A DNA stretch of 64,000 bases from Escherichia phage ph0011. Shown here piece after piece: positions 1-64,000 of this stretch. The notes beneath the pieces were generated by a model, which had not been told where the DNA came from, did no database searches, and saw nothing but the letters and a program-made list of their open reading frames with translations. Position 1 is the stretch's first letter; every line of letters begins with the position of its first letter. The position numbers were made by a program, and so were the translations under genes. The stretch lies in sequence record OP557969.1, one strand, 5' to 3'.

Positions 1-51
1 AAAGTACACATACAGAGAAGTACTAAAACTTATCTCTATATAAGGTAATAT

Positions 52-240
52 ATGAACAATTTTGAGTACTACTTCAATAAACTAAATTCCATAGAACAAA
101 ATATGCACAAAACATATATTAAGTACTATCAATCATCTGCATCTGGAATTAAAAATATATCAATAAAGATTATCACTAACCGTGTACTGACACCTGAACG
201 TGATATGTATATTGATGTACTGAAACTCATCTCTGTGTAA
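52..240 (+). CDS. small hypothetical protein, divergent FamA-like
   Basis: 62-aa ORF; N-terminus MNNFEYY resembles the downstream KEYYT mini-protein array. Confidence 0.4.
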   Translation: MNNFEYYFNKLNSIEQNMHKTYIKYYQSSASGIKNISIKIITNRVLTPERDMYIDVLKLISV

Positions 241-250
241 GGAATAAACT

Positions 251-430
251 ATGAACAATTTCTATATAGAACACATAAACATTAAAGACCGTTTCATGTA
301 CGACACCTTCGTGAAGTACTACAACCTCGCAACTAACAGTACTAAAAATATTAATCTCAATAGCTGCATACACCAAGCACTAACAAAAGATAATCCCTTC
401 AGGGAAATCCTCGCTCTCGCATCTGTATAA
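251..430 (+). CDS. small hypothetical protein (about 59 aa), FamA-like N-terminus
   Basis: ATG shortly after upstream stop; N-terminus MNNFYIEH; below ORF-track length cutoff; coordinates hand-read. Confidence 0.35.
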   Translation: MNNFYIEHINIKDRFMYDTFVKYYNLATNSTKNINLNSCIHQALTKDNPFREILALASV

Positions 431-441
431 AGGAATCTAAT

Positions 442-1104
442 ATGAAACTTAATCAACACAGCAAACAATACCTTAAGCACTTTAAATACCTCAACAGTAT
501 TCAAGCAGAATCAGTTACATCATCTTATACGTATCACCCGAATATACTAAAGAAACGAAATAAAAAGAAAAAATCCAGAAATGTTCTCGTATCTAAGAAC
601 CTCAAATCGTACTTGAAGAAAAATAATATAGCTCTTGCTTTTATTAGTATCTATAATACTGATTTAAAAGTATTGAGTACTAATACCAGCACAAAAGCAC
701 TAAAGAATGCATCTATCTATATACACATTGATAATATCCCGTGCACTATAATTCTATCTTTCGGGAATGTATACTTCTTCGGGAATTGTAATAGCACCCA
801 TGATATCAGTACTGCACAATTCCAAATCGGAGATATGTACTGCATGGGTTCAGAAAAAATACACGATAACATGCACTTCTTCCAAAAGCAACGTACTAAC
901 GAAACTGATACAGTACTGCAATTCCTCAAAGAACTAGAACACAAAGAATTATCCGACGAAGAAGAATTCATGTACAGTACTGTAATCGATAATCCAGGAC
1001 TCTATAAAAACGCGTACAAACTAACAAAACATGTCCAGGAACTTATCAGTACTGATAAGAAATTTCATCACCTCATTACGTATATAACCTCTACAATGTC
1101 CTAA
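442..1104 (+). CDS. hypothetical protein (220 aa)
   Basis: Long ORF; RBS-like AAGGAA upstream; no recognisable domain. Confidence 0.5.
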   Translation: MKLNQHSKQYLKHFKYLNSIQAESVTSSYTYHPNILKKRNKKKKSRNVLVSKNLKSYLKKNNIALAFISIYNTDLKVLSTNTSTKALKNASIYIHIDNIPCTIILSFGNVYFFGNCNSTHDISTAQFQIGDMYCMGSEKIHDNMHFFQKQRTNETDTVLQFLKELEHKELSDEEEFMYSTVIDNPGLYKNAYKLTKHVQELISTDKKFHHLITYITSTMS

Positions 1105-1125
1105 CTCTAATATATAGATACTAAT

Positions 1126-1317
1126 ATGAAAAATCAATACAAAGAACTATACACAAAATATTTCCCCCAGTACCTGATCGAACACCTGGAACATACCAGA
1201 AACTTAAACACTAAAATTAATAAAGCAAGATTCATTATGTGCACTAAATCAGTAATAGATACTACCAACTATAATAGCGTACTATATCACATCCTGTACC
1301 TAACATTCGTGTACTAA
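1126..1317 (+). CDS. FamA mini-protein
   Basis: N-term KELYTKYFP, central MCTK, C-term LTFVY; tandem array. Confidence 0.55.
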   Translation: MKNQYKELYTKYFPQYLIEHLEHTRNLNTKINKARFIMCTKSVIDTTNYNSVLYHILYLTFVY

Positions 1318-1327
1318 AGAGAACAAT

Positions 1328-1510
1328 ATGCATAAAGAATACTACACAAATAAACTCCCTATGCATCTACAACACCTTATACCAATAAAACCTATTGGCA
1401 TAAAAGATCATGAAAAAATAATGTTCCAACAATGTACTAAGTACACCCTAATAGACGATGACAATCCATATATGCTGTACTATATAATAATGCTAACATT
1501 CAGGTACTAA
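1328..1510 (+). CDS. FamA mini-protein
   Basis: N-term MHKEYYT, C-term LTFRY. Confidence 0.55.
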   Translation: MHKEYYTNKLPMHLQHLIPIKPIGIKDHEKIMFQQCTKYTLIDDDNPYMLYYIIMLTFRY

Positions 1511-1511
1511 T

Positions 1512-1700
1512 ATGAATAACCACAAAGAATACTACACACAATTCCTCCCCAGCATTTTTGAACACTACGCCAGATATAAAGTCCCTCTGGATAACGAGTT
1601 GGCAGTACTCGGATTCAATAACTGCATAGAACGAAGTATAGAAAATAGTAGTACATATGACCAATTGTTTAACACTATCCTACTTATATTCAGGTACTAA
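1512..1700 (+). CDS. FamA mini-protein
   Basis: N-term HKEYYTQF, C-term LIFRY; 1-nt spacer to upstream stop. Confidence 0.55.
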   Translation: MNNHKEYYTQFLPSIFEHYARYKVPLDNELAVLGFNNCIERSIENSSTYDQLFNTILLIFRY

Positions 1701-1701
1701 T

Positions 1702-1890
1702 ATGCATAAAGAATACTACACAAAAGATTTTCCAATGTACCTCAAAACTAATCTATTAGATAAACCCCGCAACATCAATGCTCAAAACGATAAAGTGTAC
1801 TTTACTATGTGCACTAAAGCATGTATACTAGATTTTGATAGCTATCATCGAGTACTGTATCATACCCTGTACCTAGCTTTCGTGTACTAA
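1702..1890 (+). CDS. FamA mini-protein
   Basis: Start moved to internal MHKEYYT (track ORF 1657 reads through upstream gene); C-term LAFVY. Confidence 0.55.
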   Translation: MHKEYYTKDFPMYLKTNLLDKPRNINAQNDKVYFTMCTKACILDFDSYHRVLYHTLYLAFVY

Positions 1891-1900
1891 AGAGGCCAAT

Positions 1901-2107
1901 ATGAACGAACAGAAAGAATTTTACACCAAACACCTCAGTACATCAGAACAAATGTTTCTAAGGAGTGTATCACCTTTACGTTTAGATACACCACACGCCA
2001 GAGATTGCTTTAATAATTGTATACGTATTACTCTAGAAGCTTTAGAAAACAATAACAAAAATATTCAGTACTCAGGCGTAATGGGACTAATATTCTTCTA
2101 TGAATAA
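1901..2107 (+). CDS. FamA mini-protein
   Basis: N-term KEFYTKHLS..EQMF, C-term IFFYE. Confidence 0.55.
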   Translation: MNEQKEFYTKHLSTSEQMFLRSVSPLRLDTPHARDCFNNCIRITLEALENNNKNIQYSGVMGLIFFYE

Positions 2108-2288
2108 CAAAGAATTCTACTTAAACCATCTGGAACTAAACTCCCAAATGCTTATACCACTAAAACCAATAGATATCAAGGATAAGAAAAATACCAAACA
2201 ATTCCACTACCACACACTATGTGCTATCAACCCAGATTATAATACATATAAATTGTTCTACATCATCACCCTAATACTCAGGTACTAA
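2100..2288 (+). CDS. FamA mini-protein
   Basis: N-term NKEFYLNHL, C-term LILRY; overlaps upstream stop. Confidence 0.5.
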   Translation: MNNKEFYLNHLELNSQMLIPLKPIDIKDKKNTKQFHYHTLCAINPDYNTYKLFYIITLILRY

Positions 2289-2289
2289 T

Positions 2290-2475
2290 ATGCACAAAGA
2301 ATACTACACACAATTCGTTAAAGAAAACTACAAACACGCCGTACACATAAAACCATTAAATTCTAATGACCCAAATACCATATTCTTGTTTAAGGACGCA
2401 ACACGTACAGTACTCAATACTAAAGATGAACAGGTGCAGTACGTATTCTTACTATTACTTATATACAGACACTAA
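2290..2475 (+). CDS. FamA mini-protein
   Basis: N-term MHKEYYTQF, C-term LIYRH. Confidence 0.55.
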   Translation: MHKEYYTQFVKENYKHAVHIKPLNSNDPNTIFLFKDATRTVLNTKDEQVQYVFLLLLIYRH

Positions 2476-2480
2476 CTAAT

Positions 2481-2690
2481 ATGAATACAGAACATAAAGA
2501 ATTCTATTCCAAACACCTCAGCCCCTCAGAACAAATGTTTATAAGATCTACACCACCATTAAGTACTGATACATATTTCGGCAGAGTATGCTACAATAAA
2601 TGTGTACAAATGACTTTAAACGCAAACGACAATAATAACAGTACTAACATGTACTCAGGTATAATAGGTATACTATTTCTATATGATTAA
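2481..2690 (+). CDS. FamA mini-protein
   Basis: N-term EHKEFYSKHLSPSEQMF, close paralog of 1901..2107. Confidence 0.55.
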   Translation: MNTEHKEFYSKHLSPSEQMFIRSTPPLSTDTYFGRVCYNKCVQMTLNANDNNNSTNMYSGIIGILFLYD

Positions 2691-2865
2691 AGAACATAAA
2701 GACTTCTACATAAGAAAACTAACATTCGTCCCCGTAAAAATATACAAAGAATGCGACCCAAGATTATACCTGTGGCACTTCAATGAGTGCATAAAAGATT
2801 CTATATACCCTAAGAACTACAAAGAACAATTGTGCTCAGTACTAACACTAGTACTATCATATTAA
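2683..2865 (+). CDS. FamA mini-protein
   Basis: N-term KEHKDFY, C-term LVLSY; overlaps upstream stop. Confidence 0.5.
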   Translation: MIKEHKDFYIRKLTFVPVKIYKECDPRLYLWHFNECIKDSIYPKNYKEQLCSVLTLVLSY

Positions 2866-2878
2866 TAGAGATAATACT

Positions 2879-3082
2879 ATGAATAAAGAACATAAAAACT
2901 TCTATATAAGTAAACTAAAAGAAAATGAACAAGCATGGATTAGAACTATAATAATACTTCCATTTAATAGATACGCACTGAATAGATGTACACAGATTGC
3001 TATAGACCCTTATCCCATTGAAGAGGATGTACAGTACAATCAATACTACTATATCTTAATGCTTATATATAGACCTATATAG
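2879..3082 (+). CDS. FamA mini-protein
   Basis: N-term KEHKNFYISKL, C-term LIYRPI; RBS GAGA upstream. Confidence 0.55.
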   Translation: MNKEHKNFYISKLKENEQAWIRTIIILPFNRYALNRCTQIAIDPYPIEEDVQYNQYYYILMLIYRPI

Positions 3083-3098
3083 GAAATTACACAGGCGA

Positions 3099-3148
3099 AT
3101 TGTTAAAATTCAGCCTGCCATACGTCTGTATTGTTAAAATTCAGCCTG
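3099..3148. repeat. direct repeat ATTGTTAAAATTCAGCCTG x2
   Basis: Two 19-bp copies about 12 bp apart at start of non-coding hub. Confidence 0.6.
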
Positions 3149-3228
3149 GACAAATTCGATCACCAGGATTCTCTCCAGGCTAAACCACGTAACTCTACAG
3201 AGAAGCTATTAGCTTCTCTTTGTCATAT

Positions 3229-3460
3229 GTAGTCATAAGTAATCATATATAAACATTTAAGTAATCATTTATAATCACAGTAGTGAACAGTAGTGAGTAC
3301 TAGAGTACAGGAATGTGCACGTTTAATCAAGAACGTAGCAGTACTGATATGCCACTAAGTAGGCAGAGGAAGTCTGCCGTACTTTGTAGTTTCCAAGCTC
3401 CTTTTCCATTTTGCAAATTACATCAACTGTAATCAAAAGTAATCACATAATGATTAGTAC
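3229..3460. repeat. cluster of short direct repeats (GTAATCA about 5 copies, ACAGTAGTGA x2) and a GGCAGA/TCTGCC hairpin
   Basis: Seen by eye in non-coding sequence. Confidence 0.45.
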
Positions 3461-3489
3461 TGAATTATTACTTTCACCTTAATTTCAAT

Positions 3490-3560
3490 TACCCCTTTAC
3501 CCTTCGGGGTAAATGTATTTTTATCCATTTACCTTTGGGGTAAAATCCCATTACCCCTTG
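3490..3560 (+). other. cluster of consecutive short hairpins (TTACCC-TTCG-GGGTAA and variants)
   Basis: Three tandem GGGGTAA-containing inverted repeats, first with UUCG-type loop. Confidence 0.4.
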
Positions 3561-3744
3561 AGGCTCCAGCAAAAAGTTGGAAAGTACTCCATCGTAAATC
3601 TGGATCGTAAAAATTTTGGAGTACCTATGAAATAAAAGTTGGATCTTCGAAAGTTGAAATTTACGTTGGGACGTTTATGATTTGTGGGATATAATGAGTT
3701 TTGTAGCGATACAGTTTATACGATTTTAGAACTGCATAATGAAA

Positions 3745-3775
3745 GAAAGCTATTGACATTATGATTCAGTACTGT
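3745..3775 (+). promoter_or_regulatory. sigma70-type promoter with no ORF downstream
   Basis: TTGACA, about 16-bp spacer, TATAAT with TG upstream of -10. Confidence 0.5.
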
Positions 3776-4179
3776 ATAATGTTCTACATAGGGTGATGAC
3801 TTGCCGCAAACATTTCATTGACTCTACCTCCTGTCGTGAGACAGTACAGAAAAGATAGTTCCTCCTGTGGTGGTACATCTTTTTGAACCTCATGTAAAAA
3901 AACGTAATAACAGTACTGATATTAACAGAATGGTGTCAGTACTGACTTTAATCTAATACATTATGCCACCAGCACAAGCTGGTGGATTCCCTCTAACAGT
4001 ATTCAGTACTACATGATAGTCTTCATCCTCCTAGGGTAACATAGTGAGGGCTATTGTGGGAGTACTGAATACTCCTTTCAAAAGATAGAATAATGGTATA
4101 GTACCGACGGATTTTGGGCGTAGTTACCCTGGGTGGATTTTGGACGTAGATATGTCTAGCCCTCCAGAAGTCTGGAAGT

Positions 4180-4300
4180 AAAGATGGCTATCTATCTAGA
4201 CGGCTAAACGGCTAGATTTCTAGATGGCTGTATGGCTAGACGTTTGGATGGCTAAACGGCTAGATGGTTACACGTCTGGAAGTATAGACGGCTAAATCAA
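4180..4300. repeat. iteron-like array of GGCTA(GA) repeats
   Basis: At least 8 GGCTA copies at about 8-12 bp spacing, flanked by two GTCTGGAAGTA copies. Confidence 0.6.
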
Positions 4301-4634
4301 AATTTTTATTTTGTTTTTCCAATAGTTCCCCTACCGCGTGAGGATATTTTTCCCCGCAGTATCTGGAGTTAGATTTTTCTGAATCTGGAATCATTATCTA
4401 ATAAACTGGGGGCAATGTCAACCGCCTGGATGAATATTTTTAAAAAAATAATCTAGTACTGAATTTTGGGCGTAACTATGCACCCGGTGGGCTTGAGTCT
4501 TTCTCGACTTGATGGAACTATTATACAGTACTGAAAAAATAAAGCAATACCCTGGAAGCAAAAAAATTTTAATTAATTTGCTTGCTATTCTGGGCCGTAC
4601 TATGGTACTATTAATTCAGTACTGAGAAAGTGCT

Positions 4635-4722
4635 TTTACCTGCTAGGGTGCGGGAGTGTATCCTTTTTAAATTTTATGAATTTTGGGCAGATCTCCGCAC
4701 CCTGTGGGTTAGTGCCTTGTGT
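4635..4722. repeat. inverted pair of GGGTGCG-core element (AGGGTGCGGGAG ... CTCCGCACCCT)
   Basis: Arms about 45 bp apart; same core recurs at about 6530, 13520, 17240, 20520 and 23260. Confidence 0.5.
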
Positions 4723-4992
4723 CCGGCTTATGTAGTAATTATACGCTTTTTCAGTACTGAGTCAATACCTAAAAACAAAATAATTGAAAATAATTTAACG
4801 CGTTTAAACGGCCCGTAAAGCCCTGGAATGATTAGAATGGTGCAAATGTATAGCTTAGGTGTATTAATGCGTTAGAATGCGTCTGAGGCCGTTTTACGGG
4901 GTATAGGGATGATTTAGTGGATTGATTCAGTACTGAATAATAGTACTCCTATATAGAAAGAAAACTATTTTAAAAGTATTTGTAGAAAGTAC

Positions 4993-5051
4993 TTGCACCG
5001 TACTGATAAAAGCGTATAATGTTTTACATCGAGAGCGGGAACACTTCCCGC
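4993..5051 (+). promoter_or_regulatory. early promoter plus 5' leader hairpin cassette
   Basis: AGTACTTGCAC -35, TATAAT -10, GTTTTACAT, then GCGGGAA-cac-TTCCCGC hairpin, then RBS. Confidence 0.6.
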
Positions 5052-5075
5052 TACACATTAAGAGAGATTAAAACG

Positions 5076-5438
5076 ATGGCGACTCAAATCAATAAAATTA
5101 TTGCTAACCTGGTTAACTTCCGTGAAGAGATGAAAGGTCTTCCGGCTGAAACGGTAAAAATTCACATTTCAGCTTATCGGGAACTTATTGCAATGTTACC
5201 GCTTAAGCGTGAACAATACGCCGCTACCGTGATGCTTGATGCGATGATCAATAAGATGATCGCCAGTGATTTAACGATGGTTTATCAGTACATGGGCGAA
5301 AATTTCGCGGTGTCTGGTAAGCCAGTACCAGGGATGGCAACTACTGAGGAATTGCACGGTTTAAATTTAAAACAAGATGCATGGGATAATATGCCTCGTT
5401 TCCTGGTATGGGCTGACAGTGGCAAAATTTACAAATAA
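5076..5438 (+). CDS. hypothetical protein (120 aa)
   Basis: Start at MATQINK after hairpin and RBS AAGAGAG; track N-extension covers promoter. Confidence 0.65.
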   Translation: MATQINKIIANLVNFREEMKGLPAETVKIHISAYRELIAMLPLKREQYAATVMLDAMINKMIASDLTMVYQYMGENFAVSGKPVPGMATTEELHGLNLKQDAWDNMPRFLVWADSGKIYK

Positions 5439-5530
5439 GTTTAATAAAGTACTTGCATACTAAGTTAAAACAAGTATAATACTTTCTATCAGGTGGGGAA
5501 TAGTTCCCCACTATATAAGAGGATTAAAAA

Positions 5531-5770
5531 ATGGCTAAATCAAAAATGTTCTTAGGTCACAAAAACAAAACTCATTGGAATGTAAGCCTTTGGATTAATA
5601 ACGATGAATCATTATACCGGTTGGCCCTGGACTTTATTGCCGCCAATACTAATCGCAATGATGCGGCCCGTCATATGATGTTATTTTTAGAACAGACTGG
5701 ACAAGATAAAACACCGGACGGATTCAAATATAGCACTACTGCGATCCGTGCGGCGATGGTTGGAATGTAA
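5531..5770 (+). CDS. hypothetical protein, paralog of 7569..7808
   Basis: Shared GHKNKTHWNVSLWINN and TPDGFKYSTTAIRAAMVGM; own cassette. Confidence 0.7.
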   Translation: MAKSKMFLGHKNKTHWNVSLWINNDESLYRLALDFIAANTNRNDAARHMMLFLEQTGQDKTPDGFKYSTTAIRAAMVGM

Positions 5771-5860
5771 TAGAATAGAATTTATTTAAAGTACTATCAT
5801 TTTTTGCGATAGTACTTTATAATAGTGTTTTATTCATACACCAACGATAAGGGCAATAGC

Positions 5861-6127
5861 ATGAATATTAAGTATTTTGCGACGCGTGAACAAGCTCGGA
5901 AGGCGGCGAAAGTGGAAGGTGCAACGTTTAAAGATATGGGCATACAATCGGAACGTGGTAAACGTTGGGCCATTGTAAAGCGTAGTACAGCCAGATCATT
6001 ACAGTACTGGTTAGCGGCTTTAAAAAGTCCTGCTAGTGTATCGCGTCGAGTGGTAGAAATAAAGCTCGACCGTAAGGGGAATCGTGTTACCGTGTACCGT
6101 ACTAAAAAGATAGCAGTACTTGAATAA
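5861..6127 (+). CDS. hypothetical protein, paralog of 18547..18942
   Basis: Shared FYATRE..FKDMG..DRKGNRVTVY; start at MNIKY after RBS. Confidence 0.6.
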   Translation: MNIKYFATREQARKAAKVEGATFKDMGIQSERGKRWAIVKRSTARSLQYWLAALKSPASVSRRVVEIKLDRKGNRVTVYRTKKIAVLE

Positions 6128-6130
6128 AAA

Positions 6131-6195
6131 GTACTTGCAAACTATGCTTAAAAGCGTATAATACTTTATATCAGGGCGGGGGAATAGTTCCCGCC
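6131..6195 (+). promoter_or_regulatory. early promoter plus 5' leader hairpin cassette
   Basis: AGTACTTGCAA, TATAAT, GCGGGGGAA-tag-TTCCCGCC hairpin. Confidence 0.6.
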
Positions 6196-6214
6196 TATAA
6201 CCGGGAGTAATAAA

Positions 6215-6445
6215 ATGACTAATATGTATATGACTGAAGTTAAAACCGTAAAAGATACTACCACGAATAAAACTACTTACTTACAGCGGATCTGTGGTGT
6301 CTGGCAACGTATCAGCAAATCAAAGTACTTTAAATTAACATCATATGCCAATCGTTCGGATTCATTCAGTACTGAAATAAAAGGTAATAAAGTACACCAA
6401 TACGGCACTTATTATTATTATAGCCTGGACGCGATTGCAGTATAA
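6215..6445 (+). CDS. hypothetical protein (76 aa)
   Basis: ATG directly after hairpin and AGGAGT RBS. Confidence 0.6.
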   Translation: MTNMYMTEVKTVKDTTTNKTTYLQRICGVWQRISKSKYFKLTSYANRSDSFSTEIKGNKVHQYGTYYYYSLDAIAV

Positions 6446-6730
6446 GTAGTTTACAAATCTTTACAATTGCCGGTATTGACTTAAAATGTCAGTACTGGCA
6501 TAATGTATTCATTGGCAGATAAGCCGTGGCCCATAGGGTGCGGAAGTGTATCTATAGAAAAATTAGTTTAGTACAGTTACAATTGTGCACCCTGTGGGTT
6601 AGCTGTTGTCATGGGGTATATTATGCCAGTACTTGATAATGCTGTCAATACTTTTTTACTATTCAGTACTGAAAACTATTTGATAAAAAGTACTTGCAAA
6701 CTATGTTTAAAGGCGTATAATGTTTTACAT

Positions 6731-6803
6731 CAGGACGGGGAACGAAATAAGTAACTTCCCGTTAAGTAGCCCAGGAGTAAGGCATACGAAAAACTCCCCT
6801 GAT
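6731..6803 (+). other. structured about 75-nt leader element (copy 1), candidate small RNA or regulatory leader
   Basis: Starts at promoter +1 (CAGGACGGGGAACG...ACTCCCCTGAT), followed by a second promoter; near-identical copy at 17354-17424. Confidence 0.45.
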
Positions 6804-6871
6804 AAAATAGTTTGACAATTGTTTTTAAAAGCGTATAATACTTACATCAACTACTGAATGAGGGTTACAAA

Positions 6872-7483
6872 ATGAAAACTATCACTACTACTACTTATGT
6901 TATGGATTTTTCTGAATTGAACGCAGAACAAAAAACGTCAGCTATCGAACTGGTTCGGGAACGTGAAAAAAACTTAAACGACGATTATTTTTCTGAAAGT
7001 GAAATTGAATACTATAAAGAAACAGTACTACCGGAATATGGCATTAATGACGCAGAAATACAATTCAGTGGTTTTTGGTCGCAAGGTGACGGTGCATCAA
7101 TTAGTACTGACCACGTTGACGCAGTGAAGTTTTTACGTAAGGTAAGAGCATTAACTAAGTATCGCTCAATCCGTCACCTGCTGAATGAAGATGATTTGGC
7201 GATGAGTGTAAAGCGTTCTCACTCCCGCTACTCACATGAGAACACTGTAAGCGGGTACATTGAATCGGCTTACACTGATTTAACCGCAAAACAAGAAACG
7301 TTAGTTAATGAGCTTGAGGAACTGCTCACTGATACTATTCGTGAATTGTCACGCAAGTTATACCGTGATTTAGAGAATGCATATGAGGATCAATTCACTA
7401 CTGAAAACATCGTATCACTGATTGAGGGTAACGAATATCAATTCAATGTTATTGATGGCGTAGTAGAATCAATTGCATATTAA
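6872..7483 (+). CDS. hypothetical protein (203 aa)
   Basis: ORF with RBS GAGGG; tandem promoters upstream; no confident family call. Confidence 0.65.
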   Translation: MKTITTTTYVMDFSELNAEQKTSAIELVREREKNLNDDYFSESEIEYYKETVLPEYGINDAEIQFSGFWSQGDGASISTDHVDAVKFLRKVRALTKYRSIRHLLNEDDLAMSVKRSHSRYSHENTVSGYIESAYTDLTAKQETLVNELEELLTDTIRELSRKLYRDLENAYEDQFTTENIVSLIEGNEYQFNVIDGVVESIAY

Positions 7484-7485
7484 AA

Positions 7486-7550
7486 AGTACTTGCAAACTA
7501 AGTTTAAAAGCGTATAATACTTTATATCGAGGCGGGGAATGGTTCCCCGC
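7486..7550 (+). promoter_or_regulatory. early promoter plus 5' leader hairpin cassette
   Basis: AGTACTTGCAA, TATAAT, GCGGGGAA-tgg-TTCCCCGC hairpin. Confidence 0.6.
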
Positions 7551-7568
7551 TCAAACGAGGATTTAAAA

Positions 7569-7808
7569 ATGGCTAGTACTAAAACTTACAACGGTCACAA
7601 AAACAAAACTCATTGGAATGTTTCCTTATGGATTAATAACGGTGAGTCATTGTATCGGCTTGCTCAAAGTTGCATCGCACAATGTAAAACTAAAGATATT
7701 GCGGCCCAATGTATGTACCGCAGATTAAAAGCCAACGGTACTACTACAACGCCGGACGGATTCAAGTATAGCACTACGGCGATCCGTGCTGCAATGGTTG
7801 GAATGTAA
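7569..7808 (+). CDS. hypothetical protein, paralog of 5531..5770
   Basis: Start at MASTKTYNGHKNKTHW after hairpin and RBS. Confidence 0.7.
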   Translation: MASTKTYNGHKNKTHWNVSLWINNGESLYRLAQSCIAQCKTKDIAAQCMYRRLKANGTTTTPDGFKYSTTAIRAAMVGM

Positions 7809-7864
7809 CATTCAGTACTGAATCAATGGCGGGTGTGGTTCCCGCCTTTACTGAGGATTATCTA

Positions 7865-8146
7865 ATGAGTAAAGTAATTAACTATACAGTACTAAGCAAG
7901 TCATTATCTATTAGCCAGTGCACCGATGGTTTTTGGCTGTACGATGAAACGCGTGGTATGAATTTAGCTATGCAGGAGAAAACTCCTGATGCGGCATATC
8001 TTAAAGCACTGGAATACTACCAGAAGCGTTTAACGGAAGTAGAAAACAATTATCAGAATCTCAAAGAGAAAGTAGATAATTTCGTTGGTCAATTCGTTGA
8101 CGATGACGAAGGGCACTACTGCGACCGTTGCGGATCTTACAGTTAA
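7865..8146 (+). CDS. hypothetical protein (93 aa), C-terminal CxxC
   Basis: Start at MSKVINY after GGCGGG..CCCGCC hairpin and RBS GAGGAT. Confidence 0.55.
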   Translation: MSKVINYTVLSKSLSISQCTDGFWLYDETRGMNLAMQEKTPDAAYLKALEYYQKRLTEVENNYQNLKEKVDNFVGQFVDDDEGHYCDRCGSYS

Positions 8147-8163
8147 GTACTAAGGATTATATA

Positions 8164-8367
8164 ATGAGTGATTTAATTGAACGTATCAAAGAGCTTGAAG
8201 AAAAAGAATTACAGCTAATCGGCTTACAGAATAAAATCTATCATGATTTGGGGAGTTTTATCAATGCTTGGGATAGTGGCGATCCTGATGCGTTACCTGC
8301 TAACCGCCAGGCAATGATCAATGATGTGCGTGGTGTCTTTGAGTATGTTTTAAAGCAATTAAATTAA
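8164..8367 (+). CDS. hypothetical protein (67 aa)
   Basis: Start at MSDLIER after RBS TAAGGA. Confidence 0.55.
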   Translation: MSDLIERIKELEEKELQLIGLQNKIYHDLGSFINAWDSGDPDALPANRQAMINDVRGVFEYVLKQLN

Positions 8368-8370
8368 AAA

Positions 8371-8436
8371 AGTACTTGCAATTAGTTTTTAGTACTGTAT
8401 AATGTTTTACATAGAGGGGAGAAAATGGTTCTCCCT
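8371..8436 (+). promoter_or_regulatory. early promoter plus 5' leader hairpin cassette
   Basis: AGTACTTGCAA, AGTACTGTATAAT, GGGGAGAAA-atg-GTTCTCCC hairpin. Confidence 0.6.
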
Positions 8437-8454
8437 AGTAAAGAGGAAAATAAA

Positions 8455-8676
8455 ATGGCTAATATTACTACTCTTTCCCAACTTGAAGCACTGGTTAAAT
8501 CTATGCGGGAACATGCCGACAAAATCGGCGTAAAAGATCCAGCCGTTTGCTTTTGTGACGAATTGAATGATGATACATTGGTAATAGCAGAAGTCCAGGA
8601 CGTTTCTAACTATTCATCGCGTTACACTGGCGGCGTAGCAAATAAAGGTGACTTCTGTTTATACCTTACCAAATAA
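8455..8676 (+). CDS. hypothetical protein (73 aa)
   Basis: Start at MANITTL after hairpin and RBS AAGAGGAAA. Confidence 0.65.
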   Translation: MANITTLSQLEALVKSMREHADKIGVKDPAVCFCDELNDDTLVIAEVQDVSNYSSRYTGGVANKGDFCLYLTK

Positions 8677-8840
8677 CAACGCGGGGAGATAATAACTCCC
8701 CGTTACTTTTTCAGTACTGAATCATTTAATAGACGGATCTATGCACCCGGTGGGTTAGTGACTGTTTCGTCTTGATGTAGTAATTATGCCAGTACTGGAT
8801 GCGGTTGTCAAGAACTATTTTTCAAATACTTTTTACTAAA

Positions 8841-8906
8841 GTACTTGCTAATAGTTTTTAAACGCGTATAATGTTTTACATAGCAAGGGGAAACGGTTTC
8901 CCCTGG
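8841..8906 (+). promoter_or_regulatory. early promoter plus 5' leader hairpin cassette
   Basis: AGTACTTGCTA, TATAAT, GGGGAAAC-g-GTTTCCCC hairpin. Confidence 0.6.
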
Positions 8907-8924
8907 TAACTAAGGAATAAGAAA

Positions 8925-9161
8925 ATGATCGAACAAATCAAATCAACGTCTGCGAATGTAACGGGAACGGTATCACACTTTACTAGTGATGAATCGCGGG
9001 GCGTACCCTATTGTGCTGTACATGTAAACACTGAGGGTAACTACTGGTTTACGGTTTACGGATCATATTCATTTGGACGGCCAGGGCATCAAAAAATTCT
9101 GGATAAAGTACAGCCAACGGGTAAAAATATCACTGCTGAAATGTTTTATAAAAAATCATAA
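8925..9161 (+). CDS. hypothetical protein (78 aa)
   Basis: ATG after hairpin and RBS TAAGGA. Confidence 0.65.
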   Translation: MIEQIKSTSANVTGTVSHFTSDESRGVPYCAVHVNTEGNYWFTVYGSYSFGRPGHQKILDKVQPTGKNITAEMFYKKS

Positions 9162-9162
9162 A

Positions 9163-9228
9163 GTACTTGATAATAGTTTTTAGTATTGTATAATATTTTA
9201 CATCGCAAGGGGGAGCGGTTCCCCCTGG
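9163..9228 (+). promoter_or_regulatory. early promoter plus 5' leader hairpin cassette
   Basis: AGTACTTGATA, TGTATAAT, GGGGGAGC-GGTTCCCCC hairpin. Confidence 0.55.
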
Positions 9229-9245
9229 TAACTAAGGATAATAAA

Positions 9246-9545
9246 ATGAAAATTGCAATCATCGCCCTGGCTTTATCTGTTTCCTCTTTCGCTGTTAATG
9301 CGTCATTAGATGTAAGTAGTGAAAAATTCATTCAGTGCACTGTTGCAATGACCGATGAAAGAACTGGCGAGATTGTATTAAAGGATTTAGAGATCCAGCC
9401 GGAAGCATTTAAAAACGGCCCGTTCCATGAAGAAGACGAAAACGGTAGTACAACAATTTATTATGATGCTAGTACTAAACGCGGTTCGGTCACGGTTATG
9501 GATACTGAGAAAGTAACTCATACAGGCGTTATTAATTGCCGTTGA
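9246..9545 (+). CDS. small secreted or periplasmic protein (99 aa) with Sec-type signal peptide
   Basis: N-terminus MKIAIIALALSVSSFAVNA with AxA-like cleavage site; two Cys in mature part. Confidence 0.6.
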   Translation: MKIAIIALALSVSSFAVNASLDVSSEKFIQCTVAMTDERTGEIVLKDLEIQPEAFKNGPFHEEDENGSTTIYYDASTKRGSVTVMDTEKVTHTGVINCR

Positions 9546-9566
9546 TTGATACTACGGGGTAACATC

Positions 9567-9797
9567 ATGACTAAGCGAATAGTTTTACTTAACGCTGGAA
9601 GTACTACACAACTCCTTAACGCCGTGCATTATGATATTGAAACGAGCGTCAATCTTATCAGTACTGTAGTATTGTTGGACACTGGAAAGGTCGCAAATGA
9701 TAAAGCGATTGCAGGTATACTAACGGATCTTAAACCAGGTTGCAGTACTCCAATAACTTTAAATGATAAAGTGTTTAATATTTTACTAACTGATTAA
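9567..9797 (+). CDS. hypothetical protein (76 aa)
   Basis: ATG 22 nt after upstream stop; weak RBS; intrinsic terminator follows. Confidence 0.45.
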   Translation: MTKRIVLLNAGSTTQLLNAVHYDIETSVNLISTVVLLDTGKVANDKAIAGILTDLKPGCSTPITLNDKVFNILLTD

Positions 9798-9803
9798 GTA
9801 CAT

Positions 9804-9830
9804 AGCCCACCAGGTGGGCTTTTTTGTTTT
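9804..9830 (+). terminator. rho-independent terminator
   Basis: AGCCCACC/GGTGGGCT stem then TTTTTTGTTTTT. Confidence 0.75.
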
Positions 9831-9872
9831 TGTAGTATTGTAGTACTGAGATACTTTGAAAATAGTTTTAAA

Positions 9873-9915
9873 AAAGTAGTTGACATTACCGCAAAAAGGC
9901 GTAGAATGTATTACA
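9873..9915 (+). promoter_or_regulatory. sigma70-type promoter followed by long structured leader
   Basis: TTGACA, 17-bp spacer, TAGAAT; about 100-nt leader related to the 6731 element. Confidence 0.5.
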
Positions 9916-10030
9916 TCAAGACGGGGAGCACTAAGTAGACCGCCAGTAAGTCGAACGAAAAACTGGACACGTCGAGAAAACTTTGATACACTAATAAACG
10001 TAAACTAAACTTTAATTGAGGATTTATAAA

Positions 10031-10513
10031 ATGGCGAATGTAAAATCATTTCTGAAAGCACTGATTTCCAACGATACTGCTATTGCGGCTGAACTGCTGG
10101 CGGATCTGGATAACGATACCATGAAAGCAGTACGCAACAATTTTAACATTGCGTACAGTGAAGCTAAAGAACTGCAAGCCAAAAAGGTAGCAGAACTGGA
10201 AGAACAGAAAAAAGCCCGTGAAGAAGAACTACAAGCAACGATTGAAAGTATTCAGGCGGCAGTTGCTGGGTTGGATCTGGATGTAGTTGTAGAAATGGCA
10301 CATAAAGCCCTGGCAGTTAAGTACGGGGAAGATAAGCCAGTAGCTAAACCTAAAAAATGGATTCAGGAACGCGTAACGGTTGTTCTTGATAATGGCGAAG
10401 AACATTTAATTCCCGTGCGTGGTAACTGCATTGCGGTAGTTCTGGATGCTATCAAAGAAAGCGGATTGACTCGCGAGGAATGGATCGAAGCTCACCGCAA
10501 AATTGAAGCATAA
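10031..10513 (+). CDS. hypothetical protein (160 aa), coiled-coil-rich N-terminal half
   Basis: Start at MANVKSF after RBS GAGGAT; charged heptad-like segment EEQKKAREEELQ. Confidence 0.65.
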   Translation: MANVKSFLKALISNDTAIAAELLADLDNDTMKAVRNNFNIAYSEAKELQAKKVAELEEQKKAREEELQATIESIQAAVAGLDLDVVVEMAHKALAVKYGEDKPVAKPKKWIQERVTVVLDNGEEHLIPVRGNCIAVVLDAIKESGLTREEWIEAHRKIEA

Positions 10514-10534
10514 CAATTAAAGTACTGAATCACT

Positions 10535-10568
10535 AGCCCACTTCTTATAGTGGGCTTTTTTGTGTTTA
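10535..10568 (+). terminator. rho-independent terminator
   Basis: AGCCCAC/GTGGGCT stem then TTTTTTGTGTTT. Confidence 0.7.
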
Positions 10569-10788
10569 TCGTTTACCAGTCCACTAGCACCGCCTAGAGT
10601 CGATTCTAACGCATTAAACTGATTATCTGATGAATAGCCCTAGCTGGTGGCGTTAATGCCGTTAGAACGCGATTGAGGACGTTTAAAGTATTTTGCAAAA
10701 AGTAATAAAAAGTACTTGCACGATTAAGAGATTAGAGTATAATTAATTACATCAAGACAAGACACCTTAACTAACTGAGGATATAAAG

Positions 10789-10941
10789 ATGAATACTTAT
10801 GAACTGGATTGTTTCACTTTACAAGTAATGTCAGTATGCAGTAAAAAAGATTGGTCATCAAAGGAATTTAAAGCAGTTATTGCGTGTGCAAAACACGGCA
10901 AGACTATCAATGAAACGGCATCAATCATTGATAAACTTTAA
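10789..10941 (+). CDS. micro-protein (about 50 aa), Cys-containing
   Basis: Promoter (TTGCAC..TATAAT), RBS GAGGAT, ATG; below ORF-track cutoff; hand-read. Confidence 0.4.
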   Translation: MNTYELDCFTLQVMSVCSKKDWSSKEFKAVIACAKHGKTINETASIIDKL

Positions 10942-11012
10942 AAAATAGTTTGACAATAGTTTTAAGTACTGCGATAATACATACATCAACTACTGAATAG
11001 GAATAAAAAACA

Positions 11013-11240
11013 ATGGCTATCGTAATCACTCGCGTAACTGGTACTACTGGCACTGCTTCAACTGTTGCTGTAATTACTAATAAGAAAGGTGCAGAATTAC
11101 ATTTTGCAATGGATAAATGGGCCGTTAATGAGTTTGGTCAGTGGGCAAGTGTAGAATACATTGAAACCTATCAAGTGCCATCGATTAGCTTAACTGATTT
11201 AGGTGTAGAACGTATCCTTTGCCTGGATGAATTAAATTAA
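11013..11240 (+). CDS. hypothetical protein (75 aa), Thr/Gly-rich N-terminus
   Basis: Promoter TTGACA..CGATAAT upstream; RBS AATAGG. Confidence 0.55.
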   Translation: MAIVITRVTGTTGTASTVAVITNKKGAELHFAMDKWAVNEFGQWASVEYIETYQVPSISLTDLGVERILCLDELN

Positions 11241-11326
11241 AAAAGTACTTGCAAAGTAAATCAAATAAAGTATAATACATTACATCAAGGGGAGAAAATG
11301 GTTCTCCCCACTAAGAGGAAACTAAT

Positions 11327-11470
11327 ATGAAAACTTGTCAATGTGGTAAAAAATCTATTACGGGTTTGAAACGGGGCGTTGCACTTTGCCAGTATCATTA
11401 TAATGCTCAAGTATGGGGTAAAGAATGGGCCGACCAGGTGGAAGCAGCAAAGAAAGCAAAAAGTAAGTAA
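11327..11470 (+). CDS. micro-protein (about 47 aa), possible zinc-ribbon (CxCG ... CQYH)
   Basis: Complete cassette: promoter, GGGGAGAA/TTCTCCCC hairpin, RBS AAGAGGAAA, ATG; hand-read. Confidence 0.45.
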   Translation: MKTCQCGKKSITGLKRGVALCQYHYNAQVWGKEWADQVEAAKKAKSK

Positions 11471-11482
11471 AAATATTATCAC

Positions 11483-11520
11483 AGTACTATTGACATAGAT
11501 TGATAGTACTGGCATAATAG
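11483..11520 (+). promoter_or_regulatory. class-2 early promoter (AGTACTATTGACA ... AGTACTGGCATAAT)
   Basis: TTGACA, 17-bp spacer, CATAAT, AGTACT flanking both elements; same module at about 14366 and 22582. Confidence 0.55.
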
Positions 11521-11551
11521 ATTTTATCAAGACAACTAAGAGGAAATTAAA

Positions 11552-11896
11552 ATGGCTAACATCAATACTATAGCAGCACAAAATATCAACCTGTCTTCTG
11601 TTGAAGTTGTACACATTGCCGCCCGGCGTTGGTTCCAGGCGTCTTATGGTAATACTTATTTCTCTTTAACGGTAGATGTTGAAATCAATGGCGAATTTAT
11701 TGAAGTAGTAAACGTGCCGTTCCAATATGGCTACGGGGATCATTTTGACACTGTAGCAATGGAAGAATTTAGCAAGGTTATTAATATGGAAGGTAAAGAG
11801 TTTTTACGCGGTTCTTATCTTTCCCGTTTTTGCCGTGATAATAATATTACTGTTTATAGTTCTGTTAGTGATGTTAAACGCAAAAAAGATCTTTAA
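11552..11896 (+). CDS. hypothetical protein, paralog of 18128..18451
   Basis: Shared GNTY, YGYG and C-terminal DVKRKKD; RBS AAGAGGAAA. Confidence 0.7.
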   Translation: MANINTIAAQNINLSSVEVVHIAARRWFQASYGNTYFSLTVDVEINGEFIEVVNVPFQYGYGDHFDTVAMEEFSKVINMEGKEFLRGSYLSRFCRDNNITVYSSVSDVKRKKDL

Positions 11897-11976
11897 TTAG
11901 CTTTACTTTATGCAGATACTTTGATATAGTGTCTGCATAGGGGAAAGAAATTAAATCAACTTAAGAGGATAGTAAA

Positions 11977-12246
11977 ATGAAAAATATCAGTACTTTAATC
12001 GATGCAGGTACACATGTTCGTCGGTCTATGGTTGCAACCAGTTCTACAAAACAAGTAGCGAGCGGTTATCTTGTATTTGTGCACGATGGTAAACTCCTGG
12101 AACGTTCAATCAATTTTGATGTTAAAAACAATTGCCGTTTTATTATCTTTCGCCGTGAACAATATAAGATCGACATTCCAGCGAAGCCCATTAGCGGGGC
12201 GTACAACGTGCAATCATTGTTTGAGCGTCAACCATACACCTATTAA
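11977..12246 (+). CDS. hypothetical protein (89 aa)
   Basis: RBS AAGAGGA upstream. Confidence 0.6.
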   Translation: MKNISTLIDAGTHVRRSMVATSSTKQVASGYLVFVHDGKLLERSINFDVKNNCRFIIFRREQYKIDIPAKPISGAYNVQSLFERQPYTY

Positions 12247-12297
12247 TCAAAACAACGTTAGCGGTCGATTTAGGCCGCTTATACTGGGGATTATATA

Positions 12298-12570
12298 ATG
12301 AATACTAATCAAGTACTGAACGAGATTGAAAGCATCATTAAACCGATGAAGCGTACTGATGCAATGTTAACACCGGAAGAATGCCGCTTATATGAGCGTT
12401 ACAGCGTCGAACAAGTACAGGAAATGGCTATGGCTATCCCTGCCGTTCAACAGCCTGAGAACGCAGTACAGGACGTTACAGGGGATTATAACATCAATCC
12501 AGTACTAGGGAAGATTACACCAATTACCGAAGAACAAAAAGACTACTTAAGCCAGTACTTAAAAGGTTAA
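12298..12570 (+). CDS. hypothetical protein (90 aa)
   Basis: RBS GGGGA upstream; acidic. Confidence 0.6.
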   Translation: MNTNQVLNEIESIIKPMKRTDAMLTPEECRLYERYSVEQVQEMAMAIPAVQQPENAVQDVTGDYNINPVLGKITPITEEQKDYLSQYLKG

Positions 12571-12575
12571 TTAAT

Positions 12576-12785
12576 ATGCTTACTGTACAGGATAAGATCG
12601 ACATCTTAAAGGTTAATATGTATGTGATTGATGCCGTACCTGGTAAAGTATTTGCATACGATGACACCACTGTAAGCAATTTCTACTATAGCCAGGAAGT
12701 GGGGGATCTTTCTGTACAGTCGGTTATTGAAAACGTAGTTAATGCAGCGTATGAGCATTTACTTTCAAATAGTACTTGCAATTAG
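12576..12785 (+). CDS. hypothetical protein (69 aa)
   Basis: ATG 6 nt after upstream stop. Confidence 0.5.
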   Translation: MLTVQDKIDILKVNMYVIDAVPGKVFAYDDTTVSNFYYSQEVGDLSVQSVIENVVNAAYEHLLSNSTCN

Positions 12786-12833
12786 TTTTTAAACGCGTAT
12801 AATGTTTTACATGAAGGGGAGAAATAGTACTCC
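12771..12833 (+). promoter_or_regulatory. early promoter plus 5' leader hairpin cassette
   Basis: AGTACTTGCAA, TATAAT, GGGGAGAAA-tag-TACTCCC hairpin. Confidence 0.55.
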
Positions 12834-12853
12834 CACTAATTAAGGAATAGTAA

Positions 12854-13000
12854 ATGAAAGCATCAAAAAAGAGTACTAACAAGAAAGCACGTTCAACTTT
12901 AGATGGGGTATTCCCTTTGCGTTTTGTGGATGAAGTAGTTTCCTACCCGCTGGGCCTTACTCCTGAGATGGTAGAAAGTTTGCGTAAATCTAAAAAATAG
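12854..13000 (+). CDS. micro-protein (about 48 aa), basic
   Basis: Cassette (promoter, hairpin, RBS TAAGGA) then ATG; hand-read. Confidence 0.4.
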   Translation: MKASKKSTNKKARSTLDGVFPLRFVDEVVSYPLGLTPEMVESLRKSKK

Positions 13001-13081
13001 TACTTGCAATTAGTTTTTAGTACTGTATAATGTTTTACATGAAGGGGAGAAATGATTCTCCCCAAGAACAGGAGAAACAAA

Positions 13082-13234
13082 ATGAAACAATACAACGCTC
13101 GGTTTGATGTTACTATCGGCAACGGCAAAGGTCAATTCTCTTTCAGTACTCGTAAGAGTTATACAGAAAACTTCTTGCGTAATTGTGCACTGACCGCCGC
13201 ACAAATTAAACATTATTTTCAGGCTAAAAAATGA
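13082..13234 (+). CDS. micro-protein (50 aa)
   Basis: Start at MKQYN after hairpin and RBS AGGAGA. Confidence 0.55.
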   Translation: MKQYNARFDVTIGNGKGQFSFSTRKSYTENFLRNCALTAAQIKHYFQAKK

Positions 13235-13320
13235 AATCATTAGCTTATTATAGTTCGGCCCTGGTCGGTGCATTGATCGCGGCATTGTTAGTAGCTTATC
13301 TATTCTTTATGGTGATTTAA
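13231..13320 (+). CDS. tiny hydrophobic peptide (about 29 aa), predicted single transmembrane helix
   Basis: ATGA overlap with upstream stop; MKSLAYYSSALVGALIAALLVAYLFFMVI; hand-read. Confidence 0.35.
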   Translation: MKSLAYYSSALVGALIAALLVAYLFFMVI

Positions 13321-13458
13321 ATGAATCCTAACGGTATAATTTACAGTACTCCTAAAACGAAAGCAGATAAAGCCAAAGCACGTAAAGCGAAAGTAAAGGA
13401 GTACATCAAGCAAGGCATGACACGAAAGGCGGCAGTACTGAAAGCTAAAAATAAATGA
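13321..13458 (+). CDS. lysine-rich micro-protein (about 45 aa)
   Basis: ATG directly after previous stop; highly basic; hand-read. Confidence 0.35.
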   Translation: MNPNGIIYSTPKTKADKAKARKAKVKEYIKQGMTRKAAVLKAKNK

Positions 13459-13459
13459 A

Positions 13460-13565
13460 AAAAGTGGTTGACTTCGGTCAGCCATTTTGCTATTATATAT
13501 TCATTGAGAGATAGCTCACTAGCCCACGGGGTGCGGGAGTGTATCTATTATATAAGCATTGAGTA
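13460..13565 (+). repeat. GGGTGCG-core intergenic element with its own TTGACT..TATTATATA promoter
   Basis: Related copies at about 17190, 20460 and 23200. Confidence 0.5.
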
Positions 13566-13606
13566 CTGAAAACTATTTTAAAAGTATTTGTAGAAAGTAC
13601 TTGCAA

Positions 13607-13660
13607 ACTATCTCAATAGGCGTATAATGTTTTACATCAAGGGGGAAACGGTTTCCCCTA
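13607..13660 (+). promoter_or_regulatory. early promoter plus 5' leader hairpin cassette
   Basis: AGTACTTGCAA, TATAAT, GGGGGAAAC-g-GTTTCCCC hairpin. Confidence 0.6.
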
Positions 13661-13678
13661 GTAATAAGGAATAAAATC

Positions 13679-14020
13679 ATGACTATTGCAATTGTACAAT
13701 CTAACTTTGAAAACGAAATCATCGCCCAAGCACTGCGTTTAAATGATGGTCGGGCCGAAATTAATTACGGTTTCAATTCAGGCGGTTGTGAAAAATATCA
13801 GTACTTTATAACTGCTGATGGCGGTGTCCTGGGTATTAATACAGTTATTGTAAACATTCAGAAAATTAATTTCAATGATCCAGACGATAGCCAGTTTTAC
13901 ATTATAGGCGTAGACGTGAACTATGAGGATGACTCACTAACTGATGATTACACTGGCGAGAAGTTAGAAAGTGCATACGGTGAAGATGATTATCAGTCAG
14001 TACCGGAAGATTTTGAATAA
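13679..14020 (+). CDS. hypothetical acidic protein (113 aa)
   Basis: RBS TAAGGA after hairpin; Asp/Glu-rich C-terminus. Confidence 0.65.
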   Translation: MTIAIVQSNFENEIIAQALRLNDGRAEINYGFNSGGCEKYQYFITADGGVLGINTVIVNIQKINFNDPDDSQFYIIGVDVNYEDDSLTDDYTGEKLESAYGEDDYQSVPEDFE

Positions 14021-14143
14021 TATTAAAAAATAGTTTGACAATAGATTATAGTACTGTATAATATTTTACATGAAGGGCAACGGGAAGTTTTTAAAACTTC
14101 CCTATAGGGAGAATAGTTCTCCCACTAACAGAGAGAAAACAAA

Positions 14144-14356
14144 ATGGCTAATATCTGCACTGTACTGAAAAATGCAAAACAAGTTTTATTTTCTGATCAC
14201 GATCATTTAAACAAGGATATTACTGGCGTTCGGAATATCAAAGATGTAAAAAGTGTTATGGGCATCTATTGCAATATGAAACGTGTTGGAACGTTCGGTA
14301 ATAAATTTCTATACCAAGCGGGGGATTACAATTTTACACTGACTATCATTAACTAA
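14144..14356 (+). CDS. hypothetical protein (70 aa)
   Basis: Promoter, double hairpin, RBS AGAGAGA. Confidence 0.6.
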   Translation: MANICTVLKNAKQVLFSDHDHLNKDITGVRNIKDVKSVMGIYCNMKRVGTFGNKFLYQAGDYNFTLTIIN

Positions 14357-14438
14357 AAATATTATCACAGTACTATTGACATAGATTGATAGTACTGGCA
14401 TAATAGATTTTATCAATTACACTACTAAGGAATTAAAA

Positions 14439-14618
14439 ATGGCTATCATCGCAAAAACTGAAATCATCGGCCTGGATTCTATCATCATGACGTTTGAAGA
14501 TCAAAAAGGTATGTATGTAGTTTCCTATGGTGATTATGTTCGGGAGTATGAAACGGTAGACGAAGCCTTTGAAAGTTACATTCGCCAGGTGAATAAAGCA
14601 TACGACGATTACCGCTAA
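14439..14618 (+). CDS. micro-protein (about 59 aa)
   Basis: Class-2 promoter, RBS TAAGGA, ATG; hand-read. Confidence 0.45.
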   Translation: MAIIAKTEIIGLDSIIMTFEDQKGMYVVSYGDYVREYETVDEAFESYIRQVNKAYDDYR

Positions 14619-14731
14619 AATATATTACCAGTACTATTAAAGATATTGACAACGTTTGATAGTACTGGCATAATAAGTTTTATAAACAGTAGTCAAATAG
14701 TAGTTAACTTAACAAAAGAGAGAGAAACAAA

Positions 14732-14875
14732 ATGATCGCACTGGATTCATTCATCGATGCAGTTCTGGCAAAAACTGGCGAGGATCTGACCGCAGAACAA
14801 TACGCGATGATCGAGCAATGCCAGCAAGACGGTAAATCGGTGAAAGATACTGTTAAGATTATCCGCAAGATGTAA
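14732..14875 (+). CDS. micro-protein (about 47 aa)
   Basis: Class-2 promoter, RBS AGAGAGAGA, ATG; hairpin follows; hand-read. Confidence 0.4.
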   Translation: MIALDSFIDAVLAKTGEDLTAEQYAMIEQCQQDGKSVKDTVKIIRKM

Positions 14876-14981
14876 GATTATAAGCCCATTAGTTAACGCT
14901 GGTGGGCTTTAATCATTTACCCTATACAATGCCAGTACTAAACCGTTTATCTCGTTAGAATGCATTACAGGACGTTTGACA

Positions 14982-15179
14982 ATGATTAGCATGAAATCAG
15001 TACAAAAACAAATAGAAACATTATCAAAAATTAAACGTAAACAGTACTCATTAGAATATAATATCAATGGTAACTATCATCTAATGAAAGAGAATAATTT
15101 TATCGTCATTGATGAATCATTGCAAATTATTAGTATAGTACTGAAAGCATTAATTAATGATAGAAAAAGGTTAAAATAA
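14982..15179 (+). CDS. hypothetical protein (about 65 aa)
   Basis: Track ORF begins at a TTG; first ATG chosen; no clear RBS. Confidence 0.35.
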   Translation: MISMKSVQKQIETLSKIKRKQYSLEYNINGNYHLMKENNFIVIDESLQIISIVLKALINDRKRLK

Positions 15180-15436
15180 TGGCAGTAGGATTCGCGAAAG
15201 ATGGAGCCGAGCAAGATGAGATTAACGCAGTTATTCAAGCCGCCGTTAACCACGCTAGAAAGCAAATTAACGCACAAATAGAATCACTGATACATTGCCT
15301 CGACTGCGGCGATAAAATCCCTGAGAATCGCCGACAGGCTGTTAAGGGTTGTAAGTACTGCATAACTTGCCAGGAGGATCATGATAGTACTTTTAAACGT
15401 CCCCCGCGTAATTGTTGGCATAGATCTATGAGATAA
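15179..15436 (+). CDS. TraR/DksA-family C4 zinc-finger protein
   Basis: C-x2-C-GDKIPENRR ... C-x2-C spacing typical of TraR-like proteins; start overlaps upstream stop. Confidence 0.7.
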   Translation: MAVGFAKDGAEQDEINAVIQAAVNHARKQINAQIESLIHCLDCGDKIPENRRQAVKGCKYCITCQEDHDSTFKRPPRNCWHRSMR

Positions 15437-15500
15437 AAAGTAATTGACAGTACTGAAAGATAGTGTATAATGTTTTATATCTTAACTGAGGATAGAAATC

Positions 15501-15857
15501 ATGGGAATACAACATATCACGCGGACCACTGACAATGGCGAGATCACTGGTTATCAAGTACAGGGCAAAGTAGCACAATTGCAGTACTGGTTTGTTAAAC
15601 GTGGAATCATTGCACCGGATCTTGATTATGACCGTGTAGCGTTTATTGATTCTCTTTATGTTGATCCTGATAGTCGGGGCAATGGTGAAGGTAACGAATT
15701 AATGAATGCCTTTATTGATGCCGCCGATGATTCAGATTGTATCATCTTAGAATGCGATACGGGAGAAGATAACGCCTTTAATCTTAAAGAATGGTACGAA
15801 GGTTTCGGATTCGAGGTATTGATAGATAGTGAATATCCTATCATGATTTTATCATAG
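15501..15857 (+). CDS. probable small GNAT-family acetyltransferase
   Basis: FIDSLYVDPDSRGNGEGNELMNAF resembles GNAT motif A; 118 aa. Confidence 0.4.
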   Translation: MGIQHITRTTDNGEITGYQVQGKVAQLQYWFVKRGIIAPDLDYDRVAFIDSLYVDPDSRGNGEGNELMNAFIDAADDSDCIILECDTGEDNAFNLKEWYEGFGFEVLIDSEYPIMILS

Positions 15858-15936
15858 TACTTGCATTTAGTTTTCAGTACTGTTATAGTACTTGCATCAA
15901 GGGGAAACATCTTCCCCTACTAAGAGGAAATAAAAA

Positions 15937-16125
15937 ATGGAAAACTTATCAAGTATTTTAGTACAAGATGATTTCGGTAATCCTGGAAGTGCTATCATTG
16001 TTCGGGGCAATAAAGCAACGTTTGTTATTGCTGGTGGACCCGTACAGCGTAGCATTAAAAATAATGCTGTTACCATTAATAATGTACGCTATCGCTTAGA
16101 TAAAGAATTAATTCATAAACTGTAA
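15937..16125 (+). CDS. hypothetical protein (62 aa)
   Basis: Promoter, GGGGAAAC..TTCCCC hairpin, RBS AAGAGGAAA. Confidence 0.6.
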   Translation: MENLSSILVQDDFGNPGSAIIVRGNKATFVIAGGPVQRSIKNNAVTINNVRYRLDKELIHKL

Positions 16126-16152
16126 TATTAATTTAATAGAGGATAACAATAA

Positions 16153-16476
16153 ATGTACATTCATACTACTGTCACAAAGGAAGTCCGTTGCCAGTTCGAA
16201 AGTATTCCGGGCGTATGTTTCATCACTGGTACGTTTTCCCCTGGTGATCGTGATAATCCAGTACTGTTACAGTTACGCCATCCATTATGGGATAAAGCAT
16301 TTGATCTGCCGTTGAATGAATTCGCAACCACTGCTGATAAGTACATTAAAAATATTCGCGAGAATGATTGCCTATTCATTAATGCTTTTAGTGATGCCGC
16401 GTTAAGTGAGATCCATGCTGTATTGGTTGCAATCATGGAATCAATGGAGAAAACTATATTCAAACAAGGTGAATAA
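16153..16476 (+). CDS. hypothetical protein (107 aa)
   Basis: RBS AGAGGA upstream. Confidence 0.6.
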   Translation: MYIHTTVTKEVRCQFESIPGVCFITGTFSPGDRDNPVLLQLRHPLWDKAFDLPLNEFATTADKYIKNIRENDCLFINAFSDAALSEIHAVLVAIMESMEKTIFKQGE

Positions 16477-16481
16477 AAACT

Positions 16482-16542
16482 ATTGACAATGCAATCCAGT
16501 ACTGTATAATAGTTTACATGAAGGGGAGAAATGATTCTCCCC
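16482..16542 (+). promoter_or_regulatory. early promoter plus 5' leader hairpin cassette
   Basis: TTGACA, AGTACTGTATAAT, GGGGAGAA-atga-TTCTCCCC perfect palindrome. Confidence 0.65.
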
Positions 16543-16559
16543 ACTAAGAGGAAAGAAAA

Positions 16560-16772
16560 ATGCAAGGTCAACTAATCGTTCGTAAATGGTCTGATACTAA
16601 CGAAAAACCGTGGGATGTACAATACATCGCCCCAAATGGTGAATCCAGATATCAACCAGGTGTAACGCATAGTACTGAGCAATTCGCCGCCGCTCATCGC
16701 GAACGTCTGTTACAATCAATGCAGCACGGTTCCGGTGAAAAATTCATTCAGGATCATTGGCTGAAAGATTAA
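16560..16772 (+). CDS. hypothetical protein (70 aa)
   Basis: ATG after hairpin and RBS AAGAGGAAA. Confidence 0.65.
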   Translation: MQGQLIVRKWSDTNEKPWDVQYIAPNGESRYQPGVTHSTEQFAAAHRERLLQSMQHGSGEKFIQDHWLKD

Positions 16773-16858
16773 AAAGTACTTGCACAGTACTGAATAAAGT
16801 GTATAATGTTTTATATCGGAAGGGGAATAGTTCCCCTCCTAACAAAGAGGAAAGTATA

Positions 16859-17032
16859 ATGGTCCAGGTAGAATTAACAGTACTGAAAGATCTGTTTTAT
16901 CGGATTGGTACTACTGGCGAATATCCGAAGGGTGATAATGCAAAACTTTACGTATCACTCGACTTATGGCAACGCGAACAATTAGCAACGGCCTGGCGTA
17001 AAGGCAAAGCAGATAGCGAGGTGAAAGCATGA
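16859..17032 (+). CDS. micro-protein (57 aa)
   Basis: Start at MVQVEL after hairpin and RBS AAGAGGAAA. Confidence 0.55.
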   Translation: MVQVELTVLKDLFYRIGTTGEYPKGDNAKLYVSLDLWQREQLATAWRKGKADSEVKA

Positions 17033-17178
17033 AAGAATTCTTATTTGAAGTAGTGTTTCAAGGTGTCGGTAATAACCAACTGATTCGATCAAGTGGTTAT
17101 AATGTTAACCAGGCATGGAATAACATTAAACAAATGTACCCTAACGCTATCACATATCGCAACCCGAAAGAAGTTTAA
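17029..17178 (+). CDS. micro-protein (about 49 aa)
   Basis: ATGA overlap with upstream stop; hand-read. Confidence 0.35.
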   Translation: MKEFLFEVVFQGVGNNQLIRSSGYNVNQAWNNIKQMYPNAITYRNPKEV

Positions 17179-17189
17179 AAATATTTGAA

Positions 17190-17290
17190 AAAGGGATTGA
17201 CTCCGGTCAGTCCCTTTGCTATTATATACGCATAGAAACAAATCAGCCCACAGGGTGCATAAATGTATCTATTGTTTGCTGGTGGCTAGT
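17190..17290 (+). repeat. GGGTGCG-core intergenic element with own promoter
   Basis: GGGATTGACTCCGGTCAGTCCCTTTGCTATTATATA then AGCCCACAGGGTGCAT; near-identical 5' part at 20460 and 23200. Confidence 0.5.
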
Positions 17291-17353
17291 ACTGAAAACT
17301 ATTTTTAAAAAAGTACTTGCATTGTACTTAGAATCAAGTATAATGTTTTACAT

Positions 17354-17424
17354 CAGGACGGGGAACGAAATAAGTAACCCCGTTAAGTAGTCCAGGAGTA
17401 AGACATACGAAAAACTCCCCTGAT
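17354..17424 (+). other. structured about 75-nt leader element (copy 2)
   Basis: Near-identical to 6731-6803; between tandem promoters upstream of 17494. Confidence 0.45.
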
Positions 17425-17493
17425 AAAATAGTTTGACAATAGAAAGTAAACGAGTATAATACTTACATCAACCACTGATAAGGAAACATTAAA

Positions 17494-17769
17494 ATGCGGA
17501 CTTTACTTACAGCTAACGAAATCGAGCAAGTACTGACTACTAATCTGGAACAATGGAAACGTGAAGCAGATATCCAGGCGGTTCAATGCCTTAACGATAA
17601 GTTAACGCCAGATGACTTAAGCACGATTGTTGATCCACAATTTTATGAAGATATTCACGACACGTCTTTAAGCGTCGAGGATGTACTTGATAAGCACTAC
17701 ATTGATACTGATTTACATGTTTACGGTCGTAAAAACTTTATCACTATTCACGACATTTACAATACTTAA
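17494..17769 (+). CDS. hypothetical acidic protein (91 aa)
   Basis: RBS TAAGGAAA upstream. Confidence 0.65.
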   Translation: MRTLLTANEIEQVLTTNLEQWKREADIQAVQCLNDKLTPDDLSTIVDPQFYEDIHDTSLSVEDVLDKHYIDTDLHVYGRKNFITIHDIYNT

Positions 17770-17772
17770 GTA

Positions 17773-17836
17773 TTGACAAAGTATCTTAGTACTGTATAAT
17801 AGTTTACATCAAGTGAGGGGAAACGGTTCCCCTCCT
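17773..17836 (+). promoter_or_regulatory. early promoter plus 5' leader hairpin cassette (duplicate A)
   Basis: TTGACA, AGTACTGTATAAT, GAGGGGAA..TTCCCCTC hairpin; about 85-bp near-identical copy at 18044-18127. Confidence 0.65.
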
Positions 17837-17857
17837 AACAAAGAGAGAGAAATTAAA

Positions 17858-18040
17858 ATGGCTAAGTGCACTATCTGTAAGAAAGAAATCGTATTAGTTC
17901 CAAGTGCCCGTGAACGTGCCGCTCGGTTCGGTGGCAAAGCGTCAGACTATACAAAAATGTTTACTGCCCATGCAGCTTGTCAAGTAGCAAAACGTTCACA
18001 AGAAAGCGTAGAATTAATGCGTAAACTTTCCAAAAAATAA
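17858..18040 (+). CDS. micro-protein (60 aa), Cys/Lys-rich
   Basis: Start at MAKCTICKKE after hairpin and RBS AGAGAGAGA; start set from track frame. Confidence 0.6.
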   Translation: MAKCTICKKEIVLVPSARERAARFGGKASDYTKMFTAHAACQVAKRSQESVELMRKLSKK

Positions 18041-18043
18041 GTA

Positions 18044-18104
18044 TTGACAAAGTATCTTAGTACTGTATAATAGTTTACATCAAGCGAGGGGAATGGTTCC
18101 CCTC
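18044..18104 (+). promoter_or_regulatory. early promoter plus 5' leader hairpin cassette (duplicate B)
   Basis: Near-identical to 17773-17836. Confidence 0.65.
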
Positions 18105-18127
18105 CTAACAAAGAGAGAGAAATAAAA

Positions 18128-18451
18128 ATGGCTATGATCCTTACCCAGAAAGTAGAACTGAAAATTGTAACCTCCTTTGACATTAAAGTTAATCGGTGGA
18201 CTGATAGCCACGGCAATACTTACCACTCCTGCTACGTGTCCGCATTGATTGGTGATCGCTGGGAAGACCTGGGACACGAAACCTTTACATACGGTTACGG
18301 CACACAAGGCGAGTACACGGGTTTAGAAATCATTAAGGAAACTGTAATAGGTTTCAACCCGAAAGAGAAAGTACTACACAGAATTGAGAAAGAGATCAAC
18401 AAAGAAATTACAGTTCGCTACTACGATGTAAAACGTAAGAAAGACATGTAA
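18128..18451 (+). CDS. hypothetical protein, paralog of 11552..11896
   Basis: Shared GNTY, YGYG, DVKRKKD. Confidence 0.7.
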   Translation: MAMILTQKVELKIVTSFDIKVNRWTDSHGNTYHSCYVSALIGDRWEDLGHETFTYGYGTQGEYTGLEIIKETVIGFNPKEKVLHRIEKEINKEITVRYYDVKRKKDM

Positions 18452-18546
18452 TAGAATCCATTTAAAGTACTATTTGACATTGCCCAGATAGTACTTTATA
18501 ATAGACTCTAACTTGTAGTACTAACTTAACTAATAGGATGTATACC

Positions 18547-18942
18547 ATGATTACTAAATTCTACGCTACCCGTGAAGCTGCCCGTATTGTTGCACGCGAG
18601 GAAGGAGCAGCATTTAAAGACATGGGCAAAGATGCACCGAAAGGTCAACGCTGGGCCGTACAGTTCAAAGAAATCTCTGATATTGTGAATTCACCTGAGC
18701 CAGTACTGACAGCAGCAGAACTAAAACGAGCGGATATGCTGGCGGCAATACTTGACGCACAAGATGAGTTTATCGCTGATTCTGATATCAAAGTACAGGT
18801 AAACCACACCGCATGGACTCACGCGGATCACCTGGCAAACCTTAAGCGTCCAAGTGAACTGATTCGCAACCAGAAAGAGATCCGACATGATCGTAAGGGT
18901 AATCGTGTAACAGTATACAGTAAACGCCGCCAGGTTATCTAA
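18547..18942 (+). CDS. hypothetical protein, paralog of 5861..6127
   Basis: Start at MITKFYATRE (RBS AGGA 8 nt upstream). Confidence 0.6.
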   Translation: MITKFYATREAARIVAREEGAAFKDMGKDAPKGQRWAVQFKEISDIVNSPEPVLTAAELKRADMLAAILDAQDEFIADSDIKVQVNHTAWTHADHLANLKRPSELIRNQKEIRHDRKGNRVTVYSKRRQVI

Positions 18943-18964
18943 TAACTTGCAGTACTAACAACAC

Positions 18965-18990
18965 GGCGGGATCAGTTCCCGCCTTTTTTA
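18965..18990 (+). terminator. rho-independent terminator
   Basis: GGCGGGA/TCCCGCC stem then TTTTTTA; same stem type as leader hairpins but with a U-run. Confidence 0.7.
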
Positions 18991-19003
18991 TAGGACAAAC
19001 AAA

Positions 19004-19258
19004 ATGATTAAGGTTCAACTATATAAAGATAACATCTTACGGGTACACTATAAAGCACCGAAGAGAATCATCACAAAGGCCGTACAGCTTGCTAATGAGT
19101 TTATTAATGGTAACCTATTACCGAGGAAGTTAAGCAACGGGAAACTGCGTGTAATCGATGTGGACACTAACAACAGGATAGTAATCGAGAACACAGGAAA
19201 GATAAACCTTTATGAGCATCAACAATACAATAAGAAAATAAAACTAATATCACGTTGA
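19004..19258 (+). CDS. hypothetical basic protein (84 aa)
   Basis: RBS AGGACAAACAAA. Confidence 0.55.
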   Translation: MIKVQLYKDNILRVHYKAPKRIITKAVQLANEFINGNLLPRKLSNGKLRVIDVDTNNRIVIENTGKINLYEHQQYNKKIKLISR

Positions 19259-19311
19259 CAGTACTCAATTGTTTTAGTATTATGTACACATACCAACACG
19301 GGAGAAACAAA

Positions 19312-19530
19312 ATGAAATTATCTAAAATCGAAAAGAAAACTATTGATGAAGCAGTTAAGCACGGTTATACCTTTCGTAATGATTCACATTTTACCAATTT
19401 TCAACAAGGGTATCGTACTATTAAAAAACTAATTGACAAAGGTTTATTAGTTGAAGTCAATAACGGTAACGGTATCGAGTATCAACCAACACAGGACGCA
19501 TTTTATTTTAAGAAATATAATATTATCTAA
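19312..19530 (+). CDS. hypothetical protein (72 aa)
   Basis: Start at MKLSKIEKK after RBS GGGAGAAACAAA. Confidence 0.55.
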   Translation: MKLSKIEKKTIDEAVKHGYTFRNDSHFTNFQQGYRTIKKLIDKGLLVEVNNGNGIEYQPTQDAFYFKKYNII

Positions 19531-19588
19531 TTGACAGTACTCAAATGTTTTAGTACTATATGTACATACCAACACGGGGGGAAACAAA

Positions 19589-19831
19589 ATGATTACTTTA
19601 GAAAAACGTATCAAAGAAACTACATCGCTGGTGGAACTGTTAACAGTACTCAAATGTAAAACAACACCATTCAGCACGCCGGACTTTATTAATATGGTTG
19701 ATGTTAATGGTCGCTATCGTATCACGGTCGAACAAGGAGCGGCGAAAGTATTCAGTACTAAAAACACGAAGGAAGTGATCCACGCCGTTAATGTTAAAAA
19801 AGTAGTTGCCATTGATAGTAAAGTACTGTAA
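19589..19831 (+). CDS. hypothetical protein (80 aa)
   Basis: RBS GGGGGGAAACAAA; upstream module repeats that of 19312. Confidence 0.55.
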   Translation: MITLEKRIKETTSLVELLTVLKCKTTPFSTPDFINMVDVNGRYRITVEQGAAKVFSTKNTKEVIHAVNVKKVVAIDSKVL

Positions 19832-19862
19832 TATAGTTTCATTAACTCAAGGAGAACATGCA

Positions 19863-20447
19863 ATGCGTAATTATACTAAATTCATCCGTACACTGTCAGA
19901 AATGGAAACCAACAAAGAGATCCTTTCAGCTTGTCGGTTAGCTGGCCTGGAGATCATCGGTGCTGGTTCTTCCCGTATAGTTTTCGCTTTAAATGATCGG
20001 TTAGTGATTAAGGTCGCGAATTGTGATGCGGGTGTAGAACAAAATGAAACTGAATGTAAGGTATGGAATTTTTTAGACTATGACCGCCCTCAATTGAAAC
20101 AGTACTTTGCAAAGGTGCATATGCATTTATGCGATCCTGATAATATGTTTATCGTTATGGATCGGTTGAGTACTGCAAGCAAAGGCAGTGTGAAGCACGT
20201 AAACGCGTGCAATGAATTAAAGTACAATATTAAACGTAATGCAATCGAACGCCAGCACCGCTTTGCTGATGCACTACAACACGTTGATGATACATTATCA
20301 ACACTAACGATAAGAGATATCAGAAAACAGAATATCGGCCAGGATCGTAATGGACTTATTAAAGTACTTGATTACGGTTTAACCAGCAATATCTGGAATC
20401 AGTACTATAAAAAGCGTGATGTGGCAGCAAGTAAGGTAACACGATAA
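19863..20447 (+). CDS. minimal protein-kinase-like protein (about 195 aa)
   Basis: Gly-rich loop IIGAGSSRIVF, Lys motif LVIKVA, catalytic-loop-like IRDIRKQN, DFG-like LDYG in canonical order and spacing; RBS AAGGAG. Confidence 0.6.
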   Translation: MRNYTKFIRTLSEMETNKEILSACRLAGLEIIGAGSSRIVFALNDRLVIKVANCDAGVEQNETECKVWNFLDYDRPQLKQYFAKVHMHLCDPDNMFIVMDRLSTASKGSVKHVNACNELKYNIKRNAIERQHRFADALQHVDDTLSTLTIRDIRKQNIGQDRNGLIKVLDYGLTSNIWNQYYKKRDVAASKVTR

Positions 20448-20459
20448 AAAAGATTAAAA

Positions 20460-20560
20460 AAGGGATTGACTCCGGTCAGTCCCTTTGCTATTATATATCC
20501 ATTGAGAGATAACTCACTGACCCATAGGGTGCGGAAGTGTATCTATTATATAAGTATTCA
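20460..20560 (+). repeat. GGGTGCG-core intergenic element with own promoter
   Basis: GGGATTGACTCCGGTCAGTCCCTTTGCTATTATATA ... CCCATAGGGTGCGGAAGTGTATCTAT. Confidence 0.5.
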
Positions 20561-20667
20561 GTACTGAAAACTATTTTTAAAAAAGTACTTGCATTGTACT
20601 TAGAATCAAGTATAATGTTTTATATCGAGAGGGGGAATGGTTCTCCCTGGCAATAAGGAATAAAATC

Positions 20668-20889
20668 ATGACTACAATGACTTGCATTTACGCTTCTAAT
20701 CTTCTGAATGATGCGGCCTTTAATGTTGATTCAGAATATCAATGTTATCGGGATGAAAATAAAAAAGTTTTTGTAGTTGATAATAATGGTTTCCATATTG
20801 AATTACAATCCGGCTTCACTGGTGTTGATGGTAAATCAGTATGGGGCGTACAGGATGATAAAGGCACATATCATTTTAAACGTAATTAA
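20668..20889 (+). CDS. hypothetical protein (73 aa)
   Basis: Promoter, GGGGGAATGGTTCTCCC hairpin, RBS TAAGGA. Confidence 0.65.
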   Translation: MTTMTCIYASNLLNDAAFNVDSEYQCYRDENKKVFVVDNNGFHIELQSGFTGVDGKSVWGVQDDKGTYHFKRN

Positions 20890-20892
20890 GTA

Positions 20893-20951
20893 TTGACAAA
20901 GTATATCAGTACTGTATAATAGTTTACATCAAGGGGAGAATAGTTCTCCCC
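20893..20951 (+). promoter_or_regulatory. early promoter plus 5' leader hairpin cassette (duplicate C)
   Basis: TTGACA, AGTACTGTATAAT, GGGGAGAA-tag-TTCTCCCC; near-identical copy at 21385-21442. Confidence 0.65.
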
Positions 20952-20972
20952 GATACTAAAAGGAATAAAATC

Positions 20973-21377
20973 ATGACTACTACTAATCAAGCTCGGTCCA
21001 TCGCCAACGATAAAAATCATGCTGCAATGGTCGCTGGTTACATTGAAGCTATGCAATTCAGTACTGTACACAATGAGAACGGCGATTACCTGGAAGATTA
21101 TGAATTATCAGAGCAAGCCCATCAAGCGGCGGTGATTGCATGTTCTCGCTTCATTGAGAAACACGGTAATGATCTGGAAGTAGTTCGCGGTATGTTTATT
21201 GATTACGGTTATGAGCAAGCTGGTCATGATCTCTTTCTTACTCGCGAAGGTCACGGCACTGGTTTTTGGGATCGTGGTTTAGGTCACTATGGCGATGTAT
21301 TCACGAAGTACTGCGAAGAAATCAACGTTTGCGATCCCTATGTAGGCGATGATAATCTAATCTATATGGGCGAATAA
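20973..21377 (+). CDS. hypothetical protein (134 aa)
   Basis: RBS AAAGGA after hairpin. Confidence 0.65.
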   Translation: MTTTNQARSIANDKNHAAMVAGYIEAMQFSTVHNENGDYLEDYELSEQAHQAAVIACSRFIEKHGNDLEVVRGMFIDYGYEQAGHDLFLTREGHGTGFWDRGLGHYGDVFTKYCEEINVCDPYVGDDNLIYMGE

Positions 21378-21384
21378 AAGTATT

Positions 21385-21442
21385 TGACAAAGTATATCAG
21401 TACTGTATAATAGTTTACATCAAGGGGAGAATAGTTCTCCCC
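21385..21442 (+). promoter_or_regulatory. early promoter plus 5' leader hairpin cassette (duplicate D)
   Basis: Near-identical to 20893-20951. Confidence 0.65.
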
Positions 21443-21461
21443 ACTAAAAGGAAACAAAATT

Positions 21462-21734
21462 ATGTCTAGCTACTCCGCAACTATGATCATCAAAGATATG
21501 AATAACAATCCTACCGCCGCTGGTGGATCGTTCGGTAACATTAACCTAGATGGTCGGTTATCCATGCAATCAGCCATCGATGCAGCGAAAGAAGTTTTTA
21601 AGAATGAATGTACTGTTAGTAAGCTGGATTATATGGGTTTCGCTATCGAGAAAACTACTCGTTTTGTGAACTACAAAAATCCACTGATGATTGATACTAA
21701 CCTGAAAGCTAACGAAGTGGGGTACTTATTATGA
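21462..21734 (+). CDS. hypothetical protein (90 aa)
   Basis: RBS AAAGGAAAC after hairpin. Confidence 0.65.
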   Translation: MSSYSATMIIKDMNNNPTAAGGSFGNINLDGRLSMQSAIDAAKEVFKNECTVSKLDYMGFAIEKTTRFVNYKNPLMIDTNLKANEVGYLL

Positions 21735-21922
21735 CAGTAGAAGAAGTTAAAAAAGTACTGGCAGTACTACGATATCATAATCATTGCAAGGTGAAGAATG
21801 ATCCTGATTATCTTGATTCATCCCTGGAGGAAGACACCTTGAACGCTATAAGCCATATGCAGACATTAGCAAAGCGTATGACTGAAAAGAATATGCCGGA
21901 CTATATCGGAAATAAAATTTAA
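21731..21922 (+). CDS. hypothetical protein (63 aa)
   Basis: ATGA overlap with upstream gene. Confidence 0.5.
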   Translation: MTVEEVKKVLAVLRYHNHCKVKNDPDYLDSSLEEDTLNAISHMQTLAKRMTEKNMPDYIGNKI

Positions 21923-22009
21923 AAAGTACTTGCATTGTAGTTAGATTAACGTATAATGTTTTATATCGAGAGGGGGAAATGGTTTCCCCTCAAGTCCAGG
22001 AGATACACC

Positions 22010-22273
22010 ATGAACACTATCGAAATCACTATCAATGCACACGTATACGACAACGTAGTACTGCAAACTACTATGACCGCCAATGATACCAGTACTTTGC
22101 GGAATACTGTTATTAGTGCCGTATGTGCCGCTATCGGTGATGTCGCCCTGGAAAATGCAAAACACGTAAACGATGGTTTCACTATGTGCAAACGTGATAA
22201 CGCAAAACATATCATCGTGGAAGGTTACGGCGGTGTAGAATTTAATGTTTATATGAAAAAAGTACTTGCATAA
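22010..22273 (+). CDS. hypothetical protein (87 aa)
   Basis: Start at MNTIEIT after GGGGGAAA..TTTCCCC hairpin and RBS CAGGAG. Confidence 0.6.
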   Translation: MNTIEITINAHVYDNVVLQTTMTANDTSTLRNTVISAVCAAIGDVALENAKHVNDGFTMCKRDNAKHIIVEGYGGVEFNVYMKKVLA

Positions 22274-22340
22274 TAACTAAAACAAAGTATAATGTTTTGC
22301 ATAGGGGGAGATATCCTCCCCCACTAAAAGGAGTAATAAA

Positions 22341-22565
22341 ATGGCTAACTTTGATGAACTGATGCGGGAAGTAGCTAACCTGGCAGAAGAGAAGAAATCA
22401 TTCGATTCTATCTATAACACCGCTCACCGTGATTCAGTACTGGCATGTAACCAGGATCAAAAAGATGAACTAATCGCCACCTATCATGAAGCATGGAAGT
22501 ACTACCGACAATGGGAGAAAGAAGAAAGTGAGTCTACCATTGACGGCCTCAATAATCTAATCTAA
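22341..22565 (+). CDS. hypothetical acidic protein (74 aa)
   Basis: Promoter, GGGGGAG..CTCCCCC hairpin, RBS AAAGGAG. Confidence 0.65.
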   Translation: MANFDELMREVANLAEEKKSFDSIYNTAHRDSVLACNQDQKDELIATYHEAWKYYRQWEKEESESTIDGLNNLI

Positions 22566-22581
22566 AAGTTTTATTTCAGTA

Positions 22582-22615
22582 CTATTGACATAGCTTGATA
22601 GTACTGATGTAATAA
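22582..22615 (+). promoter_or_regulatory. class-2 early promoter
   Basis: AGTACTATTGACA ... AGTACTGATGTAAT. Confidence 0.5.
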
Positions 22616-22641
22616 CTTTACTAACTACAAGGGGAAACATA

Positions 22642-22899
22642 ATGGATCAGTTCACACAATATCGGGTAAATCCACAAGCTATGGCCTACGTAGAAGACCA
22701 TAAAACGTTACCAGTACTGCAACCAGTTAAAGGCCATATCTATCGTGCAATGTCGTGGTGTACGGCCCAGGATGGCTATAAAACCGTAGCCGTGGGTATG
22801 TATTGCGGTGATGGTGAATGGTTTGATCCAAATAATCCGGTAGCCATTGACAGTACTGAAAAAATGAAATGGGCCGACTACATCGAAGATATTTCATAA
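22642..22899 (+). CDS. hypothetical protein (85 aa)
   Basis: RBS AAGGGGAAA. Confidence 0.6.
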   Translation: MDQFTQYRVNPQAMAYVEDHKTLPVLQPVKGHIYRAMSWCTAQDGYKTVAVGMYCGDGEWFDPNNPVAIDSTEKMKWADYIEDIS

Positions 22900-22989
22900 A
22901 AACTATTTGACAGTACTAACCAGTAATGTATAATGTTTTACATAGAGCGGGGGAATAGTTCTCCCGCCAATAGTTTGGAGTAAAACATT

Positions 22990-23190
22990 ATGTCTATCGC
23001 TATCGCCATGGTTGAAGTACTGAAAGAAGCTAAAGCCAACCAGATCGACGTAAAGATCCAGGAACTACAAAACGGCTTAATCGGCTGTACTTGTACCGCT
23101 GGTGGAGCGGCAGACTATCGAGAACACGAATCACTCGAATCACTGGTTCGGTATCTTACCATGATCGTTGATGATTGGAGAATCATCTAA
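22990..23190 (+). CDS. hypothetical protein (66 aa)
   Basis: Promoter, GCGGGGGAA..TTCTCCCGC hairpin, RBS GGAG. Confidence 0.6.
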   Translation: MSIAIAMVEVLKEAKANQIDVKIQELQNGLIGCTCTAGGAADYREHESLESLVRYLTMIVDDWRII

Positions 23191-23199
23191 CAAAAAAGA

Positions 23200-23330
23200 A
23201 TAAAAAAAGGGATTGACTCCGGTCAGTCCCTTTGCTATTATATACGCATAGACAAAAACTAGCCCACAGGGTGCATAGGTGTATCCAAAATATATAGTTA
23301 ATAACGGTGAGTAACTATCTGCTGGTGGAA
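23200..23330 (+). repeat. GGGTGCG-core intergenic element with own promoter (longest copy)
   Basis: Same 5' part as 17190 copy with an insertion in the central region. Confidence 0.5.
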
Positions 23331-23435
23331 CTAAAACTATTAATAAAAAAGTATTGACAAAGTATATCAGTACTGCAATAATGTATCTCATAGGGCGGCA
23401 ATGGTGCGACGGCCCACAAAGTTAGGAGATTCAAA

Positions 23436-23768
23436 ATGACTACTTCAATCGCTATCGTTAAAGCTTTCATCCGTACTAATGTTTCCTCTGTATTCATCGA
23501 CGGCCTCGACCGTAACGTAGAATACTCAATCATTATCGCACAAACGGCAAACGGTTCTCGGTACATCCTGAATGATAGTGAAGCAAATCACTACTACTTC
23601 ACTAAAGCCACTGGCTTTAAACGCATCGATGCTGATGTAGTATACGCTAAGATGAATAAGCTGGTAGATAAGATTAACGCTAAAGGTACTATAGATTTAC
23701 AGTACTGGACCGAAACCGATCCAGAATATGGATCTCACCGCTACCTGAATCCAGGTATTAAAATGTAA
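23436..23768 (+). CDS. hypothetical protein (110 aa)
   Basis: Promoter, GGGCGG..CGGCCC hairpin, RBS TAGGAG. Confidence 0.65.
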   Translation: MTTSIAIVKAFIRTNVSSVFIDGLDRNVEYSIIIAQTANGSRYILNDSEANHYYFTKATGFKRIDADVVYAKMNKLVDKINAKGTIDLQYWTETDPEYGSHRYLNPGIKM

Positions 23769-23832
23769 AAAGTACTTGCATAGTACTTAGATTCATGTAT
23801 AATGTTTTACATAGAGAGGGGGAAATGGTTCT
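23766..23832 (+). promoter_or_regulatory. early promoter plus 5' leader hairpin cassette
   Basis: AGTACTTGCAT, TATAAT, GAGGGGGAAA-tgg-TTCTCCCTC hairpin. Confidence 0.6.
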
Positions 23833-23857
23833 CCCTCCTAAATTAAGGAGTTTTATC

Positions 23858-24259
23858 ATGACCTTCTCAATCACTTCCTTCGCTGACGTTTTAGTACTGG
23901 CTCGGACTTTTGGTAAAGATGCACTGGAGTACGCTGTAAGTAATGGCACTATCCAACCGGAACAGTGCCGCATCATTGGAAACTGCAAACGTTGGGCGGT
24001 TTCCAATACTATTGCACTGGAAAACTTCCACGATGGCAACAATGAATATTCTGTTGATGTAGTATTCGAAGCCGTTGATCTCGGCGGTATCTATAATACT
24101 AACCTGAATGATGTGCGTATCGTTCGCACTGGGTTCGGTGCTTATGATGTATCTATTCGTGAAGCTATGAACACCGGATACATTAGCAAGGACTTACTTG
24201 CTCACATCATGCAGCTGTGTACGGAACGTAACGAAGCACGCACTATCTTAGGGTTGTAA
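23858..24259 (+). CDS. hypothetical protein (133 aa)
   Basis: Start at MTFSITSF after hairpin and RBS AAGGAG. Confidence 0.65.
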   Translation: MTFSITSFADVLVLARTFGKDALEYAVSNGTIQPEQCRIIGNCKRWAVSNTIALENFHDGNNEYSVDVVFEAVDLGGIYNTNLNDVRIVRTGFGAYDVSIREAMNTGYISKDLLAHIMQLCTERNEARTILGL

Positions 24260-24327
24260 GCGTTACACATCATCAAACATCATAGGCCGCTCTCTAGCGG
24301 CCTTAACTATATCAGGAGTACATACAC

Positions 24328-24537
24328 ATGATCTATACAGTATACAACGTTCTAGGCACTATTGCAGGCGTACATGATAACGTCGATGGTGCTATGCGTA
24401 CAGTACTGCAACAGGTTCCACTAAAGCCTAAGACCATTAAGCAGATGACAGCACGACTAACCAGGGCGACGGCTGGCGTGGAAGTATGGCAGGACTATGG
24501 GGATACACAGATAATCGTAAGCGTAACGAAGGATTAA
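24328..24537 (+). CDS. hypothetical protein (69 aa)
   Basis: RBS CAGGAG; last gene before the FamB array. Confidence 0.6.
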   Translation: MIYTVYNVLGTIAGVHDNVDGAMRTVLQQVPLKPKTIKQMTARLTRATAGVEVWQDYGDTQIIVSVTKD

Positions 24538-24699
24538 TGCGTAAAAGGATTTAGTACTGATTCAGAAAAAAGTCAAGGCGTTTTTAAAATTATGCGTTAA
24601 AAAAATGCATAGGTAATCCCTTGACTTTTTTGAAATAAAAGGGATTGGACTATGGCAAAATGCGTAGGGGGCTAAAGGGCGGGTAACCTTAGCGACTTC

Positions 24700-24750
24700 G
24701 ATAAAGGGGTATTACGAATAAAATGTTATTGACTTTTTATATAAATCGTA
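24700..24750 (+). promoter_or_regulatory. sigma70-type promoter heading the FamB array
   Basis: TTGACT, about 17-bp spacer, TATAAAAT; no further promoter seen for several kb. Confidence 0.5.
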
Positions 24751-24756
24751 TAAAAT

Positions 24757-24984
24757 ATGATTGATAATAATTTTAAGGGAGTCCCTGTGCGTATTTTAAC
24801 TCAAGCAGAACACCACGAAAGACTTATTAACAATATGGCTATGATAATGTATAAGTCACATAAACGTGGTATTGCCTATAAGCATGAATTAGTACTGGAA
24901 CTATTCATTGGGACTAACTATCAGGAAAGGTATGTCAACGATTGGATTTGGTATTTAATTGAAGATATAACGAGTAAACTATGA
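24757..24984 (+). CDS. FamB small protein
   Basis: Motif FIGTNYQERYV; first array member. Confidence 0.55.
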   Translation: MIDNNFKGVPVRILTQAEHHERLINNMAMIMYKSHKRGIAYKHELVLELFIGTNYQERYVNDWIWYLIEDITSKL

Positions 24985-25175
24985 TAATTTTAACTAAAGA
25001 AGAATATCAATCACTGTTACGTAAAAACTACGTAAAGATTTACAATACAGACACACACGTAGAACGAATGGAGTTATACCTTTTGATTACATTGGGAACT
25101 AACTATCAGGAAAGATGGGTGATTCAATATATGGATACATTGAAAAATAAAATATTGTCCACGAGGAAACAATGA
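24981..25175 (+). CDS. FamB small protein
   Basis: LGTNYQERWV; ATGA overlap. Confidence 0.55.
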   Translation: MIILTKEEYQSLLRKNYVKIYNTDTHVERMELYLLITLGTNYQERWVIQYMDTLKNKILSTRKQ

Positions 25176-25381
25176 AAACTATAACACGAACCAAATCATT
25201 AGGTCTTATCTTGAAATACATGGACTTAATGGTGGATATCAGCAAAGACCTTCCTAAAACTGCAATTGAAGTTGCAAGAGCAGAGTACCGTCTATTAGCA
25301 GTACTGAATACTAACTACCAGGATGAATATGTTGACGATTGGATTCTATCATTAAAAAAAGATATAAAGAGTAAACTATGA
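25172..25381 (+). CDS. FamB small protein
   Basis: LNTNYQDEYV; ATGA overlap. Confidence 0.55.
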   Translation: MKTITRTKSLGLILKYMDLMVDISKDLPKTAIEVARAEYRLLAVLNTNYQDEYVDDWILSLKKDIKSKL

Positions 25382-25590
25382 TTTTTTTAACGCCAGAAGA
25401 ATATAAGAAACGTTTCAATTCTGTCCAGATTGACATTTTACTTATATACAATTCAAATGCAGACCTTGGCTTATCAAGGGTATTAGAAAAAGATTTACTT
25501 ATGGGTGCATTTTTGGATACAGACTTTCAGGTGTATTATGTAGGGGAATACTTAATTGCACTTCAGAATTACATTAAGAGTAAACTATGA
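25378..25590 (+). CDS. FamB small protein
   Basis: LDTDFQVYYV; C-term YIKSKL; ATGA overlap. Confidence 0.55.
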   Translation: MIFLTPEEYKKRFNSVQIDILLIYNSNADLGLSRVLEKDLLMGAFLDTDFQVYYVGEYLIALQNYIKSKL

Positions 25591-25799
25591 ATAGCATTAA
25601 CTCAAATCAATATACCGAACGCGTCGCTGCAAGGCAACTTGAAATCCTCATATTATATGAAGAGGCTGATGATTTGAACTTAGCATCAGTATTGGAAAAT
25701 GAAATACTATTGGGTGCATTCCTTGGTACTGACTATCAGGAGCATTTCTTGAATGAGTATATAGTTGCCCTCCAGAAATACATTAAGAGCAAACTATGA
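25587..25799 (+). CDS. FamB small protein
   Basis: LGTDYQEHFL; close paralog of 25378; ATGA overlap. Confidence 0.55.
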   Translation: MNSINSNQYTERVAARQLEILILYEEADDLNLASVLENEILLGAFLGTDYQEHFLNEYIVALQKYIKSKL

Positions 25800-26014
25800 A
25801 ACATTTAAGTAATTACGAGAAGAATAAAATTATCGTTGCTGCAATAAACAAATATTTTACACTTCCTCACACAGAAGGTTTATGTGTAAGGGAACACAGG
25901 ATAAACACCACCGATATACGCATGATGGCTGTACTGGGGACTAACTTTCAGGAAGAGTATGTTGTTGCACACATAGTTGCCCTCACTGATTTAATAAGGG
26001 ACAAATGCAAATGA
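25796..26014 (+). CDS. FamB small protein
   Basis: LGTNFQEEYV; ATGA overlap. Confidence 0.55.
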   Translation: MKHLSNYEKNKIIVAAINKYFTLPHTEGLCVREHRINTTDIRMMAVLGTNFQEEYVVAHIVALTDLIRDKCK

Positions 26015-26229
26015 AAGACATAAACACTCAAGAATATCTTAAACGATTAGAACAAGGGAAGAACTTTAGACTTCAAGTTTACGATGATGAATCACTAACA
26101 TCCAATGAAAAGTATGTTTTACTAACAGACTCATCATTAATACCATTTGTGGGAACGAACTATCAGGAGGTTATGGTAGACAACCACATCACGGCCTTAA
26201 AATGTTATGTCAGGGATTTAGGTAAATGA
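26011..26229 (+). CDS. FamB small protein
   Basis: VGTNYQEVMV; start set at ATGA overlap. Confidence 0.5.
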   Translation: MKDINTQEYLKRLEQGKNFRLQVYDDESLTSNEKYVLLTDSSLIPFVGTNYQEVMVDNHITALKCYVRDLGK

Positions 26230-26483
26230 AACACTTAACACTGGATGAATATGAAACTATAGTTCGTAAACTAACCCCTATAGCAAGGATAGTCTACGAT
26301 GACCCCAGCCTTACATGGAACCAAATGCGAGCTAAAGTTAATGAGCTATGGTTGTTGTACTTTATGGGGACTCAATATCAAGAGAAATATTGTACCGAGT
26401 ATATTGAACAACTAATGAATGTTATACAGGATAAACTAGATGATTATTGGCTCACAAAGCATGAAGATTTTATCAGGGGTTGA
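26226..26483 (+). CDS. FamB small protein
   Basis: MGTQYQEKYC; ATGA overlap. Confidence 0.55.
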   Translation: MKHLTLDEYETIVRKLTPIARIVYDDPSLTWNQMRAKVNELWLLYFMGTQYQEKYCTEYIEQLMNVIQDKLDDYWLTKHEDFIRG

Positions 26484-26727
26484 GTATCAGACTGCCCTCT
26501 TCTCTCTTCTAAACACCCTCCGCACGAACAATAAACTTTATAATTCCAGTACTGCTGATATTGTCAACGCTGATGTATATCTTAATAAATTTATAGGGAC
26601 TAACTATCAAGAACTGTTTGTTTTACGATATATCTCTACATTAAGAAACGAAATATCAGATAAAACCCGTCAAGCCAGAAGAGAATGGAAGAATGCGACA
26701 AAGACTAAATCACAAAATGTATTGTAA
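26461..26727 (+). CDS. FamB small protein
   Basis: IGTNYQELFV; start at internal MKILSGVEY. Confidence 0.5.
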   Translation: MKILSGVEYQTALFSLLNTLRTNNKLYNSSTADIVNADVYLNKFIGTNYQELFVLRYISTLRNEISDKTRQARREWKNATKTKSQNVL

Positions 26728-26944
26728 ACTATTACAGGAACTGGCACAGAAACACTATGATACAATATCTTCCATATTACCCTATGATATCATGCGTTTA
26801 ATTCATAGTGAGGCAGAGATGTTAGTACTGATGACCGGTACTGATAAAATAGCAATCACCAGATCGATAGAGCAATATATTGATGCACACTGTCAATGTA
26901 TTAGAACTGAGATATGGAGGCGAGTAAATGAAAGTACTGAATGA
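26693..26944 (+). CDS. FamB-like small protein (divergent)
   Basis: MTGTDKIAIT in motif position; start uncertain. Confidence 0.4.
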   Translation: MRQRLNHKMYCKLLQELAQKHYDTISSILPYDIMRLIHSEAEMLVLMTGTDKIAITRSIEQYIDAHCQCIRTEIWRRVNESTE

Positions 26945-27143
26945 GTTTCAGTATCATTGGAGGTTACAAGCAATAAGAGGGAAAGTTGTTAGTATTTCTT
27001 TAGACAAGTCTATTGCACAAGAGGACAAATGTGTTATAATAGCTGAAATGAAGTTGGGTGCTTTCGTAGGGACAAACTATCAAAACATCTACACAGACGT
27101 ATTATTAAGTGCCTTACGCAACAAGGTGTTATCCAGAGAATGA
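26928..27143 (+). CDS. FamB small protein
   Basis: VGTNYQNIYT. Confidence 0.55.
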   Translation: MKVLNEFQYHWRLQAIRGKVVSISLDKSIAQEDKCVIIAEMKLGAFVGTNYQNIYTDVLLSALRNKVLSRE

Positions 27144-27358
27144 GAAAATTAATAGGTTACGAATATGTTAAGCTTCTGAAAACCTGTAGTAGTAGCAGGG
27201 TAAAGATTCAATCTGATAAGAGCATCCCTGCCAACCTAAAACATGTAATGATAGCTGAACTCTATGCAGGGGCACTCATAGGGACAAACTATCAACAAAT
27301 GTATATAGACATGTGGGTTGATGCATTAGTCAAGGAGATCCGAAGTAAATGCAAATGA
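27140..27358 (+). CDS. FamB small protein
   Basis: IGTNYQQMYI; ATGA overlap. Confidence 0.55.
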   Translation: MRKLIGYEYVKLLKTCSSSRVKIQSDKSIPANLKHVMIAELYAGALIGTNYQQMYIDMWVDALVKEIRSKCK

Positions 27359-27567
27359 TTAATTTAAGTAAAGATGAATATTATGTTCGTCTTGCAAAAA
27401 CTTATCCAGCACGTAACGCCGTTTATAATAGTAACATTATTGAACGCTCAAAGAAGTTGATCGTAGTAAATGAGATTAAGATGCTTTCAGTCTTAGGAAC
27501 AAACTATCAAGAGAAAGCTGTACTGTTGTTAATTGATGCCCTCAAGAGAGAGATACAAAGTAAATGA
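27355..27567 (+). CDS. FamB small protein
   Basis: LGTNYQEKAV; start at ATGA overlap. Confidence 0.5.
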   Translation: MINLSKDEYYVRLAKTYPARNAVYNSNIIERSKKLIVVNEIKMLSVLGTNYQEKAVLLLIDALKREIQSK

Positions 27568-27800
27568 TTCATTTATCTTACCATGAATATCAAAAACGTT
27601 TAAATGCATCAAGGAATATAAGGATTCAAATCTTCAATAATAAAAGATTGAAATCTGAAGCCAAAAAAATCAAAATGATAGAAGCAGAGTTATGCAACTT
27701 CCTGGGGACGAACTATCAGGATGATAAGGTAACAAACTATCTTAGAGAACTAATGATTAGTATCAAGAGTAAATGCAATGCTTTGGAGAATAAAAAATGA
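27564..27800 (+). CDS. FamB small protein
   Basis: LGTNYQDDKV; ATGA overlap. Confidence 0.55.
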   Translation: MIHLSYHEYQKRLNASRNIRIQIFNNKRLKSEAKKIKMIEAELCNFLGTNYQDDKVTNYLRELMISIKSKCNALENKK

Positions 27801-28054
27801 TCAATTTAAGTAAAGATGAATATACCGAGCGTATGACAAAAATTACGCACAAACGTAATACAATCTATCACAACCAAGAAATTCAACACAGTAAGAAAAT
27901 GATCATGATGCGTGAGTTAAAGATGGGTGTATTCTTGGGAACAAACTATCAAGAGCCAGAAGTAAATCGCTTAATTGCTGAGTTACTAATGGAAATCAAA
28001 GGTAAGCTGTACTTTTATCAAATGACCCAACCACTGAGGTGTACTGAACGATGA
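27797..28054 (+). CDS. FamB small protein
   Basis: LGTNYQEPEV; ATGA overlap. Confidence 0.55.
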   Translation: MINLSKDEYTERMTKITHKRNTIYHNQEIQHSKKMIMMRELKMGVFLGTNYQEPEVNRLIAELLMEIKGKLYFYQMTQPLRCTER

Positions 28055-28311
28055 GTACTATGAGTACTATGAATAAAATTAATAACATCAGATTATCAGA
28101 AAGATTTGATAGAATTGGTGAAGCCAGTAGAAGATACAATAGGGAATATGGTCATTTAAGCTTTTCTTTGGAAAAGAGATATGAACTTGAAGCAGAGTTT
28201 AAAATGCAGAGTCTCTTAGGTACACAGTACCAAGATCATTATGTAGAAAATTGGATTTCACTTCTAATCCAATCAATTTATGTAAGGAGTATTAAATGCA
28301 AAATGGAATGA
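28051..28311 (+). CDS. FamB small protein
   Basis: LGTQYQDHYV; ATGA overlap. Confidence 0.55.
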   Translation: MSTMSTMNKINNIRLSERFDRIGEASRRYNREYGHLSFSLEKRYELEAEFKMQSLLGTQYQDHYVENWISLLIQSIYVRSIKCKME

Positions 28312-28526
28312 TATACTTAACCAACGAAGAATTTCAAGAAAAAATGATTAAATCAGGTAAGATTACTCTTGAACATATACCAAATCAATCAGTATATGAA
28401 GTAGCAGCGAATGTATTGTTTCAGAAGCTACCTTACTTTCTGGGAACAGATAAACAAGAATTTTTGGTACAAAATATGATTGAGCATCTTCTAATGAGTA
28501 TTAGGGAAAAAGTAAATGCAACATGA
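28296..28526 (+). CDS. FamB small protein (LGTDKQ variant)
   Basis: FLGTDKQEFLV. Confidence 0.5.
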   Translation: MQNGMIYLTNEEFQEKMIKSGKITLEHIPNQSVYEVAANVLFQKLPYFLGTDKQEFLVQNMIEHLLMSIREKVNAT

Positions 28527-28776
28527 AATTATATACTTAACACATGATGAGTTAAAAGAAAGACTAGATAAATCCAAAAGACTTACAAATCAACTTCCTC
28601 ACAACCCAAACCAAACCCCAGCGGAAAGGAGTGCAGAAGTTTTATTCCAGTCTTTGTCATACCTTCTTGGAACTGATAGGCAGGAGTATCACGTTGAACG
28701 TATAATTAAATATCTTAAAATTACTATTCAGGAAAAGATATATGAACATCAATATAAAAATCTTGACGGTCAATGA
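28516..28776 (+). CDS. FamB small protein (LGTDRQ variant)
   Basis: LLGTDRQEYHV; close paralog of 28296. Confidence 0.5.
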   Translation: MQHEIIYLTHDELKERLDKSKRLTNQLPHNPNQTPAERSAEVLFQSLSYLLGTDRQEYHVERIIKYLKITIQEKIYEHQYKNLDGQ

Positions 28777-28993
28777 ATATCATAATATTATAATGAAGAC
28801 TAATAGTGCAATTTCTAAAAAATCAAATCCAAAATACATACTGGAGCACACATTTGAAGAACGTCAATTAGCTTTAGTTGAAGCAAAACTTCTTGCACTC
28901 CTAGGAACAAACTATCAAGAAGAGTACGTTAGAAAACTAATATACCTTTTAACTAAACACATCAGGAAAAGAAATGCAGTACTTGACCGATGA
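28742..28993 (+). CDS. FamB small protein
   Basis: LGTNYQEEYV. Confidence 0.5.
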   Translation: MNINIKILTVNEYHNIIMKTNSAISKKSNPKYILEHTFEERQLALVEAKLLALLGTNYQEEYVRKLIYLLTKHIRKRNAVLDR

Positions 28994-29183
28994 CGAATAC
29001 GGTGTTATCATCCTTGATGTTATCAATAAAGAATACCACAGGAAACAACGTTACGCTTGTTATGAAGATAAGCAGCTTTCTATAGCTGAACAACAATTAG
29101 TTCATTTATTAGGAACAAACTATCAAGAACAATGCACTGAACGTTACCTGTATCTTCTGTCGAGGAAAGCACAAAGATTATGA
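28974..29183 (+). CDS. FamB small protein
   Basis: LGTNYQEQCT. Confidence 0.5.
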   Translation: MQYLTDDEYGVIILDVINKEYHRKQRYACYEDKQLSIAEQQLVHLLGTNYQEQCTERYLYLLSRKAQRL

Positions 29184-29395
29184 AAATTTTAAGCCACAGT
29201 GAACAAACAGAATTGTTAATCTTTAATACAAGTAAATTCTTAAACATAACATTGTCTGATATAGATGAGGATGAAAAAGAGTTACTTAGAGCAGATTTAA
29301 GAGTTCTTTTATATATTGGAACTAACTTCCAAGAGCAATTCGTCGAGGACTACATCGATGAACTAAAGTCTGCTATCCAACGGAAATACAAATGA
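29180..29395 (+). CDS. FamB small protein
   Basis: IGTNFQEQFV; ATGA overlap. Confidence 0.55.
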   Translation: MKILSHSEQTELLIFNTSKFLNITLSDIDEDEKELLRADLRVLLYIGTNFQEQFVEDYIDELKSAIQRKYK

Positions 29396-29628
29396 AAATT
29401 CTTTCAAGTTCTGAATACCACGAACTATTAAGTAGTTTAATTCTAAAGTTGTTTATAACAAAAAGCACAAAATTACCGGATGAAGAAGTACGTGTTCTAG
29501 TAAGTGAAGTATATGTTAAAGCTACTCTAGGAACTAATTATCAAGAATGTAATATTAATGATTATATCAATGATCTAAAAAGGTATATACAAAACAAATG
29601 CGAATCATTACCGAAGAAGAATACCTAA
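29392..29628 (+). CDS. FamB small protein
   Basis: LGTNYQECNI; ATGA overlap. Confidence 0.55.
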   Translation: MKILSSSEYHELLSSLILKLFITKSTKLPDEEVRVLVSEVYVKATLGTNYQECNINDYINDLKRYIQNKCESLPKKNT

Positions 29629-29834
29629 CAATCATAAATGGACTATTTTTGAAGTTATTTGCCATTAACACATCAAAAATACCAGATACTGATAAAATTA
29701 TTAAGTTAAATGAAATCTACGTTCAAGCTACTCTAGGAACTAACTATCAAGATGCCAATATGTATAATTACATTAATACACTCAAAAGGGTAATAAAATT
29801 AAAATGTACAAACAGCCAATACACAAACCTCTAG
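29598..29834 (+). CDS. FamB small protein
   Basis: LGTNYQDANM; close paralog of 29392. Confidence 0.5.
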   Translation: MRIITEEEYLTIINGLFLKLFAINTSKIPDTDKIIKLNEIYVQATLGTNYQDANMYNYINTLKRVIKLKCTNSQYTNL

Positions 29835-30034
29835 GAACAGCAGAATACATTGAACTAATGGCAGCAAACTTCTCATCCTTTCAGAAACTGATGCAAGAAT
29901 CAAATAATGATTTAGAATATCATATCAAAAGTTCAGATTTAAGATTGCTACTCACTCTAGGAACAGACAGTCAGTACCAATTCGTACAGGAACATATTAG
30001 AGCACTTTTAAATGGCATCAGGGATAAACTATGA
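29804..30034 (+). CDS. FamB small protein
   Basis: LGTDSQYQFV. Confidence 0.5.
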   Translation: MYKQPIHKPLGTAEYIELMAANFSSFQKLMQESNNDLEYHIKSSDLRLLLTLGTDSQYQFVQEHIRALLNGIRDKL

Positions 30035-30246
30035 AGGTAATATCAAACCAAGAGTACTTGGCACTATTCAGAAAAAATAGTCAAGAATTTCTGAATATTG
30101 ATATGAGGACTGATATAAGTGAACTTCAGAAAAATCTTTTGCGTTCAGAGATGATAGTACTGACACTCTTAGGAACACAGCATCAAGAGAGAACTGTTGA
30201 TTCATATATTGAGATTCTTAAGAAGCTTATACAGGAAAAACTATGA
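30031..30246 (+). CDS. FamB small protein
   Basis: LGTQHQERTV; ATGA overlap. Confidence 0.55.
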   Translation: MKVISNQEYLALFRKNSQEFLNIDMRTDISELQKNLLRSEMIVLTLLGTQHQERTVDSYIEILKKLIQEKL

Positions 30247-30464
30247 GAATCATAACACAAACAGACATATTTAAGTTAGCAAGGGAACATACATCTGAAA
30301 TTGATGCTATAGTATCAAAAAGTTACAATGACCCTTATACACAAGATGTACACTACAATGAATTATGGGTGTATATACTTTTAGGTACAAATTATCAAGA
30401 GTACGCATTACAGAAGTATTTGTTAGCTTTACGTGATGCTACTGCTAATGGAGTGATTGTTTAA
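30243..30464 (+). CDS. FamB small protein
   Basis: LGTNYQEYAL; ATGA overlap. Confidence 0.55.
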   Translation: MRIITQTDIFKLAREHTSEIDAIVSKSYNDPYTQDVHYNELWVYILLGTNYQEYALQKYLLALRDATANGVIV

Positions 30465-30465
30465 T

Positions 30466-30708
30466 ATGAAAGTACTATCTGAATTACAAATGGGACAGAG
30501 ATTTAATAAGTACTATCATTTACTGAAACCTATACAGAGGATTAAATGTTCTTATGATGAGAAACAGGTTTTAATTTATGAGCACAAGTTCTTTGTATCA
30601 TTAGGTACGAATCATCAAGAGTACTATTTGAAGTTGTACTTGATTACATTAATAGATTTAATTCACTATAAAACCAAACAAGCTAATAAAGAGAAATATG
30701 AAAACTAA
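30466..30708 (+). CDS. FamB small protein
   Basis: LGTNHQEYYL; start at MKVLSELQ after upstream stop. Confidence 0.5.
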   Translation: MKVLSELQMGQRFNKYYHLLKPIQRIKCSYDEKQVLIYEHKFFVSLGTNHQEYYLKLYLITLIDLIHYKTKQANKEKYEN

Positions 30709-31042
30709 TATACAACTCAAGGTGTATAAATCCTATGAACATATATATATCAAAAGTAGTCTATGTAGAGATGTAATGGACTACAAGGGTAAGCCATTCA
30801 CAATTACGTATGATTCTTATATTAATGATTTATATATATCATTTGTTAATTACGAAAATAAAATATACAAGCACGTTGATATTAAAGATTTAAGTACTTT
30901 ATCTGAAGAGGAATACTTTCAAGAATCATTAGTATGGGATTTAGAATTTCCTATGCCATTAGTACATAAAATGATAGTACTAATGAAAGAAGCTAAACAG
31001 AAGCCTAATGGTGATTATGAAGAACACATCGTTGAGTATTAA
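30698..31042 (+). CDS. FamC protein (short form)
   Basis: Motif SEEEYFQESLVWD; embedded at end of FamB array. Confidence 0.55.
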   Translation: MKTNIQLKVYKSYEHIYIKSSLCRDVMDYKGKPFTITYDSYINDLYISFVNYENKIYKHVDIKDLSTLSEEEYFQESLVWDLEFPMPLVHKMIVLMKEAKQKPNGDYEEHIVEY

Positions 31043-31258
31043 ATGAAAAGATTATCATACAAAGATTACACCAATCTTATCAGGACTTTACAACCAGAAA
31101 TTAGAAGAATTAATTCTCTTCCTATATCTAATGAAGAATGTTCAGTACTGAAAGATGAGTTAATCTTAAAACACACAGTAGGAACAAACTATCAAGCTGA
31201 TAGTGTTCGATATTTAATTTGGGGGTTGATGTGTCAAATAAAGTCCAAGTGCTATTGA
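31043..31258 (+). CDS. FamB small protein
   Basis: VGTNYQADSV; starts immediately after FamC ORF stop. Confidence 0.55.
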   Translation: MKRLSYKDYTNLIRTLQPEIRRINSLPISNEECSVLKDELILKHTVGTNYQADSVRYLIWGLMCQIKSKCY

Positions 31259-31322
31259 CAGTACTTGACGGAGCTTTTCATTACTGATATAGTACACTAA
31301 CGTTAATCATAGGGTAGAAATT

Positions 31323-31568
31323 ATGTTAAAATTTTTAAATTTCCTTATCGTCTTGTGTATTGTTCTTGGGATTGCACCGTTTGTACTGGTGTATATGGAT
31401 TCAGATGAAATGCAAAAGATGAATTGCACAAGGACAGGACAGAGTAGAGAAGAGACGATTCTTATGCCTGTTACGGTTATTGTTAACAACATGCCCATTA
31501 CAAACATGGTCCCTACCCTAACGACAACGTACCAGTACTCTTGTACAGACGGGGAGAGGTGGAGATAA
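31323..31568 (+). CDS. small membrane protein (81 aa)
   Basis: N-terminal hydrophobic helix LNFLIVLCIVLGIAPFVLVYM; RBS TAGGGTAGAAATT. Confidence 0.5.
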   Translation: MLKFLNFLIVLCIVLGIAPFVLVYMDSDEMQKMNCTRTGQSREETILMPVTVIVNNMPITNMVPTLTTTYQYSCTDGERWR

Positions 31569-31891
31569 TGCGTAAGTTCAATTGTATTGTACGTAAGAAT
31601 TCATGTTATATTGTAGTAGCTGATTTTAATACAGGTTCTGGGTTGAAGATATTTGAGTACAGAAAATGTAATAATTCTTTTCATTGGAAATTAGGTGCAA
31701 GAAAAACAAAAACAATTTCAGTACCGAATTTATGTTCTATCTCTGAAGAAGAAGAGTTTCAGTACATGTTAGTACATGATGTTTCTTTAGGATTTACATT
31801 TGGAGATATGAAGGAAGTACAAAAGCAGATGATTGCACATTGTCATCTTCCAAAGAATTTTGTTCAACACGTATGTGAATTCCACATATAA
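31568..31891 (+). CDS. FamC-like protein
   Basis: SEEEEFQYMLVHD; start at MRKFN after RBS GAGGTGGAG. Confidence 0.5.
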   Translation: MRKFNCIVRKNSCYIVVADFNTGSGLKIFEYRKCNNSFHWKLGARKTKTISVPNLCSISEEEEFQYMLVHDVSLGFTFGDMKEVQKQMIAHCHLPKNFVQHVCEFHI

Positions 31892-31900
31892 GAGAATAAT

Positions 31901-32212
31901 ATGAAATTTAATATAGCAAAAACATCGAGTATATGTATTTTTGGTTATGCAGAAGAGTTAGGTGATATTGACATTCTTTTGTACAAAAAGGATGGTGTTA
32001 TGCATTTCAAGTACCAAGATGAAGAGGCAGACAATTATCCTTTACCTAATTTAGTACAAATACAGGAAGAGGAATTATTCCAGTACAGTTTAGTATACGA
32101 CATTGATATTTGCACGATGCCAGTATTAATTAATATACAAAAAGTGATGCTCGATATGTATGATAAGCTAATACAAGGTATGTCAGGGAGGATCATTGAA
32201 ATCGATATATAA
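31901..32212 (+). CDS. FamC protein
   Basis: QEEELFQYSLVYD. Confidence 0.55.
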   Translation: MKFNIAKTSSICIFGYAEELGDIDILLYKKDGVMHFKYQDEEADNYPLPNLVQIQEEELFQYSLVYDIDICTMPVLINIQKVMLDMYDKLIQGMSGRIIEIDI

Positions 32213-32408
32213 GAATTTACCTAATGCATATATGTTGAAGTACAAAGAGTTTATTAAAGATGTATATGTAGATCCTTTCAATATAAAATTATCAGAGTTC
32301 GATGTATTATTTTATCTAGGGACAATAGTACAGGACCAATACGTTAATAATCTAATAAGGTGTTTGAAAAAGGAGATACAATGCAGACCCAAATGTACAA
32401 AAAAATAA
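32196..32408 (+). CDS. FamB-like small protein (variant)
   Basis: FYLGTIVQDQYV. Confidence 0.45.
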   Translation: MKSIYKNLPNAYMLKYKEFIKDVYVDPFNIKLSEFDVLFYLGTIVQDQYVNNLIRCLKKEIQCRPKCTKK

Positions 32409-32644
32409 ACCGTTATTTGTATGCATCAAAGTACAGGGATTTTTGTTTACAAGGAGGTGAGGACGATTTCGGTCTGAGGTTATCGGAATTTAATATGTTA
32501 TTTTATCTTGGTACATCCGTACAAGAAGAAATGGTTCAGAAATTTCTCAATAACCTTGTACAAAAAATTAATATTCAAATTATGATGCATAAATTACAGA
32601 ATGAGATAAATGAATATGAATCTAGAAATAGTTCAGGATCTTAA
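32381..32644 (+). CDS. FamB-like small protein (variant)
   Basis: FYLGTSVQEEMV; start at MQTQMYKK after RBS AAGGAG. Confidence 0.45.
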   Translation: MQTQMYKKINRYLYASKYRDFCLQGGEDDFGLRLSEFNMLFYLGTSVQEEMVQKFLNNLVQKINIQIMMHKLQNEINEYESRNSSGS

Positions 32645-33005
32645 AAAAGTAATATTTCTTTTGAATACAAGAAGCTCTTTATATAAGGAGTTCAAAGATA
32701 AGGATAGTTCTTTTAAACCAGTATGTATAGAATTCAATGATTTAATTACAGATGCATTGTTTGAATTTTCCGAGAAATATCAAGATACAGTGTTTGGTGT
32801 TAGGAATGCTATTCATCCAATTACAGGCACAAGGAAGATAACGTTATCTCATTTTACATTTGACAATAAAGATTTATTCAGTTATAATCCCAGTACATCT
32901 TTATATTTTATTCCAAAAGGAGACAAGAATAGTCCGATTCATTACGGATGGATTATATCTTATGTAGTGCAAGGAAAGGAGTATCCTATCAAATGGCACG
33001 ATTAG
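32610..33005 (+). CDS. hypothetical protein (131 aa)
   Basis: ORF overlapping upstream stop; no family motif. Confidence 0.45.
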   Translation: MNMNLEIVQDLKKVIFLLNTRSSLYKEFKDKDSSFKPVCIEFNDLITDALFEFSEKYQDTVFGVRNAIHPITGTRKITLSHFTFDNKDLFSYNPSTSLYFIPKGDKNSPIHYGWIISYVVQGKEYPIKWHD

Positions 33006-33145
33006 GACAGGAAGATTATAGTTTAAATATATTATTAAGAAATATTAATGCGGATTATTGTGTATGGGTTAAGAATCGAGACATGATGTATTATGATTTT
33101 TATTTAGATTATGCCATCAAACGCTTTTTAAGAGAAGAATATTAA
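32993..33145 (+). CDS. micro-protein (50 aa)
   Basis: Start at MARLGQEDY with RBS AAGGAG about 10 nt upstream. Confidence 0.35.
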   Translation: MARLGQEDYSLNILLRNINADYCVWVKNRDMMYYDFYLDYAIKRFLREEY

Positions 33146-33321
33146 TGAAAGTGGTTAATACAAAAGCAATAAATGATTTAAATGATTCTTTATTAGTAAG
33201 TATTAAGTTGTATTATAATATTCATTTAAAGGGTGGTATTAACGATTTTAGTTATTACTTAAGTGCAATATCACAAGAGCATTTAAATTATCAAGATCAT
33301 TTATTACATCCAAATCATTAA
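33145..33321 (+). CDS. micro-protein (about 58 aa)
   Basis: ATG overlapping upstream stop; hand-read, frame not verified. Confidence 0.25.
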   Translation: MKVVNTKAINDLNDSLLVSIKLYYNIHLKGGINDFSYYLSAISQEHLNYQDHLLHPNH

Positions 33322-33329
33322 GGCAAATT

Positions 33330-33890
33330 ATGAATGAGATAGAGTTATTATCACACAAGATTAGTACAATAGCTACAGTACTGAACAACAAAAATAAAGT
33401 ACATAGTTCCTTTTTAAGAATTAATAAAGTTGGTAGTAGTTTATATTTGGAAGTAAAAGCGGGTTTTGCAGGACAGTACAATGATAAAATCAAAGAAGAA
33501 GTTAAGGGAAATGAAGATGCTTTCATTGAGGTTTGTGCAACAGTTGGTTCAAATCCAATTTCAGTATCACCGTTAATGCGAAATGAAAATTCAGAATTTG
33601 ATTCCAGTTTCGAAGGTTATTTGTGGTACAATTATGGTGATAATTATTTTATATATCAGAATTCCAAAACGAATTATAGTGAAGAAGGTATAAAATTCAT
33701 TGATCCTTACAATGAAGCAGAAGTATTTCAGAAATCCCTAATATACAATACAAATCAAATGAAGTATCTTATGTTGTTTAGTACAATGCATTTGAATCCA
33801 TTGAAAGATAATTTAAAATTTTTCATTCGTTTAGAATTAGTTGATATTACTTATGATCTTTTAATCCAAGGAAGTAGTTATGAAGTATAA
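33330..33890 (+). CDS. FamC protein
   Basis: NEAEVFQKSLIYN. Confidence 0.55.
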   Translation: MNEIELLSHKISTIATVLNNKNKVHSSFLRINKVGSSLYLEVKAGFAGQYNDKIKEEVKGNEDAFIEVCATVGSNPISVSPLMRNENSEFDSSFEGYLWYNYGDNYFIYQNSKTNYSEEGIKFIDPYNEAEVFQKSLIYNTNQMKYLMLFSTMHLNPLKDNLKFFIRLELVDITYDLLIQGSSYEV

Positions 33891-34194
33891 AATGATGTAT
33901 ACACCATCATTAGTATATGTAGAATTAGAATCAAATGATAATGGGTGGAATTTCATTAAACATATCGATACCAATACATGGTACATGGCTCACTTGGATA
34001 ATAATGTGGTATCAGACCATTTTATGGATTTCAATATCTTAGATGAAGATGAATTTTTCCAAATGCAATTGGTGCTTGACACAAATGGTTTTGATATGGT
34101 ATTATTAAAGAATATACAGAAAGCTGTTGATGAATTAATAGCTGAACATAATTTGAGCGAAATAAGGATTAGTTATGACCTCGAAGTACTGTGA
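33880..34194 (+). CDS. FamC protein (short)
   Basis: DEDEFFQMQLVLD. Confidence 0.5.
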   Translation: MKYKMMYTPSLVYVELESNDNGWNFIKHIDTNTWYMAHLDNNVVSDHFMDFNILDEDEFFQMQLVLDTNGFDMVLLKNIQKAVDELIAEHNLSEIRISYDLEVL

Positions 34195-34525
34195 GTTTGA
34201 AATTAATAAGTTAAGAGAATGGTTTTATAATATTGAAATTGAGGCCATTCCTTATCATACATATGAACAAAGTGATTTACAATGTATTGATATTAGGGAG
34301 TTGTACAAATATTATCAAAGTGCGTTAGAGATGCATAAATTATTTTTGAGTACGGATTTCTTTATGCAGTATAATTTTGAGGAATATAATAATTATAACT
34401 TAGTACAGAAATACGTAGTAGCAAAGTACATGTACATTCAAGGTATTAAAGGTTGTATTGAATTCAATACTGTTCTTGCTTTAGTTGAGGTAATTTTATG
34501 TACAGCATGTGCATATCTAATTTAG
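34175..34525 (+). CDS. hypothetical protein (116 aa)
   Basis: ORF in array context; no FQ motif recognised. Confidence 0.45.
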   Translation: MTSKYCEFEINKLREWFYNIEIEAIPYHTYEQSDLQCIDIRELYKYYQSALEMHKLFLSTDFFMQYNFEEYNNYNLVQKYVVAKYMYIQGIKGCIEFNTVLALVEVILCTACAYLI

Positions 34526-35016
34526 AGTTTAGTTTAGATGCAGCCTTTAAATTTGCACATAAGATAGAAACAATATATAGTTTTTTTAGTGAAGTTTATG
34601 AAGTTTGTGCTAAACGATATATCGATACAATAGACATTAGCAATAAGTTCGATGTATGGCACAAAACAATCCAAAGCAAAAAGCAGTGTGCAGCAGTTTT
34701 TAGTGTTTTATCATTTAATCCCAGCAATTGTTACCCAGAGAAGCATGAACGTTATCCCAATGACGACATGTGGTTTGTGTACAAAGAAGATGCTGATATG
34801 TCGTCATTTGAAGTTCCTGATAATTTTGATATCAGTGATTTAACAGAAGAGTGGTGGTTCCAGCAGAATTTAGTACATGATGATATTGATTTATTTTTCT
34901 ATATCGTGTTCAAAATACTTTATCACAACAATATAGTTAAAGATAGTGTATCGTTTTCATGTCTATATATTGATGAGTTGTTCGAAGATATCAAAAATCT
35001 CAAGCCTGTATCGTAA
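34498..35016 (+). CDS. FamC protein
   Basis: TEEWWFQQNLVHDD. Confidence 0.55.
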   Translation: MYSMCISNLEFSLDAAFKFAHKIETIYSFFSEVYEVCAKRYIDTIDISNKFDVWHKTIQSKKQCAAVFSVLSFNPSNCYPEKHERYPNDDMWFVYKEDADMSSFEVPDNFDISDLTEEWWFQQNLVHDDIDLFFYIVFKILYHNNIVKDSVSFSCLYIDELFEDIKNLKPVS

Positions 35017-35070
35017 GATATGGGCTTTTTTGTTTGACTCAAGTACAAATGAATGGTACAATGTGAAATC
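35005..35070 (+). promoter_or_regulatory. internal terminator-like hairpin with U-run followed by sigma70-type promoter
   Basis: GGGCTTTTTTGTTTGACTC then TTGACT, 17-bp spacer, TACAAT. Confidence 0.45.
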
Positions 35071-35087
35071 ATTTTAAGGAGAACCCT

Positions 35088-35636
35088 ATGGAAAATTTTC
35101 AAATACCACAAGATTACGATACAGCGAAAGAGATGGTACACAAGGTTCATTACATTTTTAATGAATTAATTATTGCAAATTCATCCTGTATGCAAATTGA
35201 GTTAAAGGGTATTAATAGTGAAGAAGTTTTTTTGGCTTCTCCAAGTTCAATTATTCCGTTGTATGGTATGGACCGTTTATGGTTCATGAGAGATGCACCA
35301 ATTGACAGGTACAAAATACAAAAAAAATCAGAGAATGATTTTCTTTATGATTATTTTAATATTTCATTACAAGCACACGATATAAGTACAATGAGTGCAG
35401 AGGAATATTTTCAGCACAGTACAGTGTATAGTCCAGAAGAAATCTTTGTTGTTATGCTTGTTGCAAAATTGAGTACTGTTGATTTTGGGACGTACCCAAA
35501 TAAATCATTCAAGATTATTATTCCTGCATTTGTTGATCTTTATGATTTCATTGTGCACAAGAAAGAAAGTACAGTGTACGATATGCAGCGTTCAAATATC
35601 AGTTTAATTGCAGTAAGTGCAGGGGAATTAAAATGA
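35088..35636 (+). CDS. FamC protein
   Basis: SAEEYFQHSTVYSPEE; RBS AAGGAG. Confidence 0.6.
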   Translation: MENFQIPQDYDTAKEMVHKVHYIFNELIIANSSCMQIELKGINSEEVFLASPSSIIPLYGMDRLWFMRDAPIDRYKIQKKSENDFLYDYFNISLQAHDISTMSAEEYFQHSTVYSPEEIFVVMLVAKLSTVDFGTYPNKSFKIIIPAFVDLYDFIVHKKESTVYDMQRSNISLIAVSAGELK

Positions 35637-36241
35637 ACATAGACCAATTAATGAAGTACAGTAAAAGTACAGTTCCAGTACTAAGTAAAGTGTTAGATGC
35701 CTTCACTGCTAAGTACCCTGAAGGTTCAGAGTTAAATATTCCTTTTACTACACCAGGGATTGATGATACTTACATGGTACACATTGGTAGTTCAGGTATT
35801 GTTTTGAAGCAAAAGTACAGTGATAGTGAATATTATGGTTTGAAACTGGATAAAATTTCAGGAGAGAAGACACCTTTTGAGTTTTGGATTCCGAATAGTA
35901 TTGAATCATGGAATACACATATTAATAAGAGAGACGAAGGTAATATTTCTCTTGTAAATTATAAGGAAAAAAGATTTGACGTATTTTATTATTACAGTAC
36001 AGATACGTTTCCAGAAGAGATTTATTTAAATTCAGAGATGTATGAAGATATTGAATCATTTTTCTTTCAGTTATCATTGGTACATGATATCATGCCATTG
36101 CAAGCGTTCAGGGATGAAATAAATTTAGCGAAAGAGATTTCGGATATGTTACCTGAATTTAGTGTTCTTTATGGTAGTAGAGCTTTACCTGAAAATGTGT
36201 ATATAGAATTTATTTCTTGTGTTCAAGGATTGAATATATAA
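35633..36241 (+). CDS. FamC protein
   Basis: DIESFFFQLSLVHD; ATGA overlap. Confidence 0.55.
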   Translation: MNIDQLMKYSKSTVPVLSKVLDAFTAKYPEGSELNIPFTTPGIDDTYMVHIGSSGIVLKQKYSDSEYYGLKLDKISGEKTPFEFWIPNSIESWNTHINKRDEGNISLVNYKEKRFDVFYYYSTDTFPEEIYLNSEMYEDIESFFFQLSLVHDIMPLQAFRDEINLAKEISDMLPEFSVLYGSRALPENVYIEFISCVQGLNI

Positions 36242-36242
36242 T

Positions 36243-36437
36243 ATGAACGAAGATGATATCAAAAAAAGGCATACGAAGTTTGAACTGCTCCCTGACGAAA
36301 TCCACATTGATATAGTTAATTTTAACATCAAAGCGTCCTTGCATCCTATATCACAAGATGATTTTGACAACAGAGTGCTTAACATAGTGGTGATTTTGTG
36401 CTATAATCATTTCAGTGAATATTTTAACAAAAGATGA
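36243..36437 (+). CDS. small hypothetical protein (64 aa)
   Basis: ORF immediately after upstream stop. Confidence 0.4.
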   Translation: MNEDDIKKRHTKFELLPDEIHIDIVNFNIKASLHPISQDDFDNRVLNIVVILCYNHFSEYFNKR

Positions 36438-36444
36438 GGTACAT

Positions 36445-36966
36445 ATGTATCAGCACACGTACAATACATCATATGAGTATGGGTACAGCATTTTGAAGAT
36501 TATCAAAGCGTTAGAGGGTGGATTGCTTAGTCATAAGTACACCAGAGTAGGTGACAATTGGTTCAGAAATGATGATGATGAGTTCAGAAGTCATAAAATC
36601 GTTTACAGTAATAATTACAGTGCTAATTATCTTCAGGATGTGGTTATGTGCTTTGAATACGTGTTACAGTTCAGGGGTTCCATCAGACCAGAGTTAAGAG
36701 AACACATGTACATTCGATACCTACCAATGCTTGAGGATGAGAAATCAATATTCAATTCAGTACACCACAGAGTACGAGATAGAACATTCAGGAATATTTT
36801 GGAAGATGAAGCTGCCTATTTTCAGCGATCATTGATTGATGCTCCTGATGTGTTACAGATGCAGAATTTGTATAATGTATTAGATGCGAACATCGATACT
36901 GATATCTTTTTTTCCTTAAGTGATTATGAAACATGTTTGGAAGATTTAAAGGAAATAGGATTATGA
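36445..36966 (+). CDS. FamC protein
   Basis: DEAAYFQRSLIDAPD; start at MYQHTYN after RBS GAGGT. Confidence 0.5.
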   Translation: MYQHTYNTSYEYGYSILKIIKALEGGLLSHKYTRVGDNWFRNDDDEFRSHKIVYSNNYSANYLQDVVMCFEYVLQFRGSIRPELREHMYIRYLPMLEDEKSIFNSVHHRVRDRTFRNILEDEAAYFQRSLIDAPDVLQMQNLYNVLDANIDTDIFFSLSDYETCLEDLKEIGL

Positions 36967-37307
36967 GTGGATTTACAGTATATATAGTAAACGTCAGTAC
37001 AGATGGTAGTTTAATTGAATTTGATGTAGTTGATGACGATGATAATGCATATGGTATTAAGGTGCAAGACAATGTTGTGCAGTTCAGTACAAGAACAAAT
37101 TACGAAAATCCAGTTCCTGTTCCTAATTTCATAGAAGACGAAGCTGTACGATTCCAATACGAAACTGCCTTTGACAATATAGCGATGCATATTATTATGC
37201 AACACAGTTTAGTTCAATTAGTTCCTTTATTTAGACAAAATGTATATGTACATGAATTGTCGATTAATAACGTTCAAAGTTCCGTTTTGTTCGGCACAAA
37301 TATGTAA
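36963..37307 (+). CDS. FamC-like protein
   Basis: DEAVRFQYETAFD; ATGA overlap. Confidence 0.5.
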   Translation: MSGFTVYIVNVSTDGSLIEFDVVDDDDNAYGIKVQDNVVQFSTRTNYENPVPVPNFIEDEAVRFQYETAFDNIAMHIIMQHSLVQLVPLFRQNVYVHELSINNVQSSVLFGTNM

Positions 37308-37316
37308 GGAAGGATA

Positions 37317-37859
37317 ATGAGTTTATTAGATACCATAGAAAAAGACAGAAGTGCCATTAAGAGATTAAAAAATCTGGTTCTGTGTATTGTGAACAACGTT
37401 GAAAAGTTTGAAGTCCAAGGAAGAATTGGTGATATTTCACATACAGGAATAAAATCCCTGAAGTCAGATTTATTAATTCATAAGGAAGATAAATTATTAT
37501 TTGTATTGAGTTCAGATTTATTGGTTGCAAGTAATGGTTTCAATTCGGTATCAACACAAGATGGTAGTACTGGATTATATCTATCACAGGGTGTACAGAC
37601 GAATGAACATAAGTGTTTTAGTTCAAGAGTACAGAATCCCTTTAAGTTTAATACAGAACAAGCTACAGAGCTTTTTGAGGCTTCAGAAGAGATGTTATTT
37701 CAGTACAAAATGGTCTATACAGATTTTGAAATACGATGCCTATACGCTGTTAAGCATTATGTACAAGAGTTCGAAGATTTAAATTATCTTTTAGTTCGAA
37801 CGAATACGAAGAACATTGACATATTAGAAGATTACATTTCAACAGTTGTTAGTGTGTAA
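37317..37859 (+). CDS. FamC protein
   Basis: SEEMLFQYKMVYTD; RBS TAAGGAAGGA. Confidence 0.6.
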   Translation: MSLLDTIEKDRSAIKRLKNLVLCIVNNVEKFEVQGRIGDISHTGIKSLKSDLLIHKEDKLLFVLSSDLLVASNGFNSVSTQDGSTGLYLSQGVQTNEHKCFSSRVQNPFKFNTEQATELFEASEEMLFQYKMVYTDFEIRCLYAVKHYVQEFEDLNYLLVRTNTKNIDILEDYISTVVSV

Positions 37860-37863
37860 TGGG

Positions 37864-38034
37864 ATGTTGCTTATGAAGGAGTTATTTGATGAACAGTTCA
37901 ATGTATTAATGGATAATATTCTTTTTTATAGCCTTGGTAGTAAACGAGGAAATCGTGCTTACAATATAGATTACATATTAACTGTGTTGAGTTCACAGTA
38001 CACATATGCTGTGCAGAGGACATATTATGAATAG
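37864..38034 (+). CDS. micro-protein (about 56 aa)
   Basis: Start uncertain between several in-frame Met codons. Confidence 0.3.
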   Translation: MLLMKELFDEQFNVLMDNILFYSLGSKRGNRAYNIDYILTVLSSQYTYAVQRTYYE

Positions 38035-38212
38035 TTATAGTGGTGTTGCTAAGGAGAAGTTAAATTGTAGTTTAGATTTTGGCTTAAATGATTTTCTTAC
38101 GTGCACAATGTTCAGGAATGATGATTATGAACAATCCGTAATTTCGTTGTATAGATATTTTGAAATAATTTACACAAGATACCTTAGAAGGTTAGAGGGA
38201 TTGGAATTATGA
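38027..38212 (+). CDS. micro-protein (61 aa)
   Basis: ATGA overlap with upstream stop. Confidence 0.35.
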   Translation: MNSYSGVAKEKLNCSLDFGLNDFLTCTMFRNDDYEQSVISLYRYFEIIYTRYLRRLEGLEL

Positions 38213-38427
38213 TTTATGAACAAAAAGTACCAAGTGGTTATAGTGTTGATGGTTTTGAATTCATGATGGATTTGGTTTTAAAGAATACATTAGTAGTACA
38301 CCGTGCATTACCGGACCATGTAGATAGTGCGGTTCAACGAATAATGAATGTATACGAGATGACGAGTCGAAAGCTTTGTGCAATGAAAAGGATTGAAGAA
38401 ATCAAGCGTTCTAGGATGAATAATTAG
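38209..38427 (+). CDS. small hypothetical protein (72 aa)
   Basis: ATGA overlap; RBS GAGGGA. Confidence 0.45.
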   Translation: MIYEQKVPSGYSVDGFEFMMDLVLKNTLVVHRALPDHVDSAVQRIMNVYEMTSRKLCAMKRIEEIKRSRMNN

Positions 38428-38567
38428 AGACGTTTCGTATGATGTATTCAAACGTACAATAAAACAATACTATATAACTTTTTATAATTGATATTTTTTA
38501 AAAAATACACAATCACAACGTGCTCCTTTTATTGGAATTTACCTTATTAATTATAGTTGAGGGGAAG

Positions 38568-38945
38568 ATGGAAATGAAATATAAAGATTTTCATATAGGG
38601 ACATGGATGTACACTGGTGAGTTTATTACGTGCTGTAATTTATACAAGCGTGATTTAAACTACTCAAGGGAGAAGGTTATAAAGTTCGCAGATTCACAAT
38701 TTTATTTTATGGAGTTAAGTACTGGAATTCGTGTTAAATCAACCGTTATGCTGGATTATACAGTTCTGGATGAGGCACAATTATTTCAGGAGTCATTAGT
38801 ATTTGATAAGAAGTACAACTGTACATTAGAAGAGATAGTTGAAATCCAGCGTAGGATCAAATTTATTCACAAGGATTGTATCGATAAATGGTGTAAAACT
38901 GGTGAAACTAATTTTAGTAATTATTTCAATCTAGGGGAAGAGTGA
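38568..38945 (+). CDS. FamC protein (DKKY subgroup)
   Basis: DEAQLFQESLVFDKKYNCTLEE; start at MEMKYKDF after RBS GAGGGGAAG. Confidence 0.55.
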   Translation: MEMKYKDFHIGTWMYTGEFITCCNLYKRDLNYSREKVIKFADSQFYFMELSTGIRVKSTVMLDYTVLDEAQLFQESLVFDKKYNCTLEEIVEIQRRIKFIHKDCIDKWCKTGETNFSNYFNLGEE

Positions 38946-39301
38946 TGGAATTTGATTTTGTAATATCAGTACATTCTTTCAAGAATAGTTTTCAGTACTT
39001 TTGTAATTTAAACAAAGGTGATTTAATGCACAGTGCAAATGAGTATATTCATTACACTGCTGGTAAATTTACATTTATTGATTACGATTCATTACAGTAT
39101 CCACATCAGGATATGCCGGACTTTACATTAATGGATGAGGCCGAACTATTCCAAGCTGCATTAGTATTCGATAAGAAGTACTTGTGTACACTAGAAGAAG
39201 TAATTGCCATACAAAATGAAATAAAAGAGTATGCTGCTTTGAATAAATCCAATGTAAGTATTAATCAAGAATACAAATTCAATATAGGAATTACAGAATG
39301 A
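38942..39301 (+). CDS. FamC protein (DKKY subgroup)
   Basis: DEAELFQAALVFDKKYLCTLEE; ATGA overlap. Confidence 0.6.
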   Translation: MMEFDFVISVHSFKNSFQYFCNLNKGDLMHSANEYIHYTAGKFTFIDYDSLQYPHQDMPDFTLMDEAELFQAALVFDKKYLCTLEEVIAIQNEIKEYAALNKSNVSINQEYKFNIGITE

Positions 39302-39663
39302 CATTTGATTATTCGATATACGTTTGCAAGTCCAGAACGGGGTGGGATTTGTGCTGTAATCTTGTCAAGGGTGACTCGGAACATGAGTTGAGTTTATATA
39401 TTCAGTACTCGGATTTGTGTTTTAATTTTATTGATGTATTGTATGATGACTTCGACTATAACTCTGAAAGTATTACAGATTATACAGTACTGGATGATGC
39501 TGAACTATTTCAAGCTTCTTTGGTGTTTGACAAGAATAAGTACTCATGTACAATAGAAGATATGATTTTTATACAAAATGAAATGAAGAGATATGTCAAA
39601 GAAAACACCTTTGATACATCTACACCAACAACAAGTAATTATTATTTCAATACAGGTGAGTAA
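39298..39663 (+). CDS. FamC protein (DKKY subgroup)
   Basis: DDAELFQASLVFDKNKYSCTIED; ATGA overlap. Confidence 0.6.
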   Translation: MTFDYSIYVCKSRTGWDLCCNLVKGDSEHELSLYIQYSDLCFNFIDVLYDDFDYNSESITDYTVLDDAELFQASLVFDKNKYSCTIEDMIFIQNEMKRYVKENTFDTSTPTTSNYYFNTGE

Positions 39664-39664
39664 T

Positions 39665-40006
39665 ATGGAATATGATTTTTCTATTTATATGCCTATAATT
39701 AGTTCACAAGATGTGTATTGTAATCTTAATAAAGGTGATTACGAACACAAAATGGATCAGTACATTAAATTTAATGGTGCGTACTTTAGCTTCATTGATT
39801 ATCAGGCCAAAGGATCAGTTGTAGAAAATATGAAAGACTATACAACAGTACATGGTGAGGCTGAAATATTTCAAGAGTCATTAATATTCGACAAGAAGTA
39901 CTTGTGTACTCTAGAGGAAGTAATTGAACTCCAACAGAAGATGAAAGAATATAGAAGAATCTACACAGAGACTGGTTCCAAAGATAGGTATCGTTTTAAG
40001 CTATGA
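39665..40006 (+). CDS. FamC protein (DKKY subgroup)
   Basis: GEAEIFQESLIFDKKYLCTLEE; start at MEYDFSIY after upstream stop. Confidence 0.55.
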   Translation: MEYDFSIYMPIISSQDVYCNLNKGDYEHKMDQYIKFNGAYFSFIDYQAKGSVVENMKDYTTVHGEAEIFQESLIFDKKYLCTLEEVIELQQKMKEYRRIYTETGSKDRYRFKL

Positions 40007-40188
40007 ATAAAAAAGAACAAATGGAATCATTCATGAATACAATACTTCGACGATTCGTAATTGATATTAGACATAACAACATTACCAGGAATGACATGTG
40101 CTTCGGTACATATAATATTAGTGAATTGTATATAGCTAATATTCACATGGTGTACCGAGATTATATCCAGACACTACACGGGAGTTGA
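40003..40188 (+). CDS. micro-protein (61 aa)
   Basis: ATGA overlap. Confidence 0.4.
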   Translation: MNKKEQMESFMNTILRRFVIDIRHNNITRNDMCFGTYNISELYIANIHMVYRDYIQTLHGS

Positions 40189-40189
40189 T

Positions 40190-40660
40190 ATGAGTTTTGA
40201 AAGAGCATTAGAAATTGCTAAGTTAATTGATGTATGTAAAAAAGAAATAGTGCTCAACAGACTCAATGGGTATCTATTCAAGGAAGGTAAATCTTATTGC
40301 CGAATGATATACGATGACAGTAGTGAATATATTCACATGTATGAAGAAAATCTTGATGAATCTGAAACAACACTCACTGGGTGTGATGTTAATCTGGAAG
40401 ATAATTACATGTACTTCTGTCGTGATGCTGATATTTTAATACAAGAAACATCATATCAAACTGGGAATCCAGAGGTATATCTTCCATATTCAGTACTGGA
40501 TAATGACTGGGGAAGTGAAGAGTTCTACTTCCAGCAGAATACTATCTACGATGAAGATGTACTTGACAAGCTTGTCATTCTGTGGTACTTTAAGAACACT
40601 GATACTCCTAACTTCTATATAGATTTGGATCTACTAAGAGTTATTAATGAGGATATATGA
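40190..40660 (+). CDS. FamC protein (WYFK subgroup)
   Basis: SEEFYFQQNTIYDEDVLDKLVILWYFK; N-term MSFERALEIAK. Confidence 0.6.
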   Translation: MSFERALEIAKLIDVCKKEIVLNRLNGYLFKEGKSYCRMIYDDSSEYIHMYEENLDESETTLTGCDVNLEDNYMYFCRDADILIQETSYQTGNPEVYLPYSVLDNDWGSEEFYFQQNTIYDEDVLDKLVILWYFKNTDTPNFYIDLDLLRVINEDI

Positions 40661-41097
40661 GTTTAGTAAGTGCACTTGAACTGGCACACAAAATACACAA
40701 CTTCCATGATAAAATAAAAAGTGGGTTTTATGGTGATAACGTAAGTGAATTTGGTAATGAGTATTATCTATCAAGTTCAAATACATACGCTGATGATATT
40801 TTACTTATGGGTCATGATAAAGACAATACTATACAGTACTCTTCATGTAGTCAATATGCTAGTTTTATGGTATATATTCCAGGAACTAAGATTACTTTTG
40901 ACACATCAAATACACCTGTTGACTTCGGGGTACTTGATGGTCCATGGGGTACTGAAGAGTATTACTTCCAACAGAGTCTTATTTTTAGCCAAGAGATGCT
41001 TGATACCTTGGTTGTGTTGTGGTACTTTAAAGAATTGAATTTTGAACCATTCTTTCTTGACTGGGGAGCATGTGAGTATTTAAGTTCAGGAGAATAA
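40657..41097 (+). CDS. FamC protein (WYFK subgroup)
   Basis: TEEYYFQQSLIFSQEMLDTLVVLWYFK; ATGA overlap. Confidence 0.6.
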   Translation: MSLVSALELAHKIHNFHDKIKSGFYGDNVSEFGNEYYLSSSNTYADDILLMGHDKDNTIQYSSCSQYASFMVYIPGTKITFDTSNTPVDFGVLDGPWGTEEYYFQQSLIFSQEMLDTLVVLWYFKELNFEPFFLDWGACEYLSSGE

Positions 41098-41099
41098 TA

Positions 41100-41567
41100 A
41101 TGTCATTGCGAAGTGCATTGAAAGAAGCAAAGAAGATCCATAATTACATGATTATGGTACAAGAAGGTTCCGTGCCTGGTGTATATAAAACATCTGATAC
41201 TGAATTTTTCGTAAAAGATCGAGATGATTATGATGAGTCAGAGATATGTGCAGAAACGTTAGTACTGCACATTGATACGGATGATACTGATGACTGTGAA
41301 TATCAGATGCACAATCAATACCTTAGTTATTATAGGGATGAAGATATTATAATTTACACTCCTGATTACGATGATGATAACATAATCATTCCGTATTCAG
41401 TTCTGGAAGGTCCATGGGATAGTGAAGAATATTATTTCCAGCAAAGTACTGTGTATAATGAAGATGTTTTAGATGTTATTGTAATTATGTGGTACTTTAA
41501 AAGTATTGATTCTGACAGTTTCTATTTCGATTATGAATACGTAGAGAATACTGTAGGGGGAAGATAA
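41100..41567 (+). CDS. FamC protein (WYFK subgroup)
   Basis: SEEYYFQQSTVYNEDVLDVIVIMWYFK. Confidence 0.6.
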   Translation: MSLRSALKEAKKIHNYMIMVQEGSVPGVYKTSDTEFFVKDRDDYDESEICAETLVLHIDTDDTDDCEYQMHNQYLSYYRDEDIIIYTPDYDDDNIIIPYSVLEGPWDSEEYYFQQSTVYNEDVLDVIVIMWYFKSIDSDSFYFDYEYVENTVGGR

Positions 41568-42010
41568 TGTCATTACAAAGTGCTCTTGAAAAAGCAAAAG
41601 AACTTCATGCATATATTGAAGATATTAAGGCTGGGAAGTTCGAAGAAATATACAAAGCCGAGAATGGTAACTACTACAAGGATAGTGATTTTGCTACAAC
41701 TACAGTTATTCTTGGGTTGAATTCCAAAAGTCCAGTAGACTTTTCTCAATACAATCCAGATGCAGAATTTATTAGTTATGCTTATGGTGGCGAAATCCGT
41801 TTTTATAATCGCAGCAGACCTTTAAAATTGAACTTTGAAGTACTGAAAGGTCCGTGGGATAGTGAAGAGTACTACTTCCAGAATAGAACTTTGTATGATG
41901 ATGAAGTTCTAGATACTTTAGTTATTATGTGGTACTTTAAAAGTATTGATAGTACAAGATTTTATTTGGATTATGAATATGTACGTGAAGTTTATAAGGG
42001 TAAACGATGA
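41567..42010 (+). CDS. FamC protein (WYFK subgroup)
   Basis: SEEYYFQNRTLYDDEVLDTLVIMWYFK. Confidence 0.6.
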   Translation: MSLQSALEKAKELHAYIEDIKAGKFEEIYKAENGNYYKDSDFATTTVILGLNSKSPVDFSQYNPDAEFISYAYGGEIRFYNRSRPLKLNFEVLKGPWDSEEYYFQNRTLYDDEVLDTLVIMWYFKSIDSTRFYLDYEYVREVYKGKR

Positions 42011-42321
42011 AATTCTTATACAATATTCAGTACATTCCGGGTACAATTAGTTTAATGTATTTCTTCGACCATGATAATTTCCAACATCTTGCAGTTAGGA
42101 GATGTAATGAATCTTTAATGATCGAATATCTTCACGATTGTGATTATCTTCCTGACTTACTTGAATGTGATTACAGAGATGAGCATGAATCATTTCTGTT
42201 TCAGGAATCACTTGTATGGGACAAGAGAATAAATTTTTATGTTTTACTTGAGATACAAAAACAAGTAAAGTACTACTGGGATTACTTAATCACCCAAGAC
42301 TATATAGAGATTGAAATATAA
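42007..42321 (+). CDS. FamC protein (short)
   Basis: HESFLFQESLVWDKR; ATGA overlap. Confidence 0.55.
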   Translation: MKFLYNIQYIPGTISLMYFFDHDNFQHLAVRRCNESLMIEYLHDCDYLPDLLECDYRDEHESFLFQESLVWDKRINFYVLLEIQKQVKYYWDYLITQDYIEIEI

Positions 42322-42764
42322 TGTACGAAAGTGATCTTAAGCACGCTGAAGAATTAGTTAATATAGTAAAGTTCTTTCAAAATAATGTAAAGTACTTAGA
42401 CTATAAAGGGGCTTATATTAGTACTATAAGTGTTGGTACAGATATTCTAGGATTAGGCAATGAATATAAGTACGAGTCCCATGATTATGACTTGGAATTC
42501 AAGTACTTCGTATGGGATTCTGGAACTTTCTATTCTATAGATGAAGATGGCAAATATTTTGAATTCACAGAAGAAGAAGTTCTATTCTTAAATTCAGAAG
42601 ATGCTTACTTTCAATATAGTACTATATACCCAAACGCGGCGTTAAGAGCTTTAGTAGTTTTTAATGCATTTCTGAAAGAGAACTTTAACAATTCTATATT
42701 CATTGATTTAGATTATGTATATGAACTAAATCAGGTGATATATATGGAGTCCAGAAAAGAATGA
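42321..42764 (+). CDS. FamC protein
   Basis: SEDAYFQYSTIYPN. Confidence 0.55.
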   Translation: MYESDLKHAEELVNIVKFFQNNVKYLDYKGAYISTISVGTDILGLGNEYKYESHDYDLEFKYFVWDSGTFYSIDEDGKYFEFTEEEVLFLNSEDAYFQYSTIYPNAALRALVVFNAFLKENFNNSIFIDLDYVYELNQVIYMESRKE

Positions 42765-43216
42765 GTTATGAAAGTGCACTAAAAAAGGCTAATGATATTC
42801 TACGCGTTGTTCAGTTCTTAAAGGACTATCCTGTTTATGTAGATGATGAACGCAGAGAAGTTTCTAATGGCACGAAGATTACAATTGATTCTTTATTTGA
42901 CACTAGCAGCAACAACTGTAGTACTATTGAATTAGCATACGATTATATTTCATTGAACAGAAAATATGATGAAGTTACGATAGAGCGTCATGAGGATGAA
43001 GAATCTTTTAAAATTTCTGATATTTTATCCCTGAGTACTGAAGAAGGGTACTTCCAGGGAAGTACTCTTTATAATGAAGAAACACTTGACAATCTATGTA
43101 CATTTAGTGTACTATATCAGAAGTCAGTACTGGATATATTTTATCTAGACACTGAAAAACTTGATAGGTTAGTTGATTTCGTTACTATAGAAGAGGCATC
43201 CTTTGAGAAAAATTAA
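42761..43216 (+). CDS. FamC protein
   Basis: TEEGYFQGSTLYNEE; ATGA overlap. Confidence 0.55.
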   Translation: MSYESALKKANDILRVVQFLKDYPVYVDDERREVSNGTKITIDSLFDTSSNNCSTIELAYDYISLNRKYDEVTIERHEDEESFKISDILSLSTEEGYFQGSTLYNEETLDNLCTFSVLYQKSVLDIFYLDTEKLDRLVDFVTIEEASFEKN

Positions 43217-43739
43217 CATTAATGATTATGATGCATTACAAGATTTATCAAAAAAGATTCGCACTATCGTACCAGTACTGAAGAAATGCAGTACTGGATT
43301 AATCGATCCTAGTACAGTTATTAGTGAGAAGTACAATTTTCATAAACTGTTACAAGGGAATGGTGCATTCCAGAAGTGTGAGATACGTGAGACACACGTA
43401 ATTGATACATCATTGTTTTCTATTGGTGCACCTGTGTCGAATAATACTATTTTCCTAGACAACGCTGGAAATATTCAACAATTAACATTTAAGAAAAGGA
43501 AAAAGAACAATAACATTGGTGTGTATGCGATGAAGTGGGGTCAACCTGATTTGAAGCGTGAAATTCACATCCCTAAGTACAATTACAATGCATTTGACGA
43601 ACAGTGTTTTCAACTATCGTGTACTGACCCTGACTATGCTATCATTCAGTTCTATATGGAATTGCAGATTGCATTTAACAGTAATTTGTATATTAACTTA
43701 TTGGCGATGAACATCGATGAAGTATTCAAAAACATTTAA
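43203..43739 (+). CDS. FamC-like protein (divergent)
   Basis: FDEQCFQLSCTDPD. Confidence 0.45.
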   Translation: MRKININDYDALQDLSKKIRTIVPVLKKCSTGLIDPSTVISEKYNFHKLLQGNGAFQKCEIRETHVIDTSLFSIGAPVSNNTIFLDNAGNIQQLTFKKRKKNNNIGVYAMKWGQPDLKREIHIPKYNYNAFDEQCFQLSCTDPDYAIIQFYMELQIAFNSNLYINLLAMNIDEVFKNI

Positions 43740-43935
43740 TCGAATTGAATACATGAGAACTGTGAGTGCAGTGTGGGACATATGGTTCACTACTAAACCA
43801 AAAATGGATTACCATGACTTTAAGCTATTGTTCTTCGTTGGCTCTAACAAACAGGATGTTGCAATGAAGGGTTATATTCAGCACTTACAGGAACTAATCC
43901 AGAAGAGAATATATGAAAATAATAGACCAAGATGA
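43717..43935 (+). CDS. FamB-like small protein (variant)
   Basis: FFVGSNKQDVAMKGYI; start uncertain. Confidence 0.4.
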   Translation: MKYSKTFNRIEYMRTVSAVWDIWFTTKPKMDYHDFKLLFFVGSNKQDVAMKGYIQHLQELIQKRIYENNRPR

Positions 43936-44104
43936 TATTGCTAAACTATTCAATATATATTCTTCTAAAATGATGCAAATCGACTCATATAGTACTGAAT
44001 TCAAAGAATTAAAAGTACTGATGTATTTGGGTACACAACATCAGGAACAAGTTGTTAAAGAATATATTGATTCATTACAGAAGGATATACGTTATGTACA
44101 ATGA
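43913..44104 (+). CDS. FamB small protein
   Basis: LGTQHQEQVV. Confidence 0.5.
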   Translation: MKIIDQDDIAKLFNIYSSKMMQIDSYSTEFKELKVLMYLGTQHQEQVVKEYIDSLQKDIRYVQ

Positions 44105-44648
44105 GCTTGACTTAGCATTTGAACGTGTAAAAATCTTCATTGAAACTTATCTTATGCACAAAACTATATTGAAAACAAAAGGAATATGGTTCACTGATAA
44201 ATTTCTTACTATGGCTAAGAGAGATGGAATGGAACATCTTTACTGTACAGATAGTGCCAGAATTTCAGTACTGAATTATGATGAAAGTGTATCATCTGGT
44301 ACTAGTTTAATTTCGACATATAATGATAATATTACTAGTATTATGTATACTAAAAATTGTTCAAATGTTTCTGTATATAAAAACTGTGATAGTTCATTAT
44401 CGTACAATATCGATCAGTACTTTTATCCTAATACAGAAGAAAACATCTTTCAAAATAGTCTTATATTGGATGATACATCTAATAAATGTATATATCTTTA
44501 TAATAAATTAAAAGAGTACATTGATAACAGTTCAATTAGAACTAATACATTCAGTGTTTCTGTTTTAAATTATAATAAGGAAGATGTGTTTTATTATACA
44601 GAAATTGAAAGAATACATACAATGTATAAGGAACTACTATGTTATTAA
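44094..44648 (+). CDS. FamC-like protein
   Basis: TEENIFQNSLILDD; start at MYNELDLAF. Confidence 0.45.
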   Translation: MYNELDLAFERVKIFIETYLMHKTILKTKGIWFTDKFLTMAKRDGMEHLYCTDSARISVLNYDESVSSGTSLISTYNDNITSIMYTKNCSNVSVYKNCDSSLSYNIDQYFYPNTEENIFQNSLILDDTSNKCIYLYNKLKEYIDNSSIRTNTFSVSVLNYNKEDVFYYTEIERIHTMYKELLCY

Positions 44649-45241
44649 ATGCAAATAAATGTTGTAGTGCTGATGTTCATGTATATTTTAAGAAATTAGT
44701 CAATGATATCATCTATATGCAAGAAATCATTTATCACAAAAGAATGGACTTAGAAAAAGCATTAGCTCAGTTCTCTTTTAATCTAGATGGTGATATATCT
44801 TTAGATGGTGATGGGTTACGTATAACATTAGACAGCAATTCCAATAGAGTTTTCTTTTGGATAGATAATAAATTATGTTCCTCAATTTGTCGCACTTTTT
44901 ATAACCCTATTTCGGACTTGTATCAATTGGTTTATTCGAAAGGTGCGGTTGAAGCATCATATGGTGATAGTTTTGCACTAGGGAAGTCCATTCCATATAT
45001 GCAAACATTTGATATTGAATTAGTCAGTACTGATGAAGATGTAATGTTCACAAATGATCTAACGATGCAGCGTGAATCTGCAATGAGATATATAACAAAT
45101 TCAATGCATACCTTCTTTAAAATAGCAGAATTTGATAATGTATATATATCAAATGTAAATATTTTCACTGACTTGTGTCAGTTTTTGAGAAATATTTTTG
45201 ATTTTGATGAAAGATATTCTAAGTTTTATACTGAGGTTTAA
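44639..45241 (+). CDS. hypothetical protein (200 aa)
   Basis: ORF in array context; no clear FQ motif. Confidence 0.45.
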   Translation: MLLNANKCCSADVHVYFKKLVNDIIYMQEIIYHKRMDLEKALAQFSFNLDGDISLDGDGLRITLDSNSNRVFFWIDNKLCSSICRTFYNPISDLYQLVYSKGAVEASYGDSFALGKSIPYMQTFDIELVSTDEDVMFTNDLTMQRESAMRYITNSMHTFFKIAEFDNVYISNVNIFTDLCQFLRNIFDFDERYSKFYTEV

Positions 45242-45246
45242 ATCAA

Positions 45247-45606
45247 ATGAATACCATTAGTATTACGTACTACACAACTAAAAAATACGTTTGTTGTTTA
45301 CTTTCTTTGAAGACTAATGATGATATGTTCAATAATGTGGCATATACATTAGAATTGTCAGAAGATGGTTTTCAATGTCATGAAGCATACTCAAATACAC
45401 GTGAAGATACAATTGATACTACGCTCATGCAAGAGGATGAATTATTTCAAGAAAGTTTAGTATGGGATAAAAAGTACTATTGTGATTTTGATTTTCTATG
45501 TTTAATCCAGAAAGAAATGAAAAGGATCTTCGACAATTATCCAGTGAAGAGATTAAGTTCTGGACCAGAGCAGTACAGGAGGATGATATTCCGATATGAA
45601 GACTAG
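45247..45606 (+). CDS. FamC protein (DKKY subgroup)
   Basis: QEDELFQESLVWDKKYYCDFD. Confidence 0.55.
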   Translation: MNTISITYYTTKKYVCCLLSLKTNDDMFNNVAYTLELSEDGFQCHEAYSNTREDTIDTTLMQEDELFQESLVWDKKYYCDFDFLCLIQKEMKRIFDNYPVKRLSSGPEQYRRMIFRYED

Positions 45607-45931
45607 ATTAGTAAAAGTAATGTATGCTACACATATTAAACTACTTCTTGTGAAATTTGATTATAATAAAAAACACAATGAGTTTTATACTTTAATTCGT
45701 AATGAAGAATCATTTTCATTGAGATGTAATAATATACCAATGAAAATAAACGATTACACCACATTAGATGAGGGAGAACTATTCCAAGAATCATTAGTTA
45801 TTGATAGTAATATAAAAATAGATATAGAAATTATTAAGCAGTACCAGACGTTATTAAACAAAATTATGAATTGTTATCCCTGTAGAATAGAAGGTAATAT
45901 GCAATTTAAATCGAAAATGTACGAGTTGTGA
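45596..45931 (+). CDS. FamC protein
   Basis: DEGELFQESLVIDSN. Confidence 0.55.
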   Translation: MKTRLVKVMYATHIKLLLVKFDYNKKHNEFYTLIRNEESFSLRCNNIPMKINDYTTLDEGELFQESLVIDSNIKIDIEIIKQYQTLLNKIMNCYPCRIEGNMQFKSKMYEL

Positions 45932-45938
45932 GGTTTTT

Positions 45939-46475
45939 ATGTTAGATAAAATAATCAATACTGGAACACCATACAACCATCTTAAGTTGGATACATTTGA
46001 GTCAGCATTAAGTACTGCCCAAGATATAATTGATATTATTAAGTACATTAAAGAAAATAAGATAAAATGTTTAAAAAAGATAAATCATTCAATGTACAAA
46101 GATGACGACATTCATGTATCAGTTCTAAAGCCAAAAGATAAAGTAAATGGGAGAGATTTTTATAATAATAGTGGACAGTATGAATGCGAATATGACCCAG
46201 AATTTCGTGGCGGGTTCATGTGCTACAGTAAAAATGACACATCACATATTGAGATACGTACAATAAACGGTGGTATAACTAGATTGGAGTTCATTGATAT
46301 AGTTTTAAATCAGGAAAATTACTTCCAACAAACATTAATTTATCCTTCTTATTATGTAGGAGTACTATTCATGTACAAGTACTTCTATGTGCACTTAAAT
46401 GAAGATTTCTATATAGACTTAGAAGATTACCAATTAGTATGGGAAGAAATGATAGAACTTCGCAATAACACTTGA
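45939..46475 (+). CDS. FamC protein
   Basis: NQENYFQQTLIYPS; RBS GAGG. Confidence 0.55.
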   Translation: MLDKIINTGTPYNHLKLDTFESALSTAQDIIDIIKYIKENKIKCLKKINHSMYKDDDIHVSVLKPKDKVNGRDFYNNSGQYECEYDPEFRGGFMCYSKNDTSHIEIRTINGGITRLEFIDIVLNQENYFQQTLIYPSYYVGVLFMYKYFYVHLNEDFYIDLEDYQLVWEEMIELRNNT

Positions 46476-46477
46476 CC

Positions 46478-46530
46478 CCCACCAAATCTTTGTGATATAA
46501 TCTCTTTAAATTAATTGTAAAGGGTTATAT
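46478..46530 (+). promoter_or_regulatory. internal sigma70-type promoter
   Basis: TTGACC, about 18-bp spacer, TATAAT with TG upstream of -10. Confidence 0.5.
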
Positions 46531-46534
46531 CGCA

Positions 46535-47008
46535 ATGTCACCAGACCTCAATTTCGATAATGCACAAAAAATCGCACAATATATCATTAAACTTCATAAG
46601 TTTCTCATAACAGTTAAAGAGGATATAATTCTACCCAAAGGTAAACTTTATGTGGGCAAAAATTATTTGTCATATCGTGGAAATTTATTGTATACTACAG
46701 ATGAAAATTTCTGTGGTATTCGTGTAATTGACGATGTACCAACAGGAAACTTTATCTCATATTGTTTCCGTACATCTAGTCGTTTTAAGTACTATCATCC
46801 TAGATATGATGATGAACATGACACATTTGATGTTAGGACAGAAGAAGATTTTTTCCAGAACAGTACTTTACACGATGAGAGAATTGTGTTGAGTTCTACA
46901 ATTTTTACAGTTCTTAAAGATGAACTCAACGACGCAAATGATAGATTCTATATGGATTTAAACTTCGTAGATGAAATTATGGAGTACATGGAGACGAATG
47001 GTTTATGA
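46535..47008 (+). CDS. FamC protein
   Basis: TEEDFFQNSTLHDER; RBS AAAGGG. Confidence 0.55.
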   Translation: MSPDLNFDNAQKIAQYIIKLHKFLITVKEDIILPKGKLYVGKNYLSYRGNLLYTTDENFCGIRVIDDVPTGNFISYCFRTSSRFKYYHPRYDDEHDTFDVRTEEDFFQNSTLHDERIVLSSTIFTVLKDELNDANDRFYMDLNFVDEIMEYMETNGL

Positions 47009-47475
47009 TTACAACAACATATGATTACGATGGTGTTTTGGAATTTGCATCTAACATTCATCGCATTGCTAAGGAGTTCAGAAGTCCCGAACCGTTTGGT
47101 GGAATGTTCCATTATGACATGTTCAGTTCACCCAAAGGAAAACTTGCCTATAAAAATAATAAGGGTAATCAAGTATATGCTGAAATCTTTGACGATAATG
47201 ACTTTCACTACAAAGCCGAATACATTTCATATTGTCCTGGGTCTGATTTGAAGATTTATATTGATAGGGATAAAGAAAATGTATTTGTTCCATATACTGA
47301 TTTAGTCTTCATGTCAGAGGAAATGTACTTTCAGGAATCATTGATTCATGATATAAAAGTTCTTAATGCTATATTATTATATGGTACACTACTTAATTAT
47401 TACAAATACAATCAAAGATTCTTTTTAGATTTAGAAGTATACTATATATGCGTGGATTATTTGAATGCAAAATAA
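47005..47475 (+). CDS. FamC protein
   Basis: SEEMYFQESLIHDIK; ATGA overlap. Confidence 0.55.
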   Translation: MITTTYDYDGVLEFASNIHRIAKEFRSPEPFGGMFHYDMFSSPKGKLAYKNNKGNQVYAEIFDDNDFHYKAEYISYCPGSDLKIYIDRDKENVFVPYTDLVFMSEEMYFQESLIHDIKVLNAILLYGTLLNYYKYNQRFFLDLEVYYICVDYLNAK

Positions 47476-47827
47476 GAAAACAATTCAGTACATCACTGAT
47501 GGCAATGAATACTTTGCTTCAAGATATGAATTCAGTGAGGGTCATTTCGTAACTTATATACCTGAATATAATCAGTTTTATCTCCAGATTTACCAAAAAG
47601 ATTCCAATATAAATGAATTATATACCGAAATAAAAATCCCAGATTATAGTACTTTATCAGAAGAGGAATTGTTTCAGGAGAGCACGATCAGTACTGAAGA
47701 TGTATACGAACTAATTGAATATCAGAAGGTACTTAAATATTTCCATAAATCACATGATATAGAAATGGATATGGTTAAACCGTGGCGTTATAATACATAT
47801 GAGGTAAATTATGTTAGAAATGATTAA
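47465..47827 (+). CDS. FamC protein
   Basis: SEEELFQESTISTED. Confidence 0.55.
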   Translation: MQNKKTIQYITDGNEYFASRYEFSEGHFVTYIPEYNQFYLQIYQKDSNINELYTEIKIPDYSTLSEEELFQESTISTEDVYELIEYQKVLKYFHKSHDIEMDMVKPWRYNTYEVNYVRND

Positions 47828-48224
47828 AATCATACAACGCTGTCTTGTTGACAAATATGGTATATATGGATATAGTTTAAGTGCTCCTATTGACAAAAAC
47901 AAAACAACCTATGTAAGCTATAATGCAGTGCGTGGGTTTGATATATTCATTAGTACTAATCATCAAATTAAACAAGCTAAAGATGTGTCTATGATGGCCC
48001 CTGACGAGTTGTTTCAGTACAGCTTAGTTCTTCCTACATGTATCGATATACATCGTCTAGGAGCTATACAGAAGGTTTTACGTGAACATAAAATACTACC
48101 TAATAAAATTACACACATCCCAGAAACAATCTTCAAAACCATAGAAGTAGAAACCCCTGATTATATGTTAAGTGATGATGAGTTCTACGAGAAGCACTTC
48201 CCTGGTAAAGTTTGGAGAGACTAA
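47811..48224 (+). CDS. FamC protein
   Basis: APDELFQYSLVLPT. Confidence 0.5.
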   Translation: MLEMIKIIQRCLVDKYGIYGYSLSAPIDKNKTTYVSYNAVRGFDIFISTNHQIKQAKDVSMMAPDELFQYSLVLPTCIDIHRLGAIQKVLREHKILPNKITHIPETIFKTIEVETPDYMLSDDEFYEKHFPGKVWRD

Positions 48225-48691
48225 TGAACCGAAAGTACAGAGAAACTATGAAGTTCACTAAGGAGTGTTTAGAGGTAGTTGATTTCATTTTCGATAACAA
48301 AGACTCTCTGGGTCATCACTTCGTAATTACAAAGAAAGAAGATAAGAGATACAAGTGTCAAAGACTAGGATACAGTATTGAGTTCTCCTTAATGAGTGAT
48401 GGAATGATTAACTCCTTATATGAATGTGGGAAGACTGATTACATTTCATTTAGATCATGGAGTGATAATATAATGTTCTTGAGTCCTAATGGAAGTAAAT
48501 ATCCATTTCTTAATGATTTATCAGAAGAAAGTTACTTTCAAAATAGTTTAATTTACACAGAAAAAGAACTCAAGATGCTATTCATTATGTCGTACTTTAA
48601 AAAGTACTGCAAATTTAAATTATTATCTTTTGAGATTTCATCAATGAAAGTATTCATTAAAAATGTAAAAGAATTAAAGAGGGTTTTTTGA
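48212..48691 (+). CDS. FamC protein (YFKK-type)
   Basis: SEESYFQNSLIYTEKELKMLFIMSYFKK. Confidence 0.55.
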   Translation: MERLMNRKYRETMKFTKECLEVVDFIFDNKDSLGHHFVITKKEDKRYKCQRLGYSIEFSLMSDGMINSLYECGKTDYISFRSWSDNIMFLSPNGSKYPFLNDLSEESYFQNSLIYTEKELKMLFIMSYFKKYCKFKLLSFEISSMKVFIKNVKELKRVF

Positions 48692-49233
48692 TGTACATAG
48701 AAAATGATAATGTAAAATGCATTTCTGACATTTGTATAAAATTAATGAAAATTTTCATTAACCCAAAATACAAGACTCGTTTATTACGTCATAACATTGA
48801 TGAACATTGTGTAATTACTATTTTAGGTAGTATGCTTGATGTAAAGTACGATGGAAAAATTCTTTTTGGTATAAGAGAAGAAAAGATTGAAGATTCCTTC
48901 TTTACTCCTAAAGATAAATTTGAACCTTCTGATTATAAAGTAATTATTCGTGATGATACACTATACATTAGTAGTGATTATTCCAACTTTTTGGACCAAA
49001 TATATACTGAAAATGTTGACTACTATCATGAATTATTAGATTTACCAAAAACTGACATAGATATGGAGAGAATTAAATTTTCATTATCATATAATGAGTT
49101 CTTAGGTATACAAACATATTATTCACTCAAAGGAAAGATTCCACCTTCTATGTATATAAGGATTGAGATTGGTAATGTATTCAATGAAAAAGTTCTATCA
49201 ATTGCTGATAAAATATTGAGGGTTGAATTATGA
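48688..49233 (+). CDS. hypothetical protein (181 aa)
   Basis: ATGA overlap; no clear FQ motif. Confidence 0.45.
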   Translation: MMYIENDNVKCISDICIKLMKIFINPKYKTRLLRHNIDEHCVITILGSMLDVKYDGKILFGIREEKIEDSFFTPKDKFEPSDYKVIIRDDTLYISSDYSNFLDQIYTENVDYYHELLDLPKTDIDMERIKFSLSYNEFLGIQTYYSLKGKIPPSMYIRIEIGNVFNEKVLSIADKILRVEL

Positions 49234-49802
49234 ATATTATGAATTTTACAAATTACCAATTTCATAGGCTTGAATTTCGTCATTGTGTTGCATTTGCAAA
49301 AACATTGATGTGTATCATTGACACTCTTTCAAACAAATCATTTCTAAAGGATAATGATTTATTTCTGAAAAAAAATCGTGTGGCATCATCCGATGTCGGT
49401 GTCGAACTATATGTTGAGATCAGTGTTGATACGGAAGATAGTTCAAGAGTGGGGTGTATTGGCACTATTGGTACACATTGTTTTACATGGAATCCAAATA
49501 CAAGTCAAGTTCGTATTGATAGAAACAATTCACGTTGGGTTAATCTTAGTACTGAACCCGATTTAGAATCAGTAATGTTTCAGTTGAGTTTAATACACGA
49601 ACCTAATGAACTTCTTTATATTATTGTATTCAGTTATCTTTCACAAAATTACGATAAACCAACAGGGTTTTTCATAGAATCGGATATAGATGAAATTATG
49701 GAAGAGATTCCTAGTTTAAAGCATATTTTAGTACAGAAAGATTTCTATGAAGACTTCAGAGATTTATATGACATGCACTTAGGGTTATTTAAGAATGGAT
49801 AA
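49230..49802 (+). CDS. FamC protein
   Basis: DLESVMFQLSLIHEPNELLYIIVFSYL; ATGA overlap. Confidence 0.55.
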   Translation: MNIMNFTNYQFHRLEFRHCVAFAKTLMCIIDTLSNKSFLKDNDLFLKKNRVASSDVGVELYVEISVDTEDSSRVGCIGTIGTHCFTWNPNTSQVRIDRNNSRWVNLSTEPDLESVMFQLSLIHEPNELLYIIVFSYLSQNYDKPTGFFIESDIDEIMEEIPSLKHILVQKDFYEDFRDLYDMHLGLFKNG

Positions 49803-50313
49803 AGATGGTATTCTAATTAGACTAATTAAGAGTTTGATGAAGTTCACAAATAATGATGTCGATACATACAAAGTTGGGGATATTGAATTCAAATCATTTG
49901 GTATGTACGGTGAAGCCAAAACATATTATGCATCAATAAAATTACAAGAATCACACGAAATGTTAATATCGTTATCATACGAAGATGTTGACCCAAGATG
50001 GAGTTCCAGTATCTCGTTATCGAGAATGGTAATTCGTAATAATCACCGATACATTTCGTCAAGGAATACTCCTAACTTGTTTGATATTGTTTTGAATGAA
50101 AATACCAACCCTATATCTAAACATGATATCGTACCTTTAACTGATGAAGTTCGTTTTCAGTTGAGCACCATTTGTGACGAAGATGTAATATCATGTATGA
50201 AAATTTACGAGAAGGTTGGGAGTGATATTCCCATGAACTATTACCTAACCATCGATGGAACGTACATCCGAGATGATGTTCTTGTGTACATTGACAGTGT
50301 TTTACCAAAATAA
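49795..50313 (+). CDS. FamC protein
   Basis: TDEVRFQLSTICDED. Confidence 0.5.
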   Translation: MDKDGILIRLIKSLMKFTNNDVDTYKVGDIEFKSFGMYGEAKTYYASIKLQESHEMLISLSYEDVDPRWSSSISLSRMVIRNNHRYISSRNTPNLFDIVLNENTNPISKHDIVPLTDEVRFQLSTICDEDVISCMKIYEKVGSDIPMNYYLTIDGTYIRDDVLVYIDSVLPK

Positions 50314-50340
50314 AGACCCGTATGGGTCTTTTTGTGTTTT
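50314..50340 (+). terminator. rho-independent terminator
   Basis: AGACCC-gtat-GGGTCT then TTTTTGTGTTTT. Confidence 0.7.
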
Positions 50341-50345
50341 AGGCT

Positions 50346-50380
50346 TTACATAAGCATTCAGGTGTGTTATACTTGATTTT
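50346..50380 (+). promoter_or_regulatory. sigma70-type promoter
   Basis: TTTACA, 17-bp spacer, TATACT. Confidence 0.45.
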
Positions 50381-50400
50381 AAATAAAATTGGAGGAATAT

Positions 50401-50964
50401 ATGAGTACTGAATTAATTAAAGAAGTCACATTACTTCTGAAACATTGTTTTAAGTACATTCCTGATACTGGTTCACGCCAGTACATTAAAGTTAATGAGA
50501 AATATAACATTAATGTCTTAAAGAATGAAACCGTTAACAGTTATGCAAACATTGAGTTAGATGTTGAGGACAAATACACAGCATTACACATCATTTCGTC
50601 AGGCGATAGAAAACAAGATTATCGTTCTACATTTTATGATGAGAGTGTTACTGTTGGTTATAACTTTCATAAAAATAAAATTGCGTACAAGAATACATAC
50701 ACACATGAAGTAATTGAAGAGTACAATTATAAAATTAAAAAAGACGAGTACGATGTACTTTTATTCAATGCGAACCTCATACATAATGCTTGCACAGTTC
50801 GCAATCTTATGTTAGCATATGAAATTCCAAAGGTGATAGAAAGAAATGAATTGATAATCTTCAAAACTATTTTAAAATTCAGTACAGAAGAATTAGAAGA
50901 ACTAGTACTGGCTCTTAAGATGTTCATCAATGAATATGTGCCTGTTAAATTAGAGGACTTATAA
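50401..50964 (+). CDS. hypothetical protein (187 aa), possibly divergent FamC
   Basis: Start at MSTELIK after RBS GGAGG (track ORF begins at a TTG). Confidence 0.55.
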   Translation: MSTELIKEVTLLLKHCFKYIPDTGSRQYIKVNEKYNINVLKNETVNSYANIELDVEDKYTALHIISSGDRKQDYRSTFYDESVTVGYNFHKNKIAYKNTYTHEVIEEYNYKIKKDEYDVLLFNANLIHNACTVRNLMLAYEIPKVIERNELIIFKTILKFSTEELEELVLALKMFINEYVPVKLEDL

Positions 50965-51548
50965 TGCAAGCTGAACACATTCAAATTATGAATTTGATGC
51001 ATGACATTGCGGAACTATCTGATAAGTACGATATTACTGTTCATGAGTCTATTGGAAATTATCGACTTAAAGTTGAAAACAAATCACCACATCGTTTTGG
51101 TTCTGTGACACTGGAGTCTTATAAAGATTACGGTTATGGAACGGCAAAAAAGGGTTTCTGGGATACTATGGCAATGTATATACGTACATCAAGACGTAGA
51201 GAACAAATCGGTTCAATTACGCCAAATATGATATTTGTCAATGCTGTACACAGTGATATTAATCGAATTGTTGAATCTAATTTTGGTGACGTTGAGAACG
51301 ATACATATTTGGAAATTCCACCAGAACTAGACCAATGTGAAGACATTCGTGAAGCATACATTTTCCAGAGATCATTACTTAACAACTTCAATGAGTTTCA
51401 GTACTTGATGCTTTGTTATGAAGCTGCAAAAGCTATTAAGACTGGTGAATTGGTAATGTATAATAATTTCATTAACTGCAAATCCGATACACTTAAAGAG
51501 TTACACACTGCCATCAAAAACATCAAGGATACATATGAACGCTTATAG
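50964..51548 (+). CDS. FamC protein
   Basis: REAYIFQRSLLNNFNEFQYLMLCYE. Confidence 0.55.
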   Translation: MQAEHIQIMNLMHDIAELSDKYDITVHESIGNYRLKVENKSPHRFGSVTLESYKDYGYGTAKKGFWDTMAMYIRTSRRREQIGSITPNMIFVNAVHSDINRIVESNFGDVENDTYLEIPPELDQCEDIREAYIFQRSLLNNFNEFQYLMLCYEAAKAIKTGELVMYNNFINCKSDTLKELHTAIKNIKDTYERL

Positions 51549-52113
51549 TTATATGACAGAACGTCATCAGATATTATATGATATCAGTACTAAAATGTTA
51601 TCAATCGTTAATAGTGGAAAAGAAATTGAAAAACAATACCTCATCCGTGATGTAGCAATTTCATCTAAATGTTGGTCCAATGAATATTACAACCACGGTA
51701 TTCTTACGATTTCTGGTGCTAGAAATATTTGTATTGTAAAAAATAAAAACAAAAGTAATGAAGAGTGTGAGATTAGAACCGATATACAAATTAAGGATGA
51801 TGGAAGTTTTTCACACTACCCATTTCATATTAGTACTATTGGTGTTTTATATAATATTAAAGTACTATTCGGTGATGAAGAGTATAAGTTAAAATATATC
51901 GACCCAGAATCGAGTACAGTCCAAGAAGACCTGTTTCAGATGAGCACAATTATGCCCGAAGAAGTTCTTAGTACTGTTGTTTTTTGTAGTTTAATTTATC
52001 ACGAATACAAAAAGAACCAATTCGATTTCCACATGATAGGAACGTACATCTTCAATAATTTGAATGTAGATCGTTTAAAAGCATTAAATTCAGCAATGGA
52101 TAAGGTGCTATAA
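51535..52113 (+). CDS. FamC protein
   Basis: VQEDLFQMSTIMPEE. Confidence 0.5.
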   Translation: MNAYSYMTERHQILYDISTKMLSIVNSGKEIEKQYLIRDVAISSKCWSNEYYNHGILTISGARNICIVKNKNKSNEECEIRTDIQIKDDGSFSHYPFHISTIGVLYNIKVLFGDEEYKLKYIDPESSTVQEDLFQMSTIMPEEVLSTVVFCSLIYHEYKKNQFDFHMIGTYIFNNLNVDRLKALNSAMDKVL

Positions 52114-52541
52114 TGACAAGAGATGATTGTTTGTACATATGGGATGTAGTTGAAAATACACTTTCAAATCCAGAAAAATATAAAACACAAAAAAGACAGC
52201 GACATAAAACATGGATAGATTTGTTCGTTGAGGACATACACGCAGTGACTATTTGGGATTCACCGAGGGCATCAGCATCTACTCTATTGGACAATGAATG
52301 TATTGATTGCATTAATTCCACTTTTCATCTACACGGTTCTACAATTTTCGGTACATTTCTGGATATTGAAAATAAAGATGATATTGATTCACTTGCGTTA
52401 CAATATCAAGTACTGTATAATACTAAATTAATTTATGATTTAGTTCTAGCTTCTTATGTGTATAAATTAATGAAGAAATATAATTATATTTCTGTTTCAG
52501 TTTATACTAAGGATATTCTTTCATTAAGAGACAAAACATGA
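52113..52541 (+). CDS. hypothetical protein (142 aa)
   Basis: ATG overlapping upstream stop; no FQ motif. Confidence 0.45.
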   Translation: MTRDDCLYIWDVVENTLSNPEKYKTQKRQRHKTWIDLFVEDIHAVTIWDSPRASASTLLDNECIDCINSTFHLHGSTIFGTFLDIENKDDIDSLALQYQVLYNTKLIYDLVLASYVYKLMKKYNYISVSVYTKDILSLRDKT

Positions 52542-53047
52542 ATTTATTAAATGCACGCGAATTGGTTGAGATGTATGAGATATTGTCTACATATAAAAAT
52601 TCACCTGACGATGTAATTATCAACAAAAAGTTCCATGTCAGTGTTGATCATATGACAAATATAGATATGATTTCTTTGGTTGAAAGTAATAAGTCAGGTC
52701 TTGAACGTGATATCATGCGTTTGATTTATATTCCCAAACCATCATATCCTAATGATAGTTCAATTAGTAATGAGACTTTTATATATAATCCTTATACTGA
52801 TTGTACTTTAGTTTCGGTATCGAATCAGAAACAAGATACTTTTCAATTCATCTATACCAGTACTGATAACCTTGAAGAAATCGAATTCCAAAATAATACA
52901 TTAAGTCCATGTGGAAGTATTATTGCATTCATGTCATATCTGTGGTCAATCAAATCAGATACCATAGTATATAGTTCAAATTATACACAGGATTGTATTG
53001 TTGAATCATTTAAAGTTCTAAAGGAATACTATGAAAATAACAAATGA
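52538..53047 (+). CDS. FamC-like protein
   Basis: LEEIEFQNNTLSP; ATGA overlap. Confidence 0.5.
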   Translation: MNLLNARELVEMYEILSTYKNSPDDVIINKKFHVSVDHMTNIDMISLVESNKSGLERDIMRLIYIPKPSYPNDSSISNETFIYNPYTDCTLVSVSNQKQDTFQFIYTSTDNLEEIEFQNNTLSPCGSIIAFMSYLWSIKSDTIVYSSNYTQDCIVESFKVLKEYYENNK

Positions 53048-53612
53048 TTTTATTAAAAGTTTAGTACACCCTATGCTTAGTGTTATGAAAAAATCACAGT
53101 CTCTACCTGAAGATAACGATTACAAGTATAATCGTTTTGATTCAGATGTGTTTTGTATTGAAATGGAAATTAATAACAATCGTGATTTTTATTTAAAATT
53201 CAAAGAATCTTCAAGTTCGTACTACAATTTTGACATGAATTTCAAAATGGACACAAATATTGAAGAAAACGCAATTTCAAATCATATTAGTAGAAATGGT
53301 TTTATGTATAGATCTAATATGCATAATAATAAAAAAAGTGTTAGATCTAAATGGAACCAGCAATTCACTAAAATTTGTGAAATTGATAGCAGTACTTTTG
53401 GTGAAGAACAATATTTTCAATTAAGCACAATTCATGAACTACCACCATATGATTTTGTTAAAACATGGTTTGATATTCATAATATAATTGATGAAACAAT
53501 TGAACTTCCATTTAGTTTATCAATATCATATACTGCAACTAAAACGTTTATTTTTACTGAAGATATGATTATGAAAAAAATATGGGCAATGCTCCCTCTT
53601 ATGAGTGATTAA
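53031..53612 (+). CDS. FamC protein
   Basis: GEEQYFQLSTIHEL. Confidence 0.5.
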   Translation: MKITNDFIKSLVHPMLSVMKKSQSLPEDNDYKYNRFDSDVFCIEMEINNNRDFYLKFKESSSSYYNFDMNFKMDTNIEENAISNHISRNGFMYRSNMHNNKKSVRSKWNQQFTKICEIDSSTFGEEQYFQLSTIHELPPYDFVKTWFDIHNIIDETIELPFSLSISYTATKTFIFTEDMIMKKIWAMLPLMSD

Positions 53613-53624
53613 CGGAGAAACTAC

Positions 53625-54176
53625 ATGAATCAAAGTCATGATCTTTTTAAATTATGTGCATCCAAAGATGTTGAAGGATGGACAGATAAAGTCAATACAA
53701 TCATCAATAGATTCCGAGTCTTTAGTGCTCGTGCACGAAGTGATGGTTCTATGAATTTCAAATATTCAATGACAATTGATGGTGTTGTAATTCATGTAGA
53801 TGAAGAAAAACTATCTATTAATCTACATGATTCATGTGTATTTGCTATTCATCAAAAGATGGGTTCAGGATGGGGTTGCAACAACATGAACTCAAAAGCA
53901 TTCTTTTGGGTTGGTCATTACAATACAGTTCTTGATCCTTCCATCAAATCCAATCTATTAGTTAATAATATCGTTTATGATTTATCGTATCCAGAAGAGT
54001 CACATTTTCAATTGAGTACATTACATAATTTAGTCAAATATGAAGATTGTGTCAAAGCATTAGAATTATGTCATTCAATTGATCTTAAAGATAAGTTGAT
54101 ACAAATTTACCCGTTGTTCTTCCATGAAGAAGTACAATGCACACTTGAACATATTTTATATGGGTACGATAAATGA
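53625..54176 (+). CDS. FamC protein
   Basis: PEESHFQLSTLHNL; RBS ACGGAGAAA. Confidence 0.55.
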   Translation: MNQSHDLFKLCASKDVEGWTDKVNTIINRFRVFSARARSDGSMNFKYSMTIDGVVIHVDEEKLSINLHDSCVFAIHQKMGSGWGCNNMNSKAFFWVGHYNTVLDPSIKSNLLVNNIVYDLSYPEESHFQLSTLHNLVKYEDCVKALELCHSIDLKDKLIQIYPLFFHEEVQCTLEHILYGYDK

Positions 54177-54775
54177 GAAAAAGTTACCAAGAAGCTATTG
54201 ACCTAATTCGAGAAGTTATTAAGGTTGCACCAGGTGCAATAGCATTCAAGAAGTCTCTATATAAGAAATATGGTCCCATGTCAAGTATGTGCTGTCAAAA
54301 GAAACGTAGTAAATTCACTACGCAGTACTGGCATGACTCTATTATCTTGAGTAATGAACATCAGCGTATTTTAACAATCGAATCAGTAGATAATCAATAT
54401 GGGGAAGGATTGATTTGTATTCCTGACTATGATGAAATTAATTTCAATTGTGGGGATTATGAGACAACATTATTATTACACGAGGGTTATCCTGAAGGTG
54501 ATGTAATGGCAGAGTATAATCCAAAAACAAAAATACTGAAACGTGGTATACAGTTCAAAATCGATAACAAAGATGATGTGGAAGCTGCACTAATGCAACT
54601 GAGTACAAGCGAACCTATCTCTATTGATGTAGAAGAGTTATGGGGAATCATTTCAGTACTTAATGAGTGTTATAAAATTAAATCATTGCATAAGTACTCT
54701 ATAATTTTACATACTAATTGTGCAATGATAAAATGTAAGAACATACAAGAGATGGTGGTTCCAGATGAACTTTAA
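54173..54775 (+). CDS. FamC-like protein (divergent)
   Basis: EAALMQLSTSEP; ATGA overlap. Confidence 0.45.
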   Translation: MRKSYQEAIDLIREVIKVAPGAIAFKKSLYKKYGPMSSMCCQKKRSKFTTQYWHDSIILSNEHQRILTIESVDNQYGEGLICIPDYDEINFNCGDYETTLLLHEGYPEGDVMAEYNPKTKILKRGIQFKIDNKDDVEAALMQLSTSEPISIDVEELWGIISVLNECYKIKSLHKYSIILHTNCAMIKCKNIQEMVVPDEL

Positions 54776-55349
54776 AGAAATAGAAAGTAAAATTAAGTAC
54801 TTCAAAGATATCAAAAAACTTTGGGAAAAGTATAAAATTGTTTATCAATTCCAAGATGATGATACTGTTCAAACCATTGATATTAGTATTCGTGTGAAGT
54901 TCAAGAATGGTAGTTATGGTGAAGTTAAATTGAATTCTATGGGTGTATATCTTAGAGACTATGATGGTTCCACTCTTGCACAATTTGACTTCACACCTGA
55001 CCCTGATGATATGTTACTGAGTGAAATCAATGCGTATGACCTTGAGATGTTTGGTGGGAAACCTTTATTATTCCGCTTATCAGATGAATGGGATGAGGTT
55101 TACTACACATACAAAGATGGAGTGATTCGAGACGTGAATGATGAGGTTGTAAATGATATGGAAGAACGTCTATTCCAAGAATCATGTGTGTCATCTGAGT
55201 CATATACATACCAATACCTACTTGACATGTTCGATTTGTATAGTAAAATAGATTCAGAAATGGGTACATTGGGTATTCATTATCTCACAATAAATGACTA
55301 TGCTCAACTCGAAACCGCAGTGAAAGCATTATCTAAAGTTCTGAAATAG
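54765..55349 (+). CDS. FamC protein
   Basis: MEERLFQESCVSSES. Confidence 0.5.
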   Translation: MNFKEIESKIKYFKDIKKLWEKYKIVYQFQDDDTVQTIDISIRVKFKNGSYGEVKLNSMGVYLRDYDGSTLAQFDFTPDPDDMLLSEINAYDLEMFGGKPLLFRLSDEWDEVYYTYKDGVIRDVNDEVVNDMEERLFQESCVSSESYTYQYLLDMFDLYSKIDSEMGTLGIHYLTINDYAQLETAVKALSKVLK

Positions 55350-55358
55350 GAATGAATT

Positions 55359-55772
55359 ATGAAACTGTATCATGCGAGTACTGTAAAAATTGATAACTTT
55401 TATATCCCGTATGGTGGCCTTCATATGGGAGGTAAACACAGTGCACTTGAAGCTGCATTACGCAAGCTAAGAAGCCCACTGAACGTTGTTGCCGCTGATA
55501 CAGTATACTTGCATACTTTAGAAGTTGATGTTGACAACGTGCTTCTATGGGAGGATTTGGGTAGTGATGATGAGTGGCGTTCACTAATTGAACATTGTAA
55601 TTCTAAAGGTTACGATGCTGTTCAATACACAAATGAATACGAGCCGGATAATGTTCCTAGTTATATGATTTGGGATACGTCTAAGGTTCGCATTGTCGAA
55701 GTTGATGCTATGCATATGGATGATGCAGAAATGATCATCGAAGATTTCCTTGATGAATATGAAGGTGTATAA
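55359..55772 (+). CDS. hypothetical protein (137 aa), not FamB/FamC
   Basis: RBS TAGGAATGAATT; distinct composition (LYHAS, GLHMGGKH); no confident family. Confidence 0.55.
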   Translation: MKLYHASTVKIDNFYIPYGGLHMGGKHSALEAALRKLRSPLNVVAADTVYLHTLEVDVDNVLLWEDLGSDDEWRSLIEHCNSKGYDAVQYTNEYEPDNVPSYMIWDTSKVRIVEVDAMHMDDAEMIIEDFLDEYEGV

Positions 55773-56290
55773 TGATTGAACCTATGACAGTACTAGCACG
55801 TACTAAATTATTATTGAAGATTGGTGAGATATTAACTGATATTTTGTACAGTGAGATTGATATACATGAATTATGCATTATACAACCATGGGAATTAACC
55901 AAATTCTCTGCGTTCTATCGTTTATCATATAAAGGGGAAACAGTTCTGGACTGGAACCCCAAAGCCAGATTTATGGAGTATGCAGCTTTATATGGAACAT
56001 GTGGTGGAATAACAAATGATTTTAAAGAAATTAAAACTCAAACAGCGTCACATGAATTTAATGATTTATTATATCCAGAATTTAAGTTAACAGAAGAATC
56101 ATTATTCCAGCACTCATTAATTTTAAAAGATCTTAATGATTTAGAGTACTACAAAGAATTAGTAGATATTTTTATGAATACACGACTTTCAAAAGATATT
56201 GTGATATTCTGGTATACAGAGCATGTTACGGAGGAATTGCTTACTGAATTTCTTCTAAATATGACAGCTATAAAGGAGAAGTTATGTTAG
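55772..56290 (+). CDS. FamC protein
   Basis: TEESLFQHSLILKD. Confidence 0.55.
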   Translation: MIEPMTVLARTKLLLKIGEILTDILYSEIDIHELCIIQPWELTKFSAFYRLSYKGETVLDWNPKARFMEYAALYGTCGGITNDFKEIKTQTASHEFNDLLYPEFKLTEESLFQHSLILKDLNDLEYYKELVDIFMNTRLSKDIVIFWYTEHVTEELLTEFLLNMTAIKEKLC

Positions 56291-56757
56291 ATATTTTAGG
56301 AAACATCGATACTGCAAATTATTTTATCCAAGACGCACTGTTTAATACACTACAAAAAGGTTTAGAAGTTCGTCACAATGTATACCAAGGTGATGGTTAT
56401 TTCGTTGATATTATTGAGGCACGAAAGAATACGTTTAATCTTAACGTTACGACGCTTGGAAGACAGAACATTGCACGAATTTTAGTAAGTAAAGATGAAA
56501 TTGTATTAAGATACAGTGCTAAGTTTATGCTGACTTACAAGAAAAAAACTGACATGTTCAGTACTAATTTATTTGATGAGCCATTTGACCTTGAAGATAT
56601 TGAAGCTACTTTCTTCACTCAAAGTACTATGGTAAAATACACTGATGTTCAATTTTCAGCAGACGTTATGTCTGAAACATTACAAATGATCAAGGTATTA
56701 TTTTATGCTTTTGAGCAATTTAGAGAAGAAAGAAATAAGGTTAACAACCACAGATGA
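56284..56757 (+). CDS. FamC-like protein
   Basis: IEATFFTQSTMVKY. Confidence 0.45.
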   Translation: MLDILGNIDTANYFIQDALFNTLQKGLEVRHNVYQGDGYFVDIIEARKNTFNLNVTTLGRQNIARILVSKDEIVLRYSAKFMLTYKKKTDMFSTNLFDEPFDLEDIEATFFTQSTMVKYTDVQFSADVMSETLQMIKVLFYAFEQFREERNKVNNHR

Positions 56758-57118
56758 ACTAATAGAGGCGATTACTAAGGATTCAAAATACCATAAAGGG
56801 ATTCGTCTATACTTTATAGATACTGGCTCAATGGAAGGTACATACATTTATGGCTCACAATCTTTGTCTTATGTTGTAATACCAAATAAAAATGTAAAAA
56901 TCTTTTTAGGTTCAAGTAAAAAAGCGTTCTTGACAGTTAATGACAACAGTGTTATTATGAATTCCTTGGGTCATGACAAGGTAGAAATTGATCTAAACAC
57001 ATTAGAAGAAATGGATTTTTTTCAGTACGAGTGTTTAGGCGTTGACTTACATGGTATCAGTAGTGATATGATAAAATCATTAATTAAATATTTCAAGGGT
57101 GTTTATAAATGTATCTAA
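56705..57118 (+). CDS. FamC-like protein
   Basis: LEEMDFFQYECLG; start uncertain (53-nt overlap with upstream ORF). Confidence 0.4.
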   Translation: MLLSNLEKKEIRLTTTDELIEAITKDSKYHKGIRLYFIDTGSMEGTYIYGSQSLSYVVIPNKNVKIFLGSSKKAFLTVNDNSVIMNSLGHDKVEIDLNTLEEMDFFQYECLGVDLHGISSDMIKSLIKYFKGVYKCI

Positions 57119-57606
57119 CAAAATCGATGAAAAATTCATTTGATAAGATCAAGAGTGTTCTTGGTGGTGAGCATATTACTAGTGTGACTCAAACGGCTGA
57201 CCAAATTCAATGCAGTTCAAATGATTATACTGTAATTCTAGGTTTACATAGTCTACGTTTGACAATAGTAAATAATATTGACAACACTGCAATTGTAATA
57301 ACACCATGCCATATCAAAAATGAAAATGGTGTATATCTTCATCATATGGGAACAGTATTTCATATTTTTAATACAAATGAAAATATTGTTAAAGAATACA
57401 ATACACTTAATATTGATTCAGGTGAATTATTTCAAATGAGCACGTTGTACTCATGTAATTTTACAGATACTTCACGTATTTTACCATTCTTCTTAGAAAT
57501 TATTAAGAAAATGGAAAATTTAAAACGTGAATACAATAAAGAAATGGTTCCTGAAGCTATATTAAATATTACTAATGCTATAGAGAAGTATAATTCAGTG
57601 ACTTAA
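57109..57606 (+). CDS. FamC protein
   Basis: DSGELFQMSTLYSC. Confidence 0.5.
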   Translation: MYLTKSMKNSFDKIKSVLGGEHITSVTQTADQIQCSSNDYTVILGLHSLRLTIVNNIDNTAIVITPCHIKNENGVYLHHMGTVFHIFNTNENIVKEYNTLNIDSGELFQMSTLYSCNFTDTSRILPFFLEIIKKMENLKREYNKEMVPEAILNITNAIEKYNSVT

Positions 57607-57648
57607 TAAAAACGCACATGGAGTGCATGAGAAGATCAAGGATAGATC

Positions 57649-58122
57649 ATGGAGATTAAAACCGTTGAAAATGGGGAAATTGATGACATTTTAGAGTTGG
57701 ATGCCTTCAAAGTTCATGATATAATGTTCAATGTGAAAGACATTATTCAATGTCTGTTTTTGTGCAGCAAGACTATGCATGACTTTTTTCACAACCCAAA
57801 TACAAATGTTTTTATACTAACAATCAGTACTGAAAGCTCGTTCATCATGGGTATGCCTATGAGTACGAATGAACAGTATATTGATTGTGTTATTCGCAAT
57901 AACGATAGTATTACACCTCAATCTGAAGTACGTAAAAAGAAAAACACTTACACAATCAAAGATGATAAAATTATGATGTGCTGTAGTAAGGGGTTTATAT
58001 TAGATAATTTTATTGTCAAAGATAGTTATCATGACTTTAAAGTTTCCGAAAACCAATCTAATGTAGTTCTTTATGCAAGTGACATAGAAAGTCTAACAGT
58101 AAAAGATCCCAGTTTGGAGTAA
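57649..58122 (+). CDS. hypothetical protein (157 aa)
   Basis: RBS AAGGATAGATC; no clear FQ motif. Confidence 0.5.
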   Translation: MEIKTVENGEIDDILELDAFKVHDIMFNVKDIIQCLFLCSKTMHDFFHNPNTNVFILTISTESSFIMGMPMSTNEQYIDCVIRNNDSITPQSEVRKKKNTYTIKDDKIMMCCSKGFILDNFIVKDSYHDFKVSENQSNVVLYASDIESLTVKDPSLE

Positions 58123-58124
58123 TT

Positions 58125-58256
58125 ATGTCGAAGAAAGTTAATAATTTCGTACAGAAACACATGAATGAGTTTAATAAACCTCAAACACATGTGGATCGTA
58201 AAAAAGAAATGAAAAATGGTAAAGTAAAACATAAGTCGAGATTTATTCTCGACTAA
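58125..58256 (+). CDS. basic micro-protein (about 43 aa)
   Basis: RBS GGAGTAATT; C-terminus runs into terminator hairpin; hand-read. Confidence 0.3.
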   Translation: MSKKVNNFVQKHMNEFNKPQTHVDRKKEMKNGKVKHKSRFILD

Positions 58257-58262
58257 TTTTTT
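58235..58262 (+). terminator. rho-independent terminator
   Basis: GTCGAGA-tttat-TCTCGAC then TAATTTTTT. Confidence 0.55.
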
Positions 58263-58285
58263 GTCCAAATTTATGGAGATTGTAT

Positions 58286-59134
58286 ATGTTAGATAGTACA
58301 GAATTTCGCAACTTCAAAAAGTATTCAGTACTTGAACATATCAACGAATTTCTGAATTCTCCAACACCATTTGGTATCAGTACATCAGATTCATACGATG
58401 GATATAGAATCTTCACATGTAATGACTTTCAAATTTCTGTCAAAAAAGGTACTTCAAAAGAAGTTGCAATTCGTGATGTAGTACTGTATAGCGATTCTTC
58501 CATTTCTTACTGTCATGATGTGAACAATTTTGAATCTCTTTCAACACCTAATTGTTCATACTACAAATCCCATGACACGATGATGTATAAAGAACAACAT
58601 ATCAATGGCGTTTCGTTCTATAAAACTAGCAGTGATAAATCATATACATCTAGAGATGATTTTGGAAAATACACATGTACTATGTACACGGATAATGAAA
58701 AAACAAATTACACTCATTCATTCGAGTCCAAATTCAAAGAAAGTGAAGTTTCAAATATCACTATACAAGAACAGGTATCAGAAGGCATTGTTTATCGTAG
58801 CACTGCATTCTTTCGCATGAAAGATATTGAATCTGGTAGGCCAATGATGTATAATATTGATATATACATGCAAGGTGAAATATCTGAAGTAGTGATTAGT
58901 GTTGGATATCGTACTAGCTTCACATTTACGATAAACTCACCAGATGCATCATTGGTACACCTCTTTGACAAATTGTATACATTCCAAGTTGAGTTTTGTC
59001 TCAATTCAAACGAATATCAAATATTCGATATATTAAAAAGTAATATCATTAATAAATTAGAATATTACTATAAGTTGGGTGGGAAGATGAGTATAGTTAA
59101 TACAATGATACATAATATAAAAGAAACATTATAA
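58286..59134 (+). CDS. hypothetical protein (about 283 aa)
   Basis: Start at first ATG after RBS GGAGATTGTAT (track ORF begins at a TTG). Confidence 0.6.
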   Translation: MLDSTEFRNFKKYSVLEHINEFLNSPTPFGISTSDSYDGYRIFTCNDFQISVKKGTSKEVAIRDVVLYSDSSISYCHDVNNFESLSTPNCSYYKSHDTMMYKEQHINGVSFYKTSSDKSYTSRDDFGKYTCTMYTDNEKTNYTHSFESKFKESEVSNITIQEQVSEGIVYRSTAFFRMKDIESGRPMMYNIDIYMQGEISEVVISVGYRTSFTFTINSPDASLVHLFDKLYTFQVEFCLNSNEYQIFDILKSNIINKLEYYYKLGGKMSIVNTMIHNIKETL

Positions 59135-59150
59135 ATCTGGAGGATTTGGT

Positions 59151-59444
59151 ATGGATACTAAATTCAAAATTATTTTTAAAACGAAGCCGTATATACCATA
59201 TACTGCCGAACGTTTTATACCACCTGGTGCAGAGGAAATTATTCACCAAGATGGTACAAAGTTATATCTAGTTCCATGTTCATATGAACGTGCAGTAGAA
59301 ATGCTACTCATGAATTCTAAACTATGCACAAATAAGTATATTAGTTACCTATATAATGAACATATCTTAGAGTTCAATGATGAAAATATGTTTATTCTTG
59401 CAATTGAAGATTTTAATAAATGGTTTGAATTTATTAAAGTCTAA
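59151..59444 (+). CDS. hypothetical protein (97 aa)
   Basis: RBS CTGGAGGATTTGGT. Confidence 0.6.
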   Translation: MDTKFKIIFKTKPYIPYTAERFIPPGAEEIIHQDGTKLYLVPCSYERAVEMLLMNSKLCTNKYISYLYNEHILEFNDENMFILAIEDFNKWFEFIKV

Positions 59445-59455
59445 TGAAAAAAATA

Positions 59456-59500
59456 ATGTGGACAAATTAAATCCCTGTGATATAATGTTCGCATCTTTTT
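59456..59500 (+). promoter_or_regulatory. sigma70-type promoter
   Basis: TGGACA, about 16-bp spacer, TATAAT with TG upstream of -10. Confidence 0.5.
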
Positions 59501-59516
59501 GATAACGGAGATATAG

Positions 59517-59903
59517 ATGAATACAAGTTCAATCCTAAAAGCAATTGGTGGTGTTTTACTCATTGAGGTGAAAGGTGAACCAAAACTATGCTGTTTAGAA
59601 GATATGAAGAACACAAAACACTTCAGTACTGGTCAGATTTTCAATGCAATTCGCGTTCTGAATGACAAATCCATTGCTGATTATGGTAAAGTTTGGCCTG
59701 TATATCAAAATTCTGATGGTGAGATCAGTTCTGATTGGAAAACAATTGAAGAAGTTCGACAAAATTGTGATTGTGATTGGGACTTTATCGTTGAAGTATG
59801 TGACCAACTACAAGAAGATGTACCAGAAATCGTAGAACGAAAGGAAGTTCTGGCAAATCTAGAAAAATTCCGTAATGGAACACTCCAATACGACACAATC
59901 TAA
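59517..59903 (+). CDS. hypothetical protein (128 aa)
   Basis: RBS AACGGAGAT. Confidence 0.6.
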   Translation: MNTSSILKAIGGVLLIEVKGEPKLCCLEDMKNTKHFSTGQIFNAIRVLNDKSIADYGKVWPVYQNSDGEISSDWKTIEEVRQNCDCDWDFIVEVCDQLQEDVPEIVERKEVLANLEKFRNGTLQYDTI

Positions 59904-59952
59904 TCTGCTTATTTAAAAATAGCTAGTTAACATTATATAAAAGGAATTTAAA

Positions 59953-60258
59953 ATGGAAGACAATGGAATGAAATTTGATATGTTTGAGGGTGTGCCTGAG
60001 TTTGATTTTAACAAACTTGAAGAAGGTGAAGCCACTGAACTTGTCAGTGTTACGCTTAAAGCTGATACTAAAAAGAAATATTCACCATCAGTTCGTGCAC
60101 GCTCAAAAGAAGAATATGAAACATTTATTGAGAGTATTCATTATGAAACATTCTATCACAAAGATGGAACTCCATATGAAGTACGTGTAACAGTTCTGAA
60201 GCCTGAAGTAAACCCAATGGAAAATCTACGTCCTGTTTACTGCTGGGCAAGCCACTAA
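59953..60258 (+). CDS. hypothetical protein (101 aa)
   Basis: RBS AAAGGAATTT; terminator follows. Confidence 0.6.
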   Translation: MEDNGMKFDMFEGVPEFDFNKLEEGEATELVSVTLKADTKKKYSPSVRARSKEEYETFIESIHYETFYHKDGTPYEVRVTVLKPEVNPMENLRPVYCWASH

Positions 60259-60267
60259 TAAACCATA

Positions 60268-60298
60268 GGACGGGATATAATATCTCGTCCTTTTTTTT
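60268..60298 (+). terminator. rho-independent terminator
   Basis: GGACGGGA ... TCTCGTCC stem then TTTTTTTT. Confidence 0.65.
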
Positions 60299-60310
60299 GT
60301 CTGGAGATAT

Positions 60311-61159
60311 ATGAAACTTTATCTAATCGTTGACTACAGTAAGGGTTATTATGACTACGCAGAAGAATCTGAAGGGTATTGCTCGTCTACTAATGTCAAT
60401 GTACGCACCAGTAGTACACATGAGCATGAATCTATTACAAATCTAAAAGATTTTATTGCATATCGAGCATTTGAAAAGAATTTCTGTCGTAGTAGATATT
60501 CGAAGTTTGAGTACCCGTTAATTGATGTTCCTGATGAATTGATGTTCCAGTTAATGCTCACTGGAGTACAAGATTATGATTACATTGCGTACAATCACAT
60601 TACTAAGAAAATTTATATCGGTACGTCAACGCATGACATTTCTATGTATGCATCATGCCCCGATGATCGAATGAATGATAGAAAATCATACTATAGTGGT
60701 TCAGTTGGTTCAAATGTTCCATCAAATAAAAATTTATTCTTTGAGTACGAGTTTGATAATCATCGAGGGAAAACAGACCGAGAAGATTATTGTACTGAAA
60801 TTAATAGTTCAAATGGATATGAAGAAGTGAAAGAAGCAATAATGCCATATATCCTAGACAAGTACTACAAAGATTTTCAGTACTGTAGTAATTTTCTAAT
60901 CCGAAATTCTATCAAAATCGGTCGTCAAAGCACTGCATTCTCTAAGTACTACAATGATTCCCCTGTTGCTGAAAATGAATACTGTAATGTTCTCTCAATC
61001 CCACGTGAAGATATGGTATTCATGTTCACATCTTTCATTGAAGATGATGAGTTGTATGTAAAAAACAAGCACAGGTTCATGCTAAGTAATATTGAGGTTA
61101 TGAGAAGCTTAAGTGCAGATATATTAACGAATTTCACTGAAAAAACAGAATACAACTGA
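60311..61159 (+). CDS. hypothetical protein (282 aa), possible distant FamC relative
   Basis: RBS CTGGAGATAT; contains DVPDELMFQLMLTG resembling the FamC motif. Confidence 0.6.
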   Translation: MKLYLIVDYSKGYYDYAEESEGYCSSTNVNVRTSSTHEHESITNLKDFIAYRAFEKNFCRSRYSKFEYPLIDVPDELMFQLMLTGVQDYDYIAYNHITKKIYIGTSTHDISMYASCPDDRMNDRKSYYSGSVGSNVPSNKNLFFEYEFDNHRGKTDREDYCTEINSSNGYEEVKEAIMPYILDKYYKDFQYCSNFLIRNSIKIGRQSTAFSKYYNDSPVAENEYCNVLSIPREDMVFMFTSFIEDDELYVKNKHRFMLSNIEVMRSLSADILTNFTEKTEYN

Positions 61160-61189
61160 GACATACCATAAGTTTATGATATAATATAA

Positions 61190-61218
61190 GGTGACAGCAG
61201 AATATGTTGTCACCTTTT
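61190..61218 (+). terminator. rho-independent terminator
   Basis: GGTGACAG ... TGTCACC stem then TTTTTT. Confidence 0.7.
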
Positions 61219-61762
61219 TTAATCCTGAAAGGTTCCTTTAAAGGAAACGTTTAAAACCTAATCCACTCGAAAATGTAGAGGGTAGATGAGTAGTCCTTTC
61301 AGTACGAACAGCAGATGAAACCCGTTAGATGATGGCATAGTTTGAACCACTCACGGCAATGCGGCTGTATAAAGAACTCCAATAGGATAAAGAGAGTTCC
61401 TCGATAGACATATAAGGATCGCACCTTACCAATTATCTAAGGGAGATTTCATGAGAAATATGCGGTCGGAATTATACAATATAGTTGCGTCCAAATTTTG
61501 TGAAATCAAATACAAGTACTGGTCATATGGTATTTGTATTATGTGTTGGGATGTTTAAGACCAACGACCGTTGCTACAAGAACCGCGATAGAGAGAAACC
61601 GAGCAACCCGCTTTCGTCTCGTATGAGAATTCGTGATATGAACTATGTGAAGACCACCAGCGTCAAATTTTTTTGTTCTTTCCCCTGCGGGGGGATGAAA
61701 TATGCTCAAACAAACCTCGTCAATATTAATTAAAAGAATTATTATTACTTGTAGAATTTGAC

Positions 61763-62386
61763 ATGCGTAGCATGGATAATTCTACTGGTGTTGATGTAAT
61801 CAACATCACGTATATATTCATTGAAGTTTCCACAGGAATAATGATGGCATTTATTAAAAAACAAAAAACATTTACCTATAAGACTTTGGATTTTATTGAT
61901 TGCGAAAATCAAACACAGAATGAAGATAACTTTACTGGATTTGTTGTTATTAAAGAAAAAGGATGTATTTCGTATATCAAGGAATTACAAAATGGAATTG
62001 AAGTAACGTCGGTTAAATTACTTCCTACACAAAAGCCAACAATATCCAAAGCACAATATGGTAATTATTTTGAGGAAAGATATAGTAATAATTTAATAAG
62101 TGTTAAGGCTCATATTATAAAAGGAGAACTAGAAGGAGAATATAGAAAATTCAATCCACAAGGAAAATGTGTTTGGGTTAAATACTTCAATTCAGGAAAT
62201 GATGTAACATCTGAAATAATTGAGTTTTTAGGTTTAACATGTACCCCTGAAACTCTTCATGACTACAAATTTAATGCTGAAGAAGAGTTTAATCTGATGA
62301 TGCGTTATGGAACACATTTTAAATTTTTATATGAATATAACATTGACAGTGGTGTTTTTGATAGGATAGTACAAAACTGTCTTTAA
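61763..62386 (+). CDS. hypothetical protein (207 aa)
   Basis: Long ORF after promoter-like TTGACA; no clear RBS; no confident family. Confidence 0.45.
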   Translation: MRSMDNSTGVDVINITYIFIEVSTGIMMAFIKKQKTFTYKTLDFIDCENQTQNEDNFTGFVVIKEKGCISYIKELQNGIEVTSVKLLPTQKPTISKAQYGNYFEERYSNNLISVKAHIIKGELEGEYRKFNPQGKCVWVKYFNSGNDVTSEIIEFLGLTCTPETLHDYKFNAEEEFNLMMRYGTHFKFLYEYNIDSGVFDRIVQNCL

Positions 62387-62402
62387 CAAAAGGATTTATA
62401 AC

Positions 62403-62927
62403 ATGTCGAAGAAGGATACTTCGAAGAAAAAGCAATCAGTACATTTCAGTACTGGAAAAGATAACTGGACAACTCCAAAGGATTTCTTTGAAGAGTTGGA
62501 TGAGTTATGGGGATTCACACTTGATGCTGCTTGTGTTGATGAGACGGCATTATGTGAAAATTATTTTACACCAAATGACGATTCTCTATCACAGGATTGG
62601 GGAAAGAATATAGTTTGGTTAAACCCGCCATATAGTGATTTGAAAACATGGTTATCTAAAGCAGTAGATGCGTATAATAAAGGAGCAACAGTCGTAATTC
62701 TAGTTCCATCACGAACTGATACAATAGCCTTCCATGAATATGCTGCAAAAGTTTGTGATTGTATTTGTTTCATTAAAGGAAGATTACGATTTGGTATCCC
62801 AGAAGAACCAGAGAAGAAGACAGATTCAGCACCATTTCCTTCATGTCTTATAGTTCTTGATAATTACTTAACTACTGCTAAAATAAATTATCTTAAATCT
62901 ATTGGGTTGGTAATGAAGAAACTATGA
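62403..62927 (+). CDS. phage Dam-type DNA N6-adenine methyltransferase
   Basis: N-terminal W-x-TP...F..L......FTLDAA and catalytic NPPY motif, as in phage Dam-family MTases; RBS AAAGGA. Confidence 0.75.
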   Translation: MSKKDTSKKKQSVHFSTGKDNWTTPKDFFEELDELWGFTLDAACVDETALCENYFTPNDDSLSQDWGKNIVWLNPPYSDLKTWLSKAVDAYNKGATVVILVPSRTDTIAFHEYAAKVCDCICFIKGRLRFGIPEEPEKKTDSAPFPSCLIVLDNYLTTAKINYLKSIGLVMKKL

Positions 62928-63457
62928 AAGAAACATGTATTTTATCATTTATGAGATGTAACCCTGTACATAATGGACATGGTTTAGTTTTTGAAAAGGC
63001 CAAAACATTACAAGAACAGTACAATGCTGATTTGAAAATATATCTAAGTACCAGTACTGACAATATAAAAAACCAACTCCCACCTGAACTAAAAATGTAT
63101 TATACAGAGGGATTTTATCCTTCAGTACAAGAGAACATCTACACCGAAGACAATCTATTTGATATAATGAGAGAACTGGATGGAAAATACTTAGATGTAT
63201 TTTTCATATGTGGTTCAGACCGTATTGAATCTTTTCAGAAAACTCTTGACAGTTACAATGGGAAATTATATAATTTTTGTAATATAAAAGCAATTCAAGC
63301 AGGTATTGATCGCCAATCAAGTCAATATAGTTCAACACAAATGCGTAACTTCGCAAAAAATGAAGATTTTGATAATTTTCGAGAATTTTTACCAGGTAAT
63401 GATGAGGACTTAAAAATTCAATTATTTGAAGATGTTATCAAATACATGAGGAAATAA
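62924..63457 (+). CDS. HxGH-motif nucleotidyltransferase (NMNAT/NadD- or PPAT-like)
   Basis: N-terminal CNPVHNGH (H-x-G-H) and later SSTQMR (ISSTxxR-like); ATGA overlap with MTase. Confidence 0.6.
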   Translation: MKETCILSFMRCNPVHNGHGLVFEKAKTLQEQYNADLKIYLSTSTDNIKNQLPPELKMYYTEGFYPSVQENIYTEDNLFDIMRELDGKYLDVFFICGSDRIESFQKTLDSYNGKLYNFCNIKAIQAGIDRQSSQYSSTQMRNFAKNEDFDNFREFLPGNDEDLKIQLFEDVIKYMRK

Positions 63458-63459
63458 CT

Positions 63460-63753
63460 ATGACAGTACTGTTCAAAACTAATCCAGTTCTTTGGGAACA
63501 AAATGAGCAAGCAGGATTCCGTTCTATCCATGTTGAATACAAGGGTAACACGGTAGTTGCAATTATTGCTAATAAAACTTTAGGAAAATGGACTGCACAA
63601 GTTGTTCCTATGGGATATTCTTATACATCTGATGAGGTAGAATTTTTGGCTGATCTTTATCGTCAAATGCCTTTTATCATTAATGTTCTAGAACAAAGTG
63701 ATACATTAACACATGAAGATGTAATCAACTTTCTTGGAAACTTACATGTGTGA
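63460..63753 (+). CDS. hypothetical protein (97 aa)
   Basis: ORF 2 nt after upstream stop. Confidence 0.5.
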   Translation: MTVLFKTNPVLWEQNEQAGFRSIHVEYKGNTVVAIIANKTLGKWTAQVVPMGYSYTSDEVEFLADLYRQMPFIINVLEQSDTLTHEDVINFLGNLHV

Positions 63754-64000
63754 TGTGATTAATCTTACTGGATATTTTTTACAAGAATCAATGATTAAAT
63801 TTAGTGAACACTTTCCAGTACTGGATGGTATAGAAATGTGGCATGTTAAGCCACTTTTCAACTCTTTCAGTAAAGAGCACAAAATGTTATTGACAGAAGC
63901 GAGTAAATCTAATAACATATGTGAAATCAAGATTGGTGTGAATGTCTATAAAGGGTTGGTAATCTTTTTTGACAATAACAGCAATTATTTTTATATTGTT
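63746..64000 (+). CDS. hypothetical protein, 3'-truncated by window end
   Basis: ATG overlapping upstream stop; open frame to window end (MCDVINLTGYF...). Confidence 0.4.
   Translation, partial: MCDVINLTGYFLQESMIKFSEHFPVLDGIEMWHVKPLFNSFSKEHKMLLTEASKSNNICEIKIGVNVYKGLVIFFDNNSNYFYIV

Follow-up and report, generated by a model that had tools for sequence, protein, structure and literature searches.

The DUS and USS of the Neisseriaceae and Pasteurellaceae occur genome-wide at about one per kb and mark 'self' DNA. KorB of plasmid RK2 has its palindrome at several positions relative to many promoters, and T4-type PeSL cassettes place an early promoter and a stem-loop between small early genes; systems of these kinds comprise about a dozen operators, none of them in coding sequence. 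Known Chi sequences are G-rich and asymmetric, and known primases recognize three bases. The closest known kind to the word described here is HIP1 (GCGATCGC) of cyanobacteria, which, along with alternative palindromes of these organisms, is short, perfectly palindromic and hyper-abundant; the cyanobacterial highly iterated palindromes are each accompanied by a methylase of their own sequence (PMC4390886).

Here we analyze a window of 64,000 bases, the whole stretch of DNA under study, whose source is an Asteriusvirus-type jumbo coliphage. An earlier note on this DNA had pointed to a strong excess of the palindrome AGTACT, had attributed it to selection, and had offered a regulator of early promoters, a Dam-type methyltransferase or a packaging or recombination signal as candidate explanations. 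We tentatively propose that AGTACT is a selected DNA word of the RaK2-like enterobacterial jumbo phages, read by a putative, probably phage-encoded, protein or machine.

Results and discussion

AGTACT is the most over-represented hexamer of the window

By over-representation, AGTACT ranks first among the 4096 hexamers in the window:

1..64000, unstranded: AGTACT over the whole window, 248 copies, 60 of them as CAGTACTG, intragenic in three frames and intergenic

Composition alone predicts 21.4 copies and dinucleotide shuffles give 19.3 +/- 4.2 (maximum 33); the excess that had been put at about tenfold is thus real and stronger than stated, at about 12-fold. Markov simulations of orders 1, 2, 3 and 4 yield 19.0 +/- 5.1, 44.9 +/- 6.7, 97.3 +/- 9.7 (maximum 121) and 205.8 +/- 12.6 (maximum 234) copies respectively, and an order-3 model fitted with the AGTACT sites deleted yields 28.7 +/- 6.2. 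As had been claimed, the word also lies inside coding regions, where its 163 copies fall 63, 41 and 56 to the three reading frames. Synonymous-codon shuffling within each gene gives 48.5 +/- 5.9 copies (maximum 69), a 3.4-fold excess, and shuffling of codon order gives 20.6 +/- 4.4. AGTACT hence exceeds both the order-3 Markov and the codon-preserving nulls that the earlier note had proposed as a check, and neither composition nor codon usage nor the paralogous gene families can account for its excess.

Sequence preference is confined to 6-8 bp. The flanks are symmetric: of the 248 sites, 110 have C at -1 and 117 have G at +1, G at -1 and C at +1 are disfavoured (19 sites each), and information vanishes past +/-1. 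The longer strings noted earlier, AGTACTTGCA, AGTACTGTATAAT and TCAGTACTGAA, occur 19, 10 and 10 times.

The earlier tally of about 15 sites in bases 1-3000 falls short of the true count of 18, and a similar density does not extend elsewhere: there are 6.0 sites per kb in 1-3357, 6.3 in 3358-24689 and 2.4 in 24690-64000. The densest zone and a stretch that spans its left limit are:

3358..24689, unstranded: equivalent of the 21-kb direct terminal repeat, 134 AGTACT, 6.3/kb
3083..5018, unstranded: noncoding 1.9-kb stretch with the genome terminus (3358), 16 AGTACT, mostly as cAGTACTga

The limits of the repeat follow from position 1 of fEgEco12 and BF17, which corresponds to window position 3358, and from the repeat end at 20,993, which corresponds to about 24,689 (PMC13070987). 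Within the repeat 65% of permissive peptide positions are spelled with AGTACT, and the intergenic density in 1-24.5 kb is 11/kb. The repeat also holds the true Chi sequence GCTGGTGG in nine copies on one strand, against 0.2 expected.

A genome-wide and clade-wide DNA word

A 350-kb relative carries 913 AGTACT against 119 expected and 202 CAGTACTG against 3.4 expected, with 69 of its 70 5-kb bins above expectation for AGTACT; the enrichment factors are 59-fold for CAGTACTG and 8-12-fold for AGTACT. Of some 900 sites in each genome, about 750 are intragenic with a Poisson-like scatter, at a mean spacing of one per 380 bp. Nearest-neighbour distances are close to exponential, neither helical phasing nor regularity was found, and a search for periodicity at short range found none; such irregular spacing gives no sign of cooperative arrays.

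The coding sequence bends to the word at both the codon and the peptide level. About half of permissive peptide positions (47% of synonymous opportunities) are spent on AGTACT, which spells Ser-Thr in 52-68% of cases (16% expected), [K/Q/E]-Tyr-x in 33-55% (6% expected) and x-Val-Leu in 37-75% (9% expected). Correspondingly, proteome dipeptides are skewed in one order and not in the other: ST 1.44x vs TS 0.98, VL 1.37 vs LV 0.95, and QY 1.48 vs YQ 1.05. Early, middle and late genes are under almost the same pressure, the permissive fraction used per 10-kb bin being 0.27-0.66 outside the terminal repeat and 0.60-0.73 inside it, and neither the length nor the strand of a gene makes a difference.

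In a comparison of genomes with 87% identity AGTACT is conserved at 82.6% of sites; the hexamers that flank it reach 58-67%, and hexamers at large 54.5%. As the word already fills half of the places open to it, its conservation by position speaks less strongly for selection than that of a rarer word would, and a strong drive by biased repair could produce the same picture.

AGTACT is the top 6-mer, at 6-14-fold, in members of four genera, namely Asteriusvirus (BF17, EC22.5-2), Mimasvirus (CBB, GAP32, XbC2), Eneladusvirus (fHe-Yen9-04) and Alcyoneusvirus (RaK2). A further Asteriusvirus, A4, is represented by its 2.5-kb bin profile (5-12 AGTACT per bin, GCGC 0) and stands outside the hexamer ranking and fold figures. 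The enrichment is absent or reversed in PA5oct, XacN1, Atu_ph07 and T4. Escherichia coli K-12 has 3 AGTACT against 11.6 expected, and densities are about 2.6-6 per kb in the phages and about 0.06 in host DNA. Palindromes are otherwise purged from these phages (GCGC 0 vs 292 expected, many hexamers at zero copies), and hence the excess is not mere tolerance of palindromes. Reading frames, synonymous usage, dipeptides, conservation and the four genera bear the marks of a force acting sequence-specifically on DNA, in line with the selection asserted earlier.

A putative reader of the word

The data show the excess of AGTACT, its action as DNA rather than as RNA or peptide, its conservation, its spread in the clade and its placement at promoters; from these patterns we infer a protein reader, its phage origin and the outcome of reading. 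In our preferred, though tentative, reading, selection would keep AGTACT as the recognition sequence of a putative clade-conserved reader, most likely phage-encoded. It would be wanted on both strands almost everywhere, and the self-complementary form (C)AGTACT(G) is proposed to follow from this. The demand would be greatest in the terminal repeat, that is, at the ends of the linear genome, where the sites extend into the part of early promoters that RNA polymerase contacts and may modulate these promoters when occupied. The net effect would be that AGTACT density labels phage DNA apart from host DNA for a transaction such as protecting or organising the DNA, or making a DNA-processing enzyme load or stop. 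Among the 150 ORFs of the window, Pfam recognized no DNA-binding domain that would mark a candidate reader, and a host factor common to Enterobacterales may serve in its place.

One-sided islands and strand-read signals

Two regions depart from the general pattern:

24690..28400, + strand: tandem array of ~70-aa genes inside the repeat boundary, AGTACT-poor, 7 sites
31300..38300, + strand: AGTACA island, 33 AGTACA on the sense strand, 6 AGTACT, 1 TGTACT

In the second, permissive peptide positions of the window are spelled with AGTACA in 58% and AGTACT in 17% of cases, and the relatives EC22.5-2 and BF17 have 0 AGTACT/40 AGTACA and 6 AGTACT/44 AGTACA respectively. The flank preferences are those of AGTACT and 68% of permissive positions are used, and this saturation and these flanks imply a force that is sequence-specific, local and readable from one strand. 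Conservation of the AGTACA sites of the island is not above background (58% vs 54.5%). A symmetric dimer fails to account for a 7-kb island that uses AGTACA and excludes AGTACT. In the tandem array the relatives have TGTACT in place of AGTACT (in EC22.5-2, 0 of 16 permissive positions for AGTACT and 7 of 14 for TGTACT), a depletion that is weak in the window, where AGTACT occupies 8 of 20. In two relatives variants of opposite polarity flank a normal 3.5-kb zone; all genes there are co-oriented, so that transcription cannot be what sets the polarity.

These islands speak for a reading that we consider unlikely, wherein AGTACT is a strand-read signal for a travelling DNA enzyme and the palindrome is the cheapest route to both strands. 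The signal could make a helicase-nuclease stop or switch, as Chi does, could be where the phage primase starts, or could be where the phage type II topoisomerase prefers to cleave, with a 4-base stagger around GTAC; the clade does encode a T4-type primase/helicase, gp46/47 and topoisomerase II (PMC5259590). The AGTACA island is one-stranded and more highly saturated (AGTACA 44/65, TGTACT 0/23, AGTACT 0/37), the polarity flips across the normal zone, one site per 380 bp is on the order of a processing unit, and enrichment peaks at the genome ends, where true Chi is also concentrated and oriented. However, the spacing is Poisson-like, the first island is weak in the window and is drawn from homologous positions in tandem paralogues, and AGTACT resembles neither the short sites of known primases nor G-rich, asymmetric Chi. 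GC skew follows gene orientation and so gives no origin signal between the islands, and homology breakpoints are not enriched at AGTACT. The last result, together with the lack of clustering at any one place, also leaves the packaging or recombination signal suggested earlier unsupported; given the enrichment in the terminal repeat, AGTACT may have a role at DNA ends.

The phage methylases

A second possibility, which we regard as quite unlikely, is that AGTACT or its GTAC core is the putative target of the phage Dam-family methylase in the style of HIP1, the word being kept since methylated sites mark function, or made by methylation-dependent mismatch repair of near-cognates. The gene in question is:

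62403..62927, + strand: Dam-family adenine methyltransferase (PF05869 E = 7e-33; TIGR01712 95.9 bits, just below the cut-off of 97.05 bits)

Its homologues occur in 2153 phage records, and a Dam-family gene is also present in CBB, XbC2, A4 and fHe-Yen9-04. The association of each cyanobacterial palindrome with its own methylase favours such a link, and as the clade enzyme is only 30-45% identical to homologues outside, its specificity could differ. The islands would moreover gain meaning, as AGTACA/TGTACT would be methylatable on one strand only. On the other hand, characterised PF05869/TIGR01712 enzymes are usually assigned GATC, and RaK2 DNA behaves as Dam- and CpG-methylated, resisting Dam-sensitive enzymes. 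By motif, a complete relative has two DNA methylases only, the Dam-family enzyme and a C5 enzyme that is DNMT3-like over its full length (PMC3622015; PMC7247149); the latter points to CpG as its probable target, and AGTACT has no CpG. No tie of either enzyme to AGTACT was found. The deamination products AGTATT and AATACT, with 53 and 54 copies in the window, stand at 1.2-1.3x expectation, and account for 4 of about 40 lost AGTACT sites. Being neither depleted nor the main lost state, they speak against both a drive of the Vsr type and m5C in AGTACT.

Early promoters

Early promoters in the terminal repeat carry AGTACT at preferred positions, as in these examples:

8371..8403, + strand: two-site early promoter AGTACTTGCAattagtttttAGTACTgTATAAT, AGTACT centres 20 bp apart
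13562..13628, + strand: early promoter whose distal site tgAGTACTgaaaactatttt lies 34 bp upstream of AGTACTTGCA, which overlaps the -35

In the first, the -35 element shares its upstream edge with one site, and the second lies in the spacer against the -10; the same layout recurs at 12999-13031, and related layouts at 11483-11518 and 14369-14404. The CBB equivalent is aaAGTACTTTGACA...AGTACTTTATAAT. Two positions are favoured, 17 sites lying against the -10 and 9 straddling the upstream edge of the -35; pairs are 20-21 bp, or two helical turns, apart, and both positions are shared between Asteriusvirus and Mimasvirus (CBB, GAP32). AGTACT had been placed in every early promoter; it is indeed found within -80..+20 of 35 of the 45 promoter-like sites in 1-25 kb, but some strong promoters are without it.

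Placement of this kind, the common architecture in two genera and the intergenic density in the repeat would suit an operator of a phage repressor or regulator confined to early promoters, with genic sites incidental. As the sole role this is very unlikely, even though the promoter sites are real. With about 750 of 900 sites in genes, scattered Poisson-like under uniform pressure, operator function alone is insufficient; in the window the 163 of 248 intragenic sites far exceed synonymous-shuffle expectation, late and structural gene regions distant from early promoters are under the same pressure, the metagene profile is nearly flat, and the promoter-free noncoding stretch 3083-5018 is as dense as promoter regions. 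Further, an early promoter followed by a stem-loop is a unit repeated between small early genes, and as these copies are paralogous cassettes their shared AGTACT offsets are not independent.

Molecular drive and SlmA

We give a similarly low probability to a functionless mutational or repair bias, or molecular drive, with no reader of benefit to the phage. It would fit a pressure that is uniform across gene class, length and strand, Poisson-like placement, background-level conservation in the AGTACA island, and the highest saturation in a repeat that recombines every cycle. Yet AGTACT is conserved beyond its flanks, a converting drive would be expected to thin out the one-mismatch neighbours, which are not depleted, and the trait is stable over four genera amid the purge of other palindromes; the bias would also have to alter protein sequences and would still need a sequence-specific enzyme.

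Enterobacterales, the hosts of AGTACT-rich phages, carry SlmA. Binding of this host nucleoid occlusion factor, by which the phage would block cell division, is hardly credible: the centre of its E. coli site GTGAGTACTCAC is the identical hexamer, but SlmA requires G1, T2, a purine at 3, A4 and G5 (PMC3020112), and of the phage sites 45% have C and 8% have G at position 3, GAGTACTC is absent from the window and only 7 of 913 AGTACT lie within two mismatches of the consensus. With the required flanks absent or disfavoured the idea was rejected, and its revival needs SlmA binding to TCAGTACTGA.

Comparison with known systems

As a restriction-modification target AGTACT is that of ScaI/Eco255I-type enzymes, and 6-8 bp of two-fold symmetry is typical of type II enzymes. 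Such targets are normally avoided by phages, as many others are in this genome, whereas AGTACT stands at about ten times expectation; a cognate enzyme was not found. Like KorB sites, AGTACT takes several positions relative to many promoters, and the early region recalls PeSL cassettes, which account for promoter repetition but not for AGTACT inside genes. Like Chi (GCTGGTGG) and KOPS, which travelling enzymes read, it is an over-represented short word, strand-polar in the AGTACA/TGTACT islands, but it is self-complementary, not G-rich, and has no orientation bias outside them. The DUS and USS, too, leave their imprint on codons and peptides and label 'self' for a DNA-handling machine; they are, however, asymmetric words of 9-12 bases read by a competence receptor, and a lytic phage has no uptake step.

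The resemblance to HIP1 goes furthest. At roughly one or more copies per gene, both words turn up in every frame and in intergenic DNA alike, and both are lineage-wide and conserved above background between relatives; the fold excess is 15-300 for HIP1, 59 for CAGTACTG and 8-12 for AGTACT (PMC5861425, PMC4390886). AGTACT differs in being viral rather than cellular and AT-rich with a GTAC core rather than GC-rich, in that the two methylases of the phage point to GATC and CpG instead of the word itself, and in its one-sided AGTACA domain and extra enrichment in the terminal repeat and promoters. By this analogy, AGTACT is to these viruses what the highly iterated palindromes are to cyanobacteria.

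Layout of the window

The window (G+C 33.9%) is closest to the Asteriusvirus jumbo coliphages BF17, EC22.5-2, 121Q, PBECO4, G17 and fEgEco12, at 87-92% identity. Position 1 of both fEgEco12 and BF17 aligns with window 3358, and the end of the 20,993-bp direct terminal repeat of fEgEco12, a phage whose genome ends were set by PhageTerm and restriction digests (PMC13070987), aligns at about 24,689. The window, in which nearly all genes lie on the + strand, therefore comprises three parts:

1-3357, right unique end of the genome (by alignment to the fEgEco12 and BF17 ends)
3358-24,689, terminal repeat with small early genes (by alignment of the fEgEco12 repeat)
24,690-64,000, left unique region (by alignment to the end of the fEgEco12 repeat)

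The physical genome end at 3358 lies in a 1.9-kb noncoding stretch (3083-5018). Here gttaaaattcagcctg is directly repeated, with two copies near 3100-3160, ggctaga/ggctaaa-type repeats form a run at about 4100-4300, and there are several cccaccc/ggtggg-type hairpins; these are possible terminase or end-processing signals. A megablast search with window 1-8000 matched 179 phage records, including Campylobacter, Vequintavirinae, Phapecoctavirus, Justusliebigvirus and Klebsiella phages, which suggests that some short element here is common to phages far outside the genus. The terminal repeat also carries nine + strand copies of the E. coli Chi sequence GCTGGTGG, against 0.2 expected. Chi positions in the window are 3966-3985, 10643, 14898, 16030, 17278, 19627, 21519, 23098 and 23321, and one inverted copy (CCACCAGC, 3966), 600 bp from the left terminus, stands back to back with a direct one, an orientation compatible with shielding of both genome ends from RecBCD.

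Over-representation of AGTACT

The palindrome AGTACT occurs 248 times in the 64,000 bases of the window and ranks first among all hexamers for over-representation. Composition alone predicts 21.4 copies, dinucleotide shuffles 19.3 +/- 4.2 (maximum 33), and simulated Markov models of order 1, 2, 3 and 4 yield 19.0 +/- 5.1, 44.9 +/- 6.7, 97.3 +/- 9.7 (maximum 121) and 205.8 +/- 12.6 (maximum 234), respectively. The high-order expectations are inflated because such models absorb sub-words of AGTACT, and still they remain below the count; an order-3 model refitted with the sites deleted predicts 28.7 +/- 6.2. Under a gene model of 166 + strand ORFs, 163 copies are coding, compared with 20.6 +/- 4.4 upon permutation of codon order and 48.5 +/- 5.9 upon permutation of synonymous codons within genes, and the counts per reading frame are 63, 41 and 56. 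None of these nulls, the synonymous-codon shuffle included, accounts for the observed number, and the excess claimed in the earlier note is thus borne out (248 against 19-21 expected). The even density that it also described is not what is seen, the first 24.7 kb having 6.0-6.3 copies per kb and the remainder 2.4.

The flanks of the word are symmetric (C at -1 in 110 of 248 and G at +1 in 117, with G at -1 and C at +1 in 19 each), and no flank information was found beyond +/-1 among the 248 window sites, so the sites are not fragments of a longer repeat. Occurrence at non-homologous positions and in all frames likewise rejects repeats and paralogous families as the source and, contrary to a paralogue origin, a tandem array of genes of about 70 aa is poor in AGTACT.

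Strength and nature of the force

We measured the force as the share of permissive peptide positions, i.e. those able to encode the word without a change of protein, that are actually encoded as AGTACT. This share amounts to 47%.

Permissive positions encoded as AGTACT, by peptide context
Context; encoded as AGTACT (within the terminal repeat); expectation from codon usage
Ser-Thr; 52% (68%); 15.6%
[K/Q/E]-Tyr-[codon starting with T]; 33% (55%); about 6%
x-Val-Leu; 37% (75%); about 9%

Even dipeptide usage is skewed toward the word: ST stands at 1.44x against 0.98 for TS, VL at 1.37 against 0.95 for LV and QY at 1.48 against 1.05 for YQ. The share used is nearly even over 10-kb bins (0.27-0.66 outside the repeat, 0.60-0.73 inside) and independent of gene length (0.41-0.44) and gene strand (0.41 versus 0.43); late genes are thus less dense in the word because they offer fewer opportunities, and not because the pressure on them is weaker. 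Of the 230 sites that align between the window and EC22.5-2 (87% identity), 190 are intact (82.6%; coding 77.7% against a background of 51.5%, noncoding 91.5% against 68.9%), compared with 58-67% of flanking hexamers (+/-8 to 18) and 54.5% of all hexamers, although the high saturation of opportunities weakens this as evidence. No helical phasing or regular spacing was detected in spacings up to 120 bp or in nearest-neighbour distances, the latter being close to exponential outside the repeat (coefficient of variation 1.11); a weak peak at 18-22 bp comes from promoters with two sites. The results show that AGTACT is under a sequence-specific force on duplex DNA, site by site, everywhere.

The excess holds genome-wide and across genera. 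The 350 kb of EC22.5-2 assembled for genome-wide counts hold 913 AGTACT (119 expected) and 202 copies of the longer form CAGTACTG (3.4 expected), and 69 of 70 5-kb bins exceed the expected 1.7 AGTACT.

AGTACT in samples of other genomes
Genome; group; observed; expected; result
BF17; Asteriusvirus; 206; 16.7; top hexamer of sample
CBB; Mimasvirus; 182; 13.4; top hexamer of sample
GAP32; Mimasvirus; 97; 13.4; top hexamer of sample
XbC2; Mimasvirus; 99; 8.1; top hexamer of sample
fHe-Yen9-04; Eneladusvirus; 53; 8.3; top hexamer of sample
RaK2; Alcyoneusvirus; 73; 8.3; top hexamer of sample
PA5oct; more distant relative/control set; 2; 8.5; no enrichment
XacN1; more distant relative/control set; 0; 5.9; no enrichment
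Atu_ph07; more distant relative/control set; 1; 8.4; no enrichment
T4; more distant relative/control set; 8; 10; no enrichment
E. coli K-12, 50 kb; more distant relative/control set; 3; 11.6; no enrichment

A putative reader of the word

The reading that we tentatively favour, at a little short of an even chance, is that AGTACT is a selected word for a putative, probably phage-encoded reader that would handle phage DNA genome-wide. Such a reader would recognise the word across the whole phage genome, most intensely at the ends, and occupancy of early promoters would be a secondary consequence or use. The compactness of the site (6-8 bp) would suit an enzyme-like, beta-ribbon-type or single-strand reader better than a classical helix-turn-helix dimer. 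No DNA-binding domain was found in a Pfam scan of 150 window ORFs; this returned only Dam, a DksA/TraR zinc finger, a ParE-like toxin domain, a GNAT acetyltransferase and several DUFs (DUF7249 twice, DUF7247, DUF7217 and DUF1033).

Islands of one-sided variants

The interval 59-66 kb of EC22.5-2 has neither AGTACT nor TGTACT, and has 40 sense-strand AGTACA against about 2.7 expected. They are spread over a dozen genes at positions that are not homologous, number 17, 13 and 9 in frames 0, 1 and 2, and share the flank preferences of AGTACT. Within this island AGTACA is used at 44 of 65 permissive positions (Ser-Thr 18 of 20), against 13% in the rest of the genome, and AGTACT at 0 of 37, against 47%. 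BF17 has an AGTACA island too (44 AGTACA, 6 AGTACT), as has the window at 31.3-38.3 kb (33 versus 6; usage 58% versus 17%), and the AGTACA excess fades over 20 kb past the island; none was seen in the sampled regions of CBB, XbC2, GAP32, RaK2, fHe-Yen9-04 and A4. A second stretch, just inside the repeat boundary in two relatives, has the opposite polarity (AGTACT at 0 of 16 positions, TGTACT at 7 of 14), is weak in the window (8 of 20) and rests largely on homologous positions of tandem paralogues.

Since all genes there share one orientation, transcription does not set the island polarity. GC and AT skew track gene orientation only; they are uninformative here and give no sign of a replication origin between the two islands. 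A search of IMG/VR for a donor lineage retrieved no relatives of an island protein. The AGTACA-rich 60-85 kb of EC22.5-2 (window about 33-57 kb) has an AT skew of 0.02-0.05, versus 0.12-0.17 in the terminal repeat, and its GC skew reaches 0.30, the genome maximum.

From the island it is evident that the force is able to act locally, to keep out the symmetric word and to work on a one-strand reading, which is awkward for a simple symmetric-dimer reader. It is in part for this reason that we give real weight to a strand-reading machine, with the word as a strand-read signal for a nuclease, primase or topoisomerase; this is a minority possibility, favoured by a domain in which one strand's word is used to the exclusion of the symmetric one. 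As regards orientation of the Chi kind, the main word is palindromic and the polar one-sided variants are confined to islands.

Absence of GCGC

EC22.5-2 has no GCGC in 350 kb, against 292 expected, and the count is zero in every sampled region of the four AGTACT-rich genera; elsewhere the tetramer is present (PA5oct 47, XacN1 48, Atu_ph07 37, T4 29), reaching 342 per 50 kb, or about 6.8 per kb, in the E. coli sample. Many six-base palindromes are missing from these phages as well; in the window no fewer than 16 have no copy, among them GGATCC, CTGCAG, GTCGAC, GGTACC, CGTACG and AGCGCT. AGTACT-rich phages avoid restriction-type sites in general, and against this the enriched AGTACT stands out, its density being 2.6-6 per kb in phage against about 0.06 per kb in the 50-kb E. 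coli sample.

A speculative reading, which we consider unlikely, is that RaK2-like jumbo phages, having no T4-style hypermodification, tell their own DNA from that of the host by an AGTACT-rich, GCGC-free barcode, both features being read by phage machinery. On the GCGC side a phage nuclease would destroy GCGC-bearing DNA; on the AGTACT side a reader would protect, recruit to or organise phage DNA, and AGTACA and other one-sided variants would serve to give special domains their polarity.

The absence of GCGC is also why an origin by CpG decay (AGCGCT to AGTACT, GCGC to GTAC) was considered. It is far too small a source, with about 30 AGCGCT expected against an excess of about 800, and the count of ACGT at its expected level argues against it.

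DNA methylases

The gene at 62403, proposed in the earlier note as a methylase acting on the word, encodes a Dam-family adenine methylase (PF05869, E = 7e-33; TIGR01712 just under cut-off) with homologues in 2153 phage records and no solved structural relative. The Dam-family enzyme and one C5 enzyme are the only DNA methylases recovered by a motif scan of all EC22.5-2 ORFs, in agreement with the two reported for RaK2 and phAPEC6 (PMC3622015, PMC7247149). The C5 enzyme (286 aa, EC22.5-2 307362-308222, L008:7362-8222, outside the window) matches the catalytic domains of mammalian DNMT3A/B/C over its full length (E = 3e-23), M.HaeIII and M.HhaI being less similar. This resemblance points to a predicted CpG specificity, which fits the report that RaK2 DNA is CpG-methylated; that DNA is also reported to be resistant to Dam-sensitive enzymes. 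A methylase-linked palindrome is an unlikely account: the C5 enzyme points to CpG, AGTACT has no CpG, and no connection of either enzyme to the word was found, but the Dam-family enzyme stays a candidate.

Several observations concern the surroundings of the methylase gene. The conserved ORF upstream (61763-62386) belongs to no family and has close homologues only. Ahead of the methylase operon, at about 61290-61720, lies a noncoding stretch whose DNA sequence is conserved between genera, with unannotated homologues of 73-88% identity in Erwinia, Yersinia, Pectobacterium, Cronobacter and XbC2 phages; a four-sequence alignment gives 79 predicted pairs, 18 with compensatory double changes, and invariant single-stranded blocks, and there is no Rfam match even at E <= 1. 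The stretch is a candidate unclassified structured RNA. In EC22.5-2 a 261-aa ORF (91669-92454) separates the methylase and cytidylyltransferase genes, which abut in the window (62927/62924), a presence/absence pattern typical of a free-standing mobile gene.

Early promoters

The terminal repeat is full of sigma-70-like promoters, followed by a stem-loop and a small gene. In them AGTACT is found by preference in two places. One overlaps the -35 element at its upstream edge (aaaAGTACTTGCAa; 19 copies of AGTACTTGCA), and the other is the part of the spacer next to the -10 element (AGTACTgTATAAT, 10 copies, or AGTACTggCATAAT, 4). Where a promoter has two sites, their centres lie 20-21 bp apart. 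Other copies lie just upstream of -35 (AGTACTaTTGACA), are fused to it (TTGACAGTACT) or lie ~30 bp further up (tcAGTACTgaaaactatttt), and promoters of CBB and GAP32 have a matching layout, e.g. aaAGTACTTTGACA...AGTACTTTATAAT and aaAGTACTTGACT. One promoter type, gggattgactccggtcagtccctttgctattatat, has three copies and is conserved as far as CBB. In the intergenic regions between 5439 and 24000 the -10 element is followed after 5-10 bp by a conserved stem-loop (e.g. caaggggagaatagttctcccc). Nearly all the small genes of the repeat are separated by such promoter and stem-loop units, which resemble the cassettes known from hyperplastic regions of T4-type phages.

Because a molecule bound at these sites would be in competition with RNA polymerase, the word plausibly takes part in the control of early promoters. 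This cannot be its whole role, since the promoter-free noncoding stretch 3083-5018 has 16 AGTACT, as dense as promoter regions, some strong early promoters have none, and two thirds of all sites lie in genes. The earlier note had placed the word in every early promoter; it is present at 35 of 45 promoter-like sites. The regulator that it envisaged gains from the preferred offsets and loses from the lack of concentration at promoters, the metagene profile being nearly level apart from minor peaks 25-75 bp ahead of start codons and immediately past stop codons. That the word is an early-promoter operator and nothing else is consequently improbable.

Drive, host factors and packaging

Taken by itself, the pattern fits selection or a strong conversion drive alike. 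A functionless drive is, to our minds, as improbable as the operator-only account: one-mismatch neighbours of AGTACT show no depletion, and lost sites are not mainly C-to-T products. A Vsr-type drive or m5C at AGTACT is rejected, deamination products not being depleted.

Sites for the host protein SlmA have a negligible probability: SlmA binds GTGAGTACTCAC and needs G1, T2, a purine at 3, A4 and G5 in each half of its 12-bp site (PMC3020112), whereas the phage flanks are the opposite, with C in 45% and G in 8% at position 3, and 7 of 913 sites come within 2 mismatches of the consensus. The packaging or recombination signal suggested earlier is contradicted by the scatter of the word over the whole genome, with no unique or clustered pac/cos-like copy at the terminase cut; two sites do fall shortly ahead of the terminus at 3358, 18 and 62 bp from it, as sites do throughout that region. 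Mosaic or homology breakpoints are not enriched at sites either (12-13% within 10 bp of AGTACT against 9% in the null, not significant).

Significance and comparison with known systems

Phage genomes generally avoid short palindromes. AGTACT near saturation, taking half of the synonymous opportunities, bending the proteome and retained while four genera diverged, is the reverse of this textbook rule, and its excess implies a sequence-specific activity central to the biology of a large group of jumbo phages. In the searchable open literature on these phages, outside which subscription journals lie, we found no mention of the AGTACT word, an AGTACA island or total GCGC absence, and no ScaI or RsaI digest or methylome. 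The case is one of an iterated palindrome carried by a virus, together with a domain of a polar variant. AGTACT-rich phages are in development as therapy against E. coli, Klebsiella, Cronobacter, Erwinia and Yersinia, and codon optimisation or recoding of them may delete a functional signal. The word is also a simple metagenome marker for the clade. As its sites are open to recoding and to transfer to plasmids, with a read-out inside a single infection cycle, the phage offers a small, fast system for the ~30-year cyanobacterial question of what highly iterated palindromes are for.

The cyanobacterial palindrome HIP1 (GCGATCGC) shows a 15-300-fold excess, lies in and between genes and is conserved, and for its function, unexplained after decades, ideas from methylase-linked repair to the structure of the nucleoid have been put forward (PMC5861425, PMC4390886). 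Phage AGTACT resembles it in an order-of-magnitude excess genome-wide, in occurring between genes and within them in all frames, beyond peptide and codon usage, and in conservation above background between related genomes. Two further features proposed for this class are a methyltransferase for the palindrome or its core, encoded in the same genome (Elhai 2015), and periodic placement over long ranges of 10-90 kb (Xu et al. 2018). As to the former, the phages encode a DNMT3-like methylase that points to CpG and a Dam-family one that is a candidate for the word. Among known kinds, the highly iterated palindromes of cyanobacteria come closest to AGTACT.

What the first reader, a model, noticed from the sequence alone, without database searches (positions are those of the whole stretch)
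1126..3082. Third independent tandem array: about 10 KEYYT mini-proteins (FamA)
Ten consecutive 60-69 aa ORFs share an N-terminal x-[HN]-KE[YF]Y-[TS] motif, a central C-[TNF]-[KN]-C or [FM]-C-T-K segment, and a C-terminal Y-x-x-L-x-L-x-F-[RV]-Y. Two alternating subtypes are visible (KEYYT...MCTK versus KEFY...SPSEQMF...CxNxC). Spacers are 1-12 nt or overlapping. Two more divergent FamA-like ORFs lie at 52-240 and 251-430. So the window holds three unrelated expanded mini-protein families.
Basis: seen in the sequence. Interest (0 to 1): 0.65.

Follow-up and report, generated by a model that had tools for sequence, protein, structure and literature searches.

The report
Tandem mini-protein family in jumbo coliphage
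Ten back-to-back genes in a giant E. coli phage encode related 60-69-residue helical proteins found only in this phage genus; the array is real and under selection, and its function is unknown, most likely early-infection proteins that bind host components.

Summary
Ten + strand ORFs at 1126-3082 form one protein family (leave-one-out HMM z = 14-31 against shuffles). All ten match PHROG 11711, a family of unknown function.

The window comes from a 121Q/PBECO4-like jumbo coliphage (Asteriusvirus). The family occurs only in that clade: 35 GenBank phages, and 32 representatives at 50% identity among 1.84 billion proteins. Each phage carries 10-13 copies at one conserved locus, drawn from 19 orthogroups with gain, loss and one translocation.

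Orthologue dN/dS is 0.1-0.5, so the genes are coding and constrained. AlphaFold2 gives a confident all-helical mini-domain (pLDDT 87) with no structural relative.

- No transmembrane segment is predicted.
- The metal-binding Cys pair is not supported: one Cys sits at a hydrophobic core position and is sometimes Ala; the second is present in 17 of 67 members.
- The "alternating subtypes" are not alternating.
- ORFs 52-240 and 251-430 are only weakly linked to the family.

The genes form a tightly packed, probably translationally coupled operon. Its conserved sigma70-type promoter lies upstream of the window. The proteins were not detected in phAPEC6 virions.

The family is an uncharacterised orphan, already deposited as "hypothetical protein". 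It is one of many lineage-specific expansions in this genome. Interest is moderate to low.

The parts
1126..1317 (+). Family member 1 (63 aa; orthogroup Q). No orthologue at 60% identity or more in the nine compared phages; a near-identical protein exists in metagenome data (P0023).
   Evidence: z=21.6; PHROG 11711, E=5e-14
1328..1510 (+). Family member 2 (60 aa; orthogroup K). This is the protein whose structure was predicted.
   Evidence: z=27.1; E=6e-26; pLDDT 87; dN/dS 0.11-0.38
1512..1700 (+). Family member 3 (62 aa; orthogroup F). A 1-nt spacer separates it from the previous stop (AGGTACTAATATG).
   Evidence: (dN/dS 0.12-0.29)
1702..1890 (+). Family member 4 (62 aa from the ATG at 1702; orthogroup B). 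The ORF opens at 1657, but the upstream 15 codons overlap member 3 and are not part of the family domain.
   Evidence: (121Q gene 261 is annotated from the equivalent ATG)
1901..2107 (+). Family member 5 (68 aa; orthogroup A; long 'SxxEQMF...CFNNC' subtype). In most relatives this orthogroup lies upstream of the 220-aa gene instead.
   Evidence: (z=31.5)
2100..2288 (+). Family member 6 (62 aa; orthogroup C). Its start overlaps the stop of member 5 by 8 nt (ATGAATAA). It has no Cys at the family's usual position.
2290..2475 (+). Family member 7 (61 aa; orthogroup D). It contains no Cys at all.
2481..2690 (+). Family member 8 (69 aa; orthogroup H; second copy of the long subtype, 70% DNA identity to 1907-2107).
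   Evidence: (84 bits to member 5)
2683..2865 (+). Family member 9 (60 aa; orthogroup I). Its start overlaps the previous stop by 8 nt.
   Evidence: z=14.2; E=2.5e-6
2879..3082 (+). Family member 10 (67 aa; orthogroup G). It is the last gene of the array in the window and in seven of the eight compared phages.
52..240 (+). Small ORF (62 aa) of a second mini-protein subfamily in the same operon. Its relationship to the ten is plausible but weakly supported.
   Evidence: hhalign prob 13%, E=2e-3; pLDDT 70, four helices; dN/dS about 1.4
251..430 (+). Small ORF (59 aa), paralogue of 52-240 (37.7 bits).
   Evidence: dN/dS 0.3-0.5
442..1104 (+). 220-aa gene embedded in the array in every relative examined (split into shorter ORFs in SD-1_S14 and CMSTMSU). 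It matches PHROG 29152 (unknown function), is not related to the family, and carries four CAGTACTG sites.
   Evidence: (E=4e-112)
3362..3378 (+). Terminator-like hairpin (GGCAGAGGAAGTCTGCC) about 280 nt after the last array gene, conserved in JP4. It is the candidate 3' end of the operon; a second hairpin lies at 3496-3513.

Best explanation
The array is the downstream part of one polycistronic operon of an Asteriusvirus (121Q/PBECO4-like) jumbo phage.

Shown:
- It encodes 10 paralogues here, and 10-13 in relatives, of a clade-restricted family of 57-69-aa proteins.
- The genes are under purifying selection.

Predicted:
- The proteins are soluble, and the fold is a compact four-helix mini-domain. 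The conserved residues (Y6, L10, P22, L23, F33, C36, L41, Y50, L54, L56, [FY]58) form its hydrophobic core. The loops and helix surfaces vary between paralogues.

Inferred with good support:
- The operon is transcribed by host RNA polymerase from a conserved TTGACA-17-TAC(T/A)AT promoter just upstream of the window.
- Only the first gene has a strong Shine-Dalgarno sequence. The following cistrons are translationally coupled through 1-nt spacers or 8-nt overlaps.
- In the commonest junction type, AGG-TAC-TAA-T-ATG, the Arg codon of the conserved C-terminal 'R-Y' doubles as the ribosome-binding site of the next gene. Part of the C-terminal motif is therefore a nucleotide-level constraint.

Inferred, not shown:
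- The proteins are non-virion products made early in infection.
- Each acts as a small stoichiometric binder of a different host target, or possibly a phage target, in host takeover or counter-defence.
- The family grew by unequal recombination at the conserved gene junctions and diversified by birth-and-death evolution.
For: - Family reality and coding status: leave-one-out z = 14-31; PHROG 11711 hits for all ten; orthologue dN/dS 0.1-0.5, pooled 0.33.
- Clade restriction: 63 clusters at 90% identity. 32 hits among the 50%-identity representatives; 31 of them are 57-69 aa, and the one long hit is a spurious leucine-rich-repeat protein. 35 phage records, all from Escherichia or Salmonella jumbo phages.
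- Fold: AF2 pLDDT 87, pTM 0.71, helices at 3-7, 12-15, 27-41 and 49-59. Conserved columns are 92-100% hydrophobic.
- Soluble: the maximum 19-residue Kyte-Doolittle mean is 0.84 or less.
- Operon: there is no strong internal promoter or terminator. The upstream promoter and the TAAGGAG site are invariant in 8 phages. Spacers are -8 to +13 nt.
- Embedded ribosome-binding site: all 28 'R-Y-stop, 1-nt spacer' junctions use AGG, against 12% AGG among Arg codons elsewhere in the family.
- Non-virion: none of phAPEC6 gp540c-548c is among the 62 virion proteins, although a 4.7-kDa protein and the adjacent RCC1-like gp549 and gp551 were detected (PMC7247149).
- Early-region analogy: in the related phage CBB, RpoD-like promoters cluster in front of short hypothetical ORFs that the authors suspect are early host-takeover genes (PMC5259590).
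- Birth-and-death evolution: 19 orthogroups in 9 phages, with a conserved backbone, presence/absence variation and a translocated member. The gene junctions are the best-conserved DNA, with 63-78-nt repeats at 78-83% identity.
Against: - There is no expression, proteomic or interaction data for any member.
- No known anti-defence or host-takeover protein resembles it by sequence or fold.
- dN/dS of 0.33 is only modestly above the pooled value for neighbouring genes (0.27) and shows no positive selection.
- An almost wholly hydrophobic, Tyr-rich 11-residue C-terminal helix in a 60-aa protein could mean oligomerisation or membrane association rather than a monomeric binder.
- AGG is also used in the last gene of the array in six of eight phages, where no gene follows. 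The junction counts are not independent, because they come from only a few orthogroups.
- Small proteins are easily missed by virion mass spectrometry.
Confidence: 0.4

Rival explanations
1. The paralogues assemble with one another, or with phage proteins, into a homo- or hetero-oligomeric complex used in the phage's own development, for example DNA organisation alongside the neighbouring RCC1-like proteins, or regulation. They would not target the host.
For: - Tight translational coupling would give near-equal amounts of all members.
- The C-terminal helix is almost entirely hydrophobic or aromatic, and a 60-aa monomer can hardly bury it completely.
- The array always sits next to the block of RCC1-like genes and shares a divergent intergenic region with it.
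- A core set of orthogroups is kept in nearly all the phages (B, C and D in all nine; A, F and G in eight).
Against: - Membership varies from 10 to 13 with frequent gain and loss, which is unusual for subunits of one complex.
- The proteins were not found in virions, whereas the RCC1-like neighbours were.
- pI ranges from 5.5 to 9.3, and no DNA-binding fold was detected.
Confidence: 0.25
2. They are small membrane-associated proteins anchored by the hydrophobic C-terminal helix, acting in superinfection exclusion, lysis timing or envelope remodelling.
For: Every member has a conserved hydrophobic C-terminal segment (11-residue Kyte-Doolittle mean 1.4-2.3) ending in a basic or aromatic residue pair.
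Against: - The hydrophobic stretch is only about 11 residues long.
- The best 19-residue window scores 0.84 or less, well below the value of about 1.6 usually taken for a membrane span.
- AF2 packs this helix confidently against helix 3, with pLDDT about 90 over residues 51-60.
- There is no signal peptide: the N-termini are polar.
Confidence: 0.1
3. They are a family of small metal-binding (zinc-ribbon-like) proteins using the Cys pair.
For: Two window members (1901 and 2481) carry C-x3-C, and most members have one Cys.
Against: - Only 17 of 67 family members have both Cys. One window member has no Cys at all.
- The main Cys is replaced by Ala in 8 members.
- Both positions lie in the interior of a predicted helix in hydrophobic columns.
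- Two ligands one helical turn apart do not make a metal site, and no zinc-ribbon family is hit.
Confidence: 0.03
4. The ORFs are not functional genes: they are chance ORFs or decaying duplicates in repetitive DNA.
For: They are short, have no function and no homologue outside one phage genus, and many are left unannotated in several GenBank records.
Against: - dN/dS is 0.1-0.5 in nearly all orthologue pairs compared.
- Frames stay intact in 35 phages.
- Similarity between paralogues is at protein level, 19-53% identity, with little DNA similarity outside the junctions.
- The structure prediction is confident.
- The opposite strand has no ORF longer than 54 aa.
Confidence: 0.02

Closest known systems
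PHROG 11711 (phage orthologous group, function unknown)
   Same: All ten window proteins match it end to end (E = 2.5e-6 to 2e-26; profile length 62). This is the same family.
   Different: PHROGs gives no function. None of the papers I searched mentions the tandem-array organisation, the copy-number variation, the fold or the coupling.
Early 'host-takeover' regions of Rak2-like and other large phages: many short hypothetical ORFs behind RpoD-type promoters (CBB_390-546 in phage CBB, PMC5259590). The SPO1 host-takeover module is a further example, from my own knowledge.
   Same: Short ORFs of unknown function, same-strand packing, a sigma70-type promoter, products not found in the virion.
   Different: Those regions are mostly collections of unrelated small genes. 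Here 10-13 genes are paralogues of one fold. No homologue of this family turned up outside the Escherichia and Salmonella Asteriusvirus-like phages.
Lineage-specific expansions in jumbo phages, for example about 35 copies of a zinc ribbon in Bacillus phage G (PMC7824862) and 11 RCC1-like proteins in phAPEC6 (PMC7247149)
   Same: One small domain expanded many-fold within a single jumbo-phage lineage.
   Different: The fold is different (all-helical, no metal site), the domain is much smaller than RCC1, and the copies form a strictly tandem, translationally coupled operon.
Gene amplification in host-virus arms races: SegB-driven segmental amplification of anti-defence loci in phage T6 (PMC13096335). 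Poxvirus 'genomic accordions' are a further example, from my own knowledge.
   Same: Tandem copy-number change at one locus. Conserved junction sequences could support unequal recombination.
   Different: Those amplifications are recent, with near-identical copies. These paralogues are old (19-53% identity), and each has its own conserved orthologues. No homing endonuclease was seen at the locus. An anti-defence role has not been shown.

Membership tests
PHROG 11711 | Significant full-length match to the family profile HMM | tested here: met
   All ten ORFs match with E = 2.5e-6 to 2.3e-26, covering profile positions 1-3 to 60-62 of 62.
PHROG 11711 | Membership of ORFs 52-240 and 251-430 | tested here: not met
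   No PHROG hit at E <= 0.01. Family HMM E = 0.4-0.6. hhalign probability 13%.
Zinc-ribbon / Cys-pair metal-binding mini-proteins | Conserved set of metal ligands (usually four Cys/His in two knuckles) | tested here: not met
   One semi-conserved Cys (57/67, replaced by Ala in 8). The second Cys is present in 17/67. Both lie inside a predicted helix. There are no Pfam zinc-ribbon hits.
Small single-pass or tail-anchored membrane proteins | Hydrophobic segment long enough to span a bilayer (about 18-20 residues) | tested here: not met
   The best 19-residue Kyte-Doolittle mean is 0.03-0.84. The hydrophobic stretch is about 11 residues.
Phage early / host-takeover genes | Transcription from a host sigma70-type promoter | tested here: inconclusive
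   A conserved TTGACA-17-TAC(T/A)AT precedes the first gene of the operon in 8 relatives. This is a sequence match only, the site lies outside the window, and there is no transcript data.
Phage early / host-takeover genes | Expression early in infection and an effect on a host process | not testable with these tools
   The searches of the paper library found no transcriptome or functional study of an Asteriusvirus.
Known anti-defence proteins | Sequence or structural similarity to a characterised anti-defence protein | tested here: not met
Translationally coupled operon | Stop-start overlap or spacers of a few nt, with no independent strong ribosome-binding site for downstream cistrons | tested here: met
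   Spacers are 1, 1, 1, 5, 10, 10 and 13 nt, plus two 8-nt overlaps. The upstream sequences are weak or sit inside the preceding coding region, as in AGGTACTAATATG. Coupling itself has not been shown experimentally.

The most novel reading that the evidence does not exclude
The array is a natural library of mini-binders on one new helical scaffold. At least 19 orthogroups exist across the genus. Each would neutralise a different E. coli or Salmonella defence or housekeeping target early in infection. The set would be kept diverse by birth-and-death evolution and produced in fixed proportions by translational coupling. If so, this one locus would supply a dozen or more new anti-defence or host-takeover proteins with a previously unseen fold.
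Probability: 0.2. Interest if true: 0.65.

Novelty: new member of a known kind. Interest (0 to 1): 0.35.

Why it matters
Asteriusvirus phages are being developed for therapy, yet more than 80% of their genes have no known function. This locus shows that part of that unknown fraction is a structured, selectively maintained expansion of one tiny fold, and not a collection of random ORFs.

If the members prove to be host-directed binders, they would be compact new inhibitors and a case study in how jumbo phages diversify their accessory genes.

As it stands, the result is a careful description of an orphan family whose sequences are already deposited. It does not bear on a long-standing open question.

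Tried and rejected
- Pfam on the ten ORFs and on 67 family members: only scattered sub-threshold hits.
- PADLOC: nothing meaningful.
- PDB sequence profile search: E > 1.
- Foldseek against the PDB gave no hit. Against BFVD it returned only the family's own members.
- Exhaustive HMM search of 1.84 billion representatives: no relatives outside the clade. The single long hit (P0086, 533 aa) is a leucine-rich-repeat surface protein matched through low-complexity sequence.
- IMG/VR scan: it returned only phage 121Q itself.
- tRNA and Rfam searches of 1-8000: nothing.
- 'Pre-early genes at the genome end' idea: dropped. UE-S1 has T5-type terminal repeats, and the array lies at about 114 kb in that record.
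- CAGTACTG as purely a promoter element: only about 8-10 of 60 sites sit in a good -35/-10 context.
I repeated it with database homologues.
- Literature searches for any description of this family or its array found none.
Full report
**Source and setting.** The first 8 kb of the window match 121Q/PBECO4-like jumbo coliphages (genus Asteriusvirus, genomes of about 350-385 kb) at 87-92% DNA identity. The best match is phage BF17.

In every relative examined the locus has the same layout. A block of minus-strand RCC1-like genes comes first, then a short divergent intergenic region, then a long run of small plus-strand genes. A gene of about 220 aa is embedded in that run.

The window begins inside this run. 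In BF17 about eight further small ORFs lie upstream of the position matching window base 1.

- In a leave-one-out test, an HMM built from nine members scored the tenth at 29-65 bits. Two hundred shuffles of the same sequence averaged 0.5-2.1 bits with a maximum of 11.3, giving z = 14-31.
- The family HMM found nothing else with E < 1e-3 among 846 six-frame ORFs of the window and eight related loci.
- All ten match PHROG 11711, a family of unknown function. Pfam has nothing.
- Orthologues in other phages differ mostly at synonymous sites. dN/dS is 0.1-0.5 per pair and 0.33 pooled. These are therefore translated, constrained genes.

**Corrections to the description.**

- The two subtypes do not alternate. 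The long 'SxxEQMF...CxNxC' type consists of two members, 1901 and 2481. Their DNA is 70% identical. The remaining members form several looser groups.
- ORFs 52-240 and 251-430 belong to a separate subfamily. It has 31 clusters in the large protein database, again only from these phages. Its link to the ten is weak: HMM E = 0.4-0.6, and profile-profile probability 13% with E = 2e-3.
- The first two genes of the operon in relatives link somewhat better (probability 73%).
- A low-confidence model of ORF 52-240 (pLDDT 70) is all-helical with helices at similar positions.
- A common origin for all the small genes of the operon is therefore plausible but not established.

**Distribution and dynamics.**

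- A profile search of about 5.8 billion proteins found 63 clusters.
- An exhaustive HMM search of 1.84 billion representatives found 32. Of these, 31 are stand-alone proteins of 57-69 aa; the remaining one is a spurious repeat-protein hit.
- tblastn found the family in 35 phage records, 31 from Escherichia and 4 from Salmonella.
- Each genome holds 10-13 copies. Clustering at 62% identity gives 19 orthogroups in nine phages.
- The backbone order is conserved: F-B-C-D-H-I-G. Groups K, M, J, L, N, O, P, Q and S come and go.
- Group A sits either inside the array, as in the window, BF17 and CMSTMSU, or upstream of the 220-aa gene, as in the others.
- The window's order is Q-K-F-B-A-C-D-H-I-G. Q has no close orthologue in the compared genomes.
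- The best-conserved DNA lies at the gene junctions, as 63-78-nt repeats of 78-83% identity. These junctions are natural substrates for unequal recombination.

**Structure and chemistry.**

- With a 67-sequence alignment, AlphaFold2 gives a confident model: pLDDT 87, pTM 0.71, with helices at residues 3-7, 12-15, 27-41 and 49-59.
- The conserved columns are almost all hydrophobic, while the loops and helix surfaces vary.
- The best 19-residue hydropathy window scores 0.84 or less, so no membrane span is predicted.
- pI ranges from 5.5 to 9.3.
- The main Cys is a core position in helix 3 and is sometimes Ala. The second Cys occurs in a quarter of members. One window member has no Cys. A metal site is therefore not supported.
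- No structural relative was found in the PDB or BFVD beyond the family itself.

**Expression signals.**

- Inside the array there is no strong sigma70-like promoter or terminator.
- Upstream of the first operon gene, which lies outside the window, eight phages share an invariant TTGACA, a 17-nt spacer containing CAGTACTG (CTGGACTG in JNE01), TAC(T/A)AT, and a strong TAAGGAG site.
- Within the array the cistrons are separated by 1-13 nt or overlap by 8 nt.
- The commonest junction type is AGG-TAC-TAA-T-ATG. All 28 such junctions in nine phages use AGG for the penultimate Arg. AGG accounts for only 12% of Arg codons elsewhere in the family.
- I infer that this codon also serves as the ribosome-binding site of the next gene, so part of the C-terminal 'R-Y' motif is a nucleotide-level constraint. 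Two caveats apply. The junctions represent only a few independent orthogroups. The last gene of the array also often uses AGG.
- The genes are unusually poor in G (12%) and prefer C-ending Tyr, Phe and His codons (0.54, against 0.28-0.41 elsewhere in the window). This explains the reversed GC skew of the first 4 kb.
- Terminator-like hairpins follow the array at 3362-3378 and 3496-3513.

**What it most likely does.**

- No member has been studied; the paper searches found no mention of the family.
- In phAPEC6 none of the array proteins is among the 62 virion proteins. The adjacent RCC1-like proteins and a 4.7-kDa protein were detected.
- In the related phage CBB, RpoD-type promoters concentrate in front of short hypothetical ORFs that the authors regard as early host-takeover genes.

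From these points I favour non-virion, early, soluble mini-proteins that act by binding. They would share a conserved helical scaffold and carry paralogue-specific surfaces, expanded and pruned by birth-and-death evolution (confidence 0.4). The main rival is self-assembly into a phage complex (0.25). The coupled translation and the very hydrophobic C-terminal helix argue for that rival; the variable membership argues against it. Membrane anchoring (0.1), metal binding (0.03) and non-genes (0.02) are poorly supported or contradicted.

**Novelty.** The sequences are already public as 'hypothetical protein' and are grouped in PHROGs. What this work adds is the anatomy: the array structure, orthogroup dynamics, predicted fold, coupling signals, and rejection of the metal-binding idea.

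Lineage-specific expansions of small proteins are a known feature of jumbo phages. This window alone holds several, including a 30-member family mostly at 24.7-32.6 kb. I rate it a new member of a known kind, with moderate to low interest.

Noticed in passing
whole window; e.g. 3767-3774, 16497-16504, 20907-20914, 21398-21405: The palindromic octamer CAGTACTG (it contains a ScaI site) occurs 60 times against 0.73 expected. About 8-10 copies sit in the spacer of near-perfect sigma70 promoters (TTGACA-N8-CAGTACTG-TATAAT). The rest lie elsewhere, including inside genes. None falls in the ten-gene array, but four fall in the 220-aa gene. The array's own upstream promoter in relatives carries the motif. 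It may be a binding site for a phage regulator.
   Followed up: partly
window 3083-4630: A stretch of about 1.5 kb after the array has no ORF of 50 aa or more. It is also unannotated or gene-poor in relatives. It holds a perfect consensus promoter at 3753-3780 (+), 11/12 promoters on the minus strand at 4421-4393 and 4765-4738, several hairpins, and many AGTACTG copies. No tRNA or Rfam match was found. It could encode small RNAs or be a regulatory hub.
   Followed up: partly
window about 4180-4290: Iteron-like cluster of about ten short direct repeats (GGCTA[AG]A, mostly as ACGGCTA[AG]A or GATGGCTA), seen by eye in the sequence. It may be a protein-binding array or an origin-like element.
   Followed up: no
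window 3099-3117 and 3130-3148: Perfect 19-nt direct repeat ATTGTTAAAATTCAGCCTG, 31 nt apart, immediately downstream of the last array gene.
   Followed up: no
window 1-4000: GC skew is strongly negative (-0.25 and -0.13), while the rest of the window is positive even though all genes are on the + strand. The cause is that the array genes have only 12% G and prefer C-ending codons.
   Followed up: yes
window 24757-32644 (plus 43913-44104), and 30698-48691: Other expanded paralogue families: 30 ORFs of 58-95 aa, 9 ORFs of 104-137 aa and 7 ORFs of 146-157 aa, by BLAST clustering at E < 1e-4. All are unrelated to the family studied here.
   Followed up: partly
window 1-8000 (which part is shared was not mapped): Part of this stretch matches, mostly at 80-90% DNA identity, 179 phage records that include non-Asteriusvirus phages (Vequintavirinae, Phapecoctavirus, and records labelled Klebsiella or Campylobacter). 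The phAPEC6 annotation notes rV5- and Felix O1-like proteins at the genes matching window 5019-7483. This suggests a module exchanged between phage groups.
   Followed up: no
window 52-240: Against its BF17 and JP4 counterparts this ORF shows dN/dS of about 1.4. That could reflect relaxed or positive selection, or a comparison with a paralogue instead of the true orthologue.
   Followed up: no
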